Of a stretch of DNA of 64,000 nucleotides, positions 1 through 64,000 are shown one piece after another. The position numbers and the translations under genes were made by a program. Under the pieces are notes generated by a model that was not told the DNA's origin, ran no database searches, and was given only the letters and a program-made list of their open reading frames with translations. The stretch covers positions 9,546-73,545 of the forward strand of contig JBHLNF010000014.1 of NCBI GenBank assembly GCA_048937405.1, read 5' to 3'. Numbering within the stretch: position 1 is the stretch's first letter; the number at the start of each line of letters is the position of its first letter. This DNA is from Promethearchaeota archaeon. Lineage in GTDB: Archaea; Asgardarchaeota; Lokiarchaeia; Sigyniarchaeales; SOKP01.

Positions 1-342
1 GCATAAATTTCAATATTGGGAGAATCTAAATAAATTTGATATGTTTTTACTAAATGAGCTGAAATTCCATACTTTTTTTCACAAATTAACTCAGAAATTT
101 GATTAGAAAATAATTAAAAAAATTTAAAAAATCACATCCCATCCTTTTTCTGGATTATCGAAGGAATAGGCACTCCCAAACGCTTAGAAACTTAAAATAT
201 TTGATAGAAAATTTCATTTAACAAATGCCATCATTTATGCTATCTTGTATAAAAAATATAAACAAATAAATAGATGGAATAATATGTTAATCCATAACTC
301 TTTGAATTATCCAAAATATTAAATAAACAAAAATGTATAATT

Positions 343-1917
343 ATGAAAAAAAAAATATTTTTTTTAGGAATTTGTATCCTTTTAATTTCAATAGGAACGC
401 TGTTACTTAGTACAACTATTACTAGTTCTCTAAATCCCTATAATGTTGCTAATAAAAACTCGAAGAGCAGTTTAAATGAATTACCACGGATGGCACAGGA
501 TATCGCATGGAATGCAAATGGTAATCCCATTTGTATGGCAGATGAAGCTCAATCACCAATTAGAATCATTAGCGATGGAGCGGGAGGGGCCATTATAACA
601 TGGGAAGATGATAGAAACACAGATACCGATATCTATGCTCAACATATAGACTCAGATGGAAATGTACAATGGGGGTCTAATGGTATAGAAATATGTACTG
701 CAGATGAAACACAAGATAAGCCAGAAATCTGTAGTGATGGAGCGGGAGGCGCAATTATCACATGGGAAGATAGAAGGAACGGGATTTTTGATATTTATGC
801 TCAACATATAAATTCAAATGGGGTAGTACAATGGGGGAGTAATGGTATAGCTATATGTACTGCTGATGAAATACAGTCATATCCAAAAATCTGTAGCGAT
901 GGAGCGGGAGGGGCAATTATTACGTGGGAGGATGAAAGAGATGACCCCTATGCGGATGATATTTATGCTCAACATATAAATTCTAATGGGGTAGTACAAT
1001 GGGGTAGTAATGGTATAGTTATATGTGATGCAGACGATGATCAATGGTATCCAATAATCTGTAGTGATGGAGCGGGAGGGGCAATTATTACGTGGCAAGA
1101 TAGAAGGAACGGGAATTTTGATATTTATGCTCAATATATCAATCAGAATGGAATTATACAATGGATTGAAGATGGTAGACCTATATGTACAGATACTCAG
1201 GGGCAATATTCTCCAAAGATCTGTAGTGATGGCGCAGGAGGTGCTATTATCGCATGGGAGGATCTTAGAAATGGGAATTACGATATTTATGTTCAACAAA
1301 TAGATTCAAATGGACAATTACAATGGATGAATAATGGTATAGGTATATGTACCGCAACTGGTTCACAAGATTCTCAGAAGTTATGTAGTGATGGAGCGGG
1401 AGGGGCAATTATCACTTGGGAAGATTATAGGGACGTAGATAATGATGTTTATGCCCAACGTATTTCTTCTGACGGACAATTGGAATGGGTGGTTAATGGT
1501 GTAGCTATATGCACAGCAACTGACACTCAAGGGTATCCAGATATCTGTAGTGATGGCGCAGGGGGTGCTGTTATATGTTGGAATGATTATAGAAGCGGAG
1601 ATAATTGGGATTCTTATGCTCAACATATAAATTCAAGTGGAAGCGCACAATGGGTTAGTAATGGTTTAGGAATATGTACACTTGATGAAGACCAAGGAGA
1701 TGCAGTATTAAGCAGTGATGGAGAGGGAAATATCATTATCGCATGGATTGACAGAAGAAATGGAGATGATTGGGATGTTTATGCCCAAAAGATAACAGTT
1801 CCAATTCCTGACTCATCAATCAATGGTTATAGTGTTTACTTTCTTTCTCTGTCAATTTGTATAATTGTCTTAATTTTCACAATAAGAGTAAGGAGAAAGA
1901 ATAAATTAATTAATTAA
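343..1917 (+). CDS. Secreted, membrane-anchored repeat protein, probable 8-bladed beta-propeller with Loki-CTERM-like C-terminal anchor
   Basis: N-terminal basic plus hydrophobic signal (MKKKIFFLGICILL); 8 repeats of ~54 aa (SDGAGGAIITWEDxR...DIYAQHI...QW..NG..IC); C-terminal INGY + TM helix + basic tail (RVRRKNK). Confidence 0.75.
   Translation: MKKKIFFLGICILLISIGTLLLSTTITSSLNPYNVANKNSKSSLNELPRMAQDIAWNANGNPICMADEAQSPIRIISDGAGGAIITWEDDRNTDTDIYAQHIDSDGNVQWGSNGIEICTADETQDKPEICSDGAGGAIITWEDRRNGIFDIYAQHINSNGVVQWGSNGIAICTADEIQSYPKICSDGAGGAIITWEDERDDPYADDIYAQHINSNGVVQWGSNGIVICDADDDQWYPIICSDGAGGAIITWQDRRNGNFDIYAQYINQNGIIQWIEDGRPICTDTQGQYSPKICSDGAGGAIIAWEDLRNGNYDIYVQQIDSNGQLQWMNNGIGICTATGSQDSQKLCSDGAGGAIITWEDYRDVDNDVYAQRISSDGQLEWVVNGVAICTATDTQGYPDICSDGAGGAVICWNDYRSGDNWDSYAQHINSSGSAQWVSNGLGICTLDEDQGDAVLSSDGEGNIIIAWIDRRNGDDWDVYAQKITVPIPDSSINGYSVYFLSLSICIIVLIFTIRVRRKNKLIN
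574..1790 (+). repeat. Eight intragenic tandem repeats, 162-168 bp period
   Basis: GATGG(A/C)G core of the DG(A/E)G motif recurs at 574, 736, 898, 1066, 1228, 1390, 1552 and 1717. Confidence 0.9.
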
Positions 1918-1930
1918 CTAAATTTTTATC

Positions 1931-1947
1931 TTTTTTTTTGTTTTTTC
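1931..1947 (+). terminator. Oligo-T tract, probable archaeal terminator
   Basis: T-run just after the stop at 1917, between convergent genes. Confidence 0.45.
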
Positions 1948-2003
1948 ATAAAAAGACAATTTTTAAACAGTATTTTTATGAATCAGTTTCTTTTAAAGAA
2001 TTT

Positions 2004-3041
2004 TTACTTAAATAAATTATCGATAAATTTAAGAACAAATGTCTTAAGTACTGGAGTTAAATCTTTTTTCCATGCCATACCATCAAGTTTTTTTACCTTA
2101 CTTGTTTTACGAAATATTGTTATAACATTTAAGATTAAATATTTAATATTTTCCAAGGTATTACTTTGCTTGAGCTTTTCAGATAATCCTGAATGAATAT
2201 CCTCTGCCAAATTTTGAAGTAATAAATCCTTAAAATCATCAAAATTATACAGGCTCCCAAATTTAAAATAAGATGAGAGAAATTGAGACACTGCATTTTC
2301 AATTTCCTTCTCAGTTATTTCTTCTTTACTAATACAATAAGTTTTTATCATTCTCTCAATCATTAAACCTTTAAATTCAACCTCTACTTCAGTTTCATTT
2401 TTTTCTTTTTTCTTAAGCTTATTCTCTTTCTTTAGCTTTTCTTCTTTTCTAGCGAAAAGTACATCTTCATAATCTTTTACAATAATTATTGACAGACCTG
2501 AGCGAAGTATTACAATATTTGTGTTTAATTTTTCCATTTCATGATAATACGTAGGAACATTATCAATATGTCTTTCCAAAATATCTTCGATATTTAATTT
2601 TTCAGATTCATATGGACTAAAAAAAATTTCATAAAGTGCACTTAAATTGTGTTCTCTAATATCTTTTTTTAGTAATTTTCTTATATATTTATCATATTCA
2701 AGAAAAAATTTGAAGATACAATCATCTACGGCTAAACTTAAATTATTATATGGATACTGTGCTCTACTTAAGTATTTTTTGTACTCTAATCGAATTTTCT
2801 GAGCACGGATCCATTCAAAAGCTAAATCTAAGAGTTCATTTTCTTCTTGTAATTTATCTCTGAAGTAAACTAGCGTATTGTAAACATGATTATAATTTAA
2901 ACTAACGGATTGGTTTACTAGAAATTGAGCAATAATCTGAGTTGGTCCCGCATAGTTGAATTGTCCTTTTAACCTCTCATAGTACCTTAATAACTTATCC
3001 TTTTCAATTTTATAAATTTCTTCAATGCTTAAATTATCCAT
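2004..3041 (-). CDS. Hypothetical helical protein
   Basis: 345-aa ORF, 27 bp downstream of 3069..4109; no motif recognised. Confidence 0.7.
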   Translation of the reverse strand: MDNLSIEEIYKIEKDKLLRYYERLKGQFNYAGPTQIIAQFLVNQSVSLNYNHVYNTLVYFRDKLQEENELLDLAFEWIRAQKIRLEYKKYLSRAQYPYNNLSLAVDDCIFKFFLEYDKYIRKLLKKDIREHNLSALYEIFFSPYESEKLNIEDILERHIDNVPTYYHEMEKLNTNIVILRSGLSIIIVKDYEDVLFARKEEKLKKENKLKKKEKNETEVEVEFKGLMIERMIKTYCISKEEITEKEIENAVSQFLSSYFKFGSLYNFDDFKDLLLQNLAEDIHSGLSEKLKQSNTLENIKYLILNVITIFRKTSKVKKLDGMAWKKDLTPVLKTFVLKFIDNLFK

Positions 3042-3068
3042 TTTGATTTTTTACTCTCTAAGCTGTAA

Positions 3069-4109
3069 TTAATCTGATTTATCAAGAATCAATCCTATTC
3101 TATTTAATTCTTCATCTGATATTGTTCCCCATCGTTCAGAAGTAAAATGTGGATTTATTAAATTAAGAGATTCTTTGATATTTTTGTGTTTATCCAATAT
3201 AATTCGTAAATTTTTTTTATAATATGATAAATATTTGTTTTCATTTGATTCTTCAACTTGCTGGACCAAAATGACTCCATAACTTTTTGATATATCATTT
3301 TCGAGGGTAAATTCTTCCAAATATAATACTCTTTTATCCTGATATTTTAATTTTATGTTCCGAATATTAGGATATATTCCTTTTTTTTCATAAACTTTTA
3401 ATGTTTCGTTTATTAGGTTTTCGTAGTAATCTGGTAAAATTGCCATTATATAGTAGGAAGGAATGTAATCTAAATAGACTTTTTTCAGAGGATCATCCTT
3501 GTCAAAAGTATAAAGGTTTGAAACTCTCTTATCTTGTCCAATTTCTCTCTCGATTAATCCAATACAATAATATTTCTGCTCCTCTTCCCAATATGCCTTT
3601 CTAGATTCCCCTAAAGAATATTCAATTAGATTAATCCCCCTTTCTAATTCACTATTTATCAACTTATTGAAATCAAATCGTTCACCCAATAGATTTTCAT
3701 TAACAGTTTTACTTTGAATGATGCTTGGATGTATATATTTCGAAATTTCGTCAGATATTAGTTTGACATCTTCAGTGTATGGTGTACTAATTAAGGCAAA
3801 GAGGTTCGTAGTTCCTTCTTTAGTTTCCTCAGAAGAATTTAATGTGAAAAATGATTGAAGTACATCTGCTTCATCTACAGCTGTATCCTGTAAAGCAAGT
3901 GAGGCTTCTATAAACTCAATCTTCCAATTTACTCCCTTGGTAGTAGCAGCAGTTAAAAAAACTGGACCGAGAAATTTATATGAGAACATTTTAATATCGT
4001 TTATTTTCATATCAGTAAAATTCTCAGAATATCTAATATGATCAAACACCAAATTATCTTCATCGGCAAAGAAAAGACCAAGAATGATTTTTTCATGACT
4101 TCTCATCAT
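3069..4109 (-). CDS. Hypothetical protein
   Basis: 346-aa ORF, head-to-head with the Rab-like GTPase gene; no firm motif. Confidence 0.7.
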   Translation of the reverse strand: MMRSHEKIILGLFFADEDNLVFDHIRYSENFTDMKINDIKMFSYKFLGPVFLTAATTKGVNWKIEFIEASLALQDTAVDEADVLQSFFTLNSSEETKEGTTNLFALISTPYTEDVKLISDEISKYIHPSIIQSKTVNENLLGERFDFNKLINSELERGINLIEYSLGESRKAYWEEEQKYYCIGLIEREIGQDKRVSNLYTFDKDDPLKKVYLDYIPSYYIMAILPDYYENLINETLKVYEKKGIYPNIRNIKLKYQDKRVLYLEEFTLENDISKSYGVILVQQVEESNENKYLSYYKKNLRIILDKHKNIKESLNLINPHFTSERWGTISDEELNRIGLILDKSD

Positions 4110-4437
4110 TAACTCAATTAGCAGTATGTACTTTTAGTCCTAATAAATAATAATATCAAATGTTTTAAGTTTAAGTGTTTCGAAAATAAGAAAATTAAAT
4201 TTAAGGAATCATTGAATTTAGTTTTAAAAAGTATTGGAAAATGTATGTTCTTATATTTTAAAAAAAAAAAAAGTTACAATATTTAAAAAGTATAAAAATC
4301 ATTTAAGTTATAACTTAAGAGGTATAATAATATAAATATTTAAATTGATTTATTTTACCTAATTGCTTATAGGTTTAATTAATTATATAATAAAAATTTA
4401 GCGGATAAAAGAAACTATTAATAGAGCGTGATCACTA

Positions 4438-4968
4438 TTGGTTTCATATGATTATACTTTCAAGATATTGCTTCTAGGAGATGCTAGCGTCGGGAAAACC
4501 TCTTTTACAAAAAGATATTGCTATAATATCTTCAATCCAAGTGAAAGATTAACTATTGGTGTAGATTTTCATGTCAAAACAATTGAATTAAATAACAATC
4601 GAATTAAATTACAATTATGGGATGTTGGAGGCGAAGAACGCTTCCGATTTCTATTACCTACCTATTGTCTTGGTGCAAACGCAGCATTTTTATTATATGA
4701 TATTACTAGGCCTTCTACATTAGATAATATTTCAGAGTGGATAACTATCGTGAGACAAAAGGGTGGACCTATCCCTATTATGCTTGTTGGTTCAAAATTA
4801 GATCTTGAAAAATCCCAACGGCAAGTTCAAAGGGATTACGGAATTCAAATCGCTGAAAAAAACGATATGGCTAGCTTTGTTGAGATTTCAGCAAAGGAAA
4901 ATATTAATGTGGATGATGCTTTTAAAGTTCTTACTGAACTCACATTAGACCGGATAAGTAATAGGTGA
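4438..4968 (+). CDS. Rab-like small GTPase with atypical G3/G4 motifs
   Basis: G1 GDASVGKT, G2 TIGVDF, G3 WDVGGE, G4 SKLD, G5 ISAK; no C-terminal Cys. Confidence 0.92.
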   Translation: MVSYDYTFKILLLGDASVGKTSFTKRYCYNIFNPSERLTIGVDFHVKTIELNNNRIKLQLWDVGGEERFRFLLPTYCLGANAAFLLYDITRPSTLDNISEWITIVRQKGGPIPIMLVGSKLDLEKSQRQVQRDYGIQIAEKNDMASFVEISAKENINVDDAFKVLTELTLDRISNR

Positions 4969-4972
4969 TATA

Positions 4973-5935
4973 ATGCAAGATACCGAATATTTACCTCTTA
5001 ACCAATTATTTGATTCCATTGGTATTATTGAAAAAGGAATTGAGAGAATCTATCATTATCTCCTTTTAAACAGGAGGATTGATAATTTAAAGGAGGTATG
5101 TGATCAATTTAGTCTCTCATTAAAAAGAGGATATAAAATTTGCTCGGTATTAAGTGAATTAGGTCTTGTACAAATATATGATAGACCTATGAAAATCCAC
5201 ATTGCTACTCCTATAATGACTCTTTGGCAAAATTTAATCCAAAAGCGAATTGAAGATCTTAGAAATCAATTCCATGAAAAAAAGGATAAATGTGAATCTG
5301 CAATTGAAGATTTCATTCGAAATTATAAATTGGGTGAGGAAATTATCCAAGAACCTGTTGAGTTCATTAATTACAACATAAGCAATTTTGATGAGTCATA
5401 TCATCATTTTACAGCTCCAAGTGAATGCAAAATTGCTATAGGTATCAGATATGATAATCCTTTGGTTTCAATGATACAAAAAAATCAATTAAAAAATCTT
5501 CCTAGTGATCAAAGGGGCTCTATGCAAGTAGGTATGAATAGAATCAAAGATAATTTAAGAACTATCACTGTGAAAGTAATATTCAGTTCTGAAGTTGCCA
5601 AGGATTTATTGATCAGCGAAGAATTTAAACTTCTTTCGAATTATATGGAACCTTATAATATGGTATTTGATAAAATTGAAATTCATGTTACAGATGAAGC
5701 ATTCAGTAATTTTAGTTTAACTGATAATGAACTTATTCAGCCTAGCTTTGATCCAACAAATATTTTGATTGGTACTTATATCTCCCGAAATAAAAATATT
5801 TATCAAATTTTTCTTGATAAATTTAATGAAATTTATGAAAATGGAATTCCAATAAAGCAATTTCTTGCTGAGCAAAAGGAAATTGGCATTGATTCCTTAA
5901 CTCAAACACAATTGTTTGTCCTTTGTGTAATGTGA
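4973..5935 (+). CDS. TrmB-like transcriptional regulator (N-terminal wHTH plus C-terminal sensing domain)
   Basis: N-terminus resembles the TrmB HTH (RIYHYLL...LKRGYKICSVLSELGLVQ..DRP), then a coiled coil and an alpha/beta domain; 4 bp after the GTPase gene. Confidence 0.6.
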   Translation: MQDTEYLPLNQLFDSIGIIEKGIERIYHYLLLNRRIDNLKEVCDQFSLSLKRGYKICSVLSELGLVQIYDRPMKIHIATPIMTLWQNLIQKRIEDLRNQFHEKKDKCESAIEDFIRNYKLGEEIIQEPVEFINYNISNFDESYHHFTAPSECKIAIGIRYDNPLVSMIQKNQLKNLPSDQRGSMQVGMNRIKDNLRTITVKVIFSSEVAKDLLISEEFKLLSNYMEPYNMVFDKIEIHVTDEAFSNFSLTDNELIQPSFDPTNILIGTYISRNKNIYQIFLDKFNEIYENGIPIKQFLAEQKEIGIDSLTQTQLFVLCVM

Positions 5936-5970
5936 ATAATAAAATAAATAAAATAAAAATTTAAAAAAAA

Positions 5971-7497
5971 TTACTCTTTACTTTTTCTTTTCATTGCTTG
6001 CCCAAATTTTTCAAGCATTTTTCGAGGGGTTACAGTTGGTCTTTCATATTTTTTTAATTTTGATTTAATCCCAAATAAGTATTTGGCTATATTCTTTAAC
6101 GTTTCTACATCGTATCGTGTCATCATTGTTATAGTCTCCATCTGTGGTGAACCTCCTCCATGAAGTCCTGCTACTTGTGATAATCCTGCTAAATCAGAAA
6201 CTATAAGATTTTCAATACCCCTAAAGCATTTTTCTATATTTTCTGGTTTTACTCGAGGATTTCTTTTTAAATACTTCATAGCAAGATCACCAACTTCCTC
6301 ACTATAAAATGTTTCTTCATATGGTAAGGTAGCAATAAGTCCTCCAGATAAATCTGCCACAATTTCATATTCCTTATAAATCATTTCCCCAGCTAGTCGT
6401 CTACCTGCATTAGTAAGTATCTCATCTGGAATTTGTGTACCTGATGGAGATTTCTCAGAATGTTTAGCACTCGATTCACCTGCAGCAAAAACTAATTCTG
6501 CTGTTCCTACAAGATGGGAAATTTTTTCTCTAACATGAGCTGCTTTTTCGATACCATTATATTCTGCAACTAGGGCTGCTGCGCTTGCTAATACTTCTGA
6601 CATAGCAGGTTTGCATCCGGTATAACTATGACGATGATAATGTGCAAACATTAGTGCTAGAAAACCTGCATATGGTGTTTGACGAGGATCACTATTACCA
6701 TTCAGGAAAATTCTTTCGTTAGGAACAAATACATCATCAAAAATTATGAATGTTTCAGCATCACCTATCTGACTCTGAGGTGGCTTATTTCTACTTTCTC
6801 TTATCCAAGCGGGTCTTGTGAGTAATTTAACTCCATCCCAATCTGCTGGTAAAGCAAATGCTACGGCATAATCTTTATCTTCTGGACCCATAAACCTACA
6901 AGGAACAGCAACCAATTCATCAGCATAAGGTGTATTGGTTATATTGATTTTACATCCTCTCACAATGATTCCGTCATCTCGGGTTTCTATAACTCTTAGA
7001 TATTGATCCAGATCTTCTTGTTCATGAGGTCGTTTTAAACGATCTCCTTTTGCATCCGTTTGAGCACAACTCGCTACTAGATCTCGATCTTGAAAATATT
7101 CCATATATTTTAAGAATCTTTTATAATGATCAGTTCCAAGAGCTTGGTCCATTTCATAAGTGATAACTGATAATGCATTTAAAGCATCGATACCCATACA
7201 TCGTTGGATGCATCCACCAACACGATGACATAGTAATCTAGTCATTTTTTGTTTTTTTAACAGATCTTCTTCGCTTTGATGTATATTGCAAAAGCGATTT
7301 ATTTTTTTACCAGTTATATGAGAAGTTGCTGTACATAGATCTTCATATTCTGGATCGGTAGCCCTTTCAAATGATTCCCTTATAATATTCATACCTCCTT
7401 TAAGGCGATAGTCATCTCTGCCAACTTTTTCATCACCAATATATACATTTGGTTTCATCTTTATTAGATCTTCAACATATTCTTCATAAGTACGCAT
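5971..7497 (-). CDS. abfD: 4-hydroxybutyryl-CoA dehydratase / vinylacetyl-CoA isomerase family
   Basis: CIQRC and HYHRHSYTGCK [4Fe-4S] ligand motifs, AQTDAKGDR, HGGGSP. Confidence 0.85.
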   Translation of the reverse strand: MRTYEEYVEDLIKMKPNVYIGDEKVGRDDYRLKGGMNIIRESFERATDPEYEDLCTATSHITGKKINRFCNIHQSEEDLLKKQKMTRLLCHRVGGCIQRCMGIDALNALSVITYEMDQALGTDHYKRFLKYMEYFQDRDLVASCAQTDAKGDRLKRPHEQEDLDQYLRVIETRDDGIIVRGCKINITNTPYADELVAVPCRFMGPEDKDYAVAFALPADWDGVKLLTRPAWIRESRNKPPQSQIGDAETFIIFDDVFVPNERIFLNGNSDPRQTPYAGFLALMFAHYHRHSYTGCKPAMSEVLASAAALVAEYNGIEKAAHVREKISHLVGTAELVFAAGESSAKHSEKSPSGTQIPDEILTNAGRRLAGEMIYKEYEIVADLSGGLIATLPYEETFYSEEVGDLAMKYLKRNPRVKPENIEKCFRGIENLIVSDLAGLSQVAGLHGGGSPQMETITMMTRYDVETLKNIAKYLFGIKSKLKKYERPTVTPRKMLEKFGQAMKRKSKE

Positions 7498-7798
7498 TAT
7501 AATCTACTCATTAGATTTTATTAATAAATTTAAATTAAAACAATATAGATAATTGAAAATTGATTATAAAGTAAACGCCTAAGATACTAAATCCTAGAGG
7601 TTTTTAAATCTATATAATATTAGGGTTTTCTTCTATCAACAATATATTGAAATTTTTTTCTGAATAATGTCAAATCAAAGATTTTTTCGAATTAATATTG
7701 AAAATAAAATTTATTCACTAGATTTGTTATATAATCCCATTATATTATGCCTTGAAAATTTATAAAATTTGAATGATTTAAAAAAAAGTTTTATAATT

Positions 7799-8089
7799 TT
7801 AATAAACACCACGGTTTCTAAATTGGAGTTTATTTTTCAATTTTTCTATTGGTATTTTTTCTTCTAAGTATTTAGGATTATATTTAGATTTTTGAATTAA
7901 TTTTAATAATGCTTTCTTAATTGGTTTTTCCCTTATTTGTGGTTCTATCTTTTTAACTAATTCTTCTTGTGGTGGTACTTCATATTCCTCAATTTTTTTC
8001 AGTTCAATGGAGAATTCTTCTAAAGTTAAAAATCCCTCCAACTCATTAGTCTCTAAATTTTTTTTTTCTTTTTCTAAAATTTGCACCAA
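7799..8089 (-). CDS. Small basic hypothetical protein
   Basis: 96-aa ORF preceded by an SD-like GGAGGGTGA. Confidence 0.55.
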   Translation of the reverse strand: MVQILEKEKKNLETNELEGFLTLEEFSIELKKIEEYEVPPQEELVKKIEPQIREKPIKKALLKLIQKSKYNPKYLEEKIPIEKLKNKLQFRNRGVY

Positions 8090-8271
8090 TTTTTATCACC
8101 CTCCCTTATTTTTTTACAAGTTCAAAGATAATATATTATAAAAATATATTTTTAGTTTATGCTCTAGAACTTTAAATGGATTTTTGGACAAGTTTGAGAT
8201 TTTAAAAAAATAAAGAAGAAATTACAAATTTAACAAAAAGTCAGTAAATAAAATTAGCAAATAGAAATCGA

Positions 8272-8829
8272 TTATTCAACTAATAATTCTCTATTAACTT
8301 GATATAACTTATCAATAATATAATTGAAAGCTTCTATAACCCCTTGACCAGTTTTTGCAGATGTTATATAATACCCTACCATATTTAGTTTATTAACTAA
8401 TTCTTGAATATTTGAATGATCTAAAGTCTTTTCATCAATTAAATCTACTTTATTAGCAAAAAGAACAACAGGTATATTTCCACAAAATTGAAGAATATCT
8501 TCCTTCCAATTTGATATATGGTTGAAACTTGCGACACCAAAATCATTCTCTTCTAGACTATATACAATAATAGCAGCTTTACTATTCTTAAAAAAAGAGG
8601 GTCGAGCGAAACTAAAATCGTCTTGTGCTGCTATATCCCAGAATAATAACTTAACTTTATTTCCATCAATTTCTTTGTCATATACAGAGAATTGAGCTCC
8701 AATTGTCCTTATATAATCCTCTTGAAAAGCACCTTGAGTAAATTTTTGAATGAGGGTCGTTTTTCCTACCCTTCCATCCCCTATTAGAATTATTTTAAAT
8801 GTGAATTTCAATTTAGGTATCTTCATCAA
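8272..8829 (-). CDS. Rab-like small GTPase
   Basis: GDGRVGKT, TIGAQF, WDIAAQ, NKVD, TSAK. Confidence 0.92.
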   Translation of the reverse strand: MMKIPKLKFTFKIILIGDGRVGKTTLIQKFTQGAFQEDYIRTIGAQFSVYDKEIDGNKVKLLFWDIAAQDDFSFARPSFFKNSKAAIIVYSLEENDFGVASFNHISNWKEDILQFCGNIPVVLFANKVDLIDEKTLDHSNIQELVNKLNMVGYYITSAKTGQGVIEAFNYIIDKLYQVNRELLVE

Positions 8830-9004
8830 TTCTTCTAATAGAATTAGTAATGGTGTTTGTTGTTTAAATTAAGATTAGTTTTAACTAAATATAAAAGTAT
8901 GTATTTCTTGTGATTATAAAATAAGTATAAATATCAAATTCAGCGTAACATCTAAAATAAAAGGATTAATTATGAATTTAGGATTATTAATAAAATAAAA
9001 AAGA

Positions 9005-9279
9005 AATTTCATAAGTTAGAGAGGTGGTGAATAGGGCAAATCAAATAAGCTAATATATTCAAAATGGGGTTTTAAGCAGCCAATTACTCGCGTAAGATGA
9101 AGATTTCTGAAAGCATTTTATCAGAATCAGTAACTGACGCAATAGAATTAGAATATATTTGATATCCTGAGAATAAAATAGAAAAGAGAGCTCGTATTGT
9201 CATCTTATTATAACAATCGAGCTCTCCTCTACTGCTGCCTATACCTCCCATGTCTTTCTCGCCCTCTAACCTTGAAATT
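9005..9279. ncRNA. Candidate structured non-coding RNA (or decayed MITE-like element)
   Basis: Locally GC-richer intergenic segment with nested complementarity: 9005-9026/9260-9279, 9064-9080/9234-9251, hairpins 9090-9140 and 9186-9226. Confidence 0.4.
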
Positions 9280-9301
9280 ATACTTTCAAAATTGAAAGTA
9301 T
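9280..9301. promoter_or_regulatory. Perfect 10-bp inverted repeat, possible operator
   Basis: ATACTTTCAA-AA-TTGAAAGTAT, about 145 bp upstream of the wHTH-TPR gene. Confidence 0.3.
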
Positions 9302-9446
9302 TATTAATTATTACAGTAAGATCCAATAAATAGTTAATTTTAGTGAAGTCTATGCGGAGTCCTGGAGCAAGTATGGATCATAAAGTATAAATAGAGTTTA
9401 ATTCAATATTCACTTAAGAATTATTTTTATAATAATTATTTTAAGT

Positions 9447-11378
9447 ATGGAATTCCAAGATCAAAAAATACAATATCCTTCTGAGGAAATAATAAAACCT
9501 GTGTTTGGTAAACCCAACTATGAATTTATAATACTTTGGATTTTAAATAATAATGAATTATGTACTTGGGGAAATCTAAAAAAAAAAATCAAGCATTCAA
9601 CATTATCGATCTACTTAAAAAGACTTAGAGAAAGGGGATACATTAAAAAAAGCGAGTTTAATAAGTATAGAATTACCTCAAAAGGTAAGGATAGGTATTA
9701 TGAATTATCTGAAGCAAGGGGAAAAAAAAAAAAATTAAATTACCCTCCTAAGTCTATCCTAAGAAGAAGAGAATATGATCATTGGATTCTTTGGATGGTG
9801 TATAATAATAATTCTTGCAAATGGTCTCACTTTCTTGACCCCCCTCTTTCTATTAATCAATCCTCCTTATCTAAAAACCTTAATTCATTGATAGATAAAG
9901 GATTTATAAAAAAAGAAGAAAAAGAATATAGAATTACACGATTAGGCAAATCTGAATATTCCAATATACTTAAACTATATGATTTAGACCGACAATCTCT
10001 CTTAGAGGACGAGAAGAAACGAATTAAGGAAATTACTAAAAGAACGATCAATTTCTTCGATAAATACAAGATAAAAAATAGAGAAATACACTTTCGATTT
10101 TTAAATAATAAGTTGAAGTTACCATATGAAAAGATTAAATCTACCTTGGAGAGTGAGGAAGAATATGATAAGGTTTTGCTTTATTTATCTATAAATCATC
10201 CTGATCAATTCCCTAATTATATTTCTCCAGAGGAATTTTCTGAAAAATTTAGTATTAATCTTGTTAAATTGAAATTCGTAATTCTTAGAATTGTAGAAGA
10301 AAATATCTTTCCAATAAAATTCTTTAAATTAGAATTGGAGAATGATGAATATTATTATCTACAAGTAAATGAAAAATTAGAAAGAATGCTTAATGCTATA
10401 GTAGAAGATCATATAACTAAATTTTCTTATTTAAACAGTCTATATGGAGAAATTCCGGGTAAAACATCACCATTAACCATGGAGAGTACGGTTTCCTCGA
10501 TTTTAGAGGAAATTTGCATTACTCTTTTTGATAGTGGTTTAAAAAAGTCATTAAGAAAGTTTCTCCCTGTCTATATCAAATATTTAGCTTATAAAATTGA
10601 AAAAGAAAGAAAATTATTAGATACAACTGACAAATTAGAAGGATTGATTTGGCAAGAAATTCAAATGAAATTAATGAACTATATTGAGGTTAAGTATCCA
10701 GTGGAATCGAAGGAAGTTATTAGAACCATTCAAGAAATAGATAAAGCAATTGAATTGAATCCAAAGAAATCTGATCTTTACTATTCAAAAAGTAAATTTT
10801 TAATAAATTTAGGAAAGTATAAAGAAAGCATTGAAATTTTAGATAAAATGCTTTTAAATTTTCCTCAGGAGGAGAAGAACATCCAAATAAAAAGAGCTTA
10901 TATTTTAAAAGAAATGAAAAACATTGAAGCTGGACTAAATATTATCGAAGATTTAATTCAAAATTATCCAGAAGACAACAATCTTCTTAATTATAAAGCT
11001 TTCTGGTTGCAATATCTCAACCGTGAAGAAGAAGCGTTAGAGATTATTAGCAAACTAATAAAACTTGAGCCGACTAATGCTACATATCATGATACATACG
11101 GTGAAATTCTTATGTTCTTCGGTAAGCATGAACAAGCTATAGAGGAATTCTTAAAAACTCTTGAAATTAGCAGTGATCATTGGTATGTCTACCAGACTTA
11201 TATTAAATTGGGGCTTTGTTATAAAGAAATAGAAGATTCCAAATTAGCTAATAAATATCTCCAGAAAGGAATAGAAGCTTTAGAATCTTCAACAGAGGAT
11301 CAAGATACAAAGAGTAAATGGAATACAATTGCTAATCTCTTTCTCGAAGAAATCAAATTATTGGAAGAAGAATTCTAA
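9447..11378 (+). CDS. Tandem winged-helix plus TPR protein, putative regulator
   Basis: Two similar wHTH units (STLSIYLKRLRERGYI...YRITSKG; SSLSKNLNSLIDKGFI...YRITRLG) and C-terminal TPRs (AIELNP, DTYGEIL). Confidence 0.8.
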   Translation: MEFQDQKIQYPSEEIIKPVFGKPNYEFIILWILNNNELCTWGNLKKKIKHSTLSIYLKRLRERGYIKKSEFNKYRITSKGKDRYYELSEARGKKKKLNYPPKSILRRREYDHWILWMVYNNNSCKWSHFLDPPLSINQSSLSKNLNSLIDKGFIKKEEKEYRITRLGKSEYSNILKLYDLDRQSLLEDEKKRIKEITKRTINFFDKYKIKNREIHFRFLNNKLKLPYEKIKSTLESEEEYDKVLLYLSINHPDQFPNYISPEEFSEKFSINLVKLKFVILRIVEENIFPIKFFKLELENDEYYYLQVNEKLERMLNAIVEDHITKFSYLNSLYGEIPGKTSPLTMESTVSSILEEICITLFDSGLKKSLRKFLPVYIKYLAYKIEKERKLLDTTDKLEGLIWQEIQMKLMNYIEVKYPVESKEVIRTIQEIDKAIELNPKKSDLYYSKSKFLINLGKYKESIEILDKMLLNFPQEEKNIQIKRAYILKEMKNIEAGLNIIEDLIQNYPEDNNLLNYKAFWLQYLNREEEALEIISKLIKLEPTNATYHDTYGEILMFFGKHEQAIEEFLKTLEISSDHWYVYQTYIKLGLCYKEIEDSKLANKYLQKGIEALESSTEDQDTKSKWNTIANLFLEEIKLLEEEF

Positions 11379-11593
11379 ATAACCTAAAAAAATTTAATAG
11401 ATAATATCTATTTCTCTAACATTTTAAGTTAGTATGGATTTTATAGGTGTTGAAAAATATTATTCCTTCTTTATTATATGCTATATCTCATTTACTCTCC
11501 AATAATCCAAGTTATATTAAAAAAATTGATTTTTTTTAATAAAAAATGCTTTTATTTAATTAAAAGCATATCTATAATAAGGAACTTTCATTA

Positions 11594-13084
11594 TTGCACT
11601 TTATAATGAAATCTGTCTTAATTGCAAATCGTGGAGAGATTGCAGTAAGAGTTATTCGGACCTGCCGATCAAAAGATATTCAATCAATAGCAGTATTTTC
11701 CGAGTCAGATAAAGATTCTCTTCATGTAAAAATGGCTGATGAGGCTTATTCATTAGGGAATGAATCGATTCAGAGCACATATTTGAATATTCCTAAATTA
11801 ATTGAAATAATTGAAAGGTCAAAAGTAGATGCTGTCCATCCTGGTTATGGTTTTTTAAGTGAAAATGCCGATTTTGCTCGAGAAGTCATTAATCTTGGTA
11901 GAGATTTTATTGGACCAAATCCAGATACCATTGAATTCTTAGGAAATAAAATAAAAGCAAAAAAACGTGCTAAAAAAATTGGTTTACCCGTTTTGGAAGG
12001 TTCTGAAGAATTTGTTGACAATTTAGACGAAGCCAAATCAGTTGCAGATGAAATAGGATATCCTGTAATAATTAAGGCAGCCTATGGTGGTGGTGGTAGA
12101 GGTATGGAAATTGTTGAATCACATGAAGATATGGAGATTGCATTTGAAAGCTGCCAATCAATGGGATTAAATTTTTTTGGACGGAAAGAAGTATTTATTG
12201 AAAAAACTATTACAGAACCGCGCCACGTAGAGATTCAATTTATGGGAGATAATTTTGGAAATGTTGTTCATTTAGGAGATCGGGAGTGCACAATCCAAAG
12301 ATCATATCAAAAACTAATTGAGGAAGCACCCTCATTTTTAACGAGAGATGAGGTTATTGAATTAGGAGAAAAAACATGTTTATTAGCTTCTGACTTAAAT
12401 TATTCAAATATAGGAACCGCAGAATTTCTCTGGAAAGATGGTAATATTTATTTTAATGAAGTTAATCCAAGGATCCAAGTAGAGCATGTAGTTACAGAAA
12501 TGGTAACTGGAATAGATATTATTGAAGAACAGATAAATATTGCTTCAAATAAACCATTAAATTTCACTCAGGAAGATATTTCAATATATGGTCATGCAAT
12601 AGAATATAGGATTAATGCTGAAGATCCACATAATTCATTTTTCCCTCAACATGGAAAAATATCCAATTTGATAATTCCAGGAGGTCCAAAAGTGCGTTTT
12701 GATAGCTACTTATATCCAAATTATATTGTTCCTTATGATTTTGATCCATTAATAGGAAAATTAGTCGTTTGGGGACGTAATCGTAAAAGAGCTATTAGTA
12801 GTTCTAAGCATGCTCTAAAAGAATTGGTTATCTCAGGAATTAAAACAAACTTGGAAATGCATAAAGTAATAGTGGAAACAAGTGAGTTTAAAAAAGGGGA
12901 TTTATCAACGGATTTCCTAAATAAAATAAATATTGTTTATAACTTGAAAGACTTAGAGAGAAAGAAATTAGCCGCCGTTTTTCAATTATTCAACACGTTT
13001 GATTTTGCACCCCAACCTGAAAAGGATAATGATAAAAACTCACATAAATGGCGAGATATTGCTAAAATTGAGCAAATGGGTTAA
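11594..13084 (+). CDS. accC: Biotin carboxylase subunit of an acyl-CoA carboxylase (likely start ATG 11606)
   Basis: VLIANRGEIA, HPGYGFLSEN, GGGGRG, RECTIQR, EVNPRIQVEH, RINAEDP. Confidence 0.95.
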   Translation: MHFIMKSVLIANRGEIAVRVIRTCRSKDIQSIAVFSESDKDSLHVKMADEAYSLGNESIQSTYLNIPKLIEIIERSKVDAVHPGYGFLSENADFAREVINLGRDFIGPNPDTIEFLGNKIKAKKRAKKIGLPVLEGSEEFVDNLDEAKSVADEIGYPVIIKAAYGGGGRGMEIVESHEDMEIAFESCQSMGLNFFGRKEVFIEKTITEPRHVEIQFMGDNFGNVVHLGDRECTIQRSYQKLIEEAPSFLTRDEVIELGEKTCLLASDLNYSNIGTAEFLWKDGNIYFNEVNPRIQVEHVVTEMVTGIDIIEEQINIASNKPLNFTQEDISIYGHAIEYRINAEDPHNSFFPQHGKISNLIIPGGPKVRFDSYLYPNYIVPYDFDPLIGKLVVWGRNRKRAISSSKHALKELVISGIKTNLEMHKVIVETSEFKKGDLSTDFLNKINIVYNLKDLERKKLAAVFQLFNTFDFAPQPEKDNDKNSHKWRDIAKIEQMG

Positions 13085-13124
13085 ACATATCCAATAAATT
13101 TATTAAATAATAAGTTGATGTTTC

Positions 13125-13640
13125 TTATAAAACAGAAGTACTTTCTGTTATTTTTACTGAAGGTATATTCTCAATTTTAACTAGCTGTTGATCTTGACCT
13201 ACTATATCCTCAACTTCTACGAAGATTTGGGTTATCTTGCCGTTAATTGGAGATAATATCCGATTTTTCATTTTCATTGCCTCTAAGATCATAATTAATT
13301 GATCTTTTTCAACAATTTCCTGTTCTTTAATAAGAATTTGCAGAATCTTCCCGGGAATAGGTGCTTTTATAATCACATCTTTAGTCTCCTGATTTTGATT
13401 GTTATTTTCTACTGGCTTTAAGTAGGGTTTAATTTCAATATCGATTTCTTCTCCTTCTAAATATAAAGTTCCATTTATATATTCCAAATTGAATTGACAA
13501 TCTGCAAATGACACTCGAAACAAATTTTCAGTTTCCTGAACTACTACAGGTGTATAAATGTGATCATCAACTTTTATTTTCCCATCATCCAAGGGTTTAA
13601 CAATGTAAGTTCTACCCCGGAATTTTACTTTTTTTTTCAT
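13125..13640 (-). CDS. accB: Biotin carboxyl carrier protein
   Basis: APIPG...LEAMKM biotinylation motif in a C-terminal biotinyl domain. Confidence 0.93.
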   Translation of the reverse strand: MKKKVKFRGRTYIVKPLDDGKIKVDDHIYTPVVVQETENLFRVSFADCQFNLEYINGTLYLEGEEIDIEIKPYLKPVENNNQNQETKDVIIKAPIPGKILQILIKEQEIVEKDQLIMILEAMKMKNRILSPINGKITQIFVEVEDIVGQDQQLVKIENIPSVKITESTSVL

Positions 13641-13670
13641 ATAAAATCTCTCATTCTAAGTCATTTTTAA

Positions 13671-14456
13671 TTATAATAGATGAGTACTAAAAAATTCAAG
13701 AAGCTTTTCACGCATCAATTGAAAATGATTTTTATTTGTAAAATTATGATTAGCACCATCAATAATGTCAATACTCTTGATATTAGAATTAATTTTATTG
13801 AAAAGCTGATGAAATCCAAATTCTGGGAATAAAACATCCTTATTCCCCGCTATTAAGTAGAATGGTTTTACTAATTTATCCGCTAATCTGTCTGGATTAT
13901 ATTGTCTTGTTTGTCCTGCATACATATTCTTAATATCTCCTTCTGGAAATCGCATTTCCTTATTACGTGTTAAAGCTTTTATAAAAAATTTAAATAATGG
14001 ATTTTTAGGGACAATTTCAGTATCGAAAACAGGAGATCTTATAGCAAGACATTGGACTCTTCTATCTCTTACAGCATGACAAAAAGCCATTGCACCCCCA
14101 AAACTCTCTCCCAATAATCCAATTTTGAGAGGATTAATTTTAGGATGGTAAATTAAGAGGTCTATTACTCGTTCAATATTAGCGTGAGCATCATGATATG
14201 TAAAAATACCCGTACTATTTCTAACACCTTGATGATCATAAGAAAAAAAAGCAATATTTCTATCAATGAAATGATGTGCAAATCTTATTTCGTTTTCTTC
14301 TGGAGACTTTCCTGGCATACCACTGATATTTATTATTATTGGATAAGATTGATTTTCATCCGATTTAGGATTACTACCATCAGGTAAATAAAGAATACCA
14401 TGTAGAATTTCGGAACGGATTTCTATTTCTTTTATTTCTTTTATCATTCTTATCAC
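13671..14456 (-). CDS. Alpha/beta hydrolase, probable chain-releasing thioesterase
   Basis: GESFGG nucleophile elbow, GNKD acid, GANH His; the GTG start overlaps the megasynthase stop (GTGA), alternative ATG at 14447. The thioesterase role is inferred from context. Confidence 0.8.
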   Translation of the reverse strand: MIRMIKEIKEIEIRSEILHGILYLPDGSNPKSDENQSYPIIINISGMPGKSPEENEIRFAHHFIDRNIAFFSYDHQGVRNSTGIFTYHDAHANIERVIDLLIYHPKINPLKIGLLGESFGGAMAFCHAVRDRRVQCLAIRSPVFDTEIVPKNPLFKFFIKALTRNKEMRFPEGDIKNMYAGQTRQYNPDRLADKLVKPFYLIAGNKDVLFPEFGFHQLFNKINSNIKSIDIIDGANHNFTNKNHFQLMREKLLEFFSTHLL

Positions 14457-17400
14457 GTGATTATATTATTTTCTTTAAAATTTTTAATCTCACAATAAGA
14501 TAATACATATTTCTCATTGAATTCAACACTTAATTGTAGATCTTCAAGTATTTCATTGAATTTGGATAAGCTTTTTGTGAGTTTCACTTTAAAATTCTGA
14601 TGAATTTTATTATATTTTAATTCAATGTCTCTGAAATTTATATGAGTACCTTCACCAATTGCTTTTGAGAATGCTTCTTTTGCAGTCCAATATATCGTTC
14701 CTAATTGATCATCTTCTGAAATATCTTCTCTTTCCGATTCAGTAAATGCTTCCATATAGAAAGATTGAGATCGAGATTCAATTTTCTCTAAATCAATTCC
14801 AACTAAATTTTTACTAATAATTGCAATAGAAAATTCATTTGAATGAGTAATGGAAAGAAAAAGTGGAATTATTTGGTTATTCTTTAATGAATAGTAATAT
14901 GGTCTCCCTTTTTCATCTTTCTGTATTTCAATGTCCAGATAGGAAATATCAATTGGTGAATTTTTAAAATAAGATTCTTTTGCTGCTATGATTCCAGAAA
15001 AATATTCAATCTTTCTTTTTTGATTCCTAAATCGCACAGAATTGTCAAACTCTCTTTCAGTAAGGTATTTGTCTAAAAATTGAGGATAATTTTGAAATGA
15101 TTTTTTTATCATTTCGATAGGAATTATTTTTACCTCATGTTTTTGAGTTTTTTCTTTAAGTTTACAATATTCTAACAGTGTAGATAAATAATTGGAAAGA
15201 TTGTTGGAGAGATTAACTGAAATCTGTGTATGAATAATTTCTAAATTTTCTATTATTAAAATAACTTCTTGGTTTTCACTCAAAATTACTGAATTAAAAT
15301 AGGAACGTTCTTCATCAATTTTCAGAAATTCTGTTACAATATATTTTGGTTTTTGGTTTGATATTATTTTCATGGAAGAAATTTTAGAAGGAAGGGAGAG
15401 ATGATTATTAATGATAAAATCAAACAGTGCAGCTGTTTGGAATACACTCTCAATTGCTAATGGATTAAGCTGAAACATATCTCCCTCAATGTTATTAGTA
15501 AGAGGTTCTTTTGGTAGATCAATCTTTGAGATAATTTGCTCTTTTTCTAATTGAATTATTTCTTTTAGTACTTGGAATTTCTTACCGTGAAAAAATAGTT
15601 CATAAATCTGAGTTTTATCAAGCAGAGGTATTATTGGTTCTAAAATCAGTTCTTTTTTCCAATTCATCTCAATTAATGATTTATCGAATAGAGCACTGAA
15701 ATGTTCTTTTATAAGAGGTTTTCCTTTCAAAATAGGAGGAAAAGTCTTCGATAAAAATTTTATTTCGTTATCAGATTTATTAAAGATTACTTCTACACTA
15801 ATTGATTTATCTATTGGAATCTTCAAGGGCGTATGAAAACTAATATTTGAAATTGAATTCATAGGTTTATCAAAGATTCGATTATAGAATTCTGCAAATG
15901 TTTCTAAAACCATTACACCTGGAAAAACGGGTTTTTGCTGAATTTGATGGTCAAGAAGATAAGTATCGAATTTAGAATTTATGGTATTCAAACCAATAAT
16001 GTGGTCAGCCTGATAATTTATTTTTTCTATCATAGGATATTCTAATTTATTGACTACTTCCCCGACATCAAGCATTTCCTCAAAGAATCCTAAGTTTCCA
16101 GCAATGATATATTCACCTGTAAAATTGTTTAATACTAATTTAGAAAAAATCTTAGTACCCGTTTTAGAGGGAATAGGAGTAACCCCCGCTTGAGTAAGGA
16201 CTTGAAGTGTAGAACCTCTAGTAGCCATTCCAATTTCGCCCCATGCTGTCCAATCAAAAGTTAAAAATTGAATGTTTTGTTGGTTGAATTTCCAAGCCAA
16301 TCTTGACAGATAAGCATTCGCAAATGCATAATCTATCTGACCTTGATTACCATAACGTCCAGCAACTGAAGCAAAAGCAATAAAATATTTTACATCTTGT
16401 AGTTTTATATACTTAATTATGTTTGAAAATCCTCCGACTTTAACACTAACAATTTTGTGAGCCATATTTAAATTTTTCTTCAAGAAGCTTTTTGATTCTT
16501 CAATACCAGCACCATGAACTATAATTGTTATTGGTTTTTTTGTTTGTTTTTTAATTTTTTGAAAGATAATCTTCATTTCTTCTTCATTTGTTATATCAAC
16601 CGCATAATATTGAACTGAAAGCCCTTTATTTTTTAAATTTTCGACATTTCGAAGTGTATCCAACTTATCGAGAAATTTCTTCCATTCTTTATTGATTATG
16701 ACAGGAGTTACTTTATCTTGTTTAGATTTCAATGATTTAACGAATTCTTGTTTTTTCTCATCTAACATATCCGATGAATAGTTAAGATATTCATAAAATG
16801 AATCATCAAAAGGAGCTAAACCTAAAAGTATTAATTCTGGCTTAATATGATTTGTTAATTCATCAATACACGCAAATGTGATTCCTTGCGCTCCTCCTGT
16901 AACCAATAATACATCATCTTTGGTTATTGTTACTTGGTTTAGTTCGGGAAGATCTTCTATCTTCTTTCTCAGCAAAGTATAACGAGCATTATCTTTATAT
17001 GCAATTTCCTCAAGTTTATCCCATCCCAAGAATTCTTGTGTAATTTGTTTAATATTCATTGAAGCTATAATCTTAATAGGAATCTGAAACTCTCGATTAA
17101 TAGTTTTTATAAACGCACCGATACTAGATGAGAGAGGATTAGCACCTTGTTCCCAACCAAACATATTCTCAGGAGAAAGGACCAAAATTTTCTCAATAAT
17201 TGATATATTTAAAGATTTAAAAATAAGAAATAGAATGTCAAAGATGTCTAAACTATCATCAATAGAATACTGGCCATTATCTGGGGATATTAATATAATT
17301 ATCTTGAAATCCTTATTAGATATGACATCAGGAACTTTATTTCTAAACTCCTCAACGCTTTTTTTATCTCCATTAGCATTGTAAATATGGATGTCCATCC

Positions 17401-20400
17401 CAAAATTTTTGAAATCTTCAATTAGATTTTTATGATTGGATAGTCCTGAATTAATATTAATTACTAATGTTTTAATATTATCAAATTTCGGCGTTTTCTC
17501 CGAAGAAACTAATTTAAAAACTCGAGTTGGGACTACTTGTGAAATACCAATTGAATCAACTTCTTCTGACTTCTCTTTAGATTTAGAGATACCACTTGAG
17601 GTTGTTAAGGATATTTCAGGCACTTTTAATTCTTCACCTATAAATCTCATTATAAATTCAATAATTGCATTAGGTGTGCGTATATCAGCCAAATTAACCT
17701 CAATGTTATCCTCTAGATTGTAATGATTCCTTAATTCTCCAAATATTTCCGCTTGTTTTACAGTATCAATCCCAAGATCTTCTTCTAAATCATATTCATC
17801 ATCAATATCTTGAATATCATAACCTGTTTTGTCCGCAATAATCCTCTTTACTAAATTTTTGACCTGATTTATCTCATCATTTATATTTTGTTGTGATTGT
17901 ATCATATCTGGTATTACACTTACATCTGGTTCTATGTTTTGATCAATTACATACTCTTGTATTTTTTGAATTATATTATTGATAGTTCCTAATCCTACTA
18001 AATTTATTTCTGTGTCCTGCGAGATATTCAATTGATTTCGTAATTCTCCAAAAATTTCAGCTTGCTTAACTGTATCAATACCTAAATCTTCTTCTAGATC
18101 AAAATCAACATCAATATCTTCAATATCATATCCAGTTTTTTCAGAAATGATTTGAATTAATTTAGTTTCAAGAGTTTTACTCTCAATACGGGTAATTTCT
18201 TTGCTGGATGATATATCTAATCCCAAATATTCGTTTAGCATCAAAACAATAGAATTGATGGTACGATAATCTGCTATATTAAATGTATCATCAACTTCAA
18301 TTCCCCATTTTTCTCTAATTTCCCCAAATATTTCTGCTTGTTTTACAGTATCAATTCCTAGATCTTCTTCTAAATCATAAGTTTCTTCAATGTCTGACGG
18401 ATCATAACCTGTTTTTTGTGCGATAATATGCTTAATTTCATCTAAGATATTACTTGAGTAAATCGAGGTTGCCTTTTGGGAAAATTCTGTTGCTTTTGGT
18501 GATATTAAAGTTGTTTTTCTAGTAGAGATAGGTTCTACATTCATTTTTAATATTCGACCATCCATGAATGTCAGTTTCCTACTTCCCCCTACACTTTGAA
18601 GCCATTTATCATAATTTGGATTTATAAACCGATTTTCAAATGAGAATAAGCGAAATAATACAAATGCTAATTGAGAACCAAATCCAGCAGCAAAACGTAA
18701 TGCATATTTCTTTCTTTCTCTTAACCCTTTTGAAAAATTAAATTTTATAAAATCGGGATCAATTTTTTCAATATTTGCAATTGGAGGAATTTTTCCTTTT
18801 TCCATTGATTTAATAGCCACTGCTTCCTCGATACCAGCTCCCATTGCATGACCAGTATATCCTTTAGTGTTAATTATAAGCATATCATAAGCATTTTCAC
18901 CAAATGCTTTTTCCAATGCTAATAATTCCGATTCAGCACTTCCACCTCGAGCAGGGGAATAAGTCTCATGACTTACAAACATACCTTCTTTTGCTAAAAC
19001 ACTTCTGTTAATGCCGTGAATCTTTTCCATTTTTATTATAAAATTGTTGAATTTTTGAGAAATATCATCTTTATCTAATCGACTACCATGATATGCACTA
19101 TTACTAAAGAAAGATCCAAGAATTTCTACAATTGGTTTAACTCCCCGATTTTCAGCTTCAGATTGTTGTTCAAGAACAAATGCACTAGCCCCAGCACCTA
19201 AAATAATCCCATTTCTTCCTTTCCCGAATGGGAGTACTGCATCTTCCCAGTTAGATTGCGTTGTACCGGCACCATTTGCTATAAAACCTGCTCCAATCCA
19301 TTGAAATAGATTTTTACTTGTTACATCATCAGCTGTAATTACAATAACTCGTTTACATCTATTATTTCGTATCCAATCTTCTGCTATACTAATCGCTTGG
19401 GGTGCAGTAGCGCAAGCAGCATTAGTAGCCGTATTGGGACCTTTTGCTTTAATTAATTGAGCAAATTGGGAATGACCCATTGATAATACTCTAAATAAAA
19501 ATGAACGATTAAATGTGTTATCCCCATCTTCAGGATTATTTAATTGATTCTGATCTTTATTAGAATGTAATAAGCATTCCTCAGCAAAATTATCATATCC
19601 TGGAAAAGCCGAAGCAAAAATAACTCCAGTATCATCCTGTAAAGACTCTGGTAAAGTCCAATCACCAAATAATGTCTTTCCTGTAGTTGTTTTAATAGTA
19701 CTACGGATTAATGGAATTCCAGCATCTTTAAGTGCTTCATAGCCAGCACATATTGCTAATTGAAATGTAATATCCAATGCATTAAGCATCTTAGGATCGA
19801 GTTGATAATCTTCTGTAGGATTAAATTTTCCTAATTCTCCTGCTAAATGGATTACTTTAGAAATATCATCTATAGGTACAAATTTTGCATTACCATCAGC
19901 TGATTTTTCTAAACGGATTATATTCTTTTTTAATAAATCTAATTTATATTCTTCGCTTACCATTTCTATGAAATTTTTTCCATCTAAAATATCATCGATG
20001 TTCTTATCATCAAAAACATTACGATTTTTACCAGGAAGTCCAATACCTACTCCAGTGATTACTACTGGAGAAGACTTTTGCATTAATTCATATTTGCCAA
20101 ACTGGTTTTCAAGAGAAGATTGATATTTTTTTAAATAATTATGAAATCCCTGAATTATTACTGAAGATAATAGTTCCTTTTGTTCCTCTAAAAACTCATT
20201 AAAAAATGGAAGTTGCTTTATCTGAAGTAATTCTTCATTCGAAATTAAATTATCATCCATTGTTGATGAAGTTGTGACCTTTTTCACAATATCTTGTTTC
20301 TGATTTCTTACTGATGGAGATGAAATTTTAATTTCCTTAGCACTCTTCATTGTTCTTGGCGACTTATACTTCTTAAAAATTTTTAGAAGATGTTCTTCTT

Positions 20401-23400
20401 CTAAAGATTTCGGAGAAAGGGTGAAATCAATTTCAATATCCTTGTAATTTTTTAAAATGTCCTTTGCAAAAAAGAATAGAGCCTTTTTTGGACCTATTTC
20501 TAAGAACTTTCTTCCTCCTAATTGATAGATATTTATAATTTCATCTACCCATCTAACAGGTGAAGTAATTTGTTTAAGTAAAATAGACTGAATCTCACGA
20601 GGATCATTAAGATATATCTTTCCAGTTACATTACTAAATACTGGTATTATAGGAGATTTAAATTCTATTGATTTTAAAAAATCCTTCAACTTTTCTTCAG
20701 CATGAGCTACATATTTAGAGTGAAATGCATTTGAAACATTTAATTTCATGGCTCTTATTTCTTTTTCTGAGAAAGCCTTAACTACTTCCCCAACTGCAGA
20801 TAATTCTCCCGATATAACTGTTTGAGATGTAGAGTTATAGTTAGAAATTGACACATTTTTTATAGAAGTTTTATTTAATATTTTCTCAACTATTCCAGGT
20901 GATGTAAAGATCGCCGCCATAGAACATTCAACACCTGGAGGTAACTCAGACATTGCTTTTCCTCTGTTAATTACAATTTTTAGTGCATCCTCAAAATTTA
21001 ATACCCCTGCTGTAACTAAAGCAGAAAATTCACCTAAACTATGTCCACCAACAATTCCAGGAACAATACCCTTAGTTTTAAAGAGTCTTACTAAAGCAAT
21101 CTCAATTGAATAGATTGCTGGTTGAGTATACTCAGTTTGTCTTAATCTATTCGAGTTTTCTTCCTGCGATAAATTTGGTGATCCAAAAATCACTTCCAAT
21201 AAATTAAATCCTCCAAAATTCTTACATATTTCGTTTGCATTGTCAAGTGTGTCTTTAACAACTTGAAATTTTTCATATAGTTCTCTTCCCATCCCTACAT
21301 ATTGACTTCCTTGACCACTAAACAGAAAACATATATCAGATGATTGAGAGCTTTTTGAAAGATCAAGCGGTGATTTAAGATGATCATGTATAGGAGATTG
21401 AATCTTGGATTGAATATGGGCTTGCGATGTATATTCTTCGAGGATAATATGATAATTCGTCCCACCAAATCCAAATGAGGAAACACCAGCCCTTCTAACC
21501 CCCGATGAAGGAACTAACCACTCTTTTGGTTCTGTATTTACATAATATGTACTAGTACTCCAATCTATTGCTGGATTTAAAGTTGAGATATTTATTGATG
21601 GTGGAATAATTTTATTATGTAATGCTAAAACAGTCTTAATTATAGCAGCAATTCCGGCAGCACTTTTAAGATGACCAATTTGACTTTTTACTGACCCGAT
21701 TGCAAGTTTCTGATTGAGATCTCTCTCAGAAAACACTTTATTTAATACTTCCAATTCAGCAACATCTCCAACTGCCGTTGATGTTCCATGACATTCAAGA
21801 TATTGAAGGTCTGATTGATTTAAATTACTATTTTCCAATGCTCGCTGAATAGCTAATTTTTGTCCGTCAGGATTAGGTGCAGTTATCCCCTTTCCTTTTC
21901 CATCTGAAGAAGCTCCACATCCGGAGATAATTGCATAAATTTTATTTTTATCTTGAATTGCATCTTCAAGACGCTTTAAAACAATAAATCCCGCTCCTTC
22001 ACCAATAACAAATCCATTGGCACGAGCATCAAATGGATAAGATCCATCTTCAGATAATGCCCCAATCTTACAGAATTTGATGTACGTTTGAGGATCAACT
22101 GAACTATCAACACCACCAGCAAGAACTATATCATAGTCTTTTAGAAGTAAACCTTTAACTGCAGTATCAACTGCGGCCAGACTTGAGGCACACGCAGCAT
22201 CAGTTGTCATATTTTTGCCAGTTAAATTAAATACATTTGCTACTCTACCTGCTATTATGTTTGATAATTCTCCTGGCATTGTATCTTCGTTGATCACAGG
22301 AATTTGACTAATAATTTTTTCTTCAAGAAAATCTAGAAGTTTTTCTTTTTCTTCTTGATTTAGAATCATCTGAGAACTTGCCTCATTGATTCGATATTTC
22401 ACTTCATTAAAGTGAATACGTTTAGTAGTAAGACGTTGATTATCTCCCCCTAAAGAATTACCGACGATAACAGCTATAGGTAAGCGTTGTTTCCCATCAG
22501 TAGGATAACCTGCGTCAATGAGTGCCTCTTCAGCTGTAATGATTGCCCATTTTTGAACAAAATCCATTCTCTCTGCTATCTTTGGAGGAATACGATATTT
22601 TATGGATTTGAACTCAAAATTTTTTACAAATCCACCAATTTTTGTATAAGTTTTATCGATGGAAGAAGGATCTTTATCATAATAGATATCAGGATCCCAT
22701 CTATCTTTTGGAACTTCTGTTATTGAATATTTTTTATTGATAATATTATCCCAATATTGTTGAATATTCTCAGCATCTGGAAAAAGACCTCCTAAACCAA
22801 CAACGGCAATCTTATTTTCATTTGACATTTTCTTTTGTTCCTCTTTATCAAAATCTAGAGATTTTTTTTCTGAAGTTAAACATAATACTTGACTAGAAGT
22901 CTTTCTAATAAATTTAGATCCACCTTCGATTATATCATAATGTATTTGGGGGATCGTTCTAATCGATTTTTGAAAAGAAATAGAATCGCCAGTCATAAAA
23001 GCACCTTTAGTTAATTGATCTTCAGTAGAAATTGGAATAAATTGAGATGTGCCTTTTCCCTCTTCATGATTATCATTCCAAATCTCCGCCCTAGAAGCGA
23101 TTCTAAGTGCTCCTAAATTTTCTTTCTCATATAACTCTTTTCTTTGGGAAATAGAAATTCCCTGTGCTTTTCTTGATAATTCTCGTTCAATAGTTTGATG
23201 CGAAAATTCATTAGGAATAACTCTTGCTCTAGTATTTACAGTGGTGCCAATTACATGTGTGGATGAACTATTTAGTAATATTTCTTGATATTTTGGTGAT
23301 AAAGCCTTAGTTGAAACAATTTCTTCGCTTAAGAGATAAGCAGTTCCCATTTGAATACCCGGGTTAATAAGATCCAAATGATTCCCAATCATACCTGCTA

Positions 23401-24991
23401 CCATTGCAGAACTTACTTCATTAATAATTCCACCTGCGAACACAATATTTACTTTTTCTGTAAAATTCTTTTCATTCGCATCTATATATTCTAATATAGA
23501 TTCCCAAAGAATAAGGGAGGACAATATCCCAAAATGACCTCCACATTCACTACCTTCTAATATCACATAATCAAGCTTTTTTTTAATAGCCTCTTTAAAC
23601 ATGGTAAGTACAGGTGTGTGAATTAATATGATATTACCTGAATTTTTAATTTGAACACCAAGATCAATAGTTCCCGCTGCAATTAATGTGATTTTAGGAC
23701 CAAATTTCGAAATACACCTAAGATGCTCATCTCTACGCGTTTTTACAACATCTAAGCCTATGATTCCACATCCATATGGCTTTTCTGATAAAAAGTATTC
23801 ATTTGATGCTGATAAGAGTTTACTTGTTTCATCTGATAATAATCCCCCGAGAGCTAATATTGGAAGTGCTCCATTATCTGCAATTTTTTTAGCAAAATCT
23901 AATTTATCAGAGACATTCGCCATTGGACCTTGAATAATAGGATATATAATCCCTAATTTTTTAGCAAATTCAGAATTTATAGCAAAAGGCCAGTGTTCTA
24001 CACTATTTTTAATTTGATTTTTAATTATTTTAATTAAATTGTTAAGAAAATTTTCTAAGTTATGAAATTTATTTAAAATATAGTTAGCAAAACAGATTCC
24101 ATGATCACTTGATAATAAGGAGTGCTTTGGATCAGCATCAGATGGTATCTGTAAATTATCTAAAATTTTTGTAATTTCTTGAAAAAATCGATATTTAAGG
24201 GTTTGATAATCATTATTAAAGTCCTTATCTAATTTCATAAAATCTTTTTGTTCAAGTTCTTTTATTAATCGGATTGACTTATTTGCTAATTTCCCAATTA
24301 AACGATAATTATATATCGAAGTTTCCTGAATAAGATAAAAATCATTTACATCAATAGTTTTAATGTAATTCTTATATTCTTGACTTAAAGGGGATTCTGG
24401 TAGTAAGTATAACTGACTTTCTAACACAACCCCTATAGCACCACCAATGAAGGCTGTACATATAGTATAAACTCCAAATCCTCCTTGAATTATGAATGAA
24501 AGTCCTGCTTTTTGGAATTCTTGAATAAGGATGAAACTATTTTTTCTACCAACTATACCACCTGCTTCATTTCCTTTTACAAGAAATAAATCTGACCATT
24601 CTGCTTTTTCATAAGCTTCTTCTAAGTATGATACTTCAGAAAGAAGCAATTTTGAATTTTTTTGCATTAATTCAATCTCTTTAAAATTTGGAGAGAAAGC
24701 ACAAATAATAATTGGGATTACTTCTCGGAATTCTAGAGCGTTTAAGATTTCGGGAGTAGAAATTCGAATACCCCATTCATAATCGGAAGATAAGGATGAG
24801 GTCATTTTATTAACAAGGACTTGACATTGATTTAAATCAAGTCCATCCAAATCAACTAACCCAACTCCACCAACTCGACTTACTTGAACAGAAAGTAAAG
24901 GATCAGTCATCCCTTTAGGTGAAAAGCCCCAAATAGGGATAGTATTTTTCAAAATTTGTTGGATGTTCTCTTTCTTTATCATAAAAATCAA
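14453..24991 (-). CDS. Iterative type I FAS/PKS (Pfa-like) megasynthase: psiER-ER-KS-AT-KS-ACPx3-KR-DH-PPTase (likely start ATG 24982)
   Basis: Uninterrupted 3512-aa ORF with motifs PIIQGPM/ECGGH, DAACASS/HGTST/IGH, GQGSQ/GHSLG/AFHS, NAACAT/HET/TGH, 3 x LGIDTVKQAE, TGGAQGI/QIDYAFAN, HQIQQKPVFPG, GIDLE/WTAKEA. Confidence 0.95.
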   Translation of the reverse strand: MIFMIKKENIQQILKNTIPIWGFSPKGMTDPLLSVQVSRVGGVGLVDLDGLDLNQCQVLVNKMTSSLSSDYEWGIRISTPEILNALEFREVIPIIICAFSPNFKEIELMQKNSKLLLSEVSYLEEAYEKAEWSDLFLVKGNEAGGIVGRKNSFILIQEFQKAGLSFIIQGGFGVYTICTAFIGGAIGVVLESQLYLLPESPLSQEYKNYIKTIDVNDFYLIQETSIYNYRLIGKLANKSIRLIKELEQKDFMKLDKDFNNDYQTLKYRFFQEITKILDNLQIPSDADPKHSLLSSDHGICFANYILNKFHNLENFLNNLIKIIKNQIKNSVEHWPFAINSEFAKKLGIIYPIIQGPMANVSDKLDFAKKIADNGALPILALGGLLSDETSKLLSASNEYFLSEKPYGCGIIGLDVVKTRRDEHLRCISKFGPKITLIAAGTIDLGVQIKNSGNIILIHTPVLTMFKEAIKKKLDYVILEGSECGGHFGILSSLILWESILEYIDANEKNFTEKVNIVFAGGIINEVSSAMVAGMIGNHLDLINPGIQMGTAYLLSEEIVSTKALSPKYQEILLNSSSTHVIGTTVNTRARVIPNEFSHQTIERELSRKAQGISISQRKELYEKENLGALRIASRAEIWNDNHEEGKGTSQFIPISTEDQLTKGAFMTGDSISFQKSIRTIPQIHYDIIEGGSKFIRKTSSQVLCLTSEKKSLDFDKEEQKKMSNENKIAVVGLGGLFPDAENIQQYWDNIINKKYSITEVPKDRWDPDIYYDKDPSSIDKTYTKIGGFVKNFEFKSIKYRIPPKIAERMDFVQKWAIITAEEALIDAGYPTDGKQRLPIAVIVGNSLGGDNQRLTTKRIHFNEVKYRINEASSQMILNQEEKEKLLDFLEEKIISQIPVINEDTMPGELSNIIAGRVANVFNLTGKNMTTDAACASSLAAVDTAVKGLLLKDYDIVLAGGVDSSVDPQTYIKFCKIGALSEDGSYPFDARANGFVIGEGAGFIVLKRLEDAIQDKNKIYAIISGCGASSDGKGKGITAPNPDGQKLAIQRALENSNLNQSDLQYLECHGTSTAVGDVAELEVLNKVFSERDLNQKLAIGSVKSQIGHLKSAAGIAAIIKTVLALHNKIIPPSINISTLNPAIDWSTSTYYVNTEPKEWLVPSSGVRRAGVSSFGFGGTNYHIILEEYTSQAHIQSKIQSPIHDHLKSPLDLSKSSQSSDICFLFSGQGSQYVGMGRELYEKFQVVKDTLDNANEICKNFGGFNLLEVIFGSPNLSQEENSNRLRQTEYTQPAIYSIEIALVRLFKTKGIVPGIVGGHSLGEFSALVTAGVLNFEDALKIVINRGKAMSELPPGVECSMAAIFTSPGIVEKILNKTSIKNVSISNYNSTSQTVISGELSAVGEVVKAFSEKEIRAMKLNVSNAFHSKYVAHAEEKLKDFLKSIEFKSPIIPVFSNVTGKIYLNDPREIQSILLKQITSPVRWVDEIINIYQLGGRKFLEIGPKKALFFFAKDILKNYKDIEIDFTLSPKSLEEEHLLKIFKKYKSPRTMKSAKEIKISSPSVRNQKQDIVKKVTTSSTMDDNLISNEELLQIKQLPFFNEFLEEQKELLSSVIIQGFHNYLKKYQSSLENQFGKYELMQKSSPVVITGVGIGLPGKNRNVFDDKNIDDILDGKNFIEMVSEEYKLDLLKKNIIRLEKSADGNAKFVPIDDISKVIHLAGELGKFNPTEDYQLDPKMLNALDITFQLAICAGYEALKDAGIPLIRSTIKTTTGKTLFGDWTLPESLQDDTGVIFASAFPGYDNFAEECLLHSNKDQNQLNNPEDGDNTFNRSFLFRVLSMGHSQFAQLIKAKGPNTATNAACATAPQAISIAEDWIRNNRCKRVIVITADDVTSKNLFQWIGAGFIANGAGTTQSNWEDAVLPFGKGRNGIILGAGASAFVLEQQSEAENRGVKPIVEILGSFFSNSAYHGSRLDKDDISQKFNNFIIKMEKIHGINRSVLAKEGMFVSHETYSPARGGSAESELLALEKAFGENAYDMLIINTKGYTGHAMGAGIEEAVAIKSMEKGKIPPIANIEKIDPDFIKFNFSKGLRERKKYALRFAAGFGSQLAFVLFRLFSFENRFINPNYDKWLQSVGGSRKLTFMDGRILKMNVEPISTRKTTLISPKATEFSQKATSIYSSNILDEIKHIIAQKTGYDPSDIEETYDLEEDLGIDTVKQAEIFGEIREKWGIEVDDTFNIADYRTINSIVLMLNEYLGLDISSSKEITRIESKTLETKLIQIISEKTGYDIEDIDVDFDLEEDLGIDTVKQAEIFGELRNQLNISQDTEINLVGLGTINNIIQKIQEYVIDQNIEPDVSVIPDMIQSQQNINDEINQVKNLVKRIIADKTGYDIQDIDDEYDLEEDLGIDTVKQAEIFGELRNHYNLEDNIEVNLADIRTPNAIIEFIMRFIGEELKVPEISLTTSSGISKSKEKSEEVDSIGISQVVPTRVFKLVSSEKTPKFDNIKTLVININSGLSNHKNLIEDFKNFGMDIHIYNANGDKKSVEEFRNKVPDVISNKDFKIIILISPDNGQYSIDDSLDIFDILFLIFKSLNISIIEKILVLSPENMFGWEQGANPLSSSIGAFIKTINREFQIPIKIIASMNIKQITQEFLGWDKLEEIAYKDNARYTLLRKKIEDLPELNQVTITKDDVLLVTGGAQGITFACIDELTNHIKPELILLGLAPFDDSFYEYLNYSSDMLDEKKQEFVKSLKSKQDKVTPVIINKEWKKFLDKLDTLRNVENLKNKGLSVQYYAVDITNEEEMKIIFQKIKKQTKKPITIIVHGAGIEESKSFLKKNLNMAHKIVSVKVGGFSNIIKYIKLQDVKYFIAFASVAGRYGNQGQIDYAFANAYLSRLAWKFNQQNIQFLTFDWTAWGEIGMATRGSTLQVLTQAGVTPIPSKTGTKIFSKLVLNNFTGEYIIAGNLGFFEEMLDVGEVVNKLEYPMIEKINYQADHIIGLNTINSKFDTYLLDHQIQQKPVFPGVMVLETFAEFYNRIFDKPMNSISNISFHTPLKIPIDKSISVEVIFNKSDNEIKFLSKTFPPILKGKPLIKEHFSALFDKSLIEMNWKKELILEPIIPLLDKTQIYELFFHGKKFQVLKEIIQLEKEQIISKIDLPKEPLTNNIEGDMFQLNPLAIESVFQTAALFDFIINNHLSLPSKISSMKIISNQKPKYIVTEFLKIDEERSYFNSVILSENQEVILIIENLEIIHTQISVNLSNNLSNYLSTLLEYCKLKEKTQKHEVKIIPIEMIKKSFQNYPQFLDKYLTEREFDNSVRFRNQKRKIEYFSGIIAAKESYFKNSPIDISYLDIEIQKDEKGRPYYYSLKNNQIIPLFLSITHSNEFSIAIISKNLVGIDLEKIESRSQSFYMEAFTESEREDISEDDQLGTIYWTAKEAFSKAIGEGTHINFRDIELKYNKIHQNFKVKLTKSLSKFNEILEDLQLSVEFNEKYVLSYCEIKNFKENNIIT
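14480..15080 (-). other. Megasynthase domain: Sfp-type 4'-phosphopantetheinyl transferase
   Basis: KGRP, LSITHS, VGIDLE, FTESE, WTAKEAFSKAIG. Confidence 0.88.
15220..16040 (-). other. Megasynthase domain: PKS-type double-hotdog dehydratase
   Basis: LLDHQIQQKPVFPG (Hx8P), FFHGKKFQ, PLAIESVFQ (ExxxQ in place of DxxxQ). Confidence 0.8.
16060..17480 (-). other. Megasynthase domain: ketoreductase with structural subdomain
   Basis: LVTGGAQGIT, VHGAG, FASVAGRYGNQGQIDYAFAN. Confidence 0.9.
17635..18450 (-). repeat. Megasynthase domains: three tandem ACP-like repeats with Thr at the attachment site
   Basis: KTGYD...DLEEDLGIDTVKQAEIFGE three times; Thr codons at 18347-18349 (ACT), 18071-18073 (ACA), 17762-17764 (ACT). 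Confidence 0.9.
18650..20070 (-). other. Megasynthase domain: ketosynthase 2 (divergent, triad retained)
   Basis: VVITGVGIGLPG; NAACAT (Cys codon 19412-19414); SHETY; NTKGYTGHAMG; AGFGSQ. Confidence 0.85.
20400..21340 (-). other. Megasynthase domain: acyltransferase, malonyl-CoA-type signature
   Basis: FSGQGSQ, GHSLG (21032-21046), conserved Arg (NRG), NAFHS (20717-20731), EIGP. Confidence 0.9.
21430..22813 (-). other. Megasynthase domain: ketosynthase 1
   Basis: IAVVGLGGLFP; DAACASSL (Cys codon 22190-22192); HGTST; KSQIGH; GFGGTN. Confidence 0.95.
22900..23950 (-). other. Megasynthase domain: FMN-dependent FabK/PfaD-type enoyl reductase
   Basis: PIIQGPM (23921-23941), ECGGH (23534-23548), FAGGI, MGTAYL. 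Confidence 0.85.
24380..24940 (-). other. Megasynthase domain: degenerate FabK/PfaD-like enoyl-reductase barrel
   Basis: KGNEAGGIVG (His of EAGGH absent, ~24551-24568), IIQGG, GVVLESQL. Confidence 0.65.
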
Positions 24992-25003
24992 TTATATATA
25001 CTA

Positions 25004-26575
25004 TTATACTGGGGAAATCCCATGTTTTCGTTTAGGAGTCTGTTCGCGCTTATTTTCAAGGATTTTTATACTTTTAATAATTTCATCACGGGTTTCATGA
25101 GGAAAAATTACTTTGTCTACATATCCTTCTTCAGCTACTTGAAATGGATTTGCAAATTCCTTTTTATATTGTTCAGTAAAATTCCTCAATAATTCCTCTG
25201 GGTCTTCTACTTCTTTTAAGCGATTTCTGAAAAGAATTCGACATGCACCCTCAGCACCCATAACTGCAATTTGCGCTTTATCCCATGCAATATTGATATC
25301 TGAACCCAAATGTTTAGAACTCATGACAATATAAGCCCCCCCATAAGCTTTACGTAAGATCACTGTTATTTTTGCTACTGTTGCTTCTGAATACGCAAAA
25401 AGCATTTTAGCACCATGTCTGATAATTCCTGATTGCTCTTGTCTAATTCCTGGCATAAATCCTGGAACATCAACCAATGTTAAAAGAGGTATATTAAATG
25501 CGTCACAAAATCGAATAAATCTGGTCGCTTTATCTGAAGCGTCACAATCAATGGCACCACTAAGGAACATAGGTTGATTTGCAATTATACCAATAGTATG
25601 ATTATCTATCCTTCCAAAACCAACTACTATATTCTTAGCCCAATCTGAGAATAATTCTAAAAATGAATTTTGATCCACTATTACTTCAATAATTTTTATC
25701 ATATCATAAGGTTCGTCTTCATTTTCTGGAACTAATTGATTTAGTAAAGAAGGATCAGCCACTTCAATTTGTCTTAATAAATGAGGGATGTCATCAACAT
25801 TATTGGAGGGTAAATAAGATAGTAATTTCTTAGTAAATTCTAATGCTTCTTCTTCAGTATCCACAGTTGCATGACATACCCCTGATTGAGTAGAATGAAC
25901 TTTTGAACCTCCCAGTTCTGATAAAGATATATTTTCTCCCGTTACTGAATTTACTACTTGAGGTCCAGTGATAAACATAAAAGATTTATTTCCGCCCATA
26001 ATAATAAAATCTGTTAAGGCAGGAGAATAGGCGGCACCTCCTGCAGAGGTTCCTAAGATAACTGATATTTGAGGAATAATTCCTGAGGCGCAAACATTTC
26101 GATAAAATATTTCTCCTAAGCCTGCTAATGCATCAACACCTTCTTGAATCCTAGCACCCCCAGAATCAATTAGACCAATTATAGGATATCCCATTTTCAA
26201 AGCTAAATCCATAACTTTACAAATTTTTTGAGCATGAGCCTTTCCAAGAGTACCCCCTAATACAGTAAAATCTTGACTATAAATAAACACTTTTCGACCA
26301 TCTATAGTGGCATGTCCAGTTATCACACCATCCCCAAGAATTTTCTTTTTTTCCATTCCAAATTTATCATTGTGATGTTTGATGAATGAATCGATTTCTA
26401 CAAAAGAGTTATTATCAACCAAAAGCTCAATTCTCTCTCTGGCTGTTAATTTTCCCTCTTTATGTTGAGCATCAATTCGTTCTTGACCACCCCCTAATTT
26501 AGCTTTAATACGTAATTCTTGTAGTCTACTTTTGATTCCTGGAATTTTATTGGATTTATTATTCTCTAATATCAT
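25004..26575 (-). CDS. Acyl-CoA carboxylase carboxyltransferase subunit (PccB/AccD single-chain type)
   Basis: GKLTARERI, DFTVLGGTLG, DSGGARIQEG, DVPGFMPG, RKAYGGAY, KRKHG; ends 12-21 bp before the megasynthase start. Confidence 0.95.
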   Translation of the reverse strand: MILENNKSNKIPGIKSRLQELRIKAKLGGGQERIDAQHKEGKLTARERIELLVDNNSFVEIDSFIKHHNDKFGMEKKKILGDGVITGHATIDGRKVFIYSQDFTVLGGTLGKAHAQKICKVMDLALKMGYPIIGLIDSGGARIQEGVDALAGLGEIFYRNVCASGIIPQISVILGTSAGGAAYSPALTDFIIMGGNKSFMFITGPQVVNSVTGENISLSELGGSKVHSTQSGVCHATVDTEEEALEFTKKLLSYLPSNNVDDIPHLLRQIEVADPSLLNQLVPENEDEPYDMIKIIEVIVDQNSFLELFSDWAKNIVVGFGRIDNHTIGIIANQPMFLSGAIDCDASDKATRFIRFCDAFNIPLLTLVDVPGFMPGIRQEQSGIIRHGAKMLFAYSEATVAKITVILRKAYGGAYIVMSSKHLGSDINIAWDKAQIAVMGAEGACRILFRNRLKEVEDPEELLRNFTEQYKKEFANPFQVAEEGYVDKVIFPHETRDEIIKSIKILENKREQTPKRKHGISPV

Positions 26576-27254
26576 TTTAATCCATCCTTTCTTTATTTAA
26601 ACGTATATTTTTTTGAATTTTTACTTAGATATGGATCGATTTAAATAAATAAAAGAAGAAGATTAATTTCTAATATAAATATTATACCACAAAAAATACG
26701 ATGATTGATATTATTCGATGAAGCTCATTAAAACATTCACTATTCTCCCCTTATGAAGTAAAAAATTTTTATTTTTTGGTTATTCATTTTTAAATAAAAT
26801 TGATTATTAAAAAATTTATTTAATTTTAATAAAAAAATAATACAGCTCTTTTTAGCTTATTCTAAAGAATGGAAAGAAATTGAACCATAATTCAATTGAA
26901 TCGTCATTCATTCGACTTTACAATCATCGAAAAATCTCATATACTTTATAAGGGGCTATCATCAGAAGAAAATAAGATTTTATCTTATGCTTAGTTATTA
27001 TTTATCATAGATTAATCAAAATAAACTAATAAATAAGAATATGATAAATAAAAAGTAAAAGTATTAATTTTTTTTATTTATTCGGAATTAAATCATTTTT
27101 GTGAACGAAAACAATAAAAAACTCAATATTAATAGTGATTTAATTTTTTAATATATTTCCCTATAATTAGTCCTATCAAATTTATAAGTTTTTAAGTAGA
27201 ATCTCTTTTTATCTATAATAGGATATAATAATTGTTGATAAATTCTGTTCTATA

Positions 27255-28013
27255 ATGCTTTCAAAAATTAAAATTATACATATTAATAAAACCAGCTCTA
27301 CCCAAGATGCAATACTTGAGTACTTTCGAAATGATTATCACCCCTCAATATTGCTGATTGCAAAAACCCAAACTAAAGGGCGTGGAAGACAAGAAAATGA
27401 CTGGTTCTCACCAGAAGGTGGATTCTGGGGTACTTTAGGAATATCTAATTCATCATTATTAGAAAAATGGCAATTAGCTTTATTTCATTATTTTACAGCA
27501 ACCTTGCTTGTAAGGGTAATTAAAGAAGAATATAAAATATTATTACAAATTAAATGGCCTAATGATATCTTATTTGAAAATAAAAAATTAGCAGGTATTT
27601 TAATAGATTATGTTGTTAGCGCTCAAAAAAATTATGTCCTAATTGGAATTGGCTTGAATTTAAACAATTCAAGGACCACCATGCCAGAAGATTTAGAACC
27701 GATAACAATATCAATCAAAGATATATTGCATAAACCTGTATCTTTAGATAATTTTGCCCATAAGATTTGTAATTATGCTAATGAGTATTATTCTCCAATC
27801 ATAGAAAATGATGACGAACAAATTAATTATTTAATCGAAGAATATAATCGATACTCACGAATTTATGGAAAAGAAGTTATTCTTGATGATTCAAAGAAAT
27901 ACTACTGTTTTGGAATCAATAAAGAAGGATTAATGCAATTTTCAAATGAAAAAACTAAATTAAATTTATCAATTGATGATTTAACAAGGATAAAAAAGAT
28001 ACTATCCATATAA
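27255..28013 (+). CDS. birA: Biotin-protein ligase without N-terminal HTH
   Basis: STQ, QTKGRGR, WFSP, IKWPND, KLAGIL, IGIGLN. Confidence 0.92.
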   Translation: MLSKIKIIHINKTSSTQDAILEYFRNDYHPSILLIAKTQTKGRGRQENDWFSPEGGFWGTLGISNSSLLEKWQLALFHYFTATLLVRVIKEEYKILLQIKWPNDILFENKKLAGILIDYVVSAQKNYVLIGIGLNLNNSRTTMPEDLEPITISIKDILHKPVSLDNFAHKICNYANEYYSPIIENDDEQINYLIEEYNRYSRIYGKEVILDDSKKYYCFGINKEGLMQFSNEKTKLNLSIDDLTRIKKILSI

Positions 28014-28114
28014 CATCTAAATTTAATCAACATGTATCAGAAAAAGAGTAATTCTAAAAATTCATTTAATTAAATTTATCCTCAAAAATACAAATAGTTT
28101 CAAAACTATTAATA

Positions 28115-28597
28115 ATGCTAATGAAGAATTTTAAAATACCTTATAATCTCAAACCAACTAATCCAATTGAAGAATTTGTTGAAGTAAAAGAAAGTGAAAT
28201 TCATGGATTAGGATTGTTTGCCAAGATGAATATTCCAAAAGGAACAATTTGGTGGCATGCTCGTCCACAAGATGTACTAATTATAACAAAACATCAATTT
28301 TTAGTTCTTGATTCATCTCAGAAATCTAAAACATTGAACGATTTTTTACATCACTTATTGACCTATTCTTATTATGATAAATATCTTGATTCTTTAATAT
28401 TATGTCTAGATAATTCAAGATTCGTAAACCATTCTTTTAATGCTAATTCTGGGGCATCTGAGAATGAAAATGGATTTTATGCCGTTGCGATAAAAGATAT
28501 TCCACCAGGGAAGGAAATTACAGAGGACTATACTAAATATTCTTTATGTGATTGGCTAAAAAAGTATAAGGAATATTTTGATCCTTGTTGTTGGTAA
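28115..28597 (+). CDS. SET-domain protein (putative lysine methyltransferase)
   Basis: SEIHGLGLFA, RFVNHS, DIPPGKEITEDY, Cys-rich tail (C...PCCW). Confidence 0.85.
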   Translation: MLMKNFKIPYNLKPTNPIEEFVEVKESEIHGLGLFAKMNIPKGTIWWHARPQDVLIITKHQFLVLDSSQKSKTLNDFLHHLLTYSYYDKYLDSLILCLDNSRFVNHSFNANSGASENENGFYAVAIKDIPPGKEITEDYTKYSLCDWLKKYKEYFDPCCW

Positions 28598-28736
28598 AAA
28601 TATTCTTAAAAATCTATTAAAAATTCACTAGAAAATCATAAGACGAAAATAAAATAGTTTCCAATTACTCAACTTTTTCTGTATGAAATTAAACAAATAG
28701 AAAGGATTTCTAAATAACTAAAAAAATAAAAAAAAG

Positions 28737-30527
28737 CTATTCTGTTTCTACTAAATTTTCCAATTCATCTATCTTATCCGAGAGATATTTGAGTCCCTTT
28801 TCCCAAAATGTAGAATCATTTAAATTAATATTAATTTCAGATAGCATCTCCTCTGGTGAAAGTGAACTCCCTAATGAAAGTAATTTCAAATATTTTGGAA
28901 CAAAATCCTCTTTCTGTTCAAGATACATTTGATATAGTGAAATTACTAGAAGATTTGACATGTTATAAGCATATACATAGAACGGGGTGGTTATAAAATG
29001 AGGAACAACAAAGATATAATTTGCATATTCTTCTCGGATATTAGTCATAGAGTTTCCAAACATTAGTTCCATTTCAGTTGCAAAAATATCTTTTATTTCT
29101 TCTGTTGTAGGTAATTTCTTTTCTAACAATCCATGAATGCTTTTTTCAAACCTATAAAAAGCATTTTGTCTATGCGAAGTTGCAAACTTTGATTCAATAA
29201 AATCACATAATAATGAAACTTTTTCTTCTCTTGTTAAATCGGTATTCATTAAATAATCAAATATTAAAATTTCATTAAATACAGAAGCAATTTCGGCGAC
29301 TACGAGTGAAGTTTCAATATTTATAAAATTTTGTTCTTGTTGGATGTAATAAGCATGAAAAGCATGACCGAGTTCATGAGCTAAAGCCCGTACTGAATCT
29401 ACTGTATCAACAAAATTAGCGAAAACGAATCCATATTGCTTTTGTTTTCCATGTGAACAAAAAGCACCCCTATTTTTTCCCTTTCTTGGAGTAGCATCAA
29501 TATGTTTTATTTCAACCATCTTTTCTATAATTTTTTTAAATTCTGGAATAAATTTTTCGTCAGCATCTTTTATTAGAGTCAACGCTTCTTGGTATGAATA
29601 TTTTCTTGTTATTTTCCCAACTGGTGCATATAAATCTGATATATGTAATTCAGGAAGATTTAGCAATTGTTTCTTTATATTGTAATATTTTTCAACTATG
29701 GGATTACTCTCTGTAGTGACTCTTCCACAAACTTCGACGCTCTCATCACTAACTTCATTTTCTAAATTTCTTCTAGAGATAGGGTTTTTGAAATTTCTTT
29801 TGGTGCATTCTAAATCCCAATCCCTTAAGATGTTGTTATATATGTGGGTGAAAATCATTTCATTTCTCTTGTATTTCGCTATAATTGCTTGTAGAGCTTT
29901 ATATCGAAGATCCCTGTTCTCTTGATACATATGCGCAAAAATTTCTGCTTCAGTCAGTTTCCTTATTTCACCATTAACTTCAAAATCAAACAGGAAATTA
30001 CTTTTAAATTCACTATAAAGTTTTAGAAAACCCTTAACACCTGTTATATCTTTCATCAAAATGATTTGTTCCTCATCTTCGGAAAGTTGATATATTTTTT
30101 TCATCCTATTGAATTTGAGAGCATGAGTATAACTTTTTAATTCTGGTGAATTTATCAATTCCTTAAACTTGTTATCAGAGATTTTGTTTAATTCCAAATT
30201 AAAAAATAAGAGTTTTTGTCGAATTTTAACCCTAAACTCATCAATTTTTGCATGAAAAGTCTTTATATCATCATCAAGATTATTTATTCTTAACAATAAT
30301 TCGGCATATAATTCAATATAAAACGTTTTTTCAGAAACATTTTCATATTCTATAAACCAATCTAAGACCTGCTTTGGTGTAAGTGAAGGATCTTCTAACT
30401 TACCTTTAGCATTTTGACGAAATTCTTCTGCTAATTTTTCTATATTTTGGATATCTGTTTCAATTAATGGATCATTAATATCTTTATAGAAATCACTTAA
30501 GTTCCATTTAATGATTTCTTGTATCAT
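28737..30527 (-). CDS. pepF: Oligoendopeptidase F (M3B)
   Basis: WNLSDFY, KNRGAFC, HELGH, AEIASVFNE, PFYVYAY. Confidence 0.92.
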   Translation of the reverse strand: MIQEIIKWNLSDFYKDINDPLIETDIQNIEKLAEEFRQNAKGKLEDPSLTPKQVLDWFIEYENVSEKTFYIELYAELLLRINNLDDDIKTFHAKIDEFRVKIRQKLLFFNLELNKISDNKFKELINSPELKSYTHALKFNRMKKIYQLSEDEEQIILMKDITGVKGFLKLYSEFKSNFLFDFEVNGEIRKLTEAEIFAHMYQENRDLRYKALQAIIAKYKRNEMIFTHIYNNILRDWDLECTKRNFKNPISRRNLENEVSDESVEVCGRVTTESNPIVEKYYNIKKQLLNLPELHISDLYAPVGKITRKYSYQEALTLIKDADEKFIPEFKKIIEKMVEIKHIDATPRKGKNRGAFCSHGKQKQYGFVFANFVDTVDSVRALAHELGHAFHAYYIQQEQNFINIETSLVVAEIASVFNEILIFDYLMNTDLTREEKVSLLCDFIESKFATSHRQNAFYRFEKSIHGLLEKKLPTTEEIKDIFATEMELMFGNSMTNIREEYANYIFVVPHFITTPFYVYAYNMSNLLVISLYQMYLEQKEDFVPKYLKLLSLGSSLSPEEMLSEININLNDSTFWEKGLKYLSDKIDELENLVETE

Positions 30528-30649
30528 AAAAGAGAAAGTAAACTACAATTATTTGAAGTTTACTATGATTCAATTATAGTTTTTATAATTATAAATATAA
30601 TTATATGTACGATTTTCTTTAATTTCTCTTAGAGAATAAAGATATTATA

Positions 30650-30889
30650 ATGAGTTTTAAAAAAGGGATGTCAAAACCTACTAAATGGATTTATTTAATT
30701 GTTATTTTAATTTATACTAATACCTTTTGGATTTTTGATACGGTGAATTCTTATAGAAGTGGAATAAATCTTTGGATTCCAATAATTTTCATTGTTGCCC
30801 AAATATCCATATTTTTAATTTATCATTACGCCACGAAGGATTATTTTAGTAAGAAATTGGAAAAACAAAATAAAAATCCTCTATTATAA
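30650..30889 (+). CDS. Small two-TM membrane protein
   Basis: 79 aa with two hydrophobic segments. Confidence 0.55.
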   Translation: MSFKKGMSKPTKWIYLIVILIYTNTFWIFDTVNSYRSGINLWIPIIFIVAQISIFLIYHYATKDYFSKKLEKQNKNPLL

Positions 30890-31024
30890 CTTGAAGTAAA
30901 TAATTATTTAAGGTTATATAACTATTTTCTTATTAGTAACTGATAATACATAATATTATTGAAAAAGGATTACTCATTCTCATCAAATAAATGCAAAATA
31001 ATAATATATTGGAGGAGTGAATCT

Positions 31025-31267
31025 ATGATTAATATTAATGACCTAATATCTATCGAACCAGATGTATGTTTTGACAAGCCATATATTAAAGGTACACGAA
31101 TTAAGGTAAGCTTTATTTTAGAATTAGTCTCTTCCGGTTGGACTATTGAAGAGATTTTACAAGAATATGATCATTTATCTCGGGAACAAGTTAATGCTTG
31201 TTTAATTTATGTTGGATATATTGTAGACAATTATAATGGAAAAATGGAAATCTCCAATGAAATATAA
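31025..31267 (+). CDS. DUF433-family antitoxin
   Basis: ISIEPDVCFDKPYIKGTRI...GWTIEEILQEY..L; SD GGAGGAG upstream of ATG 31025, which is preferred over the 30959 start. Confidence 0.85.
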   Translation: MININDLISIEPDVCFDKPYIKGTRIKVSFILELVSSGWTIEEILQEYDHLSREQVNACLIYVGYIVDNYNGKMEISNEI

Positions 31268-31334
31268 ATTCTTTTGTGATGAAAATATACAAATCATGTT
31301 GAAATATCTAGTATATGATTATTTTTTAGAATGA
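31257..31334 (+). pseudogene. Truncated DUF5615/PIN-like toxin remnant
   Basis: Overlaps the DUF433 3' end and reads MKYKFFCDENI (like MKFLLDENL), then stops after 25 aa. Confidence 0.6.
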
Positions 31335-31377
31335 ATAATTCAAATCTTTAAGAATCAAGCTAAACAGGGAATTAATT

Positions 31378-32280
31378 ATGTTAAAGGGAATACATTTTCT
31401 GCTAACTTATACATGCAATTATTCATGTGATCACTGCTTTTTATATTGCAGTCCAAACTCAAAAGGAACTTTTTCATTAACTCAAATAAAACAAGTCCTT
31501 GGGGAAGCATTAAAAATAGGAACAGTTGAATGGGTTTATTTTGAGGGAGGGGAACCATTCCTCTATTATCCTTTAATGATTGAAGGCATTAAACTCGCGA
31601 ATAAAATGGGATTTAAAACAGGAGTAGTTACTAATTCATATTGGGCAACTAATGTTGAAGATGCATTAATTTGGCTTAAACCCTTCTCAGAAATTGGAAT
31701 TAATGAAATTAGTATAAGTGATGATAGTTTTCATTTTGGTGATGAAGAATTAAATTTGGCTAAAAATGCTCGAAGAGCAGTGGAAAATCTAAACATTTCT
31801 TCAACTTCAATTTGCATTAATGAGCCTACTGTAGAGGAGGGGATTGTTAAAAACCATGAAAAAGGGGAACCTGTTATAAAGGGAGGAGCAATGTTTAGAG
31901 GGAGAGCTGTTGAAACCTTAATAGATGGATTACCTAAAAAATCATGGGAGGATTTAAAAAAATGTCCTTATGAAGACCTTGAAGGTCTTGGAAGAGTTCA
32001 CGTAGATTCATTTGGTAATGTACAAATCTGTCAAGGATTAAGCATTGGAAATATGTGGGAGACATCTCTTTCAGAATTGATCAAAAAATATGATGCATTT
32101 ACCCATCCTATTTGTGGACCTTTAATTAAAGGCGGTCCTTCTGAACTAGTTAGAGAATATAAAGTTGACCATGAAGAAGAATATGTTGATGAATGTCATC
32201 TTTGTTATCTTGCTAGAATACATTTAATTAATAAATTTCCACAGTATCTTACACCTGTTCAAGTATATGGATTAGATTAG
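31378..32280 (+). CDS. Radical SAM protein with C-terminal Cys cluster (SPASM-like)
   Basis: CNYSCDHC, EGGEP, CPY...VQICQG...ECHLC. Confidence 0.9.
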   Translation: MLKGIHFLLTYTCNYSCDHCFLYCSPNSKGTFSLTQIKQVLGEALKIGTVEWVYFEGGEPFLYYPLMIEGIKLANKMGFKTGVVTNSYWATNVEDALIWLKPFSEIGINEISISDDSFHFGDEELNLAKNARRAVENLNISSTSICINEPTVEEGIVKNHEKGEPVIKGGAMFRGRAVETLIDGLPKKSWEDLKKCPYEDLEGLGRVHVDSFGNVQICQGLSIGNMWETSLSELIKKYDAFTHPICGPLIKGGPSELVREYKVDHEEEYVDECHLCYLARIHLINKFPQYLTPVQVYGLD

Positions 32281-32454
32281 CTTTTTATATCTCTACAAAA
32301 TAATTTTGCACATTATTAGAAGGAAACATGTCAATAGATTCTTCATTATCCTATTCTATACCAAAGTGTTAAATATAATTTGTTTTGTTTTATATTGGTA
32401 TAAGAAAATTCTCATAATTACATTTTTAAGAAAAAATATAGTAGAGGATTTATT

Positions 32455-35400
32455 TTGATTGAAATGGGGGAAAATCAATCTGATAATACAGTAAATTTAT
32501 TTAAAACTATTTATAATGATTCTCCAATTGGAATTGAGATCTATGATTTGAATGGAAAATTAATTGATGTAAATCAATCATGCTTGGAATTATTTGGTGT
32601 ATATAGTAAAGACGATATTAAAGGATTTAATCTCTTAGATGATCCAAATGTCCCCAAAAAGTATTTAACAAAATTAAAACAAGGAGAATCAGTAAGATAT
32701 GAAAGTATATTTGATTTTGATTTAGTAAAAAGTTATAATTTATACAAAACTGCAAAATCAGGTAAAATCTATCTCGATGTTCTGATTACACCTTTGTTTC
32801 TTACAGAAGATAAGTCTATCAGTAATTATTTAGTTCAAGTTCGAGATATCTCAGCTCAAAAAATAGCGGAACAGAAATTGATATTATTTAATGAGGAGTT
32901 AGAAAAGAAAATACAAGATAAAATTAAAGAATTAAAGAAATTGGAAGCAAATTGGCGTGTTTTGGTAGAGGAAGCCCCAGATATAATCTTAACAGTAGAT
33001 CGTAGTGGATATATTTTATATATTAATAGAGATTTCCTTGTAAAAACAAGAGAGGATGTAATTGGAACAAATGTGCTGGACTATATAAATACTAAACATC
33101 ATGAGATAGTCAAAAAATCAATAGAAAAAGTATTTCAAACTGGAGAACCTGGGTATTATGAGATTTGTAGCATTGAACCTAACAATGATAAGGTATGGTA
33201 TTCAACTCGTCTCGGAGCGATTAAAGAAGGTGAGGAAGTTAAATCAGTTATGGTATTGGCAAGAGAGATTACTGAAAAAAAAAAGGTAGAACAGAAATTA
33301 AGAGAATCTGAAGAAAAATTTAAAATTCTTACTGAACAATCCTTAATGGGTATTGGAATCCTCCAAGATGGATTGGTTAAATATGCCTCTAAAAAACTTG
33401 CTGATATCTATGGATTTTCAATTGAAGAGATATTGAATTTTGAACCTAACAGATTTTTAAGCTTAATTGATCCTGAGTTTCTGGAGCTTGTGAGAGCCCA
33501 ATCAAGAAAGAAACAATTAGGAGATGAAGATGTCATCACTAATTATGAACATAAAATAATTAAAAAGACAGGAGAAAAAAGATGGGTAGAAAATTATTCA
33601 AAATCAATCAATTATAAAGGCAAACCGGCAGATCTAGTTATAAACTTAGATATTACTGAACGTAAGAAAGCCGAAAATAAGTTACGAGAAAGTAAGCAAT
33701 TACTACAAACAACTTTATATAATCTTCAGGATGCAATATTTATTTTAGATGATAAAATTCCTCCTAAAGTTATTGATTGTAACCCAGCTTCGAAAAAAAT
33801 TTTTGGATATTTACAAAGTGAACTTATTGGCAGCACAACTGCACTCTTACATGTTGATGATAATTCTCTAAAAACATTCCAAACATTAGTTCTCCCTAAA
33901 CTCCAAGAACATGGCAATATTCAAAATTTTGAATATAAAATGAAAAGGAAAGATGGAACTATATTTCCTACTGAACATGCGATTAGTGAGTTCAGAAATG
34001 AAAAAGGTGAAAAGTTTGGATTGGTTAGTTTAGTAAGAGATATTACTACGCGCAAAAAATTTGAAGAAAAGATTCATTATCAGGCAAAACTTGTTGATGA
34101 GGTATCTGATGCTATTATATCTACGGATTTAAATTTTAATATTATCACCTGGAATAAAGCAGCAGAATCAATATATGGATGGAGTGAGAAAGAAGCAATT
34201 AGAAAAAATATTAGTGCTATTATACCAGCGACATATCCTTATAATAAAGAAAAAGATGTAATTAAAAAATTATTGGAAGAGGGTTTCTGGAAGGGAGAAG
34301 TTGTTCAATATAATAGAGAATGTTTACCATTAATTATTCTTTCTTCAGTTTCAATGATTAAAGATATAAAAGGAGATCCTACTGGTATCGTAGTTATTAA
34401 TCATGATATTACAGAATATAAGATAGCAGAGGAAAAGATCAGAGAATCAGAAAAAAAGATATTGGATTTAATTGAATCTGTTCCGGTTGGGATTTCTATT
34501 ACAACTCCAGAAGGAAATATTATTGAATGTAATTCAAATGCTGTTCGACTCTTTGGTTATAATTCAAAAGAAGAATTTATGGATACTCTTGTTATTGAAT
34601 TATACCATTCACCTAATGATAGGGATAATTTTCTTGAATTACATAAAAATGGAATGGTTAATAATCTTGAAATTCAGTTTAGACGAAAAAATGGCTCAAG
34701 CTTTTGGGGATCGCTTAATTCAATTGCACATAATATAGGAAATCAAACTTATTTTATTAATTCCTTTCAAGATATAACAGAACGAAAAGAAGCTGAACTT
34801 AGAATTCAGCAGAGTGAAGAAAAATATCGTAGTTTATTTAATAATGCACCGTTCGCAATAGTTCTCTTCAATATTGAAGGATATATCTTAGATTGTAATG
34901 ATGCAACCTTTAAGATTACGGGTTATCAAAAAGATGAATTGATTGGAAAGAATTTTAAAGAATTTGATTTTTATATTGATATCCGAAATGCCGATATTGA
35001 AAAGCGTAAGGAAGAAATTAAACAAGGAAAGGTTCCAAAACCTAGAGAAATTCTTCTTAAAAATAAAGATCGAGTTGAATTTTGGGCCCGTACTTACCTT
35101 GAATTCATATATTTGGGTACTGAAACCTATATTCAAGCTATTATACAAGATATATCAGATCAAAAAAGAGCTGAGCAGAAATTAAAGGATTCAGAAGAAA
35201 AATATCGAAACATATCAAATCAGTATAAAATGTTATTAGAATCTATAATGGATGGCGTTTACGCTTTAAATAGAGATTGGGAATATATTCTTGTTAATAA
35301 AAATGCTGAAAGTCTTATTAATATACCCATTAACAAATTATTAGGAAATAAAATATTCGATGTTTTTCCTGGTATTGAGAAAACAACTTTTTTTAAAGTT

Positions 35401-37428
35401 TATGATAATGTTATGAAAACTAGAAATTCTGAGCGTGTTATTGATTCTTTTATACTCCCAGATGGTAAACAAGGATATTTTGAAGTAAATGTTTATCCCA
35501 TAAAAGAGGGGATATTATGTATAGGAAGGAATGTCACTGAAGAGAAACAAATCGAGAAAAAGCTAAAACAATCTGAAGAGAGGTTAAAATACCTTGTTTC
35601 TTCAAGTCCCTCTGTAATTTACAGTTCTAAAACATCAGGTAATTATGGAACTACATTCATGAGTGATAATGTTGAAAAAATGTGGGGATATAGTTCTGAT
35701 CTCTTTCTAAATGATTCAGATTTCTGGATTGAACATGTTCATCCAGAAGATAAAGAAAATGTATTTGATATTCTCTCAAAATTATTTGAAAAGGAACACA
35801 TAGTTTTTCAATATCGATTCAAACTTAATGATGGAACTTATCATTGGATGCGGGATGAAATTATGTTAATTCGAGATGATTCTGGTAATCCAGTAGAAAC
35901 AATAGGATCAGTTATTGACATTGACGATAGGGTTAAAGCTGAGCAAAAGTTAATTAAGTCAGAAGAAAAATATCGCACATTGATTAATAATATTCCTGGG
36001 ATGATTTATAGAGGAAATCCTGATTGGACTGTACAGTTTATCTCTAATAGTGAAATAATTTCAGGATATAGAGAGGAAGATTTTAATTCTCAAGAAATAA
36101 ATTGGATCCATATTATTCATCCAAAAGACAGAGATGCTATAATTAAGGAAGGAAATCTTATGAATGAAAATCCAATATCATTATCACAGGTTTATAGAAT
36201 TATCACCAAAAATGGAGTTATTAAATGGGTAAATGATTATAAATCATCCTATTTTGATGAGAAAGGAAGTTTTTGTGGTGTTGATGGGGTTGTTTATGAT
36301 ATTACTGCTCGTAAAAAAGTAGAGCAGGAATTAAAGGAATCAGAAGAAAAATTCAGAACTATAGCTGAACAGTCTACATTAGGAATATTTATTCAACAAG
36401 ATGATGAGATAAAATTTGTTAATAAAGCATTTTCGGAAATTATAGAGTATCCAATGGAAGAGATTAATAGATGGAAAGCGAGAGATATATTAAAAGTTGT
36501 ATATCAGGAAGATTTACAAAGAGTGAAAGAAAAAGGGCGATTACGAGAGGAAAATGACTATGATGAGATTATCAACTATGAATGTAGAATATTAACAAAA
36601 TCAGAAAAAGTTAAATGGGTTGAAATTATGTCAAAAGCAATAAGATATCTCGGGAAGTACGCTTTATTAATTTCAGTGATAGATATAACAGCTAGAAAGA
36701 AAGTAGAAGAACAATTACTAGAGATAGGTAATTTAAAATCAGAGTTATTAAGTAGGACATCACACGAACTTAAAACACCATTAGTCTCAATAAAAGGTTA
36801 TACTGATTTATTATTGACTCAACATTATAGAATGCTAGATATTTATACTATCTCGGTTTTGAATGAAATAAAACAAGGTTGTCATCGTCTTGAGTCTTTA
36901 ATACAGGATCTTTTAGAAACTTCAAAACTAGAGTCTGAAGAGATAAAATTAAATAAGGAAGAAGAAGATTTAGCCTTTTTAATTAGATTTTGTATTAGAG
37001 ATTTAAGAGGTTTGTTAGAGGCCAGAAATCATGAATTGGTTTTAGATATTCAAAACAATATGTATACACTTATGGAGAAAGAGAGAATCTATGAAGTGAT
37101 CATGAATTTATTAAGTAATTCGATAAAATATACTCCTCCAAATGGGCAGATTCTAATCAAATCTGAAATAAAAGAGGATAAGTATTTGATATCAATAAAA
37201 GATAATGGTATTGGTTTAACTGAAAATGAGAAAATAAAAGTCTTTAAAAAATTTGGAAAAATCGAACGCTATGGTAAAGGAATGGATGTTGTATCAGAGG
37301 GTTCAGGATTAGGTCTATATATCTCAAAAAGAATAATAGATCTTCACGGTGGAGAAATTTGGGTTGATTCAGAAGGGAGAAATAAAGGATCTACTTTTTT
37401 CTTTTCTCTGCCAATAATAAAAAAATAA
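32455..37428 (+). CDS. Soluble sensor histidine kinase with ~11 PAS domains
   Basis: Repeated PAS/PAC units ending in DIT; SHELKTPL H-box, NLLSNSIKY, DNGIG, GSGLGL; no TM segment. Confidence 0.95.
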   Translation: MIEMGENQSDNTVNLFKTIYNDSPIGIEIYDLNGKLIDVNQSCLELFGVYSKDDIKGFNLLDDPNVPKKYLTKLKQGESVRYESIFDFDLVKSYNLYKTAKSGKIYLDVLITPLFLTEDKSISNYLVQVRDISAQKIAEQKLILFNEELEKKIQDKIKELKKLEANWRVLVEEAPDIILTVDRSGYILYINRDFLVKTREDVIGTNVLDYINTKHHEIVKKSIEKVFQTGEPGYYEICSIEPNNDKVWYSTRLGAIKEGEEVKSVMVLAREITEKKKVEQKLRESEEKFKILTEQSLMGIGILQDGLVKYASKKLADIYGFSIEEILNFEPNRFLSLIDPEFLELVRAQSRKKQLGDEDVITNYEHKIIKKTGEKRWVENYSKSINYKGKPADLVINLDITERKKAENKLRESKQLLQTTLYNLQDAIFILDDKIPPKVIDCNPASKKIFGYLQSELIGSTTALLHVDDNSLKTFQTLVLPKLQEHGNIQNFEYKMKRKDGTIFPTEHAISEFRNEKGEKFGLVSLVRDITTRKKFEEKIHYQAKLVDEVSDAIISTDLNFNIITWNKAAESIYGWSEKEAIRKNISAIIPATYPYNKEKDVIKKLLEEGFWKGEVVQYNRECLPLIILSSVSMIKDIKGDPTGIVVINHDITEYKIAEEKIRESEKKILDLIESVPVGISITTPEGNIIECNSNAVRLFGYNSKEEFMDTLVIELYHSPNDRDNFLELHKNGMVNNLEIQFRRKNGSSFWGSLNSIAHNIGNQTYFINSFQDITERKEAELRIQQSEEKYRSLFNNAPFAIVLFNIEGYILDCNDATFKITGYQKDELIGKNFKEFDFYIDIRNADIEKRKEEIKQGKVPKPREILLKNKDRVEFWARTYLEFIYLGTETYIQAIIQDISDQKRAEQKLKDSEEKYRNISNQYKMLLESIMDGVYALNRDWEYILVNKNAESLINIPINKLLGNKIFDVFPGIEKTTFFKVYDNVMKTRNSERVIDSFILPDGKQGYFEVNVYPIKEGILCIGRNVTEEKQIEKKLKQSEERLKYLVSSSPSVIYSSKTSGNYGTTFMSDNVEKMWGYSSDLFLNDSDFWIEHVHPEDKENVFDILSKLFEKEHIVFQYRFKLNDGTYHWMRDEIMLIRDDSGNPVETIGSVIDIDDRVKAEQKLIKSEEKYRTLINNIPGMIYRGNPDWTVQFISNSEIISGYREEDFNSQEINWIHIIHPKDRDAIIKEGNLMNENPISLSQVYRIITKNGVIKWVNDYKSSYFDEKGSFCGVDGVVYDITARKKVEQELKESEEKFRTIAEQSTLGIFIQQDDEIKFVNKAFSEIIEYPMEEINRWKARDILKVVYQEDLQRVKEKGRLREENDYDEIINYECRILTKSEKVKWVEIMSKAIRYLGKYALLISVIDITARKKVEEQLLEIGNLKSELLSRTSHELKTPLVSIKGYTDLLLTQHYRMLDIYTISVLNEIKQGCHRLESLIQDLLETSKLESEEIKLNKEEEDLAFLIRFCIRDLRGLLEARNHELVLDIQNNMYTLMEKERIYEVIMNLLSNSIKYTPPNGQILIKSEIKEDKYLISIKDNGIGLTENEKIKVFKKFGKIERYGKGMDVVSEGSGLGLYISKRIIDLHGGEIWVDSEGRNKGSTFFFSLPIIKK

Positions 37429-37608
37429 TTTTAGAATATTTTAACTGTTATTAAATTTTATAATGTTTCTCTTTTTGTTATTCCATCGTGAAAATATTAA
37501 CTTATAAAAGGATTCAAATACTCAAAATTTATTATTCTATTATAGTACTAAAAAAATACTTCTTTTAATATCAAAGAACCATAGATAAAAAGTTAAACTG
37601 AACAAAAA

Positions 37609-38802
37609 ATGGAATATGTTGATAAAAAAAAACTCCAAACTCTCTTTAAATGGTATATGCAAGAAGTGGGAGAAAGTTTAATCTCAGTTCTGGTTGTTGG
37701 ACGCGATGGATTAATAATTGAAATTTTAACTCGAGAGCCAGAAAAAAATGATGAAAAGAAATTTATAGGTGCTTTCAGCTCTTTAGTCGAATTAATATTA
37801 AAAAAGTTGACTCAAGAATTTGATCTTGGAACTTTTGGCGCCGGAACATTTGATACAGATAAATACAGGTTTATCTTTTGTGAATCGGGGTCTGATTATA
37901 TTTTAGTTTCTATCCTCAATCATGTTGCTTTAGTTGATGATATATTTCCATATACTTATTTAGCTGCTGAAAAGGTAGTAAGAATTATGGAGGGGGAGTT
38001 TCCAGTTAGTCCTGTGATTCCTAAAGTAAAGCGAAATACTGAACTTGAAAAGATTAAGCGAAAAATGGATTATTACCAAAATAAACCACACTCACCGGAA
38101 TATATTTACAAACTTTCTCTGATTGGAGATGGTGGTGTGGGTAAAACTAGTATGGCTCAGAGATATGTTCACGGAATTTTTAAAGCAGATTATAAAGCTA
38201 CTATTGGTACTTTCATTTCTAAAAAAGAATGCGAATTTAAAGAATTAGGGACTTCTGTTAGATTTATGATATGGGATCTAGCAGGACAAACTCAATTCGA
38301 ACGGTTATGGTCAGACTATTTAACAGATTCTCGTGCGGGAATAATTGTATTTGACATTACAAATAGAGAATCTTTTGAGCATGTCAAGAAATGGTATAAT
38401 ACCATTTCAAAAGTCGCATTACCTAATATTGTTTTGATACTAGTAGGAAATAAGATAGATCTAAATACATCTAGAATTGTTTCAACTGAAGAAGGTATGA
38501 ATTTAGCTAAAGATCTAGGAATACACTATATGGAGACATCAGCAAAAACGAATGAGAATATTGATGATGTTTTTGAGTGGACTGCTCTTCAAATCATCAA
38601 TAGGAATATTGAAGAAGAAAAAGAATCATTTGTTGACAAACAATTTGAAGAAGGGGCGGAATTTATTATTTCAAGTCCTCAATTAAAAGTATTGAATCAA
38701 TATTTTACAAAACAATTGGATTATTGCATCGGAAAAAGTGATACAGCAGAAACAATTAAATATTTAGATCTTTTAAAAGCAATAGGAAAAAAGAAATTAT
38801 AG
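37609..38802 (+). CDS. Roadblock/LC7-like domain fused to a Rab-like GTPase
   Basis: N-terminal VLVVGRDGLII...FIGAFSSLV roadblock pattern; GDGGVGKT, WDLAGQ, NKID, ETSAK. Confidence 0.85.
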   Translation: MEYVDKKKLQTLFKWYMQEVGESLISVLVVGRDGLIIEILTREPEKNDEKKFIGAFSSLVELILKKLTQEFDLGTFGAGTFDTDKYRFIFCESGSDYILVSILNHVALVDDIFPYTYLAAEKVVRIMEGEFPVSPVIPKVKRNTELEKIKRKMDYYQNKPHSPEYIYKLSLIGDGGVGKTSMAQRYVHGIFKADYKATIGTFISKKECEFKELGTSVRFMIWDLAGQTQFERLWSDYLTDSRAGIIVFDITNRESFEHVKKWYNTISKVALPNIVLILVGNKIDLNTSRIVSTEEGMNLAKDLGIHYMETSAKTNENIDDVFEWTALQIINRNIEEEKESFVDKQFEEGAEFIISSPQLKVLNQYFTKQLDYCIGKSDTAETIKYLDLLKAIGKKKL

Positions 38803-38819
38803 AGAATTCTATAATTATA

Positions 38820-41708
38820 TTAGATAGTTATAAACAGAGCAGGTTTTAAAGGTTTTGCCATAGCTGCTCTATGTTTAGGATCGAATTTGGAATTTAATAT
38901 AATTGTTGATTCCACTCGCTTTTCTATATAAGATTTATAATGTTCGAGCAATTTGATTTCATTTATTTTTGGTATTTTTTTTTCCCATATTCTTTCCTTT
39001 ATTTGACTTTTAATAAGTGGAATAATATCCTTTCTACTCCGTAATTCTTTTTCTTTTTTCAATTCAGAGAGAATTTCATTAAAATTATCTTTTTTTAATA
39101 AAATTATATCTAAGATCTTATATTTCCATTCGGGAGCAATATATAAATGGATTTCTCCTAATTTCTCTGATTTTAATAATTTTTTTATATTGAAGATATC
39201 ATTAATAATATTAGAAATATATTCAAATTCAGTTTCAAGAGTGCTATTAATATATTTTTTATTAAAATCATTCCAAACCGCGTTGGAAATGAAACCTTTA
39301 TTTCCAGCAATTTCCCATAATTCTTCACATAAATGTGGCATAGTCAGAGAAAGTAATTTTAACCAATCGTTATAAATTAATTTAAATACTATAAAAAAGT
39401 CATCAATTGTATCAACATCCCTATAAAATTCTTTTATTAAATTAAAGACTTCATAAAAAGAAATTTGCAAATATCTTTTTATATTATATTGTTCTAATGC
39501 TTCAACAGACTGAATAAACAACCTAATAATTTTTGATAATTGTACTTTTGAAAATTTAGATTTTATATCTTCATATTTATGTATTATATTCTTAGATTGT
39601 TGAATGTTGTCAATTAAGAATGTAAAAAATTTGCTAAAATGAATTTTTATTATCTTGATTTCTCTTTCTCTCCAATCCATTTTAACCCCTAAATCAGCAG
39701 TATGTGATATATAAAACCTAAATAAATCTGCTGAGTATTTCTTTTGAATATCTGCTAAAGATATAACACCTCCTTTTGATTTCCCCATTTTTTGACCTTC
39801 GATAATTACCGGTTCAATTAAAGATATAATTTTTGGCCAATTTTTTTCTGGAAAAATTGCTACATGATGAAAAATATAAAAACTCAAATGATTAGAAATG
39901 TGCATAATTGCAGTATGACGATGATCAACAGGGTACCAATAAAGGAATTCTTGCTGTATTTCATTAAGCTCTTTCTCTCCAATACCGATTTTTTTTGAAA
40001 GCCTTGTTAAATTTCCATTTTCTAAAAATACATAGTCAAAAAATTCTGGAATTAGCTGATTGGATTTAATCTTGTATTCCTTTATTTTATGTGAAATTGT
40101 ATATAATGCCATATAAATTGTACTATCACTCAGAGATTCAATTATCCATTCTTTGTTGAATGGTAAATTAGTACCCAATCCTCTTAAACGAGCACATGGT
40201 CTTTTTGTTAACCATTCAAAAATATTCTCAAAATTTAATCTATATTTATTAGGTACAATTTTCATGTTTTTTAAGCATTTAAATGCTTGTTCCTTCCAAT
40301 CTCCTGCTTCAAAATTGAGAAACCATTGATCTTTAAGGATAGAGACAATTATTTTAGATCCACATCTGCATGTAAGATCTTTCGTTAAAGGGAGATACAA
40401 TATATCCGCTCTATTCTCTTCAATCAAATCTTTCATAACTTGTTTAGCAGCCTCGCTAACTTTCATTCCTCCATATTTTCCACATTTTTCATTGAGCACA
40501 CCATTATAATATTCATCTTTATAGTTTTCACTTGTAGCTAGATCTAGTTCCTTCTTATCTTTTTGTGTATTTGCTCTATGTCTATCACAATAGAATTTAG
40601 CTGGAAAATCTTTAAATCCTTTTAATTCAATTATCAAAATTGGAAAAATTAATTCAATTTGTCTCTGATCTAAATGAAATTTATCGATTTTCTGCTTATT
40701 CTTTTGCAAATCAATTAAAGCGATATAATCATAGGGTGCATGAGCAGGGACAGAATATACTACTCCTGTTGCTGTGGTTATATCAACAAAATCTCCTGGT
40801 AAAATAGGTATTTCTTTTATACCATATACATCACTAACATTCTTTCCAAGAATCTCTTTCCCCCAAAATTTTTCCAATATTTTAACATCCTTCCCTTGAT
40901 TTTCTAATAGGAATTTTGCTTCTTCAGATATATACCAAATTTCACTATTTACAAGGGCTTTAATATAAATTCCCTCTGGATTAATCCAAAGGTTTGTTAC
41001 TCCATAAATAGTTTCTGGTCTTAATGTTGAAGCAACGAGAAATCCTTCCTCGAAAGGAAATTTAATACATATATATTCACTAATACTCAGATCCAACTCA
41101 TCTCCTCGTGAAATATCATCCTCTCCTACAGCATTTTTGTCTTGAGGACAATAAAGAATTGGATATTCTCCCTTTTCGATATATCCTTTCTCTTTCAAAT
41201 GATAATATTGCCATTCTATAAATTTATTATATATTTTATCTCCAGTTGTAAATTCTCTTCTCCAATCCAGACTCATTCCAATAGATTTAAAATCTATTTT
41301 CATTTTTTTAGAAAAATAATTTACAACGTTCCAAGGATCTGTAAAGCTTTTTACTATTTTTTCTATTTTTTCTTTATCCTTAGTATGTAAGCTTATATAA
41401 GCTTTCATTCTAGAAATCACCTTTTGATCTCCTCTTTCTATTGAAGAAGAAATAGCTAGAACAGGTGTACCTGTAATATGGAATGCCATTGGATATAAAA
41501 CATTATATCCTCTAGCTCTGTAATACCTAGCAAATATATCGCAATTTACAAAAGCTCTTCCATGTCCTATATGTAGCGTACCAGATGCATAAGGATAAGG
41601 TGAAGTAATGAAAATCTTATTCTGATTTGAATCTGGATTTGTCTCAAATATTTTTGCTCGTTCCCATCTATCTTGCCATTTTTTTTCAAATTGTTGGGGA
41701 TTATACAT
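38820..41708 (-). CDS. leuS: Leucyl-tRNA synthetase, archaeal type
   Basis: PYPYASGTLHIGH, TLRPET editing domain, SVPAHAPYD, ESLSDSTIY, KMGKS (KMSKS variant). Confidence 0.96.
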   Translation of the reverse strand: MYNPQQFEKKWQDRWERAKIFETNPDSNQNKIFITSPYPYASGTLHIGHGRAFVNCDIFARYYRARGYNVLYPMAFHITGTPVLAISSSIERGDQKVISRMKAYISLHTKDKEKIEKIVKSFTDPWNVVNYFSKKMKIDFKSIGMSLDWRREFTTGDKIYNKFIEWQYYHLKEKGYIEKGEYPILYCPQDKNAVGEDDISRGDELDLSISEYICIKFPFEEGFLVASTLRPETIYGVTNLWINPEGIYIKALVNSEIWYISEEAKFLLENQGKDVKILEKFWGKEILGKNVSDVYGIKEIPILPGDFVDITTATGVVYSVPAHAPYDYIALIDLQKNKQKIDKFHLDQRQIELIFPILIIELKGFKDFPAKFYCDRHRANTQKDKKELDLATSENYKDEYYNGVLNEKCGKYGGMKVSEAAKQVMKDLIEENRADILYLPLTKDLTCRCGSKIIVSILKDQWFLNFEAGDWKEQAFKCLKNMKIVPNKYRLNFENIFEWLTKRPCARLRGLGTNLPFNKEWIIESLSDSTIYMALYTISHKIKEYKIKSNQLIPEFFDYVFLENGNLTRLSKKIGIGEKELNEIQQEFLYWYPVDHRHTAIMHISNHLSFYIFHHVAIFPEKNWPKIISLIEPVIIEGQKMGKSKGGVISLADIQKKYSADLFRFYISHTADLGVKMDWREREIKIIKIHFSKFFTFLIDNIQQSKNIIHKYEDIKSKFSKVQLSKIIRLFIQSVEALEQYNIKRYLQISFYEVFNLIKEFYRDVDTIDDFFIVFKLIYNDWLKLLSLTMPHLCEELWEIAGNKGFISNAVWNDFNKKYINSTLETEFEYISNIINDIFNIKKLLKSEKLGEIHLYIAPEWKYKILDIILLKKDNFNEILSELKKEKELRSRKDIIPLIKSQIKERIWEKKIPKINEIKLLEHYKSYIEKRVESTIILNSKFDPKHRAAMAKPLKPALFITI

Positions 41709-42127
41709 AATTTTTCAATTTTTTATAAGATTTTTCTTCTCTTTTTTAACTCAAGAAAATTATAATCTCTTTCATTTTATATTACACATCAAGCGAATAA
41801 ATCCGTTTTAGAGTAAAAAGAAAAAGATTATAAGGATTTATATAGCTTAAGATAATAATAAAACTGCATGTAATTTAACTAGGGAAACTAAATCCCTTAA
41901 ATTAATGTTTAAAGCAGTTTTATTTAAATTCATTATAACTATAATATAGCTTTTTTATATTAAAATTTTTCTAAGAATTTCTTTATTCATAATAGAGAAA
42001 TTTTAATAATATTATTATAGATCATTCATTTTATTTATAGCAAATTGTTAAATATATCCTCATCTATCTTTTTTAAAATAAACTTCAAGATTAAGTATTA
42101 TTAGCCACAATTAAAAAATAGGGAGAG

Positions 42128-44041
42128 ATGGATAACTTGGAAGATTCAAAAGAAAAAAAAAATGTAACAATAAAATCACCAGAAAAATTTTTTTCTATTC
42201 TTAATTCTCTAAACGAACCTATGCATATTATTGATAGAAATTACAAGATCCAATTTTTAAATATAGCAATGACTCAATGGCTTATCAAATTGGAAATTGA
42301 TGTTGATATTATTGGGGAATCTCTCTTTAAAATGTTTGATTTCTTAGAATATGATGAAATTTATAAAGAATATGATAATGTCTTCAACACGGGTGAAACT
42401 CTTATCACAAATGAAGTAATAAACCTCAATACTCACAGAATATTTACTGAGGTTCAAAAAATTCCAGTTAAAAGTAATGAAAAAGTAGAACAAATTGTAA
42501 CAATTATACGAGATATTACAGAACAAAAATTAGCAGAAGAAAAATTAAAAGAATCTGAAGAAAAATTCAGAACTATAGCAGAACAATCGTTTATGGGAAT
42601 ATTCATCATACAGGATGGTATTTTAAAATATTATAACAAGGAAGCAATTAGAATAAATAATTATTCAAGAGAAGAAATACAAAATTGGAAACCGTTTGAA
42701 TTTCTAAAACTTATTCACCCAGATGATAGAGAATTTGTGATGGAACAAGTATTGAAGAAACAAGCTGGTGATCCTGATGTTCAAACTCATCATCAATATA
42801 GAGTGTTAAAAAAAAACGGAGAAGCATATTGGGTTGATAATTTTTCAAAATCTATTAACTATGAAGGAAAACCAGCTGATTTTGTGATGACGATTGACAT
42901 TAGTGATAAAATAACATCAGAAGATAAAATAAAAGAATCCGAAGAAAATTTCAGAACTATTGCTGAACAAGCGTTTGTAGGGACGTTAATAGTTCAAAAT
43001 GATAAAGTGGAATATGTGAATGATGCTTTGCTAAAGATTTTTGAATTTACTAAAAATGATGTGGAAAATTGGACCATAAATGATCTAATTAAATTAATTT
43101 ATCCTGAAGATTTGGAAAATCTAAGAGAACATCGTAAAAGGATAAAAGCAGGTGAATCTGATATGAATTCCTTGTATTCCTATAGAGTATTTACTAAATA
43201 TGGAAAGTTGAAATGGATTGACCAATTCTTAAAGCAAATAATTTATCGAGGAAAACCAGCAGAATTAATCAGTATCTTGGATATTACTGAAAAAAAGAAG
43301 GCTGAGCAAGAATTAATAAAACTCAACAATTTAAAGTCAGAAATTCTTAGAAGAACATCTCACGAGTTAAAAACACCCCTTGTTTCTATTAAGGGATTTT
43401 CTGATCTTTTATTGACGGTACATAGAGAAAAACTTAATGATTATGTTTTAGCTACTATTCATGAAATAAAACTTGGATGTGAAAGATTAGAAAATCTTAT
43501 ACAAGATATATTGAAAAGCTCTGAATTAGAAAGTGGAACTGTCGAACTAAAGAAAAAGGAAGAAGATTTATCATTCTTGATAAAACTATGTATAAAAGAA
43601 TTAGGTGGTTTAATTAGACTTAGAGATCATGAAATTATTTTGGAAATCCATGATAAATTAATATCTTGGTTTGAACCAGATCAAATTCATCTTGTTATTA
43701 GTAATTTACTTAGTAATGCTATAAAATATACGCCTCCAGGTGGAAAAATTATTATTAGATCAGCTAAAACACAGGATTACATCATAATTTCGATAGAAGA
43801 TAATGGAATTGGAATAAGTAACGACGAAAAGAAAAGATTATTTTCCCAATTCGGTAAAATCGAAAGATATGGTCAGGGATTAGATATTATTGCAGAGGGT
43901 TCAGGATTAGGATTGTTTATCACCAAAAAAATTATTGAATTACATGGAGGTAAAATAAGGGTAAAATCCAAAGGAAGAAATAAAGGTTCAACCTTTTCAT
44001 TTACAATTCCAAGAATATTTAAAAATAAAAAACCAGATTAA
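42128..44041 (+). CDS. Soluble 3 x PAS histidine kinase
   Basis: Three PAS units; SHELKTPL, NLLSNAIKY, DNGIG, GSGLGL. Confidence 0.95.
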   Translation: MDNLEDSKEKKNVTIKSPEKFFSILNSLNEPMHIIDRNYKIQFLNIAMTQWLIKLEIDVDIIGESLFKMFDFLEYDEIYKEYDNVFNTGETLITNEVINLNTHRIFTEVQKIPVKSNEKVEQIVTIIRDITEQKLAEEKLKESEEKFRTIAEQSFMGIFIIQDGILKYYNKEAIRINNYSREEIQNWKPFEFLKLIHPDDREFVMEQVLKKQAGDPDVQTHHQYRVLKKNGEAYWVDNFSKSINYEGKPADFVMTIDISDKITSEDKIKESEENFRTIAEQAFVGTLIVQNDKVEYVNDALLKIFEFTKNDVENWTINDLIKLIYPEDLENLREHRKRIKAGESDMNSLYSYRVFTKYGKLKWIDQFLKQIIYRGKPAELISILDITEKKKAEQELIKLNNLKSEILRRTSHELKTPLVSIKGFSDLLLTVHREKLNDYVLATIHEIKLGCERLENLIQDILKSSELESGTVELKKKEEDLSFLIKLCIKELGGLIRLRDHEIILEIHDKLISWFEPDQIHLVISNLLSNAIKYTPPGGKIIIRSAKTQDYIIISIEDNGIGISNDEKKRLFSQFGKIERYGQGLDIIAEGSGLGLFITKKIIELHGGKIRVKSKGRNKGSTFSFTIPRIFKNKKPD

Positions 44042-44082
44042 TGAATTAATTTAAATTAAAATTTACCGTCATTTTAAAAAAA

Positions 44083-45030
44083 TTAAGATTTGATACTCAG
44101 GTGTTGGATTGAATTTGGTGTAAAGGAAAATTCATTTTTATTGTACGGAATTATCTTTACTAATGGTAAAAAATTAGCTAAATAGAGTGAAATCCCTCTA
44201 ACTTTCCTATTATTAAGAAAAAAGTTAGTATTATTAAATTTAAGAAATCCGAACTGTTGATCTATTTCATGTAGGGTACCAATCTTGATTGATCCGAAAT
44301 ACACTGAAGGAAAAGTCTTGAAATTCATTTTTTTTCTAAATATCACGGTACCAATTTTATAGTGCGGAATACCACTATCCAGAATACAATTTAAAGTATT
44401 GATACTTACCTTAAAACCAAAGAATGGATAAATATTGTGATAAAAAGGTTCTGGTAAAGTGGCAAGAATCATTTCTGGACAAATCGAATAAATTTTGATA
44501 GGAATTTGATTTGGTCTTTCATTTTCGTAAATTTCTTCTTTTTTATTTTTAGTATCAATTGCTAAAGAGAAATTTTTTCCTCCTCTAGCGCGAATGGCAT
44601 TATCTACCGATCTGATTTCTAAATGCATGTGAGGACTTGACCAATAAGCAAAATACCCATTTCGAATAGTTTTTCCTAGTAGTTCTCCTATTTCAATATT
44701 ATCTCCAACACATACATCTGGTTTGACATGCATCATTTTCCATAATATTTTTGGATTATTAGGATTGCTAATCAATATTAAATAATCAACATTAAGTCCA
44801 TCAGAAAATTTTGGTCTAGGCGCCTGGAGAGATTTAATCTTAATAATTTTACCTGAAACAGGACTTAGAACTTCATAATTTTTTAAAGCTAAATCATGAT
44901 AAATATCAATAGCAAGTCCGTGTTGATGTGCATAATAAGGTGATGTACCTAAACTGAAATGACTGGTTTTTGGAATTGATACTTGAATATCGTCCATTTT
45001 GATAATATCATAAAATTCAGATTTCAGCAT
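44083..45030 (-). CDS. M23/LytM-like metallopeptidase-fold protein
   Basis: HQHGLAIDIY, SPVSGKI, HV, HMHLEIR. Confidence 0.65.
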   Translation of the reverse strand: MLKSEFYDIIKMDDIQVSIPKTSHFSLGTSPYYAHQHGLAIDIYHDLALKNYEVLSPVSGKIIKIKSLQAPRPKFSDGLNVDYLILISNPNNPKILWKMMHVKPDVCVGDNIEIGELLGKTIRNGYFAYWSSPHMHLEIRSVDNAIRARGGKNFSLAIDTKNKKEEIYENERPNQIPIKIYSICPEMILATLPEPFYHNIYPFFGFKVSINTLNCILDSGIPHYKIGTVIFRKKMNFKTFPSVYFGSIKIGTLHEIDQQFGFLKFNNTNFFLNNRKVRGISLYLANFLPLVKIIPYNKNEFSFTPNSIQHLSIKS

Positions 45031-45340
45031 ATGGAGAATTATTGTTAATCAACTAGTTTCTATATAAAGTTAATAAATTCTTTTAAAAAAAAGTATTGTT
45101 TGAGGAAAAAGTTACTAATTTTAATTATATCTAACTGCTAATTAATTCCTTCATGATTTTCAAATCAAATAAAAAGACTTTCTAGGGCGAATAGTTGATA
45201 AAAGATTATTTTTATAATATGAATAAGATTTGTTGTTCAATTAAGATCATTTTTTTTTGAAATACTAGTTTTTATATATTTTTATTTTTATTATCAAGCT
45301 ATATTTATTCTGTAATAGTTTTAATCATAAGCTTATTTGG

Positions 45341-47335
45341 GTGATAAAAATAGCCATTCTCGATATTAATATTTTTACTCCTTCTGAAAGTGAAAAACTG
45401 AAGCATTTATTAAAGAACCCAGAAGAAGATTTGCATAAAATACTCTCAATATTAGAAGACAAAATTGTGGAAAACAATAGATATTCACGAGAGATAGAAA
45501 AGAAATATCGCTCTTTACTCGATGGATTAACGCATGCTGAAATTGGTATAGATATTGTGAATAAAGATCATAAAATATTATTTCAAAATGAAGTCTTAAA
45601 AGAAAGATTTGGAAAATCTAAGGAAAATATTTGTTATGAGAGTTATTTGGACTTGGAAAAACCATGTGAGACTTGTCCAATGGAAGAAGCTTTAAAGTAC
45701 AATAGAGTTGAACGAACCAAATTGGATACAGCTGATGGGAAAACTTACGAATTAATTTCTGCCCCATATCCTAATCAAGATGGTTCAATAGATAAAGTTG
45801 CTGAAGTAATAATTGATATCACAGAAAGAACAAAAATTGAGCAAAAATTACGAGAATCTGAAGAAAAATTCCGAACTATTGCTGAACAATCTCTTGTTGG
45901 TATAATTATTATTCAAAATGAAAAAGTAGTATATGTGAATAATGCTGAAGCATTTATAATGGGTTATTCAGTTGAGGAGATGATGGAATGGTGTTTGGAA
46001 GATTTATTTAACCATATATATCCTGATGATAGAGAAGGAGCCTTAAAAAGAAATCGTAGAAGTTTAGGAGTAGATGAAATATTACCAACCTTTTCATATA
46101 GAATATTAACCAAATTAAATGAAATTAAATTTGTAGAAATATACAGTAAAATAATTGATTTCAACGAGCAACCAGCAATTCTTACTTATGTTCTTGATAT
46201 AACTGATAAAAAAAGAGCAGAAAAAAAATTAAAAGAATCGGAAGAAAAATTCAGGAATATTGCCGAACAATCATTAATCGGAATTGGAATTGTTCAGGAT
46301 AATTTAATGAAATACGTTAATAGAAAGTTTGCTGATATATTTGGATATACAGTAGATGAAATGTTGAGGTGGTCATCAGAAGAATTTATGAAGACTGTTC
46401 ATCCTGAAGATAGGGCGTTTGTTTTTGACCAAGTAAAGAAAAAACAATCAGATTCCGAAGATTATTTACAAAACTATCAATTTAGAGGTTTAAAAAAATC
46501 AGGTGAAGAGATCTGGATTGAGAATTTTACAAAATCCATAATTTATGAGGGTAAAGCTTCTGATTTTGTAGCATTTATTGATATTACTGAAAGGAAAAAT
46601 GCACAACAAGAGATTATCAAATTAAATCAATTGAAATCTGAATTACTCAGAAGGACCTCACATGAGTTAAAAACACCTTTAGTGTCCATCAAAGGTTTTT
46701 GTGAACTCTTATTAGAAATACATAGAGATAAATTAGATGCTATGGTAATATCTACACTAAACGAGATTAAACAAGGTTGTTTACGTCTTGAAACTCTTAT
46801 TGGTGACATTTTAAAAACTGCTGAATTAGATTCTGGTAAAATAGAACTACATAAATCAGAAGAAAATCTGGCTTTTTTAATTAGAATCTGCGTGAATGAG
46901 ATTAAAGGATTCTCAAAATTAAGAAATCATAGAATAAATGTAGAATTACAAGAAAACTTAATAACTCAGTTTGAAAAAGAGCAAATTCATCAGGTGATTA
47001 GTAATCTTTTAAACAATGCAGTTAAATATACACCTCCAGGCGGTTTAATAGAGATTAAATCTGAATTTAGAGATGATTTCATAATTATCTCAATAAAGGA
47101 CGATGGCATAGGGTTCACAGAAGAAGAAAAAACAAGAATATTTAATCAATTCGGTAAAATCGAAAGATATGGCCAAGGATTAGATATTATTGCGGAAGGT
47201 TCAGGTTTTGGGTTATTTATTTCTAAAAAGATTATAGAATTACACGATGGAGAAATTTGGGTTGAATCAGAAGGAAGAAACAAGGGTTCAACATTTTATT
47301 TCTCATTACCATTGATATATAATGGAAAACAATAA
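45341..47335 (+). CDS. Soluble 3 x PAS histidine kinase; first PAS has a C-x10-CxxC motif
   Basis: CYESYLDLEKPCETCP; SHELKTPL, NLLNNAVKY, DDGIG, GSGFGL. Confidence 0.95.
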   Translation: MIKIAILDINIFTPSESEKLKHLLKNPEEDLHKILSILEDKIVENNRYSREIEKKYRSLLDGLTHAEIGIDIVNKDHKILFQNEVLKERFGKSKENICYESYLDLEKPCETCPMEEALKYNRVERTKLDTADGKTYELISAPYPNQDGSIDKVAEVIIDITERTKIEQKLRESEEKFRTIAEQSLVGIIIIQNEKVVYVNNAEAFIMGYSVEEMMEWCLEDLFNHIYPDDREGALKRNRRSLGVDEILPTFSYRILTKLNEIKFVEIYSKIIDFNEQPAILTYVLDITDKKRAEKKLKESEEKFRNIAEQSLIGIGIVQDNLMKYVNRKFADIFGYTVDEMLRWSSEEFMKTVHPEDRAFVFDQVKKKQSDSEDYLQNYQFRGLKKSGEEIWIENFTKSIIYEGKASDFVAFIDITERKNAQQEIIKLNQLKSELLRRTSHELKTPLVSIKGFCELLLEIHRDKLDAMVISTLNEIKQGCLRLETLIGDILKTAELDSGKIELHKSEENLAFLIRICVNEIKGFSKLRNHRINVELQENLITQFEKEQIHQVISNLLNNAVKYTPPGGLIEIKSEFRDDFIIISIKDDGIGFTEEEKTRIFNQFGKIERYGQGLDIIAEGSGFGLFISKKIIELHDGEIWVESEGRNKGSTFYFSLPLIYNGKQ

Positions 47336-47460
47336 GTTTACTAGTCTTTTTTAGATTCTTTTTCCAAAAAAATCTCAAAAATGTTAAAGTTTATTTTTTT
47401 TGCTCGTATATATTATTATGATTCTTTAGAAATTAAAGAATTTTTAAAAAGTTAAAAAAT

Positions 47461-47733
47461 TTGGTTTTAAAATTGGTAAAAGGAACAGTAAAATGGTTTA
47501 ATAGCCGTAAAGGTTTCGGATTTATAAATTCCGAAGAAGGAGGCGACATCTTTGTCCATTACACTGCATTAGCGGGTAGAGATGATGAATATAAAACCTT
47601 AAACGAAAATGACAAAGTTGAATTTGATGTTGTTGAAGGTCAGAAAGGTCCTCAAGCTAGTAATGTTGTAGTCACTGAGAAGGCACCTCCTAATCCATAT
47701 GGTAGAGGAAGAGCAAGAAATTTCCGTATTTAA
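47461..47733 (+). CDS. cspA: Cold-shock domain protein with RG-containing tail
   Basis: GTVKWFN, KGFGFI (RNP1), IFVHY (RNP2), KGPQASNV; tail [12 protein letters not shown]. Confidence 0.93.
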
Positions 47734-48092
47734 GTTTTTAATATGTATAATTTCGTAAAAAGAAAATATTGAATAAGAAATAAATAATAATTTGTAAAAT
47801 TTGTTTTTGCGATTGTTATCGATTCTTATCCTTTTTTTTATTTTTTTATTTTATTGATATTTTCAATTTTTATTATCGTTTTGAATTAATTCCTAATACT
47901 CATATATTTTTAGTTAAGGTAATAAGAACGTAAGAAAAATGATTAATTTTTACACCAATTTGATTAGATTTTAATTAAGACTAATATAAAGATAGGTTCA
48001 TTTCTTTCCTTTATTTTAAACTGAGTTATATATTCAGTTGAACTCTTTCTAAATTTAAGTAATATCTTTTTAAAAAAGATCGGTGAAAAGAT

Positions 48093-48419
48093 TTGAAAAA
48101 AAGGTTAGTAAATTGGCTAAAAATGATTGTCAAGTCGTTTTTCATTAGTTTTTTCACTATATTTGTCTTATCCTTAGTAATAATTGGAATCGCTTTTAGT
48201 ATTATAACAATAATTCCGGATAAGGCAAGCAAGCCATGTTATTTGGGATACTATGCTCATTGCTCATTTACTCCGTATAGTACTATAATTTTACTTGTCA
48301 TGGCATTAATAGGTACTCTTCTTTTGATAAAATTAATTAAATATTTTAAATCGAAATATACAAAGACTTTAGAAAAAAACTCGAAAGTTCAAGTTTTAGC
48401 AAAAAGTATAAGTAAATAA
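48093..48419 (+). CDS. Small two-TM membrane protein with a C-x7-C loop
   Basis: KPCYLGYYAHCSFTP between two hydrophobic helices. Confidence 0.65.
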   Translation: MKKRLVNWLKMIVKSFFISFFTIFVLSLVIIGIAFSIITIIPDKASKPCYLGYYAHCSFTPYSTIILLVMALIGTLLLIKLIKYFKSKYTKTLEKNSKVQVLAKSISK

Positions 48420-48450
48420 TCTTTTTTTTTTTCTTTTACTAAGTATATTT

Positions 48451-49374
48451 ATGGATGAGATCGATCTTAAAACAATCTTACTTTTAATGAATAATTCAAG
48501 ATTAACATATCGAGAGATTTCAGATCACCTTGGTTTATCGGTTAATGCTGTATATAAAAGAGTTCAATCACTTATAGATCTAAGAGTTATCGAAAAATTT
48601 ACAGCAAGATTGAAACCATATGCTATAAATGCTATTTATGTATTTATTTTTGGTCAGAGTAATGCTCAGGATATGGATAAAGTAATATCTGAATTAGGGA
48701 AACATGAAAATACCTGGCAGATTATATTTTCAAGTAGAAATTATATGTATATTGGTTCTATGTTAGAAAATATTCATCAATTAGAGCATTATTCATCTTT
48801 TGTTTCTCAAATTACAAAAATTCAATCTCCTAAAATTGGATTACTTTCTGGAGTATTTTATTCTGTTCCAATACCTTATATCGTTCCTCAGTCAAGATCT
48901 ATGAATTATGATAATTTAGATTTAGAAATCATTCAATCATTACATAATGATTCACGGAAATCAATCTCAGAAATTGCTGAAGATGTTAATAGCACTCCAA
49001 ATACAGTTCGACGTCGTTTAACTAGATTAATTGAGGAAGGGATAATAGAATTATCAATTAATTTTAATCCTCAAGCTTCAGAAGATATTTTTGCTTTATT
49101 TCAAATAACTATAAAACCTACGGTAGAAAAGAATGAACTTGCAAAGCATTTAAATGAGAAATATAGTCCAAACATCTTTTATTGTTGGACATTTAGTAAT
49201 CTCCCTAATATTATTATTTGTTGGGTCTGGTCTAATAATATGAAAGAATTAAATGGATTACTTGAAAACATTAAACAAGAAAATATCGATTCTATAATGT
49301 TTGATATTATGCATAAAGTATTATATTTTGATACTTGGAAAGAAAAAATTTTATTCAAAAAAAAGACTGAATAA
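48451..49374 (+). CDS. Tandem (double) Lrp/AsnC-family regulator
   Basis: Two AsnC HTHs (DEIDLKTI...NSR; DNLDLEII...DSRKS), each followed by a RAM-like domain. Confidence 0.9.
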   Translation: MDEIDLKTILLLMNNSRLTYREISDHLGLSVNAVYKRVQSLIDLRVIEKFTARLKPYAINAIYVFIFGQSNAQDMDKVISELGKHENTWQIIFSSRNYMYIGSMLENIHQLEHYSSFVSQITKIQSPKIGLLSGVFYSVPIPYIVPQSRSMNYDNLDLEIIQSLHNDSRKSISEIAEDVNSTPNTVRRRLTRLIEEGIIELSINFNPQASEDIFALFQITIKPTVEKNELAKHLNEKYSPNIFYCWTFSNLPNIIICWVWSNNMKELNGLLENIKQENIDSIMFDIMHKVLYFDTWKEKILFKKKTE

Positions 49375-49392
49375 ATTTTAGTAAATAACGGT

Positions 49393-50235
49393 TTATATTA
49401 CACAAAATCTTAACCAGATTGCCACTCTTATAAAATGTACAATATAGCTTGTAAATCCGGCAAATAAGATAATTTTATGTAAGTGTGCCTTTTTTATTAG
49501 AATTCTCTGCTTTTTTCCTTTTATCCATAATAACAATCCAATTATACCTGATAAACCTGCTAATCCTGAAATAATAACTTCAGACAATAGAAGAAACCAT
49601 GAAAAAATTGGATTTATTGTACTAAAGCAATCTCCCCCAATGCTTACAAAGTATAATGCTCGAATAAAGAAAAATAATGGTCCACCAGATAAGAGTAACC
49701 ATTTTAATCGATTTAAAAATACAAAATCATTTGATTTTATCAATTTTTTAGTTCTAAAGGGAATTTCATTTTGTTTAATATTATTGTTTAGTTTATCTGA
49801 AATCTTCAATCCAATTTGTTCCATAAAATCTGAAGTATGTTCCTTGAGAGGTCCTTCTTTATCTAGAACAATTCCGGTGATAGGTGGATAAATAATCTCT
49901 ATCCTCCTCATTTTTAAGTATTTTATAATTCTTTTTGCTGAAGATCCAGCTAACTTAAAATCTGCTTTAGTTTCAAAGACAAATGCTTGCATTTTTTCTA
50001 TTTTATAATATGGAAGTTTTTTTAAAAATATCTTAATACGTTTTGAACTTCCACGAAAATGTGTAGGACTCCCAATTCCTATAATACTGTAGTTATCTAT
50101 TGATGCTAAATCAAGATCTTGAATGAAATAGCAATCTACATGGATACCTCCTGCCTCTAAGCCTCGACTTAATGACATTGCAACTTTTTTAGTATTTCCA
50201 TAGATGGAGTCATATACAATTAGAGCTCGCTTCAT
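49393..50235 (-). CDS. Flavodoxin domain fused to a C-terminal three-TM segment
   Basis: IVYDSIYGNT, GSPTH; hydrophobic C-terminal third. Confidence 0.8.
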   Translation of the reverse strand: MKRALIVYDSIYGNTKKVAMSLSRGLEAGGIHVDCYFIQDLDLASIDNYSIIGIGSPTHFRGSSKRIKIFLKKLPYYKIEKMQAFVFETKADFKLAGSSAKRIIKYLKMRRIEIIYPPITGIVLDKEGPLKEHTSDFMEQIGLKISDKLNNNIKQNEIPFRTKKLIKSNDFVFLNRLKWLLLSGGPLFFFIRALYFVSIGGDCFSTINPIFSWFLLLSEVIISGLAGLSGIIGLLLWIKGKKQRILIKKAHLHKIILFAGFTSYIVHFIRVAIWLRFCVI

Positions 50236-50459
50236 ACTTTTCTACCACCATTTAATATTTTAACCATTTCATAATTCTTATGATAGAAAATTTTTGTAAA
50301 AAAACCATGTTTACGTTGACAAAATGGAAGATTTTTTGAAAAGGAATGATATTTTATACATTCATCACAATTTCCATGATTTTTACATCCTTTTTTAGGA
50401 CATGGACAATTATATCCATTTAATTCATTTTGGTTTGTGTTAATAATTATAACCTCCAA
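50232..50459 (-). CDS. Small Cys/His-rich metal-binding protein
   Basis: CPCPKKGCKNHGNCDECIKYH...LPFC; ATGA overlap with the flavodoxin gene. Confidence 0.7.
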   Translation of the reverse strand: MEVIIINTNQNELNGYNCPCPKKGCKNHGNCDECIKYHSFSKNLPFCQRKHGFFTKIFYHKNYEMVKILNGGRKV

Positions 50460-50690
50460 TAGAGTAATTTTCTTAAATTGAATATGAAATGCGTTAGAAT
50501 ATAATTTTAAGTTCAGTAGAAAGCTAATTAATTAATTTATTTCAATACTAAACTTAATCAAGTTTTAAACTAATCAGTTGAAAAAAGATCTATTTAATCA
50601 ATCTTTTTATAAATTTTTTGAGAAATTTATTATATCCATTCTCTATTAAATATTAGATTTATAAAAGAATTTATGTGATTCTAATATAAA

Positions 50691-52139
50691 TTACTTCCAA
50701 ATGTTTATACCCTTAACCTCTAAGTTATTAAAGATTTGATTTATATCTTTTTCTTTCCCATAAGCTATTGGGGTATTTACAATATATAAATCTTTAAGGA
50801 AATGAAGATCTAAAATTGCCTCAGGGATAGATGTTATTGGGTTATTGTTCAACCATAAAACCTTTAATGAACGTAATTTATTTATATTTTGGGGTATATT
50901 TTTTATTTTATTATTACTCAAATCTAAAATTTCGAGATTTGTCAATCCCGATTCAATATAAGGGAATTCTTCTAATTGATTAAAACTTAAACCTAAAATT
51001 TTTAAAGACGCCATTTCATTCATATTTTCAGGAAATCTTATTATCTGATTACCCCATGCTGATAATATTTCTAGTTTTTTTAATCTGGAAATTGATCTAG
51101 GTAAAAGCTGAAGAAGATTATGGTTTAAATATAGTTCTTTAAGGTTTATAAGATTCCCAATTTCTTCAGGGAGTTCAATTACATGATTATCACTTAAATC
51201 TAATACTTTAAGAGGAGTTAAATTCCCTATTGAGCTTGGGAGATATTTTATGTTATTCTTAGCTATATAAAGCGCTTTTAAGTCCCTAAAATTGCCTATT
51301 GAAGAAGGTAATGCTTTTAAACCGCATCGATTAAATCCTAAAGCAGTCACCATACTTTCATTGTAAGAAAATCCTATATTAATATGCTTATTTATATTTT
51401 CAAAATGTTTTATAGGATTAATTAAAAATGTATGTGAATGAATTAAATTAATCTTTATAATGTTTAATAGAGCTTCACTTTCAAGTTCATCTAGAATAAG
51501 GTGATATTTATTCTTATGCTCATGTTCTATTTGTTCAAAGAATATTTCCATCAAAACCTCAAGTTCATCATTACTAAAATAATCAAGATAATTTTCTTGA
51601 ATCAAATAGTGGGCAACATTAGTAGAGAGATTCTCTAATCTTTCAGCAACTTCATCTTTAAATACCTGTTTTGCTTTGGGATCTCCAAGATCAGTTAATT
51701 TTTTAAGAAGCGGAAAGGCTAAATTGCTATGAAGGAGACTTGTATCATAAAAATTTTCAGACCATGCTTGTAAATTTGAGCAATGTCCCCAAAATTCAAT
51801 CTCAGGAGTTAATTGATTGTATTTTATTTCAGTTTCTAAGGAGTGATCAAGTCTCTCACTAACATCATCAATAGACATAAAAGTATCGAAATCCTCTAAA
51901 TTATCTTTTGGTATTTCAATCAATAAATATTTACACTGGAGAAATTTTTCATCCTTAACATAAATAACAGTTTTTTCATTTTCAAGTTTTAATGTTATAA
52001 AAGGATTTATTTTATATTCAGTTATTGTATTTTTTGTTGGTTTAATATCTTCGATTGTGTATTTAATCTTAGTTCCACATTTACGACAGTAATTATAAGT
52101 AGTTTTATTCCTTGTTCCACATTTGGGGCAAAATAACAT
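50691..52139 (-). CDS. Zinc-ribbon plus Lokiarchaeia-type domain plus leucine-rich repeats
   Basis: CPKC...CRKC; YKINPFITLKLE...EFWGHCSNLQAW; ~8 LRRs (LxxLxLxxNxIxxLP). Confidence 0.88.
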   Translation of the reverse strand: MLFCPKCGTRNKTTYNYCRKCGTKIKYTIEDIKPTKNTITEYKINPFITLKLENEKTVIYVKDEKFLQCKYLLIEIPKDNLEDFDTFMSIDDVSERLDHSLETEIKYNQLTPEIEFWGHCSNLQAWSENFYDTSLLHSNLAFPLLKKLTDLGDPKAKQVFKDEVAERLENLSTNVAHYLIQENYLDYFSNDELEVLMEIFFEQIEHEHKNKYHLILDELESEALLNIIKINLIHSHTFLINPIKHFENINKHINIGFSYNESMVTALGFNRCGLKALPSSIGNFRDLKALYIAKNNIKYLPSSIGNLTPLKVLDLSDNHVIELPEEIGNLINLKELYLNHNLLQLLPRSISRLKKLEILSAWGNQIIRFPENMNEMASLKILGLSFNQLEEFPYIESGLTNLEILDLSNNKIKNIPQNINKLRSLKVLWLNNNPITSIPEAILDLHFLKDLYIVNTPIAYGKEKDINQIFNNLEVKGINIWK

Positions 52140-52482
52140 CTTATTTTTATAACTGCTAGGATAATATATAGTTTTTTTATTTTATAATAGACTAGGCTTT
52201 TATATACTTATTCGCTTTTTATTTAAAGTAATGTATTTCAACTCTTTTTGGTTGTATTAATATTATATCTAAAGAAAAAGCTATCGCAACGCTTGCTAAC
52301 ATAATTTATACTCAAAATTAGTAATTAAATATCAGAGGAAGAGTCATATTAATATATTTTTATTCATTTGTCATTTCATATCCTTATTTTATTGAATAAA
52401 GATTTAGATATGACAGTTGATTTCCATTTCTAAGCTATAATAATAGAATCAACAATTTAGTATGAATCTGAAAAAAAGAAGG

Positions 52483-53229
52483 CTATTTTTTATATTCAGT
52501 TTCATCTACAATTAAATTTGGATCAGTCAATCCTTTTTGGATTTTCGTTAAAATATATTTACGAAATTCCTTACTTGTAAATCCATGGGCTCCAAATTGT
52601 TTAAGTTCCTGTATCTTCTTTCTTTTTTCATCACTTATCCTTTCATTAACCCTTATAGCCTCTTCCACCAAAGTTGATCCTAACAATAGGCTAAATAGAA
52701 AGAATGTAACTAAAGCAGCATTTTTTTCTTTGATCTCTCCTTGATCAATTGCCTTTTGAATTACTCGAATTGTTCCTTCTAGAAATTTAAATGGTTTATA
52801 TTCTTTTTCATACCTACCAAGTTTATTTGATGGGGGTGACTGCATAAAGTGCATCATTCTAAAAGCCGCAAAATCATTTTCTGCAAACTCAAAAAAGTGT
52901 TCAAAAATTATTAATAACAGATCTATAGTACTACCTTTAAAATCTTTTATGATATCTTTAATTTCATTCCGATATTGTTCATAATACTTTTTTCTTATAG
53001 CTAACCATAATTCTCGTTTGCTCGCTACATAATTATATAAATTGTTTTGATTCATTCCAAGAGATCTAGCTAAAGCCCGTAAACTAAACCCATCTCTACC
53101 CTTTTCTAAAAATAACTTTTTTCCAGCCTCTAAAATTATTTCAAATTGAGCTGCTTTTTTTTCAGGTGAACGACTTCTTGATTTCTTGTCAATTTTCTTA
53201 CTTTTCTTTTTTTCAATCATACTTCTCAC
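52483..53229 (-). CDS. TetR/AcrR-family regulator
   Basis: ILEAGKKLFLEKG..GFSLRALARSLGM...LYNY..SKREL. Confidence 0.9.
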   Translation of the reverse strand: MRSMIEKKKSKKIDKKSRSRSPEKKAAQFEIILEAGKKLFLEKGRDGFSLRALARSLGMNQNNLYNYVASKRELWLAIRKKYYEQYRNEIKDIIKDFKGSTIDLLLIIFEHFFEFAENDFAAFRMMHFMQSPPSNKLGRYEKEYKPFKFLEGTIRVIQKAIDQGEIKEKNAALVTFFLFSLLLGSTLVEEAIRVNERISDEKRKKIQELKQFGAHGFTSKEFRKYILTKIQKGLTDPNLIVDETEYKK

Positions 53230-53599
53230 AAGACTAGAAAAAAAATAGAGATATATTCTATTATTGCATTCTAAATCGTATTAATTTGTCAAATATTGAA
53301 ATTAATTGATAATATATAAAAATTATTACTAAAACGTTAAAGATTATTAAAAAAAAGAAAAATCTATTAATATTATCTTGATTTACTTATTAAAAAAATT
53401 CTTCATAAATTTTTATCAAAATTCATTTTTTTCAATCATCATATTCATAATATATAACTATACTTTGGTTTTCAGGTTCAATTCCAAGAGCTGAAATAAT
53501 TATGTCTTATTAAGAATGCTTAATAGTACTTAATTAGATTCAATAAAACCTTAAGTAAGAATGAATAAAATGAGATAAAAAAAAAGTAGAAAATTTTTT

Positions 53600-55849
<2,250 letters not shown>

Positions 55850-56041
55850 TTATAAAGAATCTAAAGTAGATTGTCAGAAAGATTCCTAAATAATAACTAT
55901 TATTTTCTATTTATAGTTTTTAAAAAAGATTATGCTTATATCTTATAAATACTACTCTTTATTTGGATTTAATCTTATTGGTAAGAAGAATAACTTTTAT
56001 AACTCATTTTAATCATAGCTTAATTTTTATAGATGAAATAA

Positions 56042-56488
56042 ATGATAGAAGTATATTTAAAAGGGAAAAAAAGAGATAAAATTATAGGATTGGTTGATGG
56101 GAAAAAATATTTAAATAAAAAGAAAAAATTATGGGGTTATTTAGACGAAAAAATCGCTAAAGATAAAAGGGGATATCCTCTCCTGTATCTAAAAGATGAT
56201 GGTAAGATAACTCTAAACGAGGATTGGGATTATGAAGAACAAGGTTATCTAACAGAGAATAAAATCTATTATTGCGATACTGATGAATTGATTTTGTCTT
56301 TTCATAAGGATAAAAAAGAAATTCAAAATCATTTAAATAATGAGACAATTTACTTAAGAGGAGATGGTATTGATTCACTCACAAATTTGGATTTTTTTGG
56401 AATTTCTGCAATAATGCTTGAGTTATTTGCTGGAGCTGGATCAGATGAGGGAGTAGATATTGAAGACTTTTTAGATGATTTGCTTTGA
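56042..56488 (+). CDS. Hypothetical protein
   Basis: 148-aa ORF, beta-rich N-terminus, acidic tail. Confidence 0.65.
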   Translation: MIEVYLKGKKRDKIIGLVDGKKYLNKKKKLWGYLDEKIAKDKRGYPLLYLKDDGKITLNEDWDYEEQGYLTENKIYYCDTDELILSFHKDKKEIQNHLNNETIYLRGDGIDSLTNLDFFGISAIMLELFAGAGSDEGVDIEDFLDDLL

Positions 56489-56633
56489 TATTTATATTTA
56501 AAAAAAATATTAATACATTTATCCTAATCTTGGATCAGATAACTCAATCCATGTTTCTTCAATTAACCAGTAAATTCTTGCTATATTAGTTGGATCTCTC
56601 ATCCGAATCATTTAATTTAAATTAGTTAACATT

Positions 56634-57080
56634 TTATTTTGACTTTAAAACATCCTTATCTAGCTCTAAGATAATATAGATAAATGAAGGAAAAAATAGA
56701 TAAATTAAATCTTTTCCAAATGTAGTAATTTGATAAGAAACACGAACTGGCTTACCTGTGTGGACAATCCTCTCTATAAGTCTCTTTTCTTCTATTTGTT
56801 TTAATCGAGTTGAGAGTGTTCGGGTATTGATTTCTGGTAGACTTTTTCTTAAATCTGTATAATACAAATTCTCTTGAAAAAAAATCATAAAAAGTATATC
56901 TATCGTCCATTTTCCTTGTAAAAATGTGGATACTTCATGAATAAAACTTCTATCCATTTTTATTACTCTTTCTTTTCCTTTCTTTTTTTGGAATTGTCTA
57001 TTAATACCTAAAGCGACTGATTCTTGAAGTTTCGGAATCATTTCAATAACTTCTTTAAAATTGCTTAGATCAAAAGCCAT
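56634..57080 (-). CDS. HxlR-family winged-helix regulator
   Basis: LQGKWTIDIL...LRKSLPEINTRTLSTRLKQIE...PVRVSYQITTFG. Confidence 0.9.
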   Translation of the reverse strand: MAFDLSNFKEVIEMIPKLQESVALGINRQFQKKKGKERVIKMDRSFIHEVSTFLQGKWTIDILFMIFFQENLYYTDLRKSLPEINTRTLSTRLKQIEEKRLIERIVHTGKPVRVSYQITTFGKDLIYLFFPSFIYIILELDKDVLKSK

Positions 57081-57228
57081 CGATTTTTCATCTATTTATT
57101 AGTTGGTTTACTATAAGATAGTAGGTGTAAAAATGTAAACAAATTGAAATGTGATATACTTTGAAATTTAAATATAATAATGTCTTTTTACTTTTTAAAG
57201 TTACTTTATTTTTTAAAGTGAAAAAGAA

Positions 57229-58035
57229 ATGTTCGTTGAGATACAAAATATTAAAATTTATTATGAAGCCTATGGCGAAGGAACTCCTTTGATTCTCATT
57301 CACGGTCATGGAGAAAGTACATATATATGGAGGCATATGATGGCTATTCTCGCCAAGAAGTATTCAGTATATGCTTTGGATCTAAAAGGTTTTGGAAACT
57401 CTGATAAACCATTAGATGGTGATTATTCTATTAAGTCAATGTCAACTCTTATTATTAATTTTATGGATAAATTACAGATTCAAAAAGCGATTCTTGTTTG
57501 CCATTCCTTCGCAGGAAAAATTGGAATCTTCACAATAGTTAAGCACCCAAAAAGGATACTAGGATTAGTACTCTTAGGGTGTGCTATTGGAGAATTTAAA
57601 ATATGGGAATCTTTTAAAATTATGCAAAATAAAAACATCGGGGAAAAAATTATAAATAGTTATAATGAAAAAAATGTAAGGTTGATTCTTGAGAGACTTC
57701 ATGATAAAACATATGAGATCTCCGATAAAGATATTGAAGAAAATATAAAAATCAAAGGAAATATAGCTAGGATTAATGCATTCCTAGAATATTTTATTGA
57801 TTTTATGAAGGAAGACAATTACTTTAAGTATTTAGATAATATTGATATACCTACACTTATAATTTGGGGTCTTAATGATAATTTTATTTCTGTGGAACAT
57901 GGAGAAATGATCTCTAAGAAAATTAAAAATTCAAAATTGGAAACTTTAGAAAACTGTGGTCATAGTATTAGTGAAGATCAACCAAAGCGAGTTAGTGAAT
58001 TAATTATTGAATATTTTATTAATTTATATGGTTAA
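57229..58035 (+). CDS. Alpha/beta hydrolase
   Basis: LIHG, DLKGFGNS, CHSFAG, WGLND, CGH; divergent from HxlR. Confidence 0.9.
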   Translation: MFVEIQNIKIYYEAYGEGTPLILIHGHGESTYIWRHMMAILAKKYSVYALDLKGFGNSDKPLDGDYSIKSMSTLIINFMDKLQIQKAILVCHSFAGKIGIFTIVKHPKRILGLVLLGCAIGEFKIWESFKIMQNKNIGEKIINSYNEKNVRLILERLHDKTYEISDKDIEENIKIKGNIARINAFLEYFIDFMKEDNYFKYLDNIDIPTLIIWGLNDNFISVEHGEMISKKIKNSKLETLENCGHSISEDQPKRVSELIIEYFINLYG

Positions 58036-58079
58036 AGATAAAAATATTTTTTTAATCCTAGGATTACTTTAGATAAAAA

Positions 58080-58193
58080 TTATTTTTGTTTTTCCCATTT
58101 TTTTAGAGAAGCGACCTCAGAAAGAGTGGATCCCCGCTCAATTTCTTCTCTAATTCGATTTTCTCTTTCCATAACGTCAATTGCTCTATTAGC
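58080..58193 (-). repeat. Diverged direct copy of the last 114 bp of the hps-rraA gene (61170-61283)
   Basis: Ungapped alignment at offset 3090, 10 mismatches; encodes ANRAIDVMERENRIREEIERGSTLSEVASLKKWEKQK*. Confidence 0.95.
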
Positions 58194-58228
58194 ATTTTAC
58201 GTTTTCCTTCATAGAGAGCTGCTTTCAT
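58103..58228 (-). pseudogene. Chimeric remnant: N-terminus resembling a Zn-dependent alcohol dehydrogenase, fused out of frame to the hps 3' copy
   Basis: SD GAGGTGA (58233-58239), then ATG 58228, MKAALYEGKRKM, then the repeat begins. Confidence 0.55.
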
Positions 58229-58412
58229 TTTTTCACCTCTCTTCTCTTGGTTAACAATTATTTTATTAGAATATTTCTATATCCACTTGTTTTCTATTAT
58301 ATTTTACTTAATATCAAATTATATTGTATAATTAAAGTCTACTAGCGTAGATATTATTAAAAAAAATATTGCTTAATTAAGAAAAAGAAATAAAAAAATG
58401 TACTTTATTGAA

Positions 58413-60815
58413 TTACGGCCAAATCTCATTGTTCTGTTGAAAATTCACTGTAAATAACTTATGAAGATCCTCTGTAGTTTCAACATTAGGCACCCGTTTC
58501 CCAGAAAAGTTTAAAAACTCCTCAGGTACATATATTACAAAGTCCAAAGGTTCAACCTTACCTCTTTTCAAATCTCTAAAATATCTGTTTATTGCTCTGG
58601 TATCCGGATGAGAACGTAATTCACCTGCGTATTTTCCTCCATTTTGGGTTAAATCAGCGTAAAACAAAGCATCACTGTATAGACTCGGAAAAACCATTGA
58701 AAATGGGAATTCTGGACCATATAACATATTACCAATTCCAAGATACTCTGCATACTGAACACTTGGCCACTTTCCATTACCGCATCTACGCCCTGGAATA
58801 AAAGGGTCATCTAGTTCCATAGGTATGAGAGAAACCACTAAAGCAATGGCACAAGCATTTGCGAGCGATCTCTCACCCATTACATCATGACCATCAGGAT
58901 TGTATTGTTTATTACTGATTTTTAACCAAGTACTATTTAATTTATAGTGTCCCTTTAAATAACCTAGTTTTTCTTTGCCTATTGAAGAAATAGAATTAGC
59001 TGCTAAATGCAGAAGTAAAGATACGGCTCCTGTTTTTCCAAATTCCTCATAGGTGATCACTCCATCATTATTCTCATCAAACTCTTTGATAAGTTCTTCT
59101 TTTAAGTTTGTCCCATCTAATTCATCTTGAGCAGCTAAATAATTAAGAGTTGATTGTTGCATATCCCATGGTACTTTATAAATATCGTAAAAAAGAGTGC
59201 TGGTAATAATATCACAAAAATTATCATCTATGATAGATCCTAAGTGTCCGTTAAGGGATATTATAGGTGATTCAGTCAAAACATCATATCCGCTAACATA
59301 ATAACCCTTTTTTCCCAAGCCTCTCTCTTCTGCACGGTCAAATGTAACATCTCTAGATAGTGGACAATCGTATCCTTCAGTTGATATAATGTTTTTCCCA
59401 TCAACTTTAGGTATGGGTACTTTCTGGGGGAAACCTCCCGCAGTTCCTCCTTCTAACTTAACTTCAAGAGATTCTTTGAGGGGAACATTTGAAAACATAT
59501 AACGGGCACATAAGAGATCGGTTGCAACAGGATCTAAACCTGCAAAAACCATTCCCTCTGCAGTTTTTACTCCGGTACCGAGTCCTTGATGATCTAGATT
59601 TATTGCTTCAATACCATCAACTATGTGAAACATTAAAATTCCTTGATTGTTTACAGCTTTAATAATGTCAATCATAGTACTTAGAATTCCTCCAGTTTTA
59701 TTTATTATATAGTTTCCTTCAGAATCTCTCTTAGGGAGAGTGTTTATTCGATCAATTTCAGGAATCCAAACTTGATGTGGAATATCTGCTTTCATTCCTA
59801 CGACAGTAGTACCATTAGGTGCGCAGTAATCCCATTTATAATCCCCTTCACTTGAATATTGCATAGGATAAAGACCGATTCCCAAATTCTTTATAATATT
59901 CGTAAATATAGTAATAGCATGTACTTTGAATTTTGGGACATTTATTAACACACATCCTGGATAAGCTTTCCTATCCTCTGGATCATCAGGATCACCGCCG
60001 GTTATAGCTTTATGTAGTACAATTGACTTAAAATTCACCCCATCAGGTACAGCACATTTCCTCCCCTTATTTGGATCGTCATATATTCGGTTTAAGTCAT
60101 ACACCATCAATTTGTCGGAAACATGTCCCGGAGCTATATATGTACCATTAACACTTTCTTCGTGTCCTTTAAAAGGATCCTCACTGTCTCCTTCCTTTAA
60201 TGACTCAAAGAGATATTTGCGAGCAAAATAGAACCCCCAGCCTCCGTAAAAGTCTCCTGATTTTCCCTCAAGGACTGCCTCAGGAGTAATTTCTTTCCCT
60301 TCTGGATTAATTAGAGAATACATGTTAGCTACTGCTGTGACCGTCGTTGCTGCTTCTCCCAGTGACATCTTATAATAACTTATCCCCGCTTTTTCATGAA
60401 ACCACCTCATTAAAGCTGCTATTAATGCCCATTCTGTACATGCCGTATTACCATGACCAGGTCCATGAGTTTCTGGATCTATGTTCATAGGATTTACAGT
60501 ATTAGGTTTAAACAAAATTTTCTGACCTAATTTGAACTTTTCCTTAATTTGAGCAATAAATGATGTTGCTTGCTCTAAGAAAGATAATACATAATCTAAA
60601 TTGTTGTAGGTATAGTCAATTTTTGTTTTTATTTGATCCCAGCTTTCTTGATCGGAATCATTAATAAACTTCTGGAGTAATTCATTCATACCTTCATAAG
60701 ATTTGCTGACATCCATCCTAACAACCCCTATTGGGGAACCAGAAGAATCACTCTCTTGCCTTCCCAAAGGGGAATTGAAACTTATTGTTTTTTCATTATT
60801 CATGCTAATAACCAT
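58413..60815 (-). CDS. Large DUF362-like protein with an EF-hand loop
   Basis: ILFKPN, LGEAA, LINVPKFKVH, KNLGIG, IVDGI, DPVATD; DENNDGVITYEE at 59043-59078. Confidence 0.75.
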   Translation of the reverse strand: MVISMNNEKTISFNSPLGRQESDSSGSPIGVVRMDVSKSYEGMNELLQKFINDSDQESWDQIKTKIDYTYNNLDYVLSFLEQATSFIAQIKEKFKLGQKILFKPNTVNPMNIDPETHGPGHGNTACTEWALIAALMRWFHEKAGISYYKMSLGEAATTVTAVANMYSLINPEGKEITPEAVLEGKSGDFYGGWGFYFARKYLFESLKEGDSEDPFKGHEESVNGTYIAPGHVSDKLMVYDLNRIYDDPNKGRKCAVPDGVNFKSIVLHKAITGGDPDDPEDRKAYPGCVLINVPKFKVHAITIFTNIIKNLGIGLYPMQYSSEGDYKWDYCAPNGTTVVGMKADIPHQVWIPEIDRINTLPKRDSEGNYIINKTGGILSTMIDIIKAVNNQGILMFHIVDGIEAINLDHQGLGTGVKTAEGMVFAGLDPVATDLLCARYMFSNVPLKESLEVKLEGGTAGGFPQKVPIPKVDGKNIISTEGYDCPLSRDVTFDRAEERGLGKKGYYVSGYDVLTESPIISLNGHLGSIIDDNFCDIITSTLFYDIYKVPWDMQQSTLNYLAAQDELDGTNLKEELIKEFDENNDGVITYEEFGKTGAVSLLLHLAANSISSIGKEKLGYLKGHYKLNSTWLKISNKQYNPDGHDVMGERSLANACAIALVVSLIPMELDDPFIPGRRCGNGKWPSVQYAEYLGIGNMLYGPEFPFSMVFPSLYSDALFYADLTQNGGKYAGELRSHPDTRAINRYFRDLKRGKVEPLDFVIYVPEEFLNFSGKRVPNVETTEDLHKLFTVNFQQNNEIWP

Positions 60816-61169
60816 TCGCCTTTATTTTATTTTAGATACAAATGAACAGTCATTTTTATTGTTATTTAAGTTTTTCTTAGATTAGATTAAAATTTTTAAG
60901 CTGAAATATTGTTAAATTTTTATTTTCACTGCTCATACACAAATAAACTTAATCCAATCGATTTTAAAGTTAAAGAAATAACCAATCTGGCCTTATCATA
61001 TAACATCGGTTACAAATTAGCCCAAACAACCTTAAAGATGAAATTAGTAAAGATCAGCCCAAGCAAGTAAGTCAGTTAATTTTTGAATTTTTTAGCGATT
61101 TTTGAGGACTTGGATAAAATAGATATGTCTTTTTTTTCATTTTTTATGGAGAATCATTTAGAAAAAACT

Positions 61170-62507
61170 TTATTTTTGTTTTTCCCATTTCTTTAGGTAA
61201 GCGACCTCAGAAAGCGTGGATCCACGCTTAATTTCTTCTCTAATCCGATTTTCTCTTTCCATCACATCAATAGCTCTATTAGCCATTTCTTGGGCTTTAT
61301 TTTTGGGAATAACTACAACACCAGAATCATCCCCTACAATCCAATCTCCTGGATTAACTAATTGATTAGCGCATTCGATACTTACATTTGTTTCACCTAA
61401 TCCTCTGGGTTCTCCTGCTGTTGGTGTAAAATGACGTGCAAAAACAGGAAATTTCATACTTTTTATATCATCAATATCTCTTACAGCACCATCAATAATA
61501 ACTCCTTCAATTCCTTTAATTTTACAGCTCCATGATGCAAGTTCACCCCATACTGCATCCTTTCCTTCACATGCATCAATTACTATGACATCACCTTTAT
61601 TAGCTTCTTCAATTGCTTCAACTGGTTTACTCCAATCTCCATTATAAGCTCGAACTGTGTAAGCTGGACCTAAAAATTTCAATGGACAGTCCAGAGATCC
61701 TGACCATACAGGTTTTAATCCCTGAAGTTCACCATCTCTATGCATAGCATCTGAAATATTTGGAGTAGACACTTTCATAAATGCTTCACGAATTTGAGTC
61801 TTATCATATTTTTTAAACAAGGTTGATTCAATTGGTTCAGCTAATTTAATTGCCTTCTTAATTTTTTTTGCCGTTAATTCTGGATCTGGGGATTTATACA
61901 GAGCGCCTCCTACAATAATTACATCAACACCGATTTTTTTTGCTTTAGCTGCAGTCTCACTATTTATTCCTCCTGCAATTGCTAACCAAGTTGTAGGATC
62001 AAGATTATCTTTTAATTTATTTGCCACTTCTAAAGTCTTTTCTCCGCCATGAATCGTTTGCTGATCTATCCCCACATGTGAACAAATCATACCCACTCCT
62101 AGTTTTTCTAGTTCTAATGCTCTCTTGATAAGATTTTCAGGTGGGATATCAATCGTATCGCAACCTAACATAACCCCATATTGTTTTGCAGCTTGAATCG
62201 CTTCTGTTATTGAAGCATTATCACTACCCCCTAACATCAGTACAATATTCGCTCCAGCTTTTGCAGCAATTTCAATTTCAATTGAACCTCCGTCTACGGT
62301 CTTCATGTCTGCTACCAATATTCTATTAGGAAATTTTTTATGTAACGCTCTTAGTATATCTATACCTTCAGATTTAATCAAAGGAGTACCAGCTTCAATC
62401 CAATCAACCCCTCCATTTAATGCCTCTTCGGCTATTTGCAAGGCTCGATGTTTATTTATTAAGTCTAGTGCGATTTGAAGATATGGTTCTTCTCTTTTTT
62501 CTAACAT
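61170..62507 (-). CDS. hps: 3-hexulose-6-phosphate synthase-like domain fused to an RraA/MenG-like domain
   Basis: LQIALD, IEAGTPLIKSEG, ADMKTVD; C-terminal STPNISDAM, AVWGEL, IDGAVRD, PGDWIVGDDSGVV. Confidence 0.85.
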   Translation of the reverse strand: MLEKREEPYLQIALDLINKHRALQIAEEALNGGVDWIEAGTPLIKSEGIDILRALHKKFPNRILVADMKTVDGGSIEIEIAAKAGANIVLMLGGSDNASITEAIQAAKQYGVMLGCDTIDIPPENLIKRALELEKLGVGMICSHVGIDQQTIHGGEKTLEVANKLKDNLDPTTWLAIAGGINSETAAKAKKIGVDVIIVGGALYKSPDPELTAKKIKKAIKLAEPIESTLFKKYDKTQIREAFMKVSTPNISDAMHRDGELQGLKPVWSGSLDCPLKFLGPAYTVRAYNGDWSKPVEAIEEANKGDVIVIDACEGKDAVWGELASWSCKIKGIEGVIIDGAVRDIDDIKSMKFPVFARHFTPTAGEPRGLGETNVSIECANQLVNPGDWIVGDDSGVVVIPKNKAQEMANRAIDVMERENRIREEIKRGSTLSEVAYLKKWEKQK

Positions 62508-62533
62508 ATTATATACACATACCTTAATATTAA

Positions 62534-63040
62534 TTATTTAATTATATTTTTACGAAATTTGTGAAAATCAACATAAGAAGTAGTGAGTAATAAATCAGAA
62601 TTTGCTAGACTAACAATTTCTCCAGAAGAATTAAAGACTTGAGCAATTGCATGTAAAAGATATTTACCCTCTCTTAAAATTTTGGCCTTAATTCGTACTT
62701 TTTCACCTATTTCTATTTTTCCTAAAAAACTTACTTGGATTCCGATTGTTATCACGCCGGTTTCATATCCTAAACCATAAGCAGCATAACCAATCGTATT
62801 GTCTATCATAGCACATATCATTCCACCATGCAATAATCCAGTTGAATTATCCATTTCTGGTTGTGTGTCATATTTAATTTCAATTTCTCCTCTTTTAATA
62901 TAAGTTAATCTACCACTACACCATTTTGAAAAAGGAGGAACAGAGGCTTCTTTTAATTCTTTTTCTTTTATATTATTATACCAGCGAAGCCTTTGCATTG
63001 AATTTTCAGCTATTTTTTTATCCAACATCTTTAATTTCAA
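62534..63040 (-). CDS. PaaI-family hotdog thioesterase
   Basis: NSTGLLHGGMICAMIDN. Confidence 0.85.
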   Translation of the reverse strand: MKLKMLDKKIAENSMQRLRWYNNIKEKELKEASVPPFSKWCSGRLTYIKRGEIEIKYDTQPEMDNSTGLLHGGMICAMIDNTIGYAAYGLGYETGVITIGIQVSFLGKIEIGEKVRIKAKILREGKYLLHAIAQVFNSSGEIVSLANSDLLLTTSYVDFHKFRKNIIK

Positions 63041-63164
63041 CTTTAACTCTATAGTAATTTAACTCTTTAGTAAAGTTTAAATTTATTTTAAGATTGTGTA
63101 TAAAGTTATTAGATAGTTTAAACTATCAAGAAAAATTTATAATTATTATTCTATTTATAAAAAT

Positions 63165-64000
63165 ATGACTTGGACTTTCAGAAAACTGCAAAAAATAAGT
63201 GGTTCATATTTAGTAAGTTTACCAAAAAACTGGATTAAAACAATCGGTTTAGATAAAAACTCAACTATAGGAATAAGTATCCAAGATAATGGTACATTAG
63301 TTATTAGTCCAAAATCAGATCAAGTGGAATTTAAAGATGAACTAACAATGACATCAAGCTCCTATGTACCAAGAGAGGTTATAAAAAATCTTTTTTCAGG
63401 AATAGAGAAAATAATATTAGTATCAGAGAAAACAATTAGCCAAAAATTAAAAAAAGAAATTAAAAGGCTAATTACAGATTTACCTAACATAGAAATTGTA
63501 GAAGATAAACCTCAGAGAATAGTTATTCAGAACTTTGGATTTAAAAAAGTACCAACTAATAAAATTATTGAACGTTTATTATATATTCTAAGTGATATAT
63601 TTACAAATGTTAAAAACAATTCAATTAATGAATTGGAAGAGAATGTTGTTCTATTAAGAAGATTCTATTTTTTATTAGTTATTCATATTAGAACCTTTTT
63701 AAGAACAGGAATATATGATTTAAAGATTAAAGATTTAACGCCCCTTAAGGCAATTGATTATAGATCCTTTTCTGAGCAAATTGAACATATAGGTTATAAA
63801 TTACAATACTTTAGATTAAGTGAAAAAACAAAAGATTTCTTTGAAAAAGTTGAATCATATTACAATGAAGTTATGAATGCTTATTTTAATAAAGATCTAA
63901 AAATAGCTTATAAACTATGGCTTGATAAGGATGAGTTAGAAGAAGAAGCAAGAAAATTAATGGATGTATTGGATTATGAGGATAAAGATAGAATAAAAGA
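63165..64000 (+). CDS. AbrB-type DNA-binding plus PhoU-like regulator (partial, runs off the window; absent from the ORF track)
   Basis: MTWTFRKLQKISGSYLVSLPKNW...DNGTLVISP; the frame stays open over the part translated by hand. Confidence 0.75.
   Translation, partial: MTWTFRKLQKISGSYLVSLPKNWIKTIGLDKNSTIGISIQDNGTLVISPKSDQVEFKDELTMTSSSYVPREVIKNLFSGIEKIILVSEKTISQKLKKEIKRLITDLPNIEIVEDKPQRIVIQNFGFKKVPTNKIIERLLYILSDIFTNVKNNSINELEENVVLLRRFYFLLVIHIRTFLRTGIYDLKIKDLTPLKAIDYRSFSEQIEHIGYKLQYFRLSEKTKDFFEKVESYYNEVMNAYFNKDLKIAYKLWLDKDELEEEARKLMDVLDYEDKDRIK

What the first reader, a model, noticed from the sequence alone, without database searches (positions are those of the whole stretch)
11594..28013. 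Complete ACP-dependent fatty-acid/polyketide biosynthetic system in an Asgard (Loki-like) archaeon
Seen: carboxyltransferase, 3512-aa megasynthase, thioesterase-like hydrolase and BCCP form one tightly packed minus-strand run (gaps 12 bp, -4 bp, 30 bp). A convergent biotin carboxylase and a divergent biotin ligase flank it. Together they cover extender-unit supply, biotinylation, carrier priming, condensation, the full KR-DH-ER loop and probable release, with no frameshifts. Known: archaeal membranes are isoprenoid ethers, and ACP/PPTase-dependent synthases and type I megasynthases are largely absent from archaea. Inference: this organism can make acyl chains de novo on a carrier protein, which bears on the archaeal-to-eukaryotic lipid transition. 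The locus lies between Asgard-type genes on both sides and looks about as AT-rich as they do (unlike katG), which argues for an old, assimilated acquisition. I cannot confirm from here that it is undescribed.
Basis: partly seen in the sequence, partly recalled or inferred. Interest (0 to 1): 0.96.

Follow-up and report, generated by a model that had tools for sequence, protein, structure and literature searches.

The report
Asgard archaeal all-in-one fatty-acyl synthase cluster
A Loki-type Asgard archaeon carries a native six-gene cluster built around one 3,512-residue protein that holds every activity of a carrier-protein-dependent fatty-acid/polyketide synthase, with its own malonyl-CoA supply. 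The cluster is optional within its genus, and its carrier domains have threonine where all studied carriers have serine.

Summary
The megasynthase reads ER'-ER-KS-AT-KS2-ACP x3-KR-DH-PPTase, with catalytic motifs intact. It is flanked by carboxyltransferase, Ser-Asp-His hydrolase, BCCP, biotin carboxylase and biotin ligase.

The DNA is native Asgard. Flanks carry Ras GTPases, codon usage matches the genome, and the same six genes are syntenic in Loki- and Heimdall-type genomes, some closed. All named Asgard KS domains fall on one branch apart from bacteria.

- All three ACPs have Thr at the phosphopantetheine site, as does almost the whole family, bacteria included.
- KS2 keeps Cys-His-His, so it is not a Cys-less chain-length factor.
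- The cluster is accessory: 71 of 399 Asgard genomes, 9 of 53 congeners. In the closest relatives the flanking genes abut, and one congener keeps a deletion scar.
- Carboxyltransferase and biotin ligase occur only in megasynthase-bearing relatives, so they serve it.
- PlsC-type acyltransferases do not co-occur with it, which weakens the membrane-transition reading.

The most likely product is a reduced long acyl chain used as an accessory lipid; this is unproven. This scan found the same family earlier on other genomes.

The parts
11594..13084 (+). Biotin carboxylase subunit (496 aa), convergent with the operon
   Evidence: Pfam Biotin_carb_N/CPSase_L_D2/Biotin_carb_C. NCBIfam NF006406 scores 598 bits, below its cut-off of 739. 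Syntenic in Asgard loci at 45-84% identity.
13125..13640 (-). Biotin carboxyl carrier protein (171 aa) with EAMKM biotinylation motif
   Evidence: Pfam Biotin_lipoyl; motif read in the translation; syntenic.
13671..14456 (-). Alpha/beta hydrolase (261 aa; probable start ATG 14447). Triad Ser118 (14103-14105), Asp207 (13836-13838), His237 (13746-13748). Candidate chain-release enzyme.
   Evidence: Pfam Hydrolase_4. The triad is invariant in 9 Asgard orthologues. AF2 model pLDDT 90.4. Nearest folds are lipase TTL, feruloyl esterases and monoacylglycerol lipases, plus the PKS-release hydrolases DcsB and GrgF. High-identity orthologues in the family lie only beside the megasynthase or its remnant.
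14453..24991 (-). Megasynthase, 3512 aa (probable start ATG 24982): ER'-ER-KS-AT-KS2-ACPx3-KR-DH-PPTase
   Evidence: The 100%-identical database protein has 3509 aa.
24002..24991 (-). ER' (res 1-330): second NMO/FabK-like barrel with Ile146 where the active ER has His; probably a non-catalytic partner
   Evidence: Pfam NMO 26 bits, below cut-off. Motif NEAGGI versus ECGGH. The AF2 model of residues 1-715 has pLDDT 88 and pTM 0.91.
22922..23977 (-). ER (res 339-690): FMN-type enoyl-ACP reductase of the FabK kind, His486
   Evidence: PDB sequence hits are FabK. Foldseek TM 0.84-0.88 by target for the named FabK entries, versus 0.53-0.56 for PfaD. The ECGGH motif is present in 52/52 homologues.
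21404..22819 (-). KS1 (res 725-1196): Cys934, His1068, His1107
   Evidence: Pfam ketoacyl-synt and Ketoacyl-synt_C; motifs DAACASS, ECHGTST, IGHLKSAAG.
20432..21334 (-). AT (res 1220-1520): GHSLGE (Ser1318) and AFH motif (malonyl-type by the usual rule)
   Evidence: Pfam Acyl_transf_1. NCBIfam FabD 240 bits, cut-off 260.9. Motifs; AFH is invariant in A1.
18632..20074 (-). KS2 (res 1640-2120): second ketosynthase-like domain that keeps Cys1860, His2008, His2048
   Evidence: Aligned to the FabF active site. Cys 120/120, His 120/120 and His 119/120 across homologues.
17642..18454 (-). Three tandem ACP domains. The cofactor site reads GIDT: Thr2215 (18347-18349, ACT), Thr2307 (18071-18073, ACA), Thr2410 (17762-17764, ACT).
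   Evidence: Pfam PP-binding x3; motifs; codons. Thr aligns with the Ser of PigH, ACP and AcpM.
16232..17314 (-). KR (res ~2560-2920), catalytic Tyr2888 in the YAFAN motif
   Evidence: Pfam KR 99.6 bits; motif.
15182..16024 (-). PKS-type double-hotdog DH (res ~2990-3270): His3015 in H-x8-P; Glu3181 in an ExxxQ motif where PKS dehydratases usually have DxxxQ
   Evidence: Pfam PKS_DH_N and PS-DH; motifs. The Glu-for-Asp reading is from motif matching only.
14456..15124 (-). Fused Sfp-type 4'-phosphopantetheinyl transferase (res 3290-3512); the only PPTase in the genome
   Evidence: Pfam ACPS, two stretches. PDB hits are AcpS and Sfp. The genome search finds no other.
25004..26575 (-). Carboxyltransferase (523 aa, fused beta+alpha, PccB/MmdA type); the only one in the genome
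   Evidence: Pfam Carboxyl_trans 602.7 bits. NCBIfam TIGR01117 scores 731.8, cut-off 998.8. Single copy in the genome. Present in exactly the 12 megasynthase-bearing genomes of 134 in the family.
26576..27254 (.). 679-bp AT-rich divergent intergenic region between CT and BPL; presumed shared promoter region (inferred)
   Evidence: Sequence read; no promoter test was run.
27255..28013 (+). Biotin-protein ligase (252 aa), divergent from the operon
   Evidence: NCBIfam TIGR00121 scores 129.5, above its cut-off of 83.1. In the genus it is found only in the 10 megasynthase-bearing genomes, always in the cluster.

Best explanation
This is a self-contained, iterative type I fatty-acyl (highly reducing polyketide-type) synthase system native to Asgard archaea.

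Proposed mechanism:
1. BPL biotinylates BCCP.
2. BC, BCCP and CT carboxylate acetyl-CoA to malonyl-CoA, solely for this pathway.
3. The fused PPTase primes the three tandem carriers, apparently on threonine.
4. AT loads malonyl units and two active ketosynthases (KS1, KS2) extend the chain.
5. KR, DH and a FabK-type FMN enoyl reductase, paired with an inactive ER-like partner domain, reduce each round.
6. The translationally coupled Ser-Asp-His hydrolase releases or transfers the chain.

No FabA-type isomerising dehydratase was seen. The product is therefore most likely a saturated or nearly saturated long acyl chain. The cluster is optional within the genus and independent of PlsC-type acyltransferases. 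It therefore most likely makes an accessory ('secondary') lipid rather than the bulk membrane.

Shown: gene content, intact motifs, nativeness, conservation, and dedication of the ACC and BPL genes. Inferred: substrate, product, Thr priming, and the role of the hydrolase.
For: Domains and motifs are intact.

The only ACP domains, the only PPTase and the only carboxyltransferase in the 4.47-Mb genome (100% complete by marker genes) are in this cluster.

Among 134 family genomes, carboxyltransferase occurs in exactly the 12 with the megasynthase, always next to it. Biotin ligase occurs in exactly the 10 such genomes of the genus.

The six genes are syntenic in Loki- and Heimdall-type genomes at 30-84% identity, including the closed Heimdallarchaeum aukensis chromosome.

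The AT carries the AFH (malonyl-type) motif. The hydrolase triad is invariant and its fold is lipase/esterase-like, a fold that includes PKS-release enzymes. The ER is FabK-like.

The cluster is accessory and independent of PlsC.

The nearest bacterial relatives are the uncharacterised 'Type R' secondary-lipid synthases, often also found with an ACC gene.
Against: There is no biochemical or expression evidence of any kind.

The carriers have Thr instead of the Ser that all characterised carrier proteins use, and no paper on Thr-linked phosphopantetheine was found. Priming is therefore unproven.

The CT scores best with a methylmalonyl-CoA decarboxylase/PccB-type model and falls below its cut-off, so acetyl-CoA specificity is inferred.

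The DH has Glu where PKS dehydratases usually have Asp, a reading from motif matching only.

Chain length and degree of reduction cannot be read from sequence. The hydrolase has no specific thioesterase family match. A FabA-type dehydratase elsewhere in the genome was not searched for.
Confidence: 0.65

Rival explanations
1. The synthase supplies the bulk fatty acids of a bacterial or eukaryote-type ester phospholipid membrane (or a mixed membrane), through the PlsY-like and tandem PlsC-like acyltransferases elsewhere in the genome.
For: The genome encodes a tandem PlsC-type protein of 555 aa and two PlsY-like proteins of about 400 aa, alongside archaeal GGGP synthase. PlsY-like genes occur in 11 of 12 megasynthase-bearing family genomes versus 65 of 122 others. 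Reviews note ester-lipid gene potential in some Lokiarchaea (PMC12993045).
Against: At family level PlsC-type genes and the synthase are uncoupled:
- f13: synthase 29/31, PlsC 0/31
- f18: synthase 12/12, PlsC 0/12
- f16: synthase 0/22, PlsC 22/22
- own family: synthase 11/133, PlsC 110/133

PlsX, which makes the acyl-phosphate that PlsY needs from acyl-ACP, is absent. The cluster is missing from 44 of 53 congeners, including 100%-complete genomes. Heimdallarchaeum species are reported to lack PlsC (PMC8813620).
Confidence: 0.15
2. The carriers cannot be primed because Thr replaces Ser. The megasynthase would then be inactive, or would work by an unknown carrier-independent or differently modified route.
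For: All three ACP sites are Thr. No literature precedent was found in the library searched.
Against: Thr is fixed at 363 of 375 ACP motif hits in the 120 best homologues. It also occupies 207 of 210 hits in fetched archaeal and bacterial loci, among them records titled as strains (Ornatilinea apprima P3M-1, Thermanaerothrix daxensis GNS-1). A PPTase is fused to or encoded beside these enzymes. All catalytic motifs are kept over sequences only 30-50% identical, and a dedicated ACC and BPL are retained. None of this is expected of a dead enzyme. Where the system does decay, it is deleted.
Confidence: 0.07
3. The cluster is bacterial DNA: a mis-binned or chimeric contig, or a recent transfer from bacteria.
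For: The family is widespread in bacteria, with about 50% identity in KS-AT. The genome has 5.7% estimated contamination. Read mapping could not be done.
Against: There is no N run in the 64-kb window. Both flanks carry Ras-family GTPases, SET and LRR genes, and 12 window genes on both flanks have orthologues at 66-96% identity in congeners. GC3 and codon usage match the genome, while katG in the same window is an outlier. The same cluster lies in independent Asgard assemblies, including closed genomes. The Asgard KS domains sit on one side of a branch with SH-aLRT 98, with no bacterium-labelled row among the 56 rows of that tree (in the 193-row FastTree one row labelled Zixibacteria (TPA) falls inside the Asgard set).
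Confidence: 0.02
4. The carboxylase genes serve central metabolism (propionyl-CoA or methylmalonyl-CoA, oxaloacetate or pyruvate) and merely sit beside the synthase.
For: The CT scores best with the mmdA/PccB-type model and the BC and BCCP also match pyruvate-carboxylase models. Another first-stage note reports a B12 acyl-CoA mutase in this genome (unchecked).
Against: Co-occurrence of CT (12/12 versus 0/122) and BPL (10/10 versus 0/44) with the megasynthase is perfect, and the genes are always adjacent. Relatives without the synthase do without any carboxyltransferase. The association recurs in Heimdall-type and bacterial loci.
Confidence: 0.04

Closest known systems
'Type R' pfa-like secondary-lipid synthase clusters (Shulse & Allen 2011, PMC3098273: Koribacter, Solibacter, Elusimicrobium, Roseiflexus)
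   Same: The core order is the same: KS-AT-second KS-like domain-tandem ACPs-KR, with a PPTase and sometimes an ACC gene in the cluster. Bacteria of these phyla are the nearest non-Asgard relatives, at about 50% identity in KS-AT. They share the Thr-type ACP sites. The product is unknown in both.
   Different: Here the PPTase and a DH are fused to the C-terminus and a tandem ER'-ER to the N-terminus. A full ACC set, BPL and a hydrolase are clustered with it. The host is archaeal. The domain the paper calls CLF keeps Cys-His-His in all 120 sequences examined.
PfaA subunit of bacterial PUFA synthases (NCBIfam TIGR02813) with PfaB, PfaC, PfaD and PfaE
   Same: It is the best NCBIfam match, at 923 bits. 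Both have tandem ACPs, a KS-AT head, a KR-DH tail and an FMN-type ER activity in the system.
   Different: The score is below the family cut-off of 1010. No other ketosynthase gene that could stand for PfaC was found: the genome's only other PF00109 hit is a marginal 20.6-bit match on contig C2. PfaB and FabA-type dehydratases were not searched for. The ER resembles FabK more than PfaD. PUFA-synthase ACPs use Ser (established knowledge), whereas these use Thr.
All-in-one bacterial megasynthases of Desulfomonilaceae and the larger Desulfobacterales type I PKS ('Type S'-like)
   Same: The Desulfomonile-type proteins are about 3,570 aa and have the same Pfam set, including NMO-type ER and PPTase, plus Thr-type ACPs.
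   Different: Identity is only 36-37% over the best local alignment. They fall in the bacterial part of the KS tree, not beside the Asgard set. The ACC/BPL/hydrolase synteny was not seen in the one partial locus fetched.
Fungal and CMN-bacterial type I fatty acid synthase
   Same: It also combines an FMN-dependent TIM-barrel ER with an integrated PPTase (established knowledge). Yeast FAS appears as a distant fold hit for the ER region (rank 49).
   Different: Domain order and architecture differ. No sequence-level family match was found, and the KS-AT is PKS/PfaA-like. This is a resemblance only.
ACP-independent archaeal fatty acid synthase complex of Sulfolobus (bioRxiv 10.1101/2024.07.05.601840)
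   Same: It is also proposed as a route to fatty acids in archaea, including Asgard archaea.
   Different: That system is CoA-based (ketothiolase/DUF35, separate reductases), with no ACP, PPTase or malonyl-CoA. That paper states archaea lack FAS I and FAS II and nearly all lack ACP, which this cluster contradicts for part of the Asgard phylum.

Membership tests
PfaA-type PUFA synthase subunit (TIGR02813) | Whole-protein score at or above the curated cut-off (1010.1 bits) | tested here: not met
   923 bits; it is the best family hit but lies below the cut-off.
PfaA-type PUFA synthase subunit (TIGR02813) | Works with PfaB, PfaC (KS-CLF plus FabA-type DH) and PfaD partners | tested here: inconclusive
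   No PfaC-like KS gene was found: the genome's only KS domains over threshold are the two in this protein, plus one marginal 20.6-bit hit on contig C2. ER is fused in cis and is FabK-like. PfaB and FabA-type DH were not searched for specifically.
PfaA-type PUFA synthase subunit (TIGR02813) | Tandem ACPs carrying phosphopantetheine on Ser | tested here: not met
   There are three tandem ACPs, but all have Thr at the aligned Ser position.
'Type R' secondary-lipid synthase (Shulse & Allen 2011) | One pfaA homologue with KS-MAT-CLF-ACP(3-6)-KR | tested here: met
   KS-AT-KS2-ACP x3-KR in that order. KS2 keeps the catalytic triad.
'Type R' secondary-lipid synthase (Shulse & Allen 2011) | Separate downstream PPTase gene | tested here: not met
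   The PPTase is fused to the C-terminus of the same polypeptide. The function is the same but the gene organisation differs.
'Type R' secondary-lipid synthase (Shulse & Allen 2011) | Phylogenetic grouping of KS with Type R taxa | tested here: inconclusive
   Elusimicrobia, Chloroflexi and Acidobacteria sequences are the nearest bacterial relatives, but they sit in an unresolved polytomy with the Asgard set. The paper's own reference sequences were not in the tree.
Acetyl-CoA carboxylase (three-subunit archaeal/actinobacterial type: BC, BCCP, PccB-like CT) | BC, BCCP with biotinyl-Lys motif, and CT all present | tested here: met
Acetyl-CoA carboxylase (three-subunit archaeal/actinobacterial type: BC, BCCP, PccB-like CT) | Specificity for acetyl-CoA (product malonyl-CoA) | not testable with these tools
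   The CT is below the cut-off of the mmdA subfamily model. Malonyl use is inferred from the AT's AFH motif and from strict co-occurrence with the synthase.
Animal-type FAS I | KS-MAT-DH-ER(MDR)-KR-ACP-TE order with a C-terminal thioesterase domain | tested here: not met
   The order differs, the ER is FMN/NMO-type, there is no TE domain and the hydrolase is a separate gene.
Type II thioesterase / acyl-ACP thioesterase | Match to a thioesterase family (for example PF00975 or hotdog TE) | tested here: not met
   Only general alpha/beta-hydrolase families match. BAAT_C scores 19.9 bits, below its cut-off of 20.9. Fold neighbours are lipases and esterases.

The most novel reading that the evidence does not exclude
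The three carriers would bear 4'-phosphopantetheine on threonine, installed by the fused PPTase. To my knowledge this linkage has not been shown for any carrier protein. The whole cluster would date back to the common ancestor of Loki- and Heimdall-type Asgard archaea. The lineage that gave rise to eukaryotes could then build fatty acyl chains by itself, before or independently of the mitochondrial endosymbiont.
Probability: 0.3. Interest if true: 0.9.

Novelty: new variant of a known kind. Interest (0 to 1): 0.8.

Why it matters
Archaea are still described as lacking ACP, PPTase and both FAS types (bioRxiv 10.1101/2024.07.05.601840). A 2026 Asgard review cites only scattered ester-lipid genes. 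This cluster shows that a substantial part of the Asgard phylum, and nearly all members of three of its genome-taxonomy families, carries a complete carrier-dependent acyl-chain factory with its own substrate supply.

It offers three direct experiments:
- Does an Asgard enzyme make fatty acids?
- Is a threonine-linked cofactor real?
- What lipid do cluster-bearing strains have that their cluster-less sister species lack?

The negative results also matter. The cluster is dispensable in Loki-type genomes and uncoupled from PlsC. It should therefore not be read as evidence for a bacterial-type membrane.

Tried and rejected
- A KS-AT tree failed because most HSPs break in the KS-AT linker; I used KS alone.
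- The idea that KS2 is a Cys-less chain-length factor is rejected. Cys-His-His is invariant. My first narrow regex gave a false 2/52.
- The idea that PlsC-type acyltransferases travel with the synthase is rejected. PlsY-like genes are only mildly enriched and far more widespread than the synthase. PlsX is absent.
- A G1P-dehydrogenase check with PF13685 gave only weak, uninformative hits, as did the GpsA N-domain check.
- Literature searches for an Asgard megasynthase, and for threonine-linked phosphopantetheine, found nothing. The one exception is a 2020 note of a PUFA-like PKS in a Heimdall MAG (PMC7472256). This covers open-access papers only.
- No complex prediction was run; an enzyme with its own carrier is a poor use of that test.
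- Simple insertion between the two flanking genes is rejected as the whole story. The SET gene and the M3 peptidase gene are also swapped relative to cluster-less relatives, and cluster-bearing congeners show two arrangements.

Full report
**Observation.** The packing of 12 bp, -4 bp and 30 bp holds for these calls. The database copy of the big protein starts three codons later (3509 aa; ATG at 24982). Hydrolase orthologues share an invariant Met at residue 4. The true gaps are therefore probably 21 bp and +5 bp. The window holds no N run.

**Anatomy of the megasynthase.** Pfam and NCBIfam together with PDB sequence searches give this order:
- ER' (residues 1-330, a weak NMO match)
- ER (339-690)
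- KS1 (725-1196)
- AT (1220-1520)
- KS2 (1640-2120)
- three ACPs (2180-2450)
- KR (about 2560-2920)
- PKS-type DH (about 2990-3270)
- Sfp-type PPTase (3290-3512)

The catalytic residues are in place:
- KS1: Cys934, His1068, His1107
- AT: GHSLGE plus the AFH motif
- KR: YAFAN
- DH: H-x8-P, with ExxxQ where DxxxQ is usual
- ER: ECGGH

KS2 aligns to FabF with its Cys and both His. These residues are invariant in 120, 120 and 119 of 120 homologues. It is therefore a second competent ketosynthase, not the Cys-less 'CLF' of the 2011 catalogue.

The ER is FabK-like by sequence and by fold: TM 0.84-0.88 for the named FabK entries against 0.53-0.56 for PfaD. ER' is a second barrel of the same kind with Ile where the His sits (NEAGGI). 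The 715-residue N-terminus models as one compact unit (pLDDT 88, pTM 0.91). ER domains of related synthases work as dimers, and thraustochytrid PUFA synthases pair two different ER domains (abstract of PMC13311796). I infer an intramolecular active/inactive ER pair. This is inference.

**Threonine carriers.** All three ACPs read GIDT, with codons ACT, ACA and ACT. The Thr aligns with the phosphopantetheine-bearing Ser of PigH, bacterial ACP and AcpM. This is a family trait:
- 363 of 375 ACP motif hits in the 120 best homologues are Thr.
- 207 of 210 hits in the fetched loci are Thr, bacterial ones included. Among them are records titled as strains: Ornatilinea apprima P3M-1 and Thermanaerothrix daxensis GNS-1.
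- A few relatives carry Ser or mixed sites, for example Heimdallarchaeum aukensis with S-T-S.

I found no paper on Thr-linked phosphopantetheine in the library searched. Earlier follow-ups in this scan reported the same feature on other genomes. I re-derived it here.

**Organism and assembly.** The window is contig C22 of a 4.47-Mb, 29-contig genome, with every contig at 27-31% GC. The flanks encode three Ras-family GTPases, LRR and SET-domain proteins, PAS histidine kinases and LeuRS. The nearest homologues of the megasynthase are from Promethearchaeota (Loki-type) MAGs, one labelled Hodarchaeota, at 64-75% identity. GC3 and codon usage of the cluster genes fall within the genome's range. katG in the same window is an extreme outlier, with GC3 of 0.45 against 0.19.

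**Distribution, synteny and phylogeny.** Among 399 genomes of the phylum, 71 have the megasynthase:
- own family: 11 of 133
- own genus: 9 of 53
- three other families: 29/31, 12/12 and 12/12
- many families: none

The order BPL | CT-megasynthase-hydrolase-BCCP | BC recurs in Loki-type and Heimdall-type loci at 30-84% identity. One of these is the closed chromosome CP084166.

In a 193-row KS tree, all sequences named as Asgard fall in one set of 90 rows, with the window inside a Loki clade (98*). All but one of the 70 rows labelled bacterial fall elsewhere. The exception is a MAG labelled Zixibacteria (TPA), which sits among Heimdall-type rows together with one labelled Bathyarchaeia (TPA); I take both labels to be probable mis-assignments, which is inference. 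Thermoplasmatota copies group with bacteria. A 56-row IQ-TREE run with a mixture model puts the Asgard set on one side of a branch with SH-aLRT 98. That set was picked from the first tree and includes unnamed sequences. The root is unknown, so the direction of transfer between Asgard archaea and bacteria is open.

**Accessory status in the genus.** In the closest congeners (M3 peptidase 83-85% identical), the two genes that bracket the cluster here abut directly: HTH-TPR(+) | M3(-) | SET(+). These include a 100%-complete genome and single-contig genomes. Cluster-bearing congeners show two arrangements. One is HTH-cluster-M3, as here. The other is HTH-M3-cluster.

One congener (G187) retains the last ~90 residues of the megasynthase (a PPTase fragment) next to intact hydrolase, BCCP and BC. 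The fragment abuts a truncated radical-SAM gene, and CT and BPL are gone. That is a deletion scar, provided the assembly is sound. Inheritance within the genus with repeated loss is the simplest reading. Exchange between congeners is not excluded.

**A dedicated substrate supply.** The genome's only carboxyltransferase, its only ACP domains and its only PPTase are in this cluster. Across the 134 genomes of the family, carboxyltransferase occurs in exactly the 12 that have the megasynthase, in one copy and adjacent to it. Biotin ligase occurs in exactly the 10 such genomes of the genus. High-identity hydrolase orthologues lie only beside the megasynthase or its remnant. The carboxylase and the biotinylation step therefore exist for this pathway.

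**Downstream use.** The genome has GGGP synthase, a 555-aa tandem PlsC-type protein, two roughly 400-aa PlsY-like proteins and no PlsX. PlsC-type genes are absent from two families in which the synthase is (near-)universal, and present in all 22 genomes of a family that lacks it. PlsY-like genes occur in 76 of 134 family genomes. The synthase is thus not tied to the canonical ester-phospholipid route. The cultured Loki-type MK-D1 has isoprenoid lipids and is reported to lack ester-lipid genes (PMC7015854). This fits a patchy accessory trait.

**Hydrolase.** It has a Ser118-Asp207-His237 triad that is invariant in nine Asgard orthologues and a confident model. Its nearest folds are lipases, feruloyl esterases and monoacylglycerol lipases, and further down the list the polyketide-release hydrolases DcsB and GrgF. 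Release or transfer of the chain is plausible but inferred.

**Comparison with what is known.** The best family match is PfaA, below its cut-off. The best architectural match is the uncharacterised 'Type R' cluster of Shulse & Allen 2011, a paper that does not mention archaea. Desulfomonile-type bacteria have the same all-in-one architecture. In the open literature I found only a 2020 note of a PUFA-like PKS in a Heimdall MAG. Recent work still states that archaea lack FAS I, FAS II and ACP, and a 2026 review cites only Villanueva 2017 for ester-lipid potential.

**Verdict.** This is a real, native and conserved but dispensable Asgard variant of a known, uncharacterised synthase family. Its product and its carrier chemistry are both unproven.

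Noticed in passing
window 53600-55789 (-): The catalase-peroxidase (katG) gene has GC 0.48 and GC3 0.45, against a genome mean GC3 of 0.19. It is the most extreme codon-usage outlier tested and a likely recent foreign gene.
   Followed up: partly
L107:9676-10107 (G187:C1, about 412.7-413.1 kb) and neighbours: A congener keeps only the last ~90 residues of the megasynthase, beside intact hydrolase, BCCP and BC. The fragment abuts an N-terminally truncated radical-SAM gene. This is a deletion scar of the cluster.
   Followed up: yes
L095:1204-2871 (G000:C13, near the contig end): A 555-aa protein carries two PlsC-type acyltransferase domains in tandem. The fused form is common in the family (110 of 133 genomes) and absent from two families where the synthase is (near-)universal.
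   Followed up: partly
L108:1559-2770 and 2966-3988 (G000:C4): Two neighbouring PlsY-like genes lie next to a TFIIB-type gene. The 403-aa one has a PlsY domain plus a roughly 215-residue C-terminal extension with no Pfam match. Proteins of about 400 aa of this kind occur in 76 of 134 family genomes, yet PlsX is absent here.
   Followed up: partly
window 9447-11378 (+): The HTH-plus-TPR protein flanking the cluster belongs to a large paralogous family, with up to nine matches per genome in the genus. Paralogues flank the cluster in several congeners.
   Followed up: partly
window 4438-4968, 8272-8829, 37609-38802: There are three Ras-family small GTPase genes within 35 kb, one fused to a 165-residue N-terminal region.
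   Followed up: no
window 28115-28597 (+) and 28737-30527 (-): The SET-domain gene and the M3 peptidase gene are in swapped order relative to cluster-less congeners (M3 then SET there, SET then M3 here). The locus has therefore been rearranged, not just interrupted.
   Followed up: partly
L024 (CP084166, Heimdallarchaeum aukensis), P0092, P0075, P0032: A few family members have Ser or mixed Ser/Thr at the ACP sites (S-T-S, SSSS). These are natural variants useful for testing whether Thr and Ser carriers are equivalent.
   Followed up: no
L016 versus L018 (records JBHLKM010000009 and JBHLOF010000049): Two MAGs that fall in one genome-taxonomy genus with this genome are labelled 'Hodarchaeota' and 'Promethearchaeota' by their submitters. 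Public names in this group are inconsistent.
   Followed up: no
window 32455-37428 (+): A 1657-aa histidine kinase with at least six PAS domains. Two further PAS kinases lie at 42128-44041 and 45341-47335.
   Followed up: no

What the first reader, a model, noticed from the sequence alone, without database searches (positions are those of the whole stretch)
17635..18450. All three ACP domains have threonine instead of the phosphopantetheine serine
Seen: each repeat reads DLEEDLGIDTVKQAEI, matching the Pfa-type ACP motif LGIDS(I/V)K but with Thr. The codons are ACT, ACA and ACT, and the repeats have otherwise diverged, so Thr is maintained rather than a sequencing error. I see no Ser-type ACP elsewhere in the protein or window. 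Known: carrier proteins are primed on a conserved Ser. Inference: since the KS, AT, KR, DH and ER motifs look intact and the chain carries its own PPTase, the simplest reading is O-phosphopantetheinyl-threonine installed by the dedicated cis PPTase, an orthogonal carrier chemistry. Alternatively, these are non-acylated scaffolds and the enzyme uses CoA esters or a trans ACP.
Basis: partly seen in the sequence, partly recalled or inferred. Interest (0 to 1): 0.88.

Follow-up and report, generated by a model that had tools for sequence, protein, structure and literature searches.

The report
Threonine-type acyl carrier domains
All three carrier domains of a giant fatty-acid-type synthase in an Asgard archaeon have threonine where studied carrier proteins have the serine that holds the phosphopantetheine arm, and since this genome has no other carrier and its only arm-attaching enzyme is fused to the same protein, the arm is probably attached to threonine, a linkage I could not find described.

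Summary
Confirmed. A 3512-aa synthase (ER-ER-KS-AT-KS-ACP3-KR-DH-PPTase) of a Promethearchaeota (Asgard) genome has Thr2215, Thr2307 and Thr2410 at the phosphopantetheine-serine position. The domain folds as a normal ACP with Thr first in helix II, and contigs of other runs show no difference at these codons. These are the only carrier domains, and the fused PPTase the only PPTase, in a 100%-complete genome. Thr is the family rule: 760 Thr, 17 Ser, 1 Pro in 778 intact motifs from 189 proteins across archaea and bacteria. Whole arrays return to Ser independently, none to Ala. In 41 of 42 genomes a family PPTase lies within about 10 kb. All catalytic residues are conserved. The architecture matches the uncharacterised 'Type R' lipid synthases (Shulse & Allen 2011). 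E. coli S36T ACP is reportedly not modified, and I found no paper on Thr-linked phosphopantetheine. Best reading: natural O-phosphopantetheinyl-threonine (about 0.73), inferred, not shown. 'Orthogonal' is unsupported: the PPTases of Ser-array members sit in the same group with no Thr-specific residue. This scan has reported the same trait on other DNA several times.

The parts
18236..18454 (-). ACP1 (about aa 2180-2252); Thr2215 at 18347-18349, codon ACT
   Evidence: AF2 model and Foldseek
17960..18178 (-). ACP2 (about aa 2272-2344); Thr2307 at 18071-18073, codon ACA
17648..17869 (-). ACP3 (about aa 2375-2448); Thr2410 at 17762-17764, codon ACT
14453..24991 (-). 3512-aa iterative FAS/PKS: ER1-ER2-KS1-AT-KS2-ACP3-KR-DH-PPTase (database copy starts at the ATG three codons later, 3509 aa)
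22907..24949 (-). two FabK/NMO-like enoyl-reductase domains; ER2 keeps His486 (51/51), ER1 has a variable residue there
21416..22828 (-). KS1, Cys934/His1068/His1107, each 151/151 in the family
20417..21334 (-). AT, Ser1318/Arg1343/His1424 each 164/164; malonyl-type xAFH motif
18656..20074 (-). KS2, FabF-like, Cys1860 180/180, His2008 180/180, His2048 179/180
16217..16924 (-). KR, Lys2851/Ser2875/Tyr2888/Asn2892 conserved
15287..16099 (-). PKS-type DH, His3015 155/155, acidic Glu3181
14477..15154 (-). fused Sfp-type (tandem AcpS-fold) PPTase; His3383, Asp3400, Glu3402, Trp3435, Lys3438, Glu3439, Lys3443; the only PPTase in the genome
25004..26575 (-). acyl-CoA carboxyltransferase, 12 bp upstream of the synthase
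13671..14456 (-). alpha/beta hydrolase overlapping the synthase stop; candidate thioesterase (inferred)
   Evidence: same position in Ca. Harpocratesius
13125..13640 (-). biotin carboxyl carrier protein
11594..13084 (+). biotin carboxylase
27255..28013 (+). biotin protein ligase (BirA)

Best explanation
The protein is a self-priming, fully reducing, iterative fatty-acid/polyketide synthase fed with malonyl-CoA by the neighbouring carboxylase. Its C-terminal PPTase transfers 4'-phosphopantetheine from CoA to the Thr hydroxyl at the start of helix II of each ACP, making an O-phosphopantetheinyl-threonine phosphodiester. The thiol arm then shuttles chains among AT, two KS, KR, DH and ER as in other tandem-ACP synthases, and the adjacent hydrolase probably releases the product. 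Shown: Thr occupies the Ser position in a normal ACP fold; it is family-wide; all catalytic residues are conserved; no other carrier or PPTase is in the genome; a PPTase travels with the family. Inferred: the covalent link to Thr, the product (some acyl chain) and the hydrolase's role.
For: Only 3 PP-binding matches and one PPTase region in a 100%-complete genome, all in this ORF; HMMs built from Asgard and bacterial stand-alone ACPs find nothing else, so the PPTase has no other known substrate. PPTase catalytic residues are nearly invariant in 92 fused copies (His 92, Asp 92, Glu 90, Glu 90, Lys 90) and align with Sfp H90/D107/E109/E151/K155. The site holds a hydroxyl residue in 777 of 778 intact motifs: 760 Thr, 17 Ser; 180 proteins all-Thr, 6 mixed, 2 all-Ser; no other column has conserved Ser or Cys (highest Ser 29%). 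In 79 loci found with patterns that exclude the site, 282 of 282 readable sites are Thr. All four Thr codons are used. All-Ser and mixed arrays arise at three separate places inside the Thr clade, so Thr and Ser are interchangeable at a working site. The best family PPTase lies within about 10.5 kb of the Thr-ACPs in 41 of 42 genomes with coordinates; the exception is at a contig end. In this genus all 9 genomes with Thr-ACPs have the high-scoring PPTase and the other 45 do not. ACC genes flank the synthase in Asgard, Chloroflexi and other hosts. From my own knowledge, phosphoester transfer to Thr has precedent (ApbE flavinylation, Fic AMPylation, Ser/Thr kinases).
Against: No biochemical data. 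E. coli ACP S36T is described as not modifiable by 4'-PP and does not complement acpP (PMC3340395); from memory, spinach ACP S38T is also unmodified (Jaworski 1989). No paper in the library reports Ppant on Thr. I found no PPTase residue that separates Thr-array from Ser-array members. The genome is a 29-contig MAG, so a missing gene cannot be fully excluded. No product is known for any family member.
Confidence: 0.73

Rival explanations
1. The Thr domains stay apo and act as scaffolds or spacers; the catalytic domains work directly on CoA thioesters.
For: Thr blocks modification in E. coli ACP. ACP-independent, CoA-based fatty acid synthesis has been proposed for archaea (own knowledge).
Against: It leaves the invariant, fused or adjacent PPTase without a job. 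The AT, whose role is CoA-to-ACP transfer, is fully conserved. A scaffold would not restrict the site to Thr/Ser; the few degenerate end-repeats in the same proteins drift to Lys, Ala, Asn, Glu, Gly. All-Ser arrays occur in the same architecture.
Confidence: 0.09
2. Thr is modified, but not with a standard Ppant arm (another CoA-derived group, or a direct O-acyl-Thr ester).
For: The motif around the Thr is more conserved than usual, including Gln at +3 (763 of 778) where PfaA has Arg, and the PPTase has family signatures (Arg3407, Phe3411, Thr3432).
Against: The PPTase keeps the whole Sfp CoA/Mg site. Both KS keep Cys-His-His, which needs thioester substrates (established KS chemistry). Ser-array members share the same signatures.
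Confidence: 0.08
3. A separate Ser-type ACP serves the synthase in trans and is the PPTase's true substrate.
For: Some Asgard genomes do encode stand-alone Ser ACPs, and bacterial hosts normally have AcpP.
Against: None in this genome by Pfam or four custom HMMs. Same-genus genomes with the synthase (G204, G209, G212, G213, G214, G226) show matches only in the long frame where listed. The stand-alone ACP-like ORFs of Heimdallarchaeaceae have no Ser at all.
Confidence: 0.04
4. The modification sits on another residue of the ACP domain and the motif Thr is structural.
For: Two other Thr columns are conserved (-21: 752 of 778; +29: 713 of 778).
Against: Both are also present in Ser-type PfaA ACPs (alignment), and neither is at the helix II N-terminus that PPTases recognise.
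Confidence: 0.03
5. Sequencing error, local decay or a pseudogene.
For: None beyond the rarity of the substitution in textbooks.
Against: Intact 3512-aa frame, two different codons, agreement of other runs, hundreds of homologues.
Confidence: 0.01

Closest known systems
'Type R' secondary-lipid (Pfa-like) synthase cluster, Shulse & Allen 2011 (PMC3098273)
   Same: KS-MAT-second KS-ACP(3-6)-KR core with a linked PPTase and often ACC genes; same host phyla (Acidobacteria, Elusimicrobia, Chloroflexi).
   Different: Here ER, DH and PPTase are fused into one chain and the host is an archaeon. The domain they called a chain-length factor keeps Cys-His-His. The paper has no occurrence of 'threonine' or 'serine' and gives no product.
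Tandem ACP domains of PfaA, bacterial PUFA synthase (TIGR02813), with PPTase PfaE
   Same: Tandem ACPs with the LGID-x-x-K motif after KS-AT; nearest Ser-type outgroup in the tree.
   Different: PfaA has Ser and Arg at +3; here Thr and Gln. Score 923 is under the 1010 cut-off. No FabA-type DH/isomerase was detected.
Sfp-type 4'-phosphopantetheinyl transferases (B. subtilis Sfp, 1QR0/4MRT)
   Same: Tandem AcpS fold, catalytic and Mg/CoA residues conserved.
   Different: Characterised acceptors are Ser; family signatures Arg3407 (Sfp Ile114), Phe3411 (Ile118), Thr3432 (Tyr144); fused in cis.
Fungal FAS alpha subunit with C-terminal PPTase
   Same: Self-priming megasynthase logic; profile matches its PPTase domain.
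   Different: Different domain order, Ser ACP, single AcpS-type module.
E. coli ACP S36T (PMC3340395)
   Same: The same Ser-to-Thr swap.
   Different: An engineered, non-functional mutant; here the Thr is natural and conserved.

Membership tests
Acyl carrier protein (PF00550) | four-helix ACP fold and profile match | tested here: met
   Pfam over cut-off x3; AF2 pLDDT 92.6, Foldseek TM 0.79-0.87 to ACPs
Acyl carrier protein (PF00550) | Ser at the start of helix II | tested here: not met
   Thr in all three
Acyl carrier protein (PF00550) | carries 4'-phosphopantetheine and acyl thioesters | not testable with these tools
   needs MS
Type R secondary-lipid synthase | KS-MAT-second KS-ACP(3-6)-KR order | tested here: met
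Type R secondary-lipid synthase | PPTase downstream | tested here: met
   fused here; adjacent in 41 of 42 genomes
Type R secondary-lipid synthase | second KS is an inactive chain-length factor (as labelled in 2011) | tested here: not met
   Cys-His-His conserved in 179-180 of 180; probably a labelling issue in the original description
Type R secondary-lipid synthase | groups with the five named reference genomes | tested here: inconclusive
   the named strains were not retrieved; same-family relatives (Korobacteraceae, Bryobacteraceae, Elusimicrobia, Oscillochloris) carry the Thr-type synthase
PfaA (TIGR02813) | score above curated cut-off | tested here: not met
   923 versus 1010.1 bits
PfaA (TIGR02813) | Ser-type ACP motif with Arg at +3 | tested here: not met
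Sfp-type PPTase | two AcpS-like halves; His, Asp-x-Glu and Trp-x-x-Lys-Glu motifs | tested here: met
Sfp-type PPTase | transfers Ppant from CoA to a carrier | not testable with these tools
   needs assay
   linked PPTases cluster (4 changes versus 18.9 shuffled; branch 86/97) but 3 unlinked ones fall inside and Ser-array PPTases nest among them

The most novel reading that the evidence does not exclude
A dedicated PPTase lineage installs phosphopantetheine on threonine, which housekeeping AcpS/Sfp enzymes cannot prime, so a large bacterial and archaeal family of lipid megasynthases runs on an insulated Thr-linked carrier; in Asgard archaea this may be their ACP-dependent route to fatty acyl chains.
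Probability: 0.4. Interest if true: 0.88.

Novelty: new variant of a known kind. Interest (0 to 1): 0.76.

Why it matters
The attachment serine is treated as invariant in fatty acid, polyketide and peptide synthesis, and Ser-to-Thr is used as an inactivating control in E. coli. A natural Thr-linked arm would revise that rule, would mean that Thr carriers should not be scored as dead by annotation, and could supply a PPTase-carrier pair for selective labelling or pathway insulation. It is cheap to test: one small domain, one enzyme, one mass measurement. It also points to an uncharacterised lipid synthase present in 60 of 399 Asgard genomes and many bacterial phyla, relevant to whether Asgard archaea make fatty acyl chains.

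Tried and rejected
Ten literature searches: none found Thr-phosphopantetheinylation, the motif, or a characterised Type R product; two 'threonine' hits concerned other residues. Most subscription journals are not in the library; two papers I tried to read by id were not held. A first regex missed the ADLG variants and was replaced by an HMM. Several sites were mis-numbered and redone. Search for a PPTase residue specific to Thr arrays: none found. No RNA holder was listed for the gene, which says nothing on expression. The complex-prediction job was not used: PPTase-ACP is a textbook pair and a pass would not address Thr chemistry. The five named Type R strains were not retrieved. In the PPTase tree six rows labelled 'linked' had no listed ACP coordinates, and the profile was built from family PPTases, so the grouping is partly built in. 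The KS-AT tree is FastTree only, with about 100 rows (near-duplicates and fragments lacking KS1 or AT left out), rooted on a PfaA-type protein.

Full report
Observation. The stretch lies inside a 3512-aa ORF at 14453-24991 on the minus strand. Pfam and NCBIfam give two FabK/NMO-like domains, KS, AT, a second KS, three PP-binding domains, KR, a PKS-type DH and a C-terminal PPTase. Each ACP reads LGIDTVKQAE, with Thr2215 (ACT), Thr2307 (ACA) and Thr2410 (ACT). The repeats are 53-57% identical, with many synonymous differences. The Thr aligns with the Ppant serine of solved ACPs. An AlphaFold model of ACP1 (pLDDT 92.6) begins helix II at this residue, and its best structural matches are all ACPs. 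Contigs from another sample and a second study agree at the codons they cover.

Host and locus. The closest loci are from Promethearchaeota and Hodarchaeota MAGs, so the host is an Asgard archaeon. The genome is rated 100% complete with 5.7% contamination. A carboxyltransferase, an alpha/beta hydrolase, BCCP, biotin carboxylase and biotin ligase surround the synthase, and the same set flanks it in Ca. Harpocratesius. ACC genes also accompany bacterial copies. This is a complete malonyl-CoA supply next to a synthase with a malonyl-type AT.

No alternative carrier. Whole-genome searches find exactly three PP-binding matches and one PPTase region, all in this ORF. Some other Asgard genomes have stand-alone ACPs, so I built profiles from them and searched all six frames of this genome; nothing else was found. 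The fused PPTase therefore has no known substrate except the Thr domains.

Family. Sixty of 399 Asgard genomes carry it. Among 189 proteins with the family's second KS, 778 intact motifs hold 760 Thr, 17 Ser and 1 Pro; 180 proteins are all-Thr, 6 mixed, 2 all-Ser; no other column has a conserved Ser or Cys. In an independent set of 79 loci found with patterns that exclude the site, all 282 readable sites are Thr. All four Thr codons are used. Thr and Ser are one base apart, so this is selection and not inertia. In a KS-AT tree rooted on PfaA-type proteins, all-Ser (P0150, P0245) and Ser-Thr-Ser (P0042) arrays appear at three separate places inside the Thr clade. No array turns to Ala, while the few degenerate end-repeats drift freely. 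The site behaves like a position that needs a hydroxyl.

The machine is intact. KS1 Cys-His-His is 151/151. AT Ser-Arg-His is 164/164, KS2 Cys-His-His 179-180/180, the KR tetrad about 159/160, DH His 155/155. The PPTase's His, Asp, Glu, Lys and Glu are 90-92 of 92 and line up with Sfp's H90, D107, E109, K150, E151 and K155.

PPTase linkage. In 50 genomes with Thr-ACPs, every one has a match to the family PPTase profile; in 41 of the 42 with listed coordinates the best match lies within about 10.5 kb of the array, including hosts that have other AcpS and Sfp genes, and one genome with two arrays has a PPTase beside each. In three Poseidoniales genomes it is the only match. Linked PPTases cluster in a tree (4 label changes versus 18.9 shuffled) but three unlinked ones fall among them, and those fused to Ser arrays nest inside with the same signatures. 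A dedicated PPTase is supported; a Thr-specific one is not shown.

Mechanism. Most likely the cis PPTase attaches Ppant to the Thr hydroxyl and the synthase runs ordinary thioester chemistry with two active KS domains to make a reduced acyl chain (0.73). The covalent link, the product and the release step are inferences. The main argument against is that E. coli S36T ACP is reported as unmodifiable and non-functional (PMC3340395); that concerns E. coli enzymes and an E. coli carrier context. Rivals are apo scaffolds with CoA esters (0.09), a different adduct on Thr (0.08), a trans Ser-ACP (0.04), another attachment residue (0.03) and artefact (0.01). Why Thr is kept is unknown; insulation from housekeeping PPTases or hydrolases is speculation.

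Comparison and novelty. The architecture matches the 'Type R' cluster of Shulse and Allen (PMC3098273), which has no known product and whose description does not mention the Thr. A PUFA-like PKS in Heimdallarchaeota was noted in 2020 (PMC7472256). It works like a PfaA-type tandem-ACP synthase but fails PfaA membership. I found no report of Thr-linked Ppant, within a library that lacks most subscription journals. Earlier reports of this scan reached the same reading on other genomes; they are not independent support, and I had found the Type R paper and the S36T paper before seeing those notes name them. Verdict: a real, family-wide, apparently undescribed variant of a known modification, directly testable; interest 0.76.

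Noticed in passing
window 18656-20074 (-): The second KS, labelled a chain-length factor in the 2011 Type R description, keeps Cys-His-His in 179-180 of 180 family members and has an invariant HET motif, so the synthase probably has two active condensing domains.
   Followed up: partly
window 22907-24949 (-): Two tandem FabK-like domains; the first lacks the His that is invariant in the second and may be a structural pseudo-ER partner.
   Followed up: partly
L161-L165 (for example L161:2485-2745:-): Heimdallarchaeaceae genomes encode a stand-alone ACP-like protein of about 80 aa with Lys or Glu at the attachment site, so it cannot carry Ppant; role unknown.
   Followed up: no
L167-L172, L174-L177, L179, L180: Other Asgard genomes encode stand-alone Ser ACPs with a W-D/N/T-S motif, several near a different PPTase; absent from this genome.
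   Followed up: partly
G412:C1:491546-498141 (Ca. Heimdallarchaeum aukensis; L147, L184, L238): Array is Ser-Thr-Ser, and a second family-type PPTase gene lies about 2 kb after the fused one; a natural test case for Ser versus Thr priming.
   Followed up: no
L245:10001-22736 (Myxococcota, P0184): Thr-type ACPs also occur in a different, two-gene Pfa-like architecture with an adjacent PPTase, outside the Type R clade in the tree; Thr may predate the family or have arisen twice.
   Followed up: partly
G000:C13:326922-328088 and G000:C4:8712-10631: The genome encodes a double-domain PlsC-like acyltransferase and two PlsY-like matches, possible consumers of acyl chains; no link to the synthase was tested.
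   Followed up: no
window 28115-28597 (+): A 160-aa SET-domain protein lies just after the biotin ligase.
   Followed up: no
genus-level survey: The cluster is patchy in this genus (9 of 54 genomes) but near-universal in some Heimdall-type families (27 of 31, 10 of 12).
   Followed up: partly
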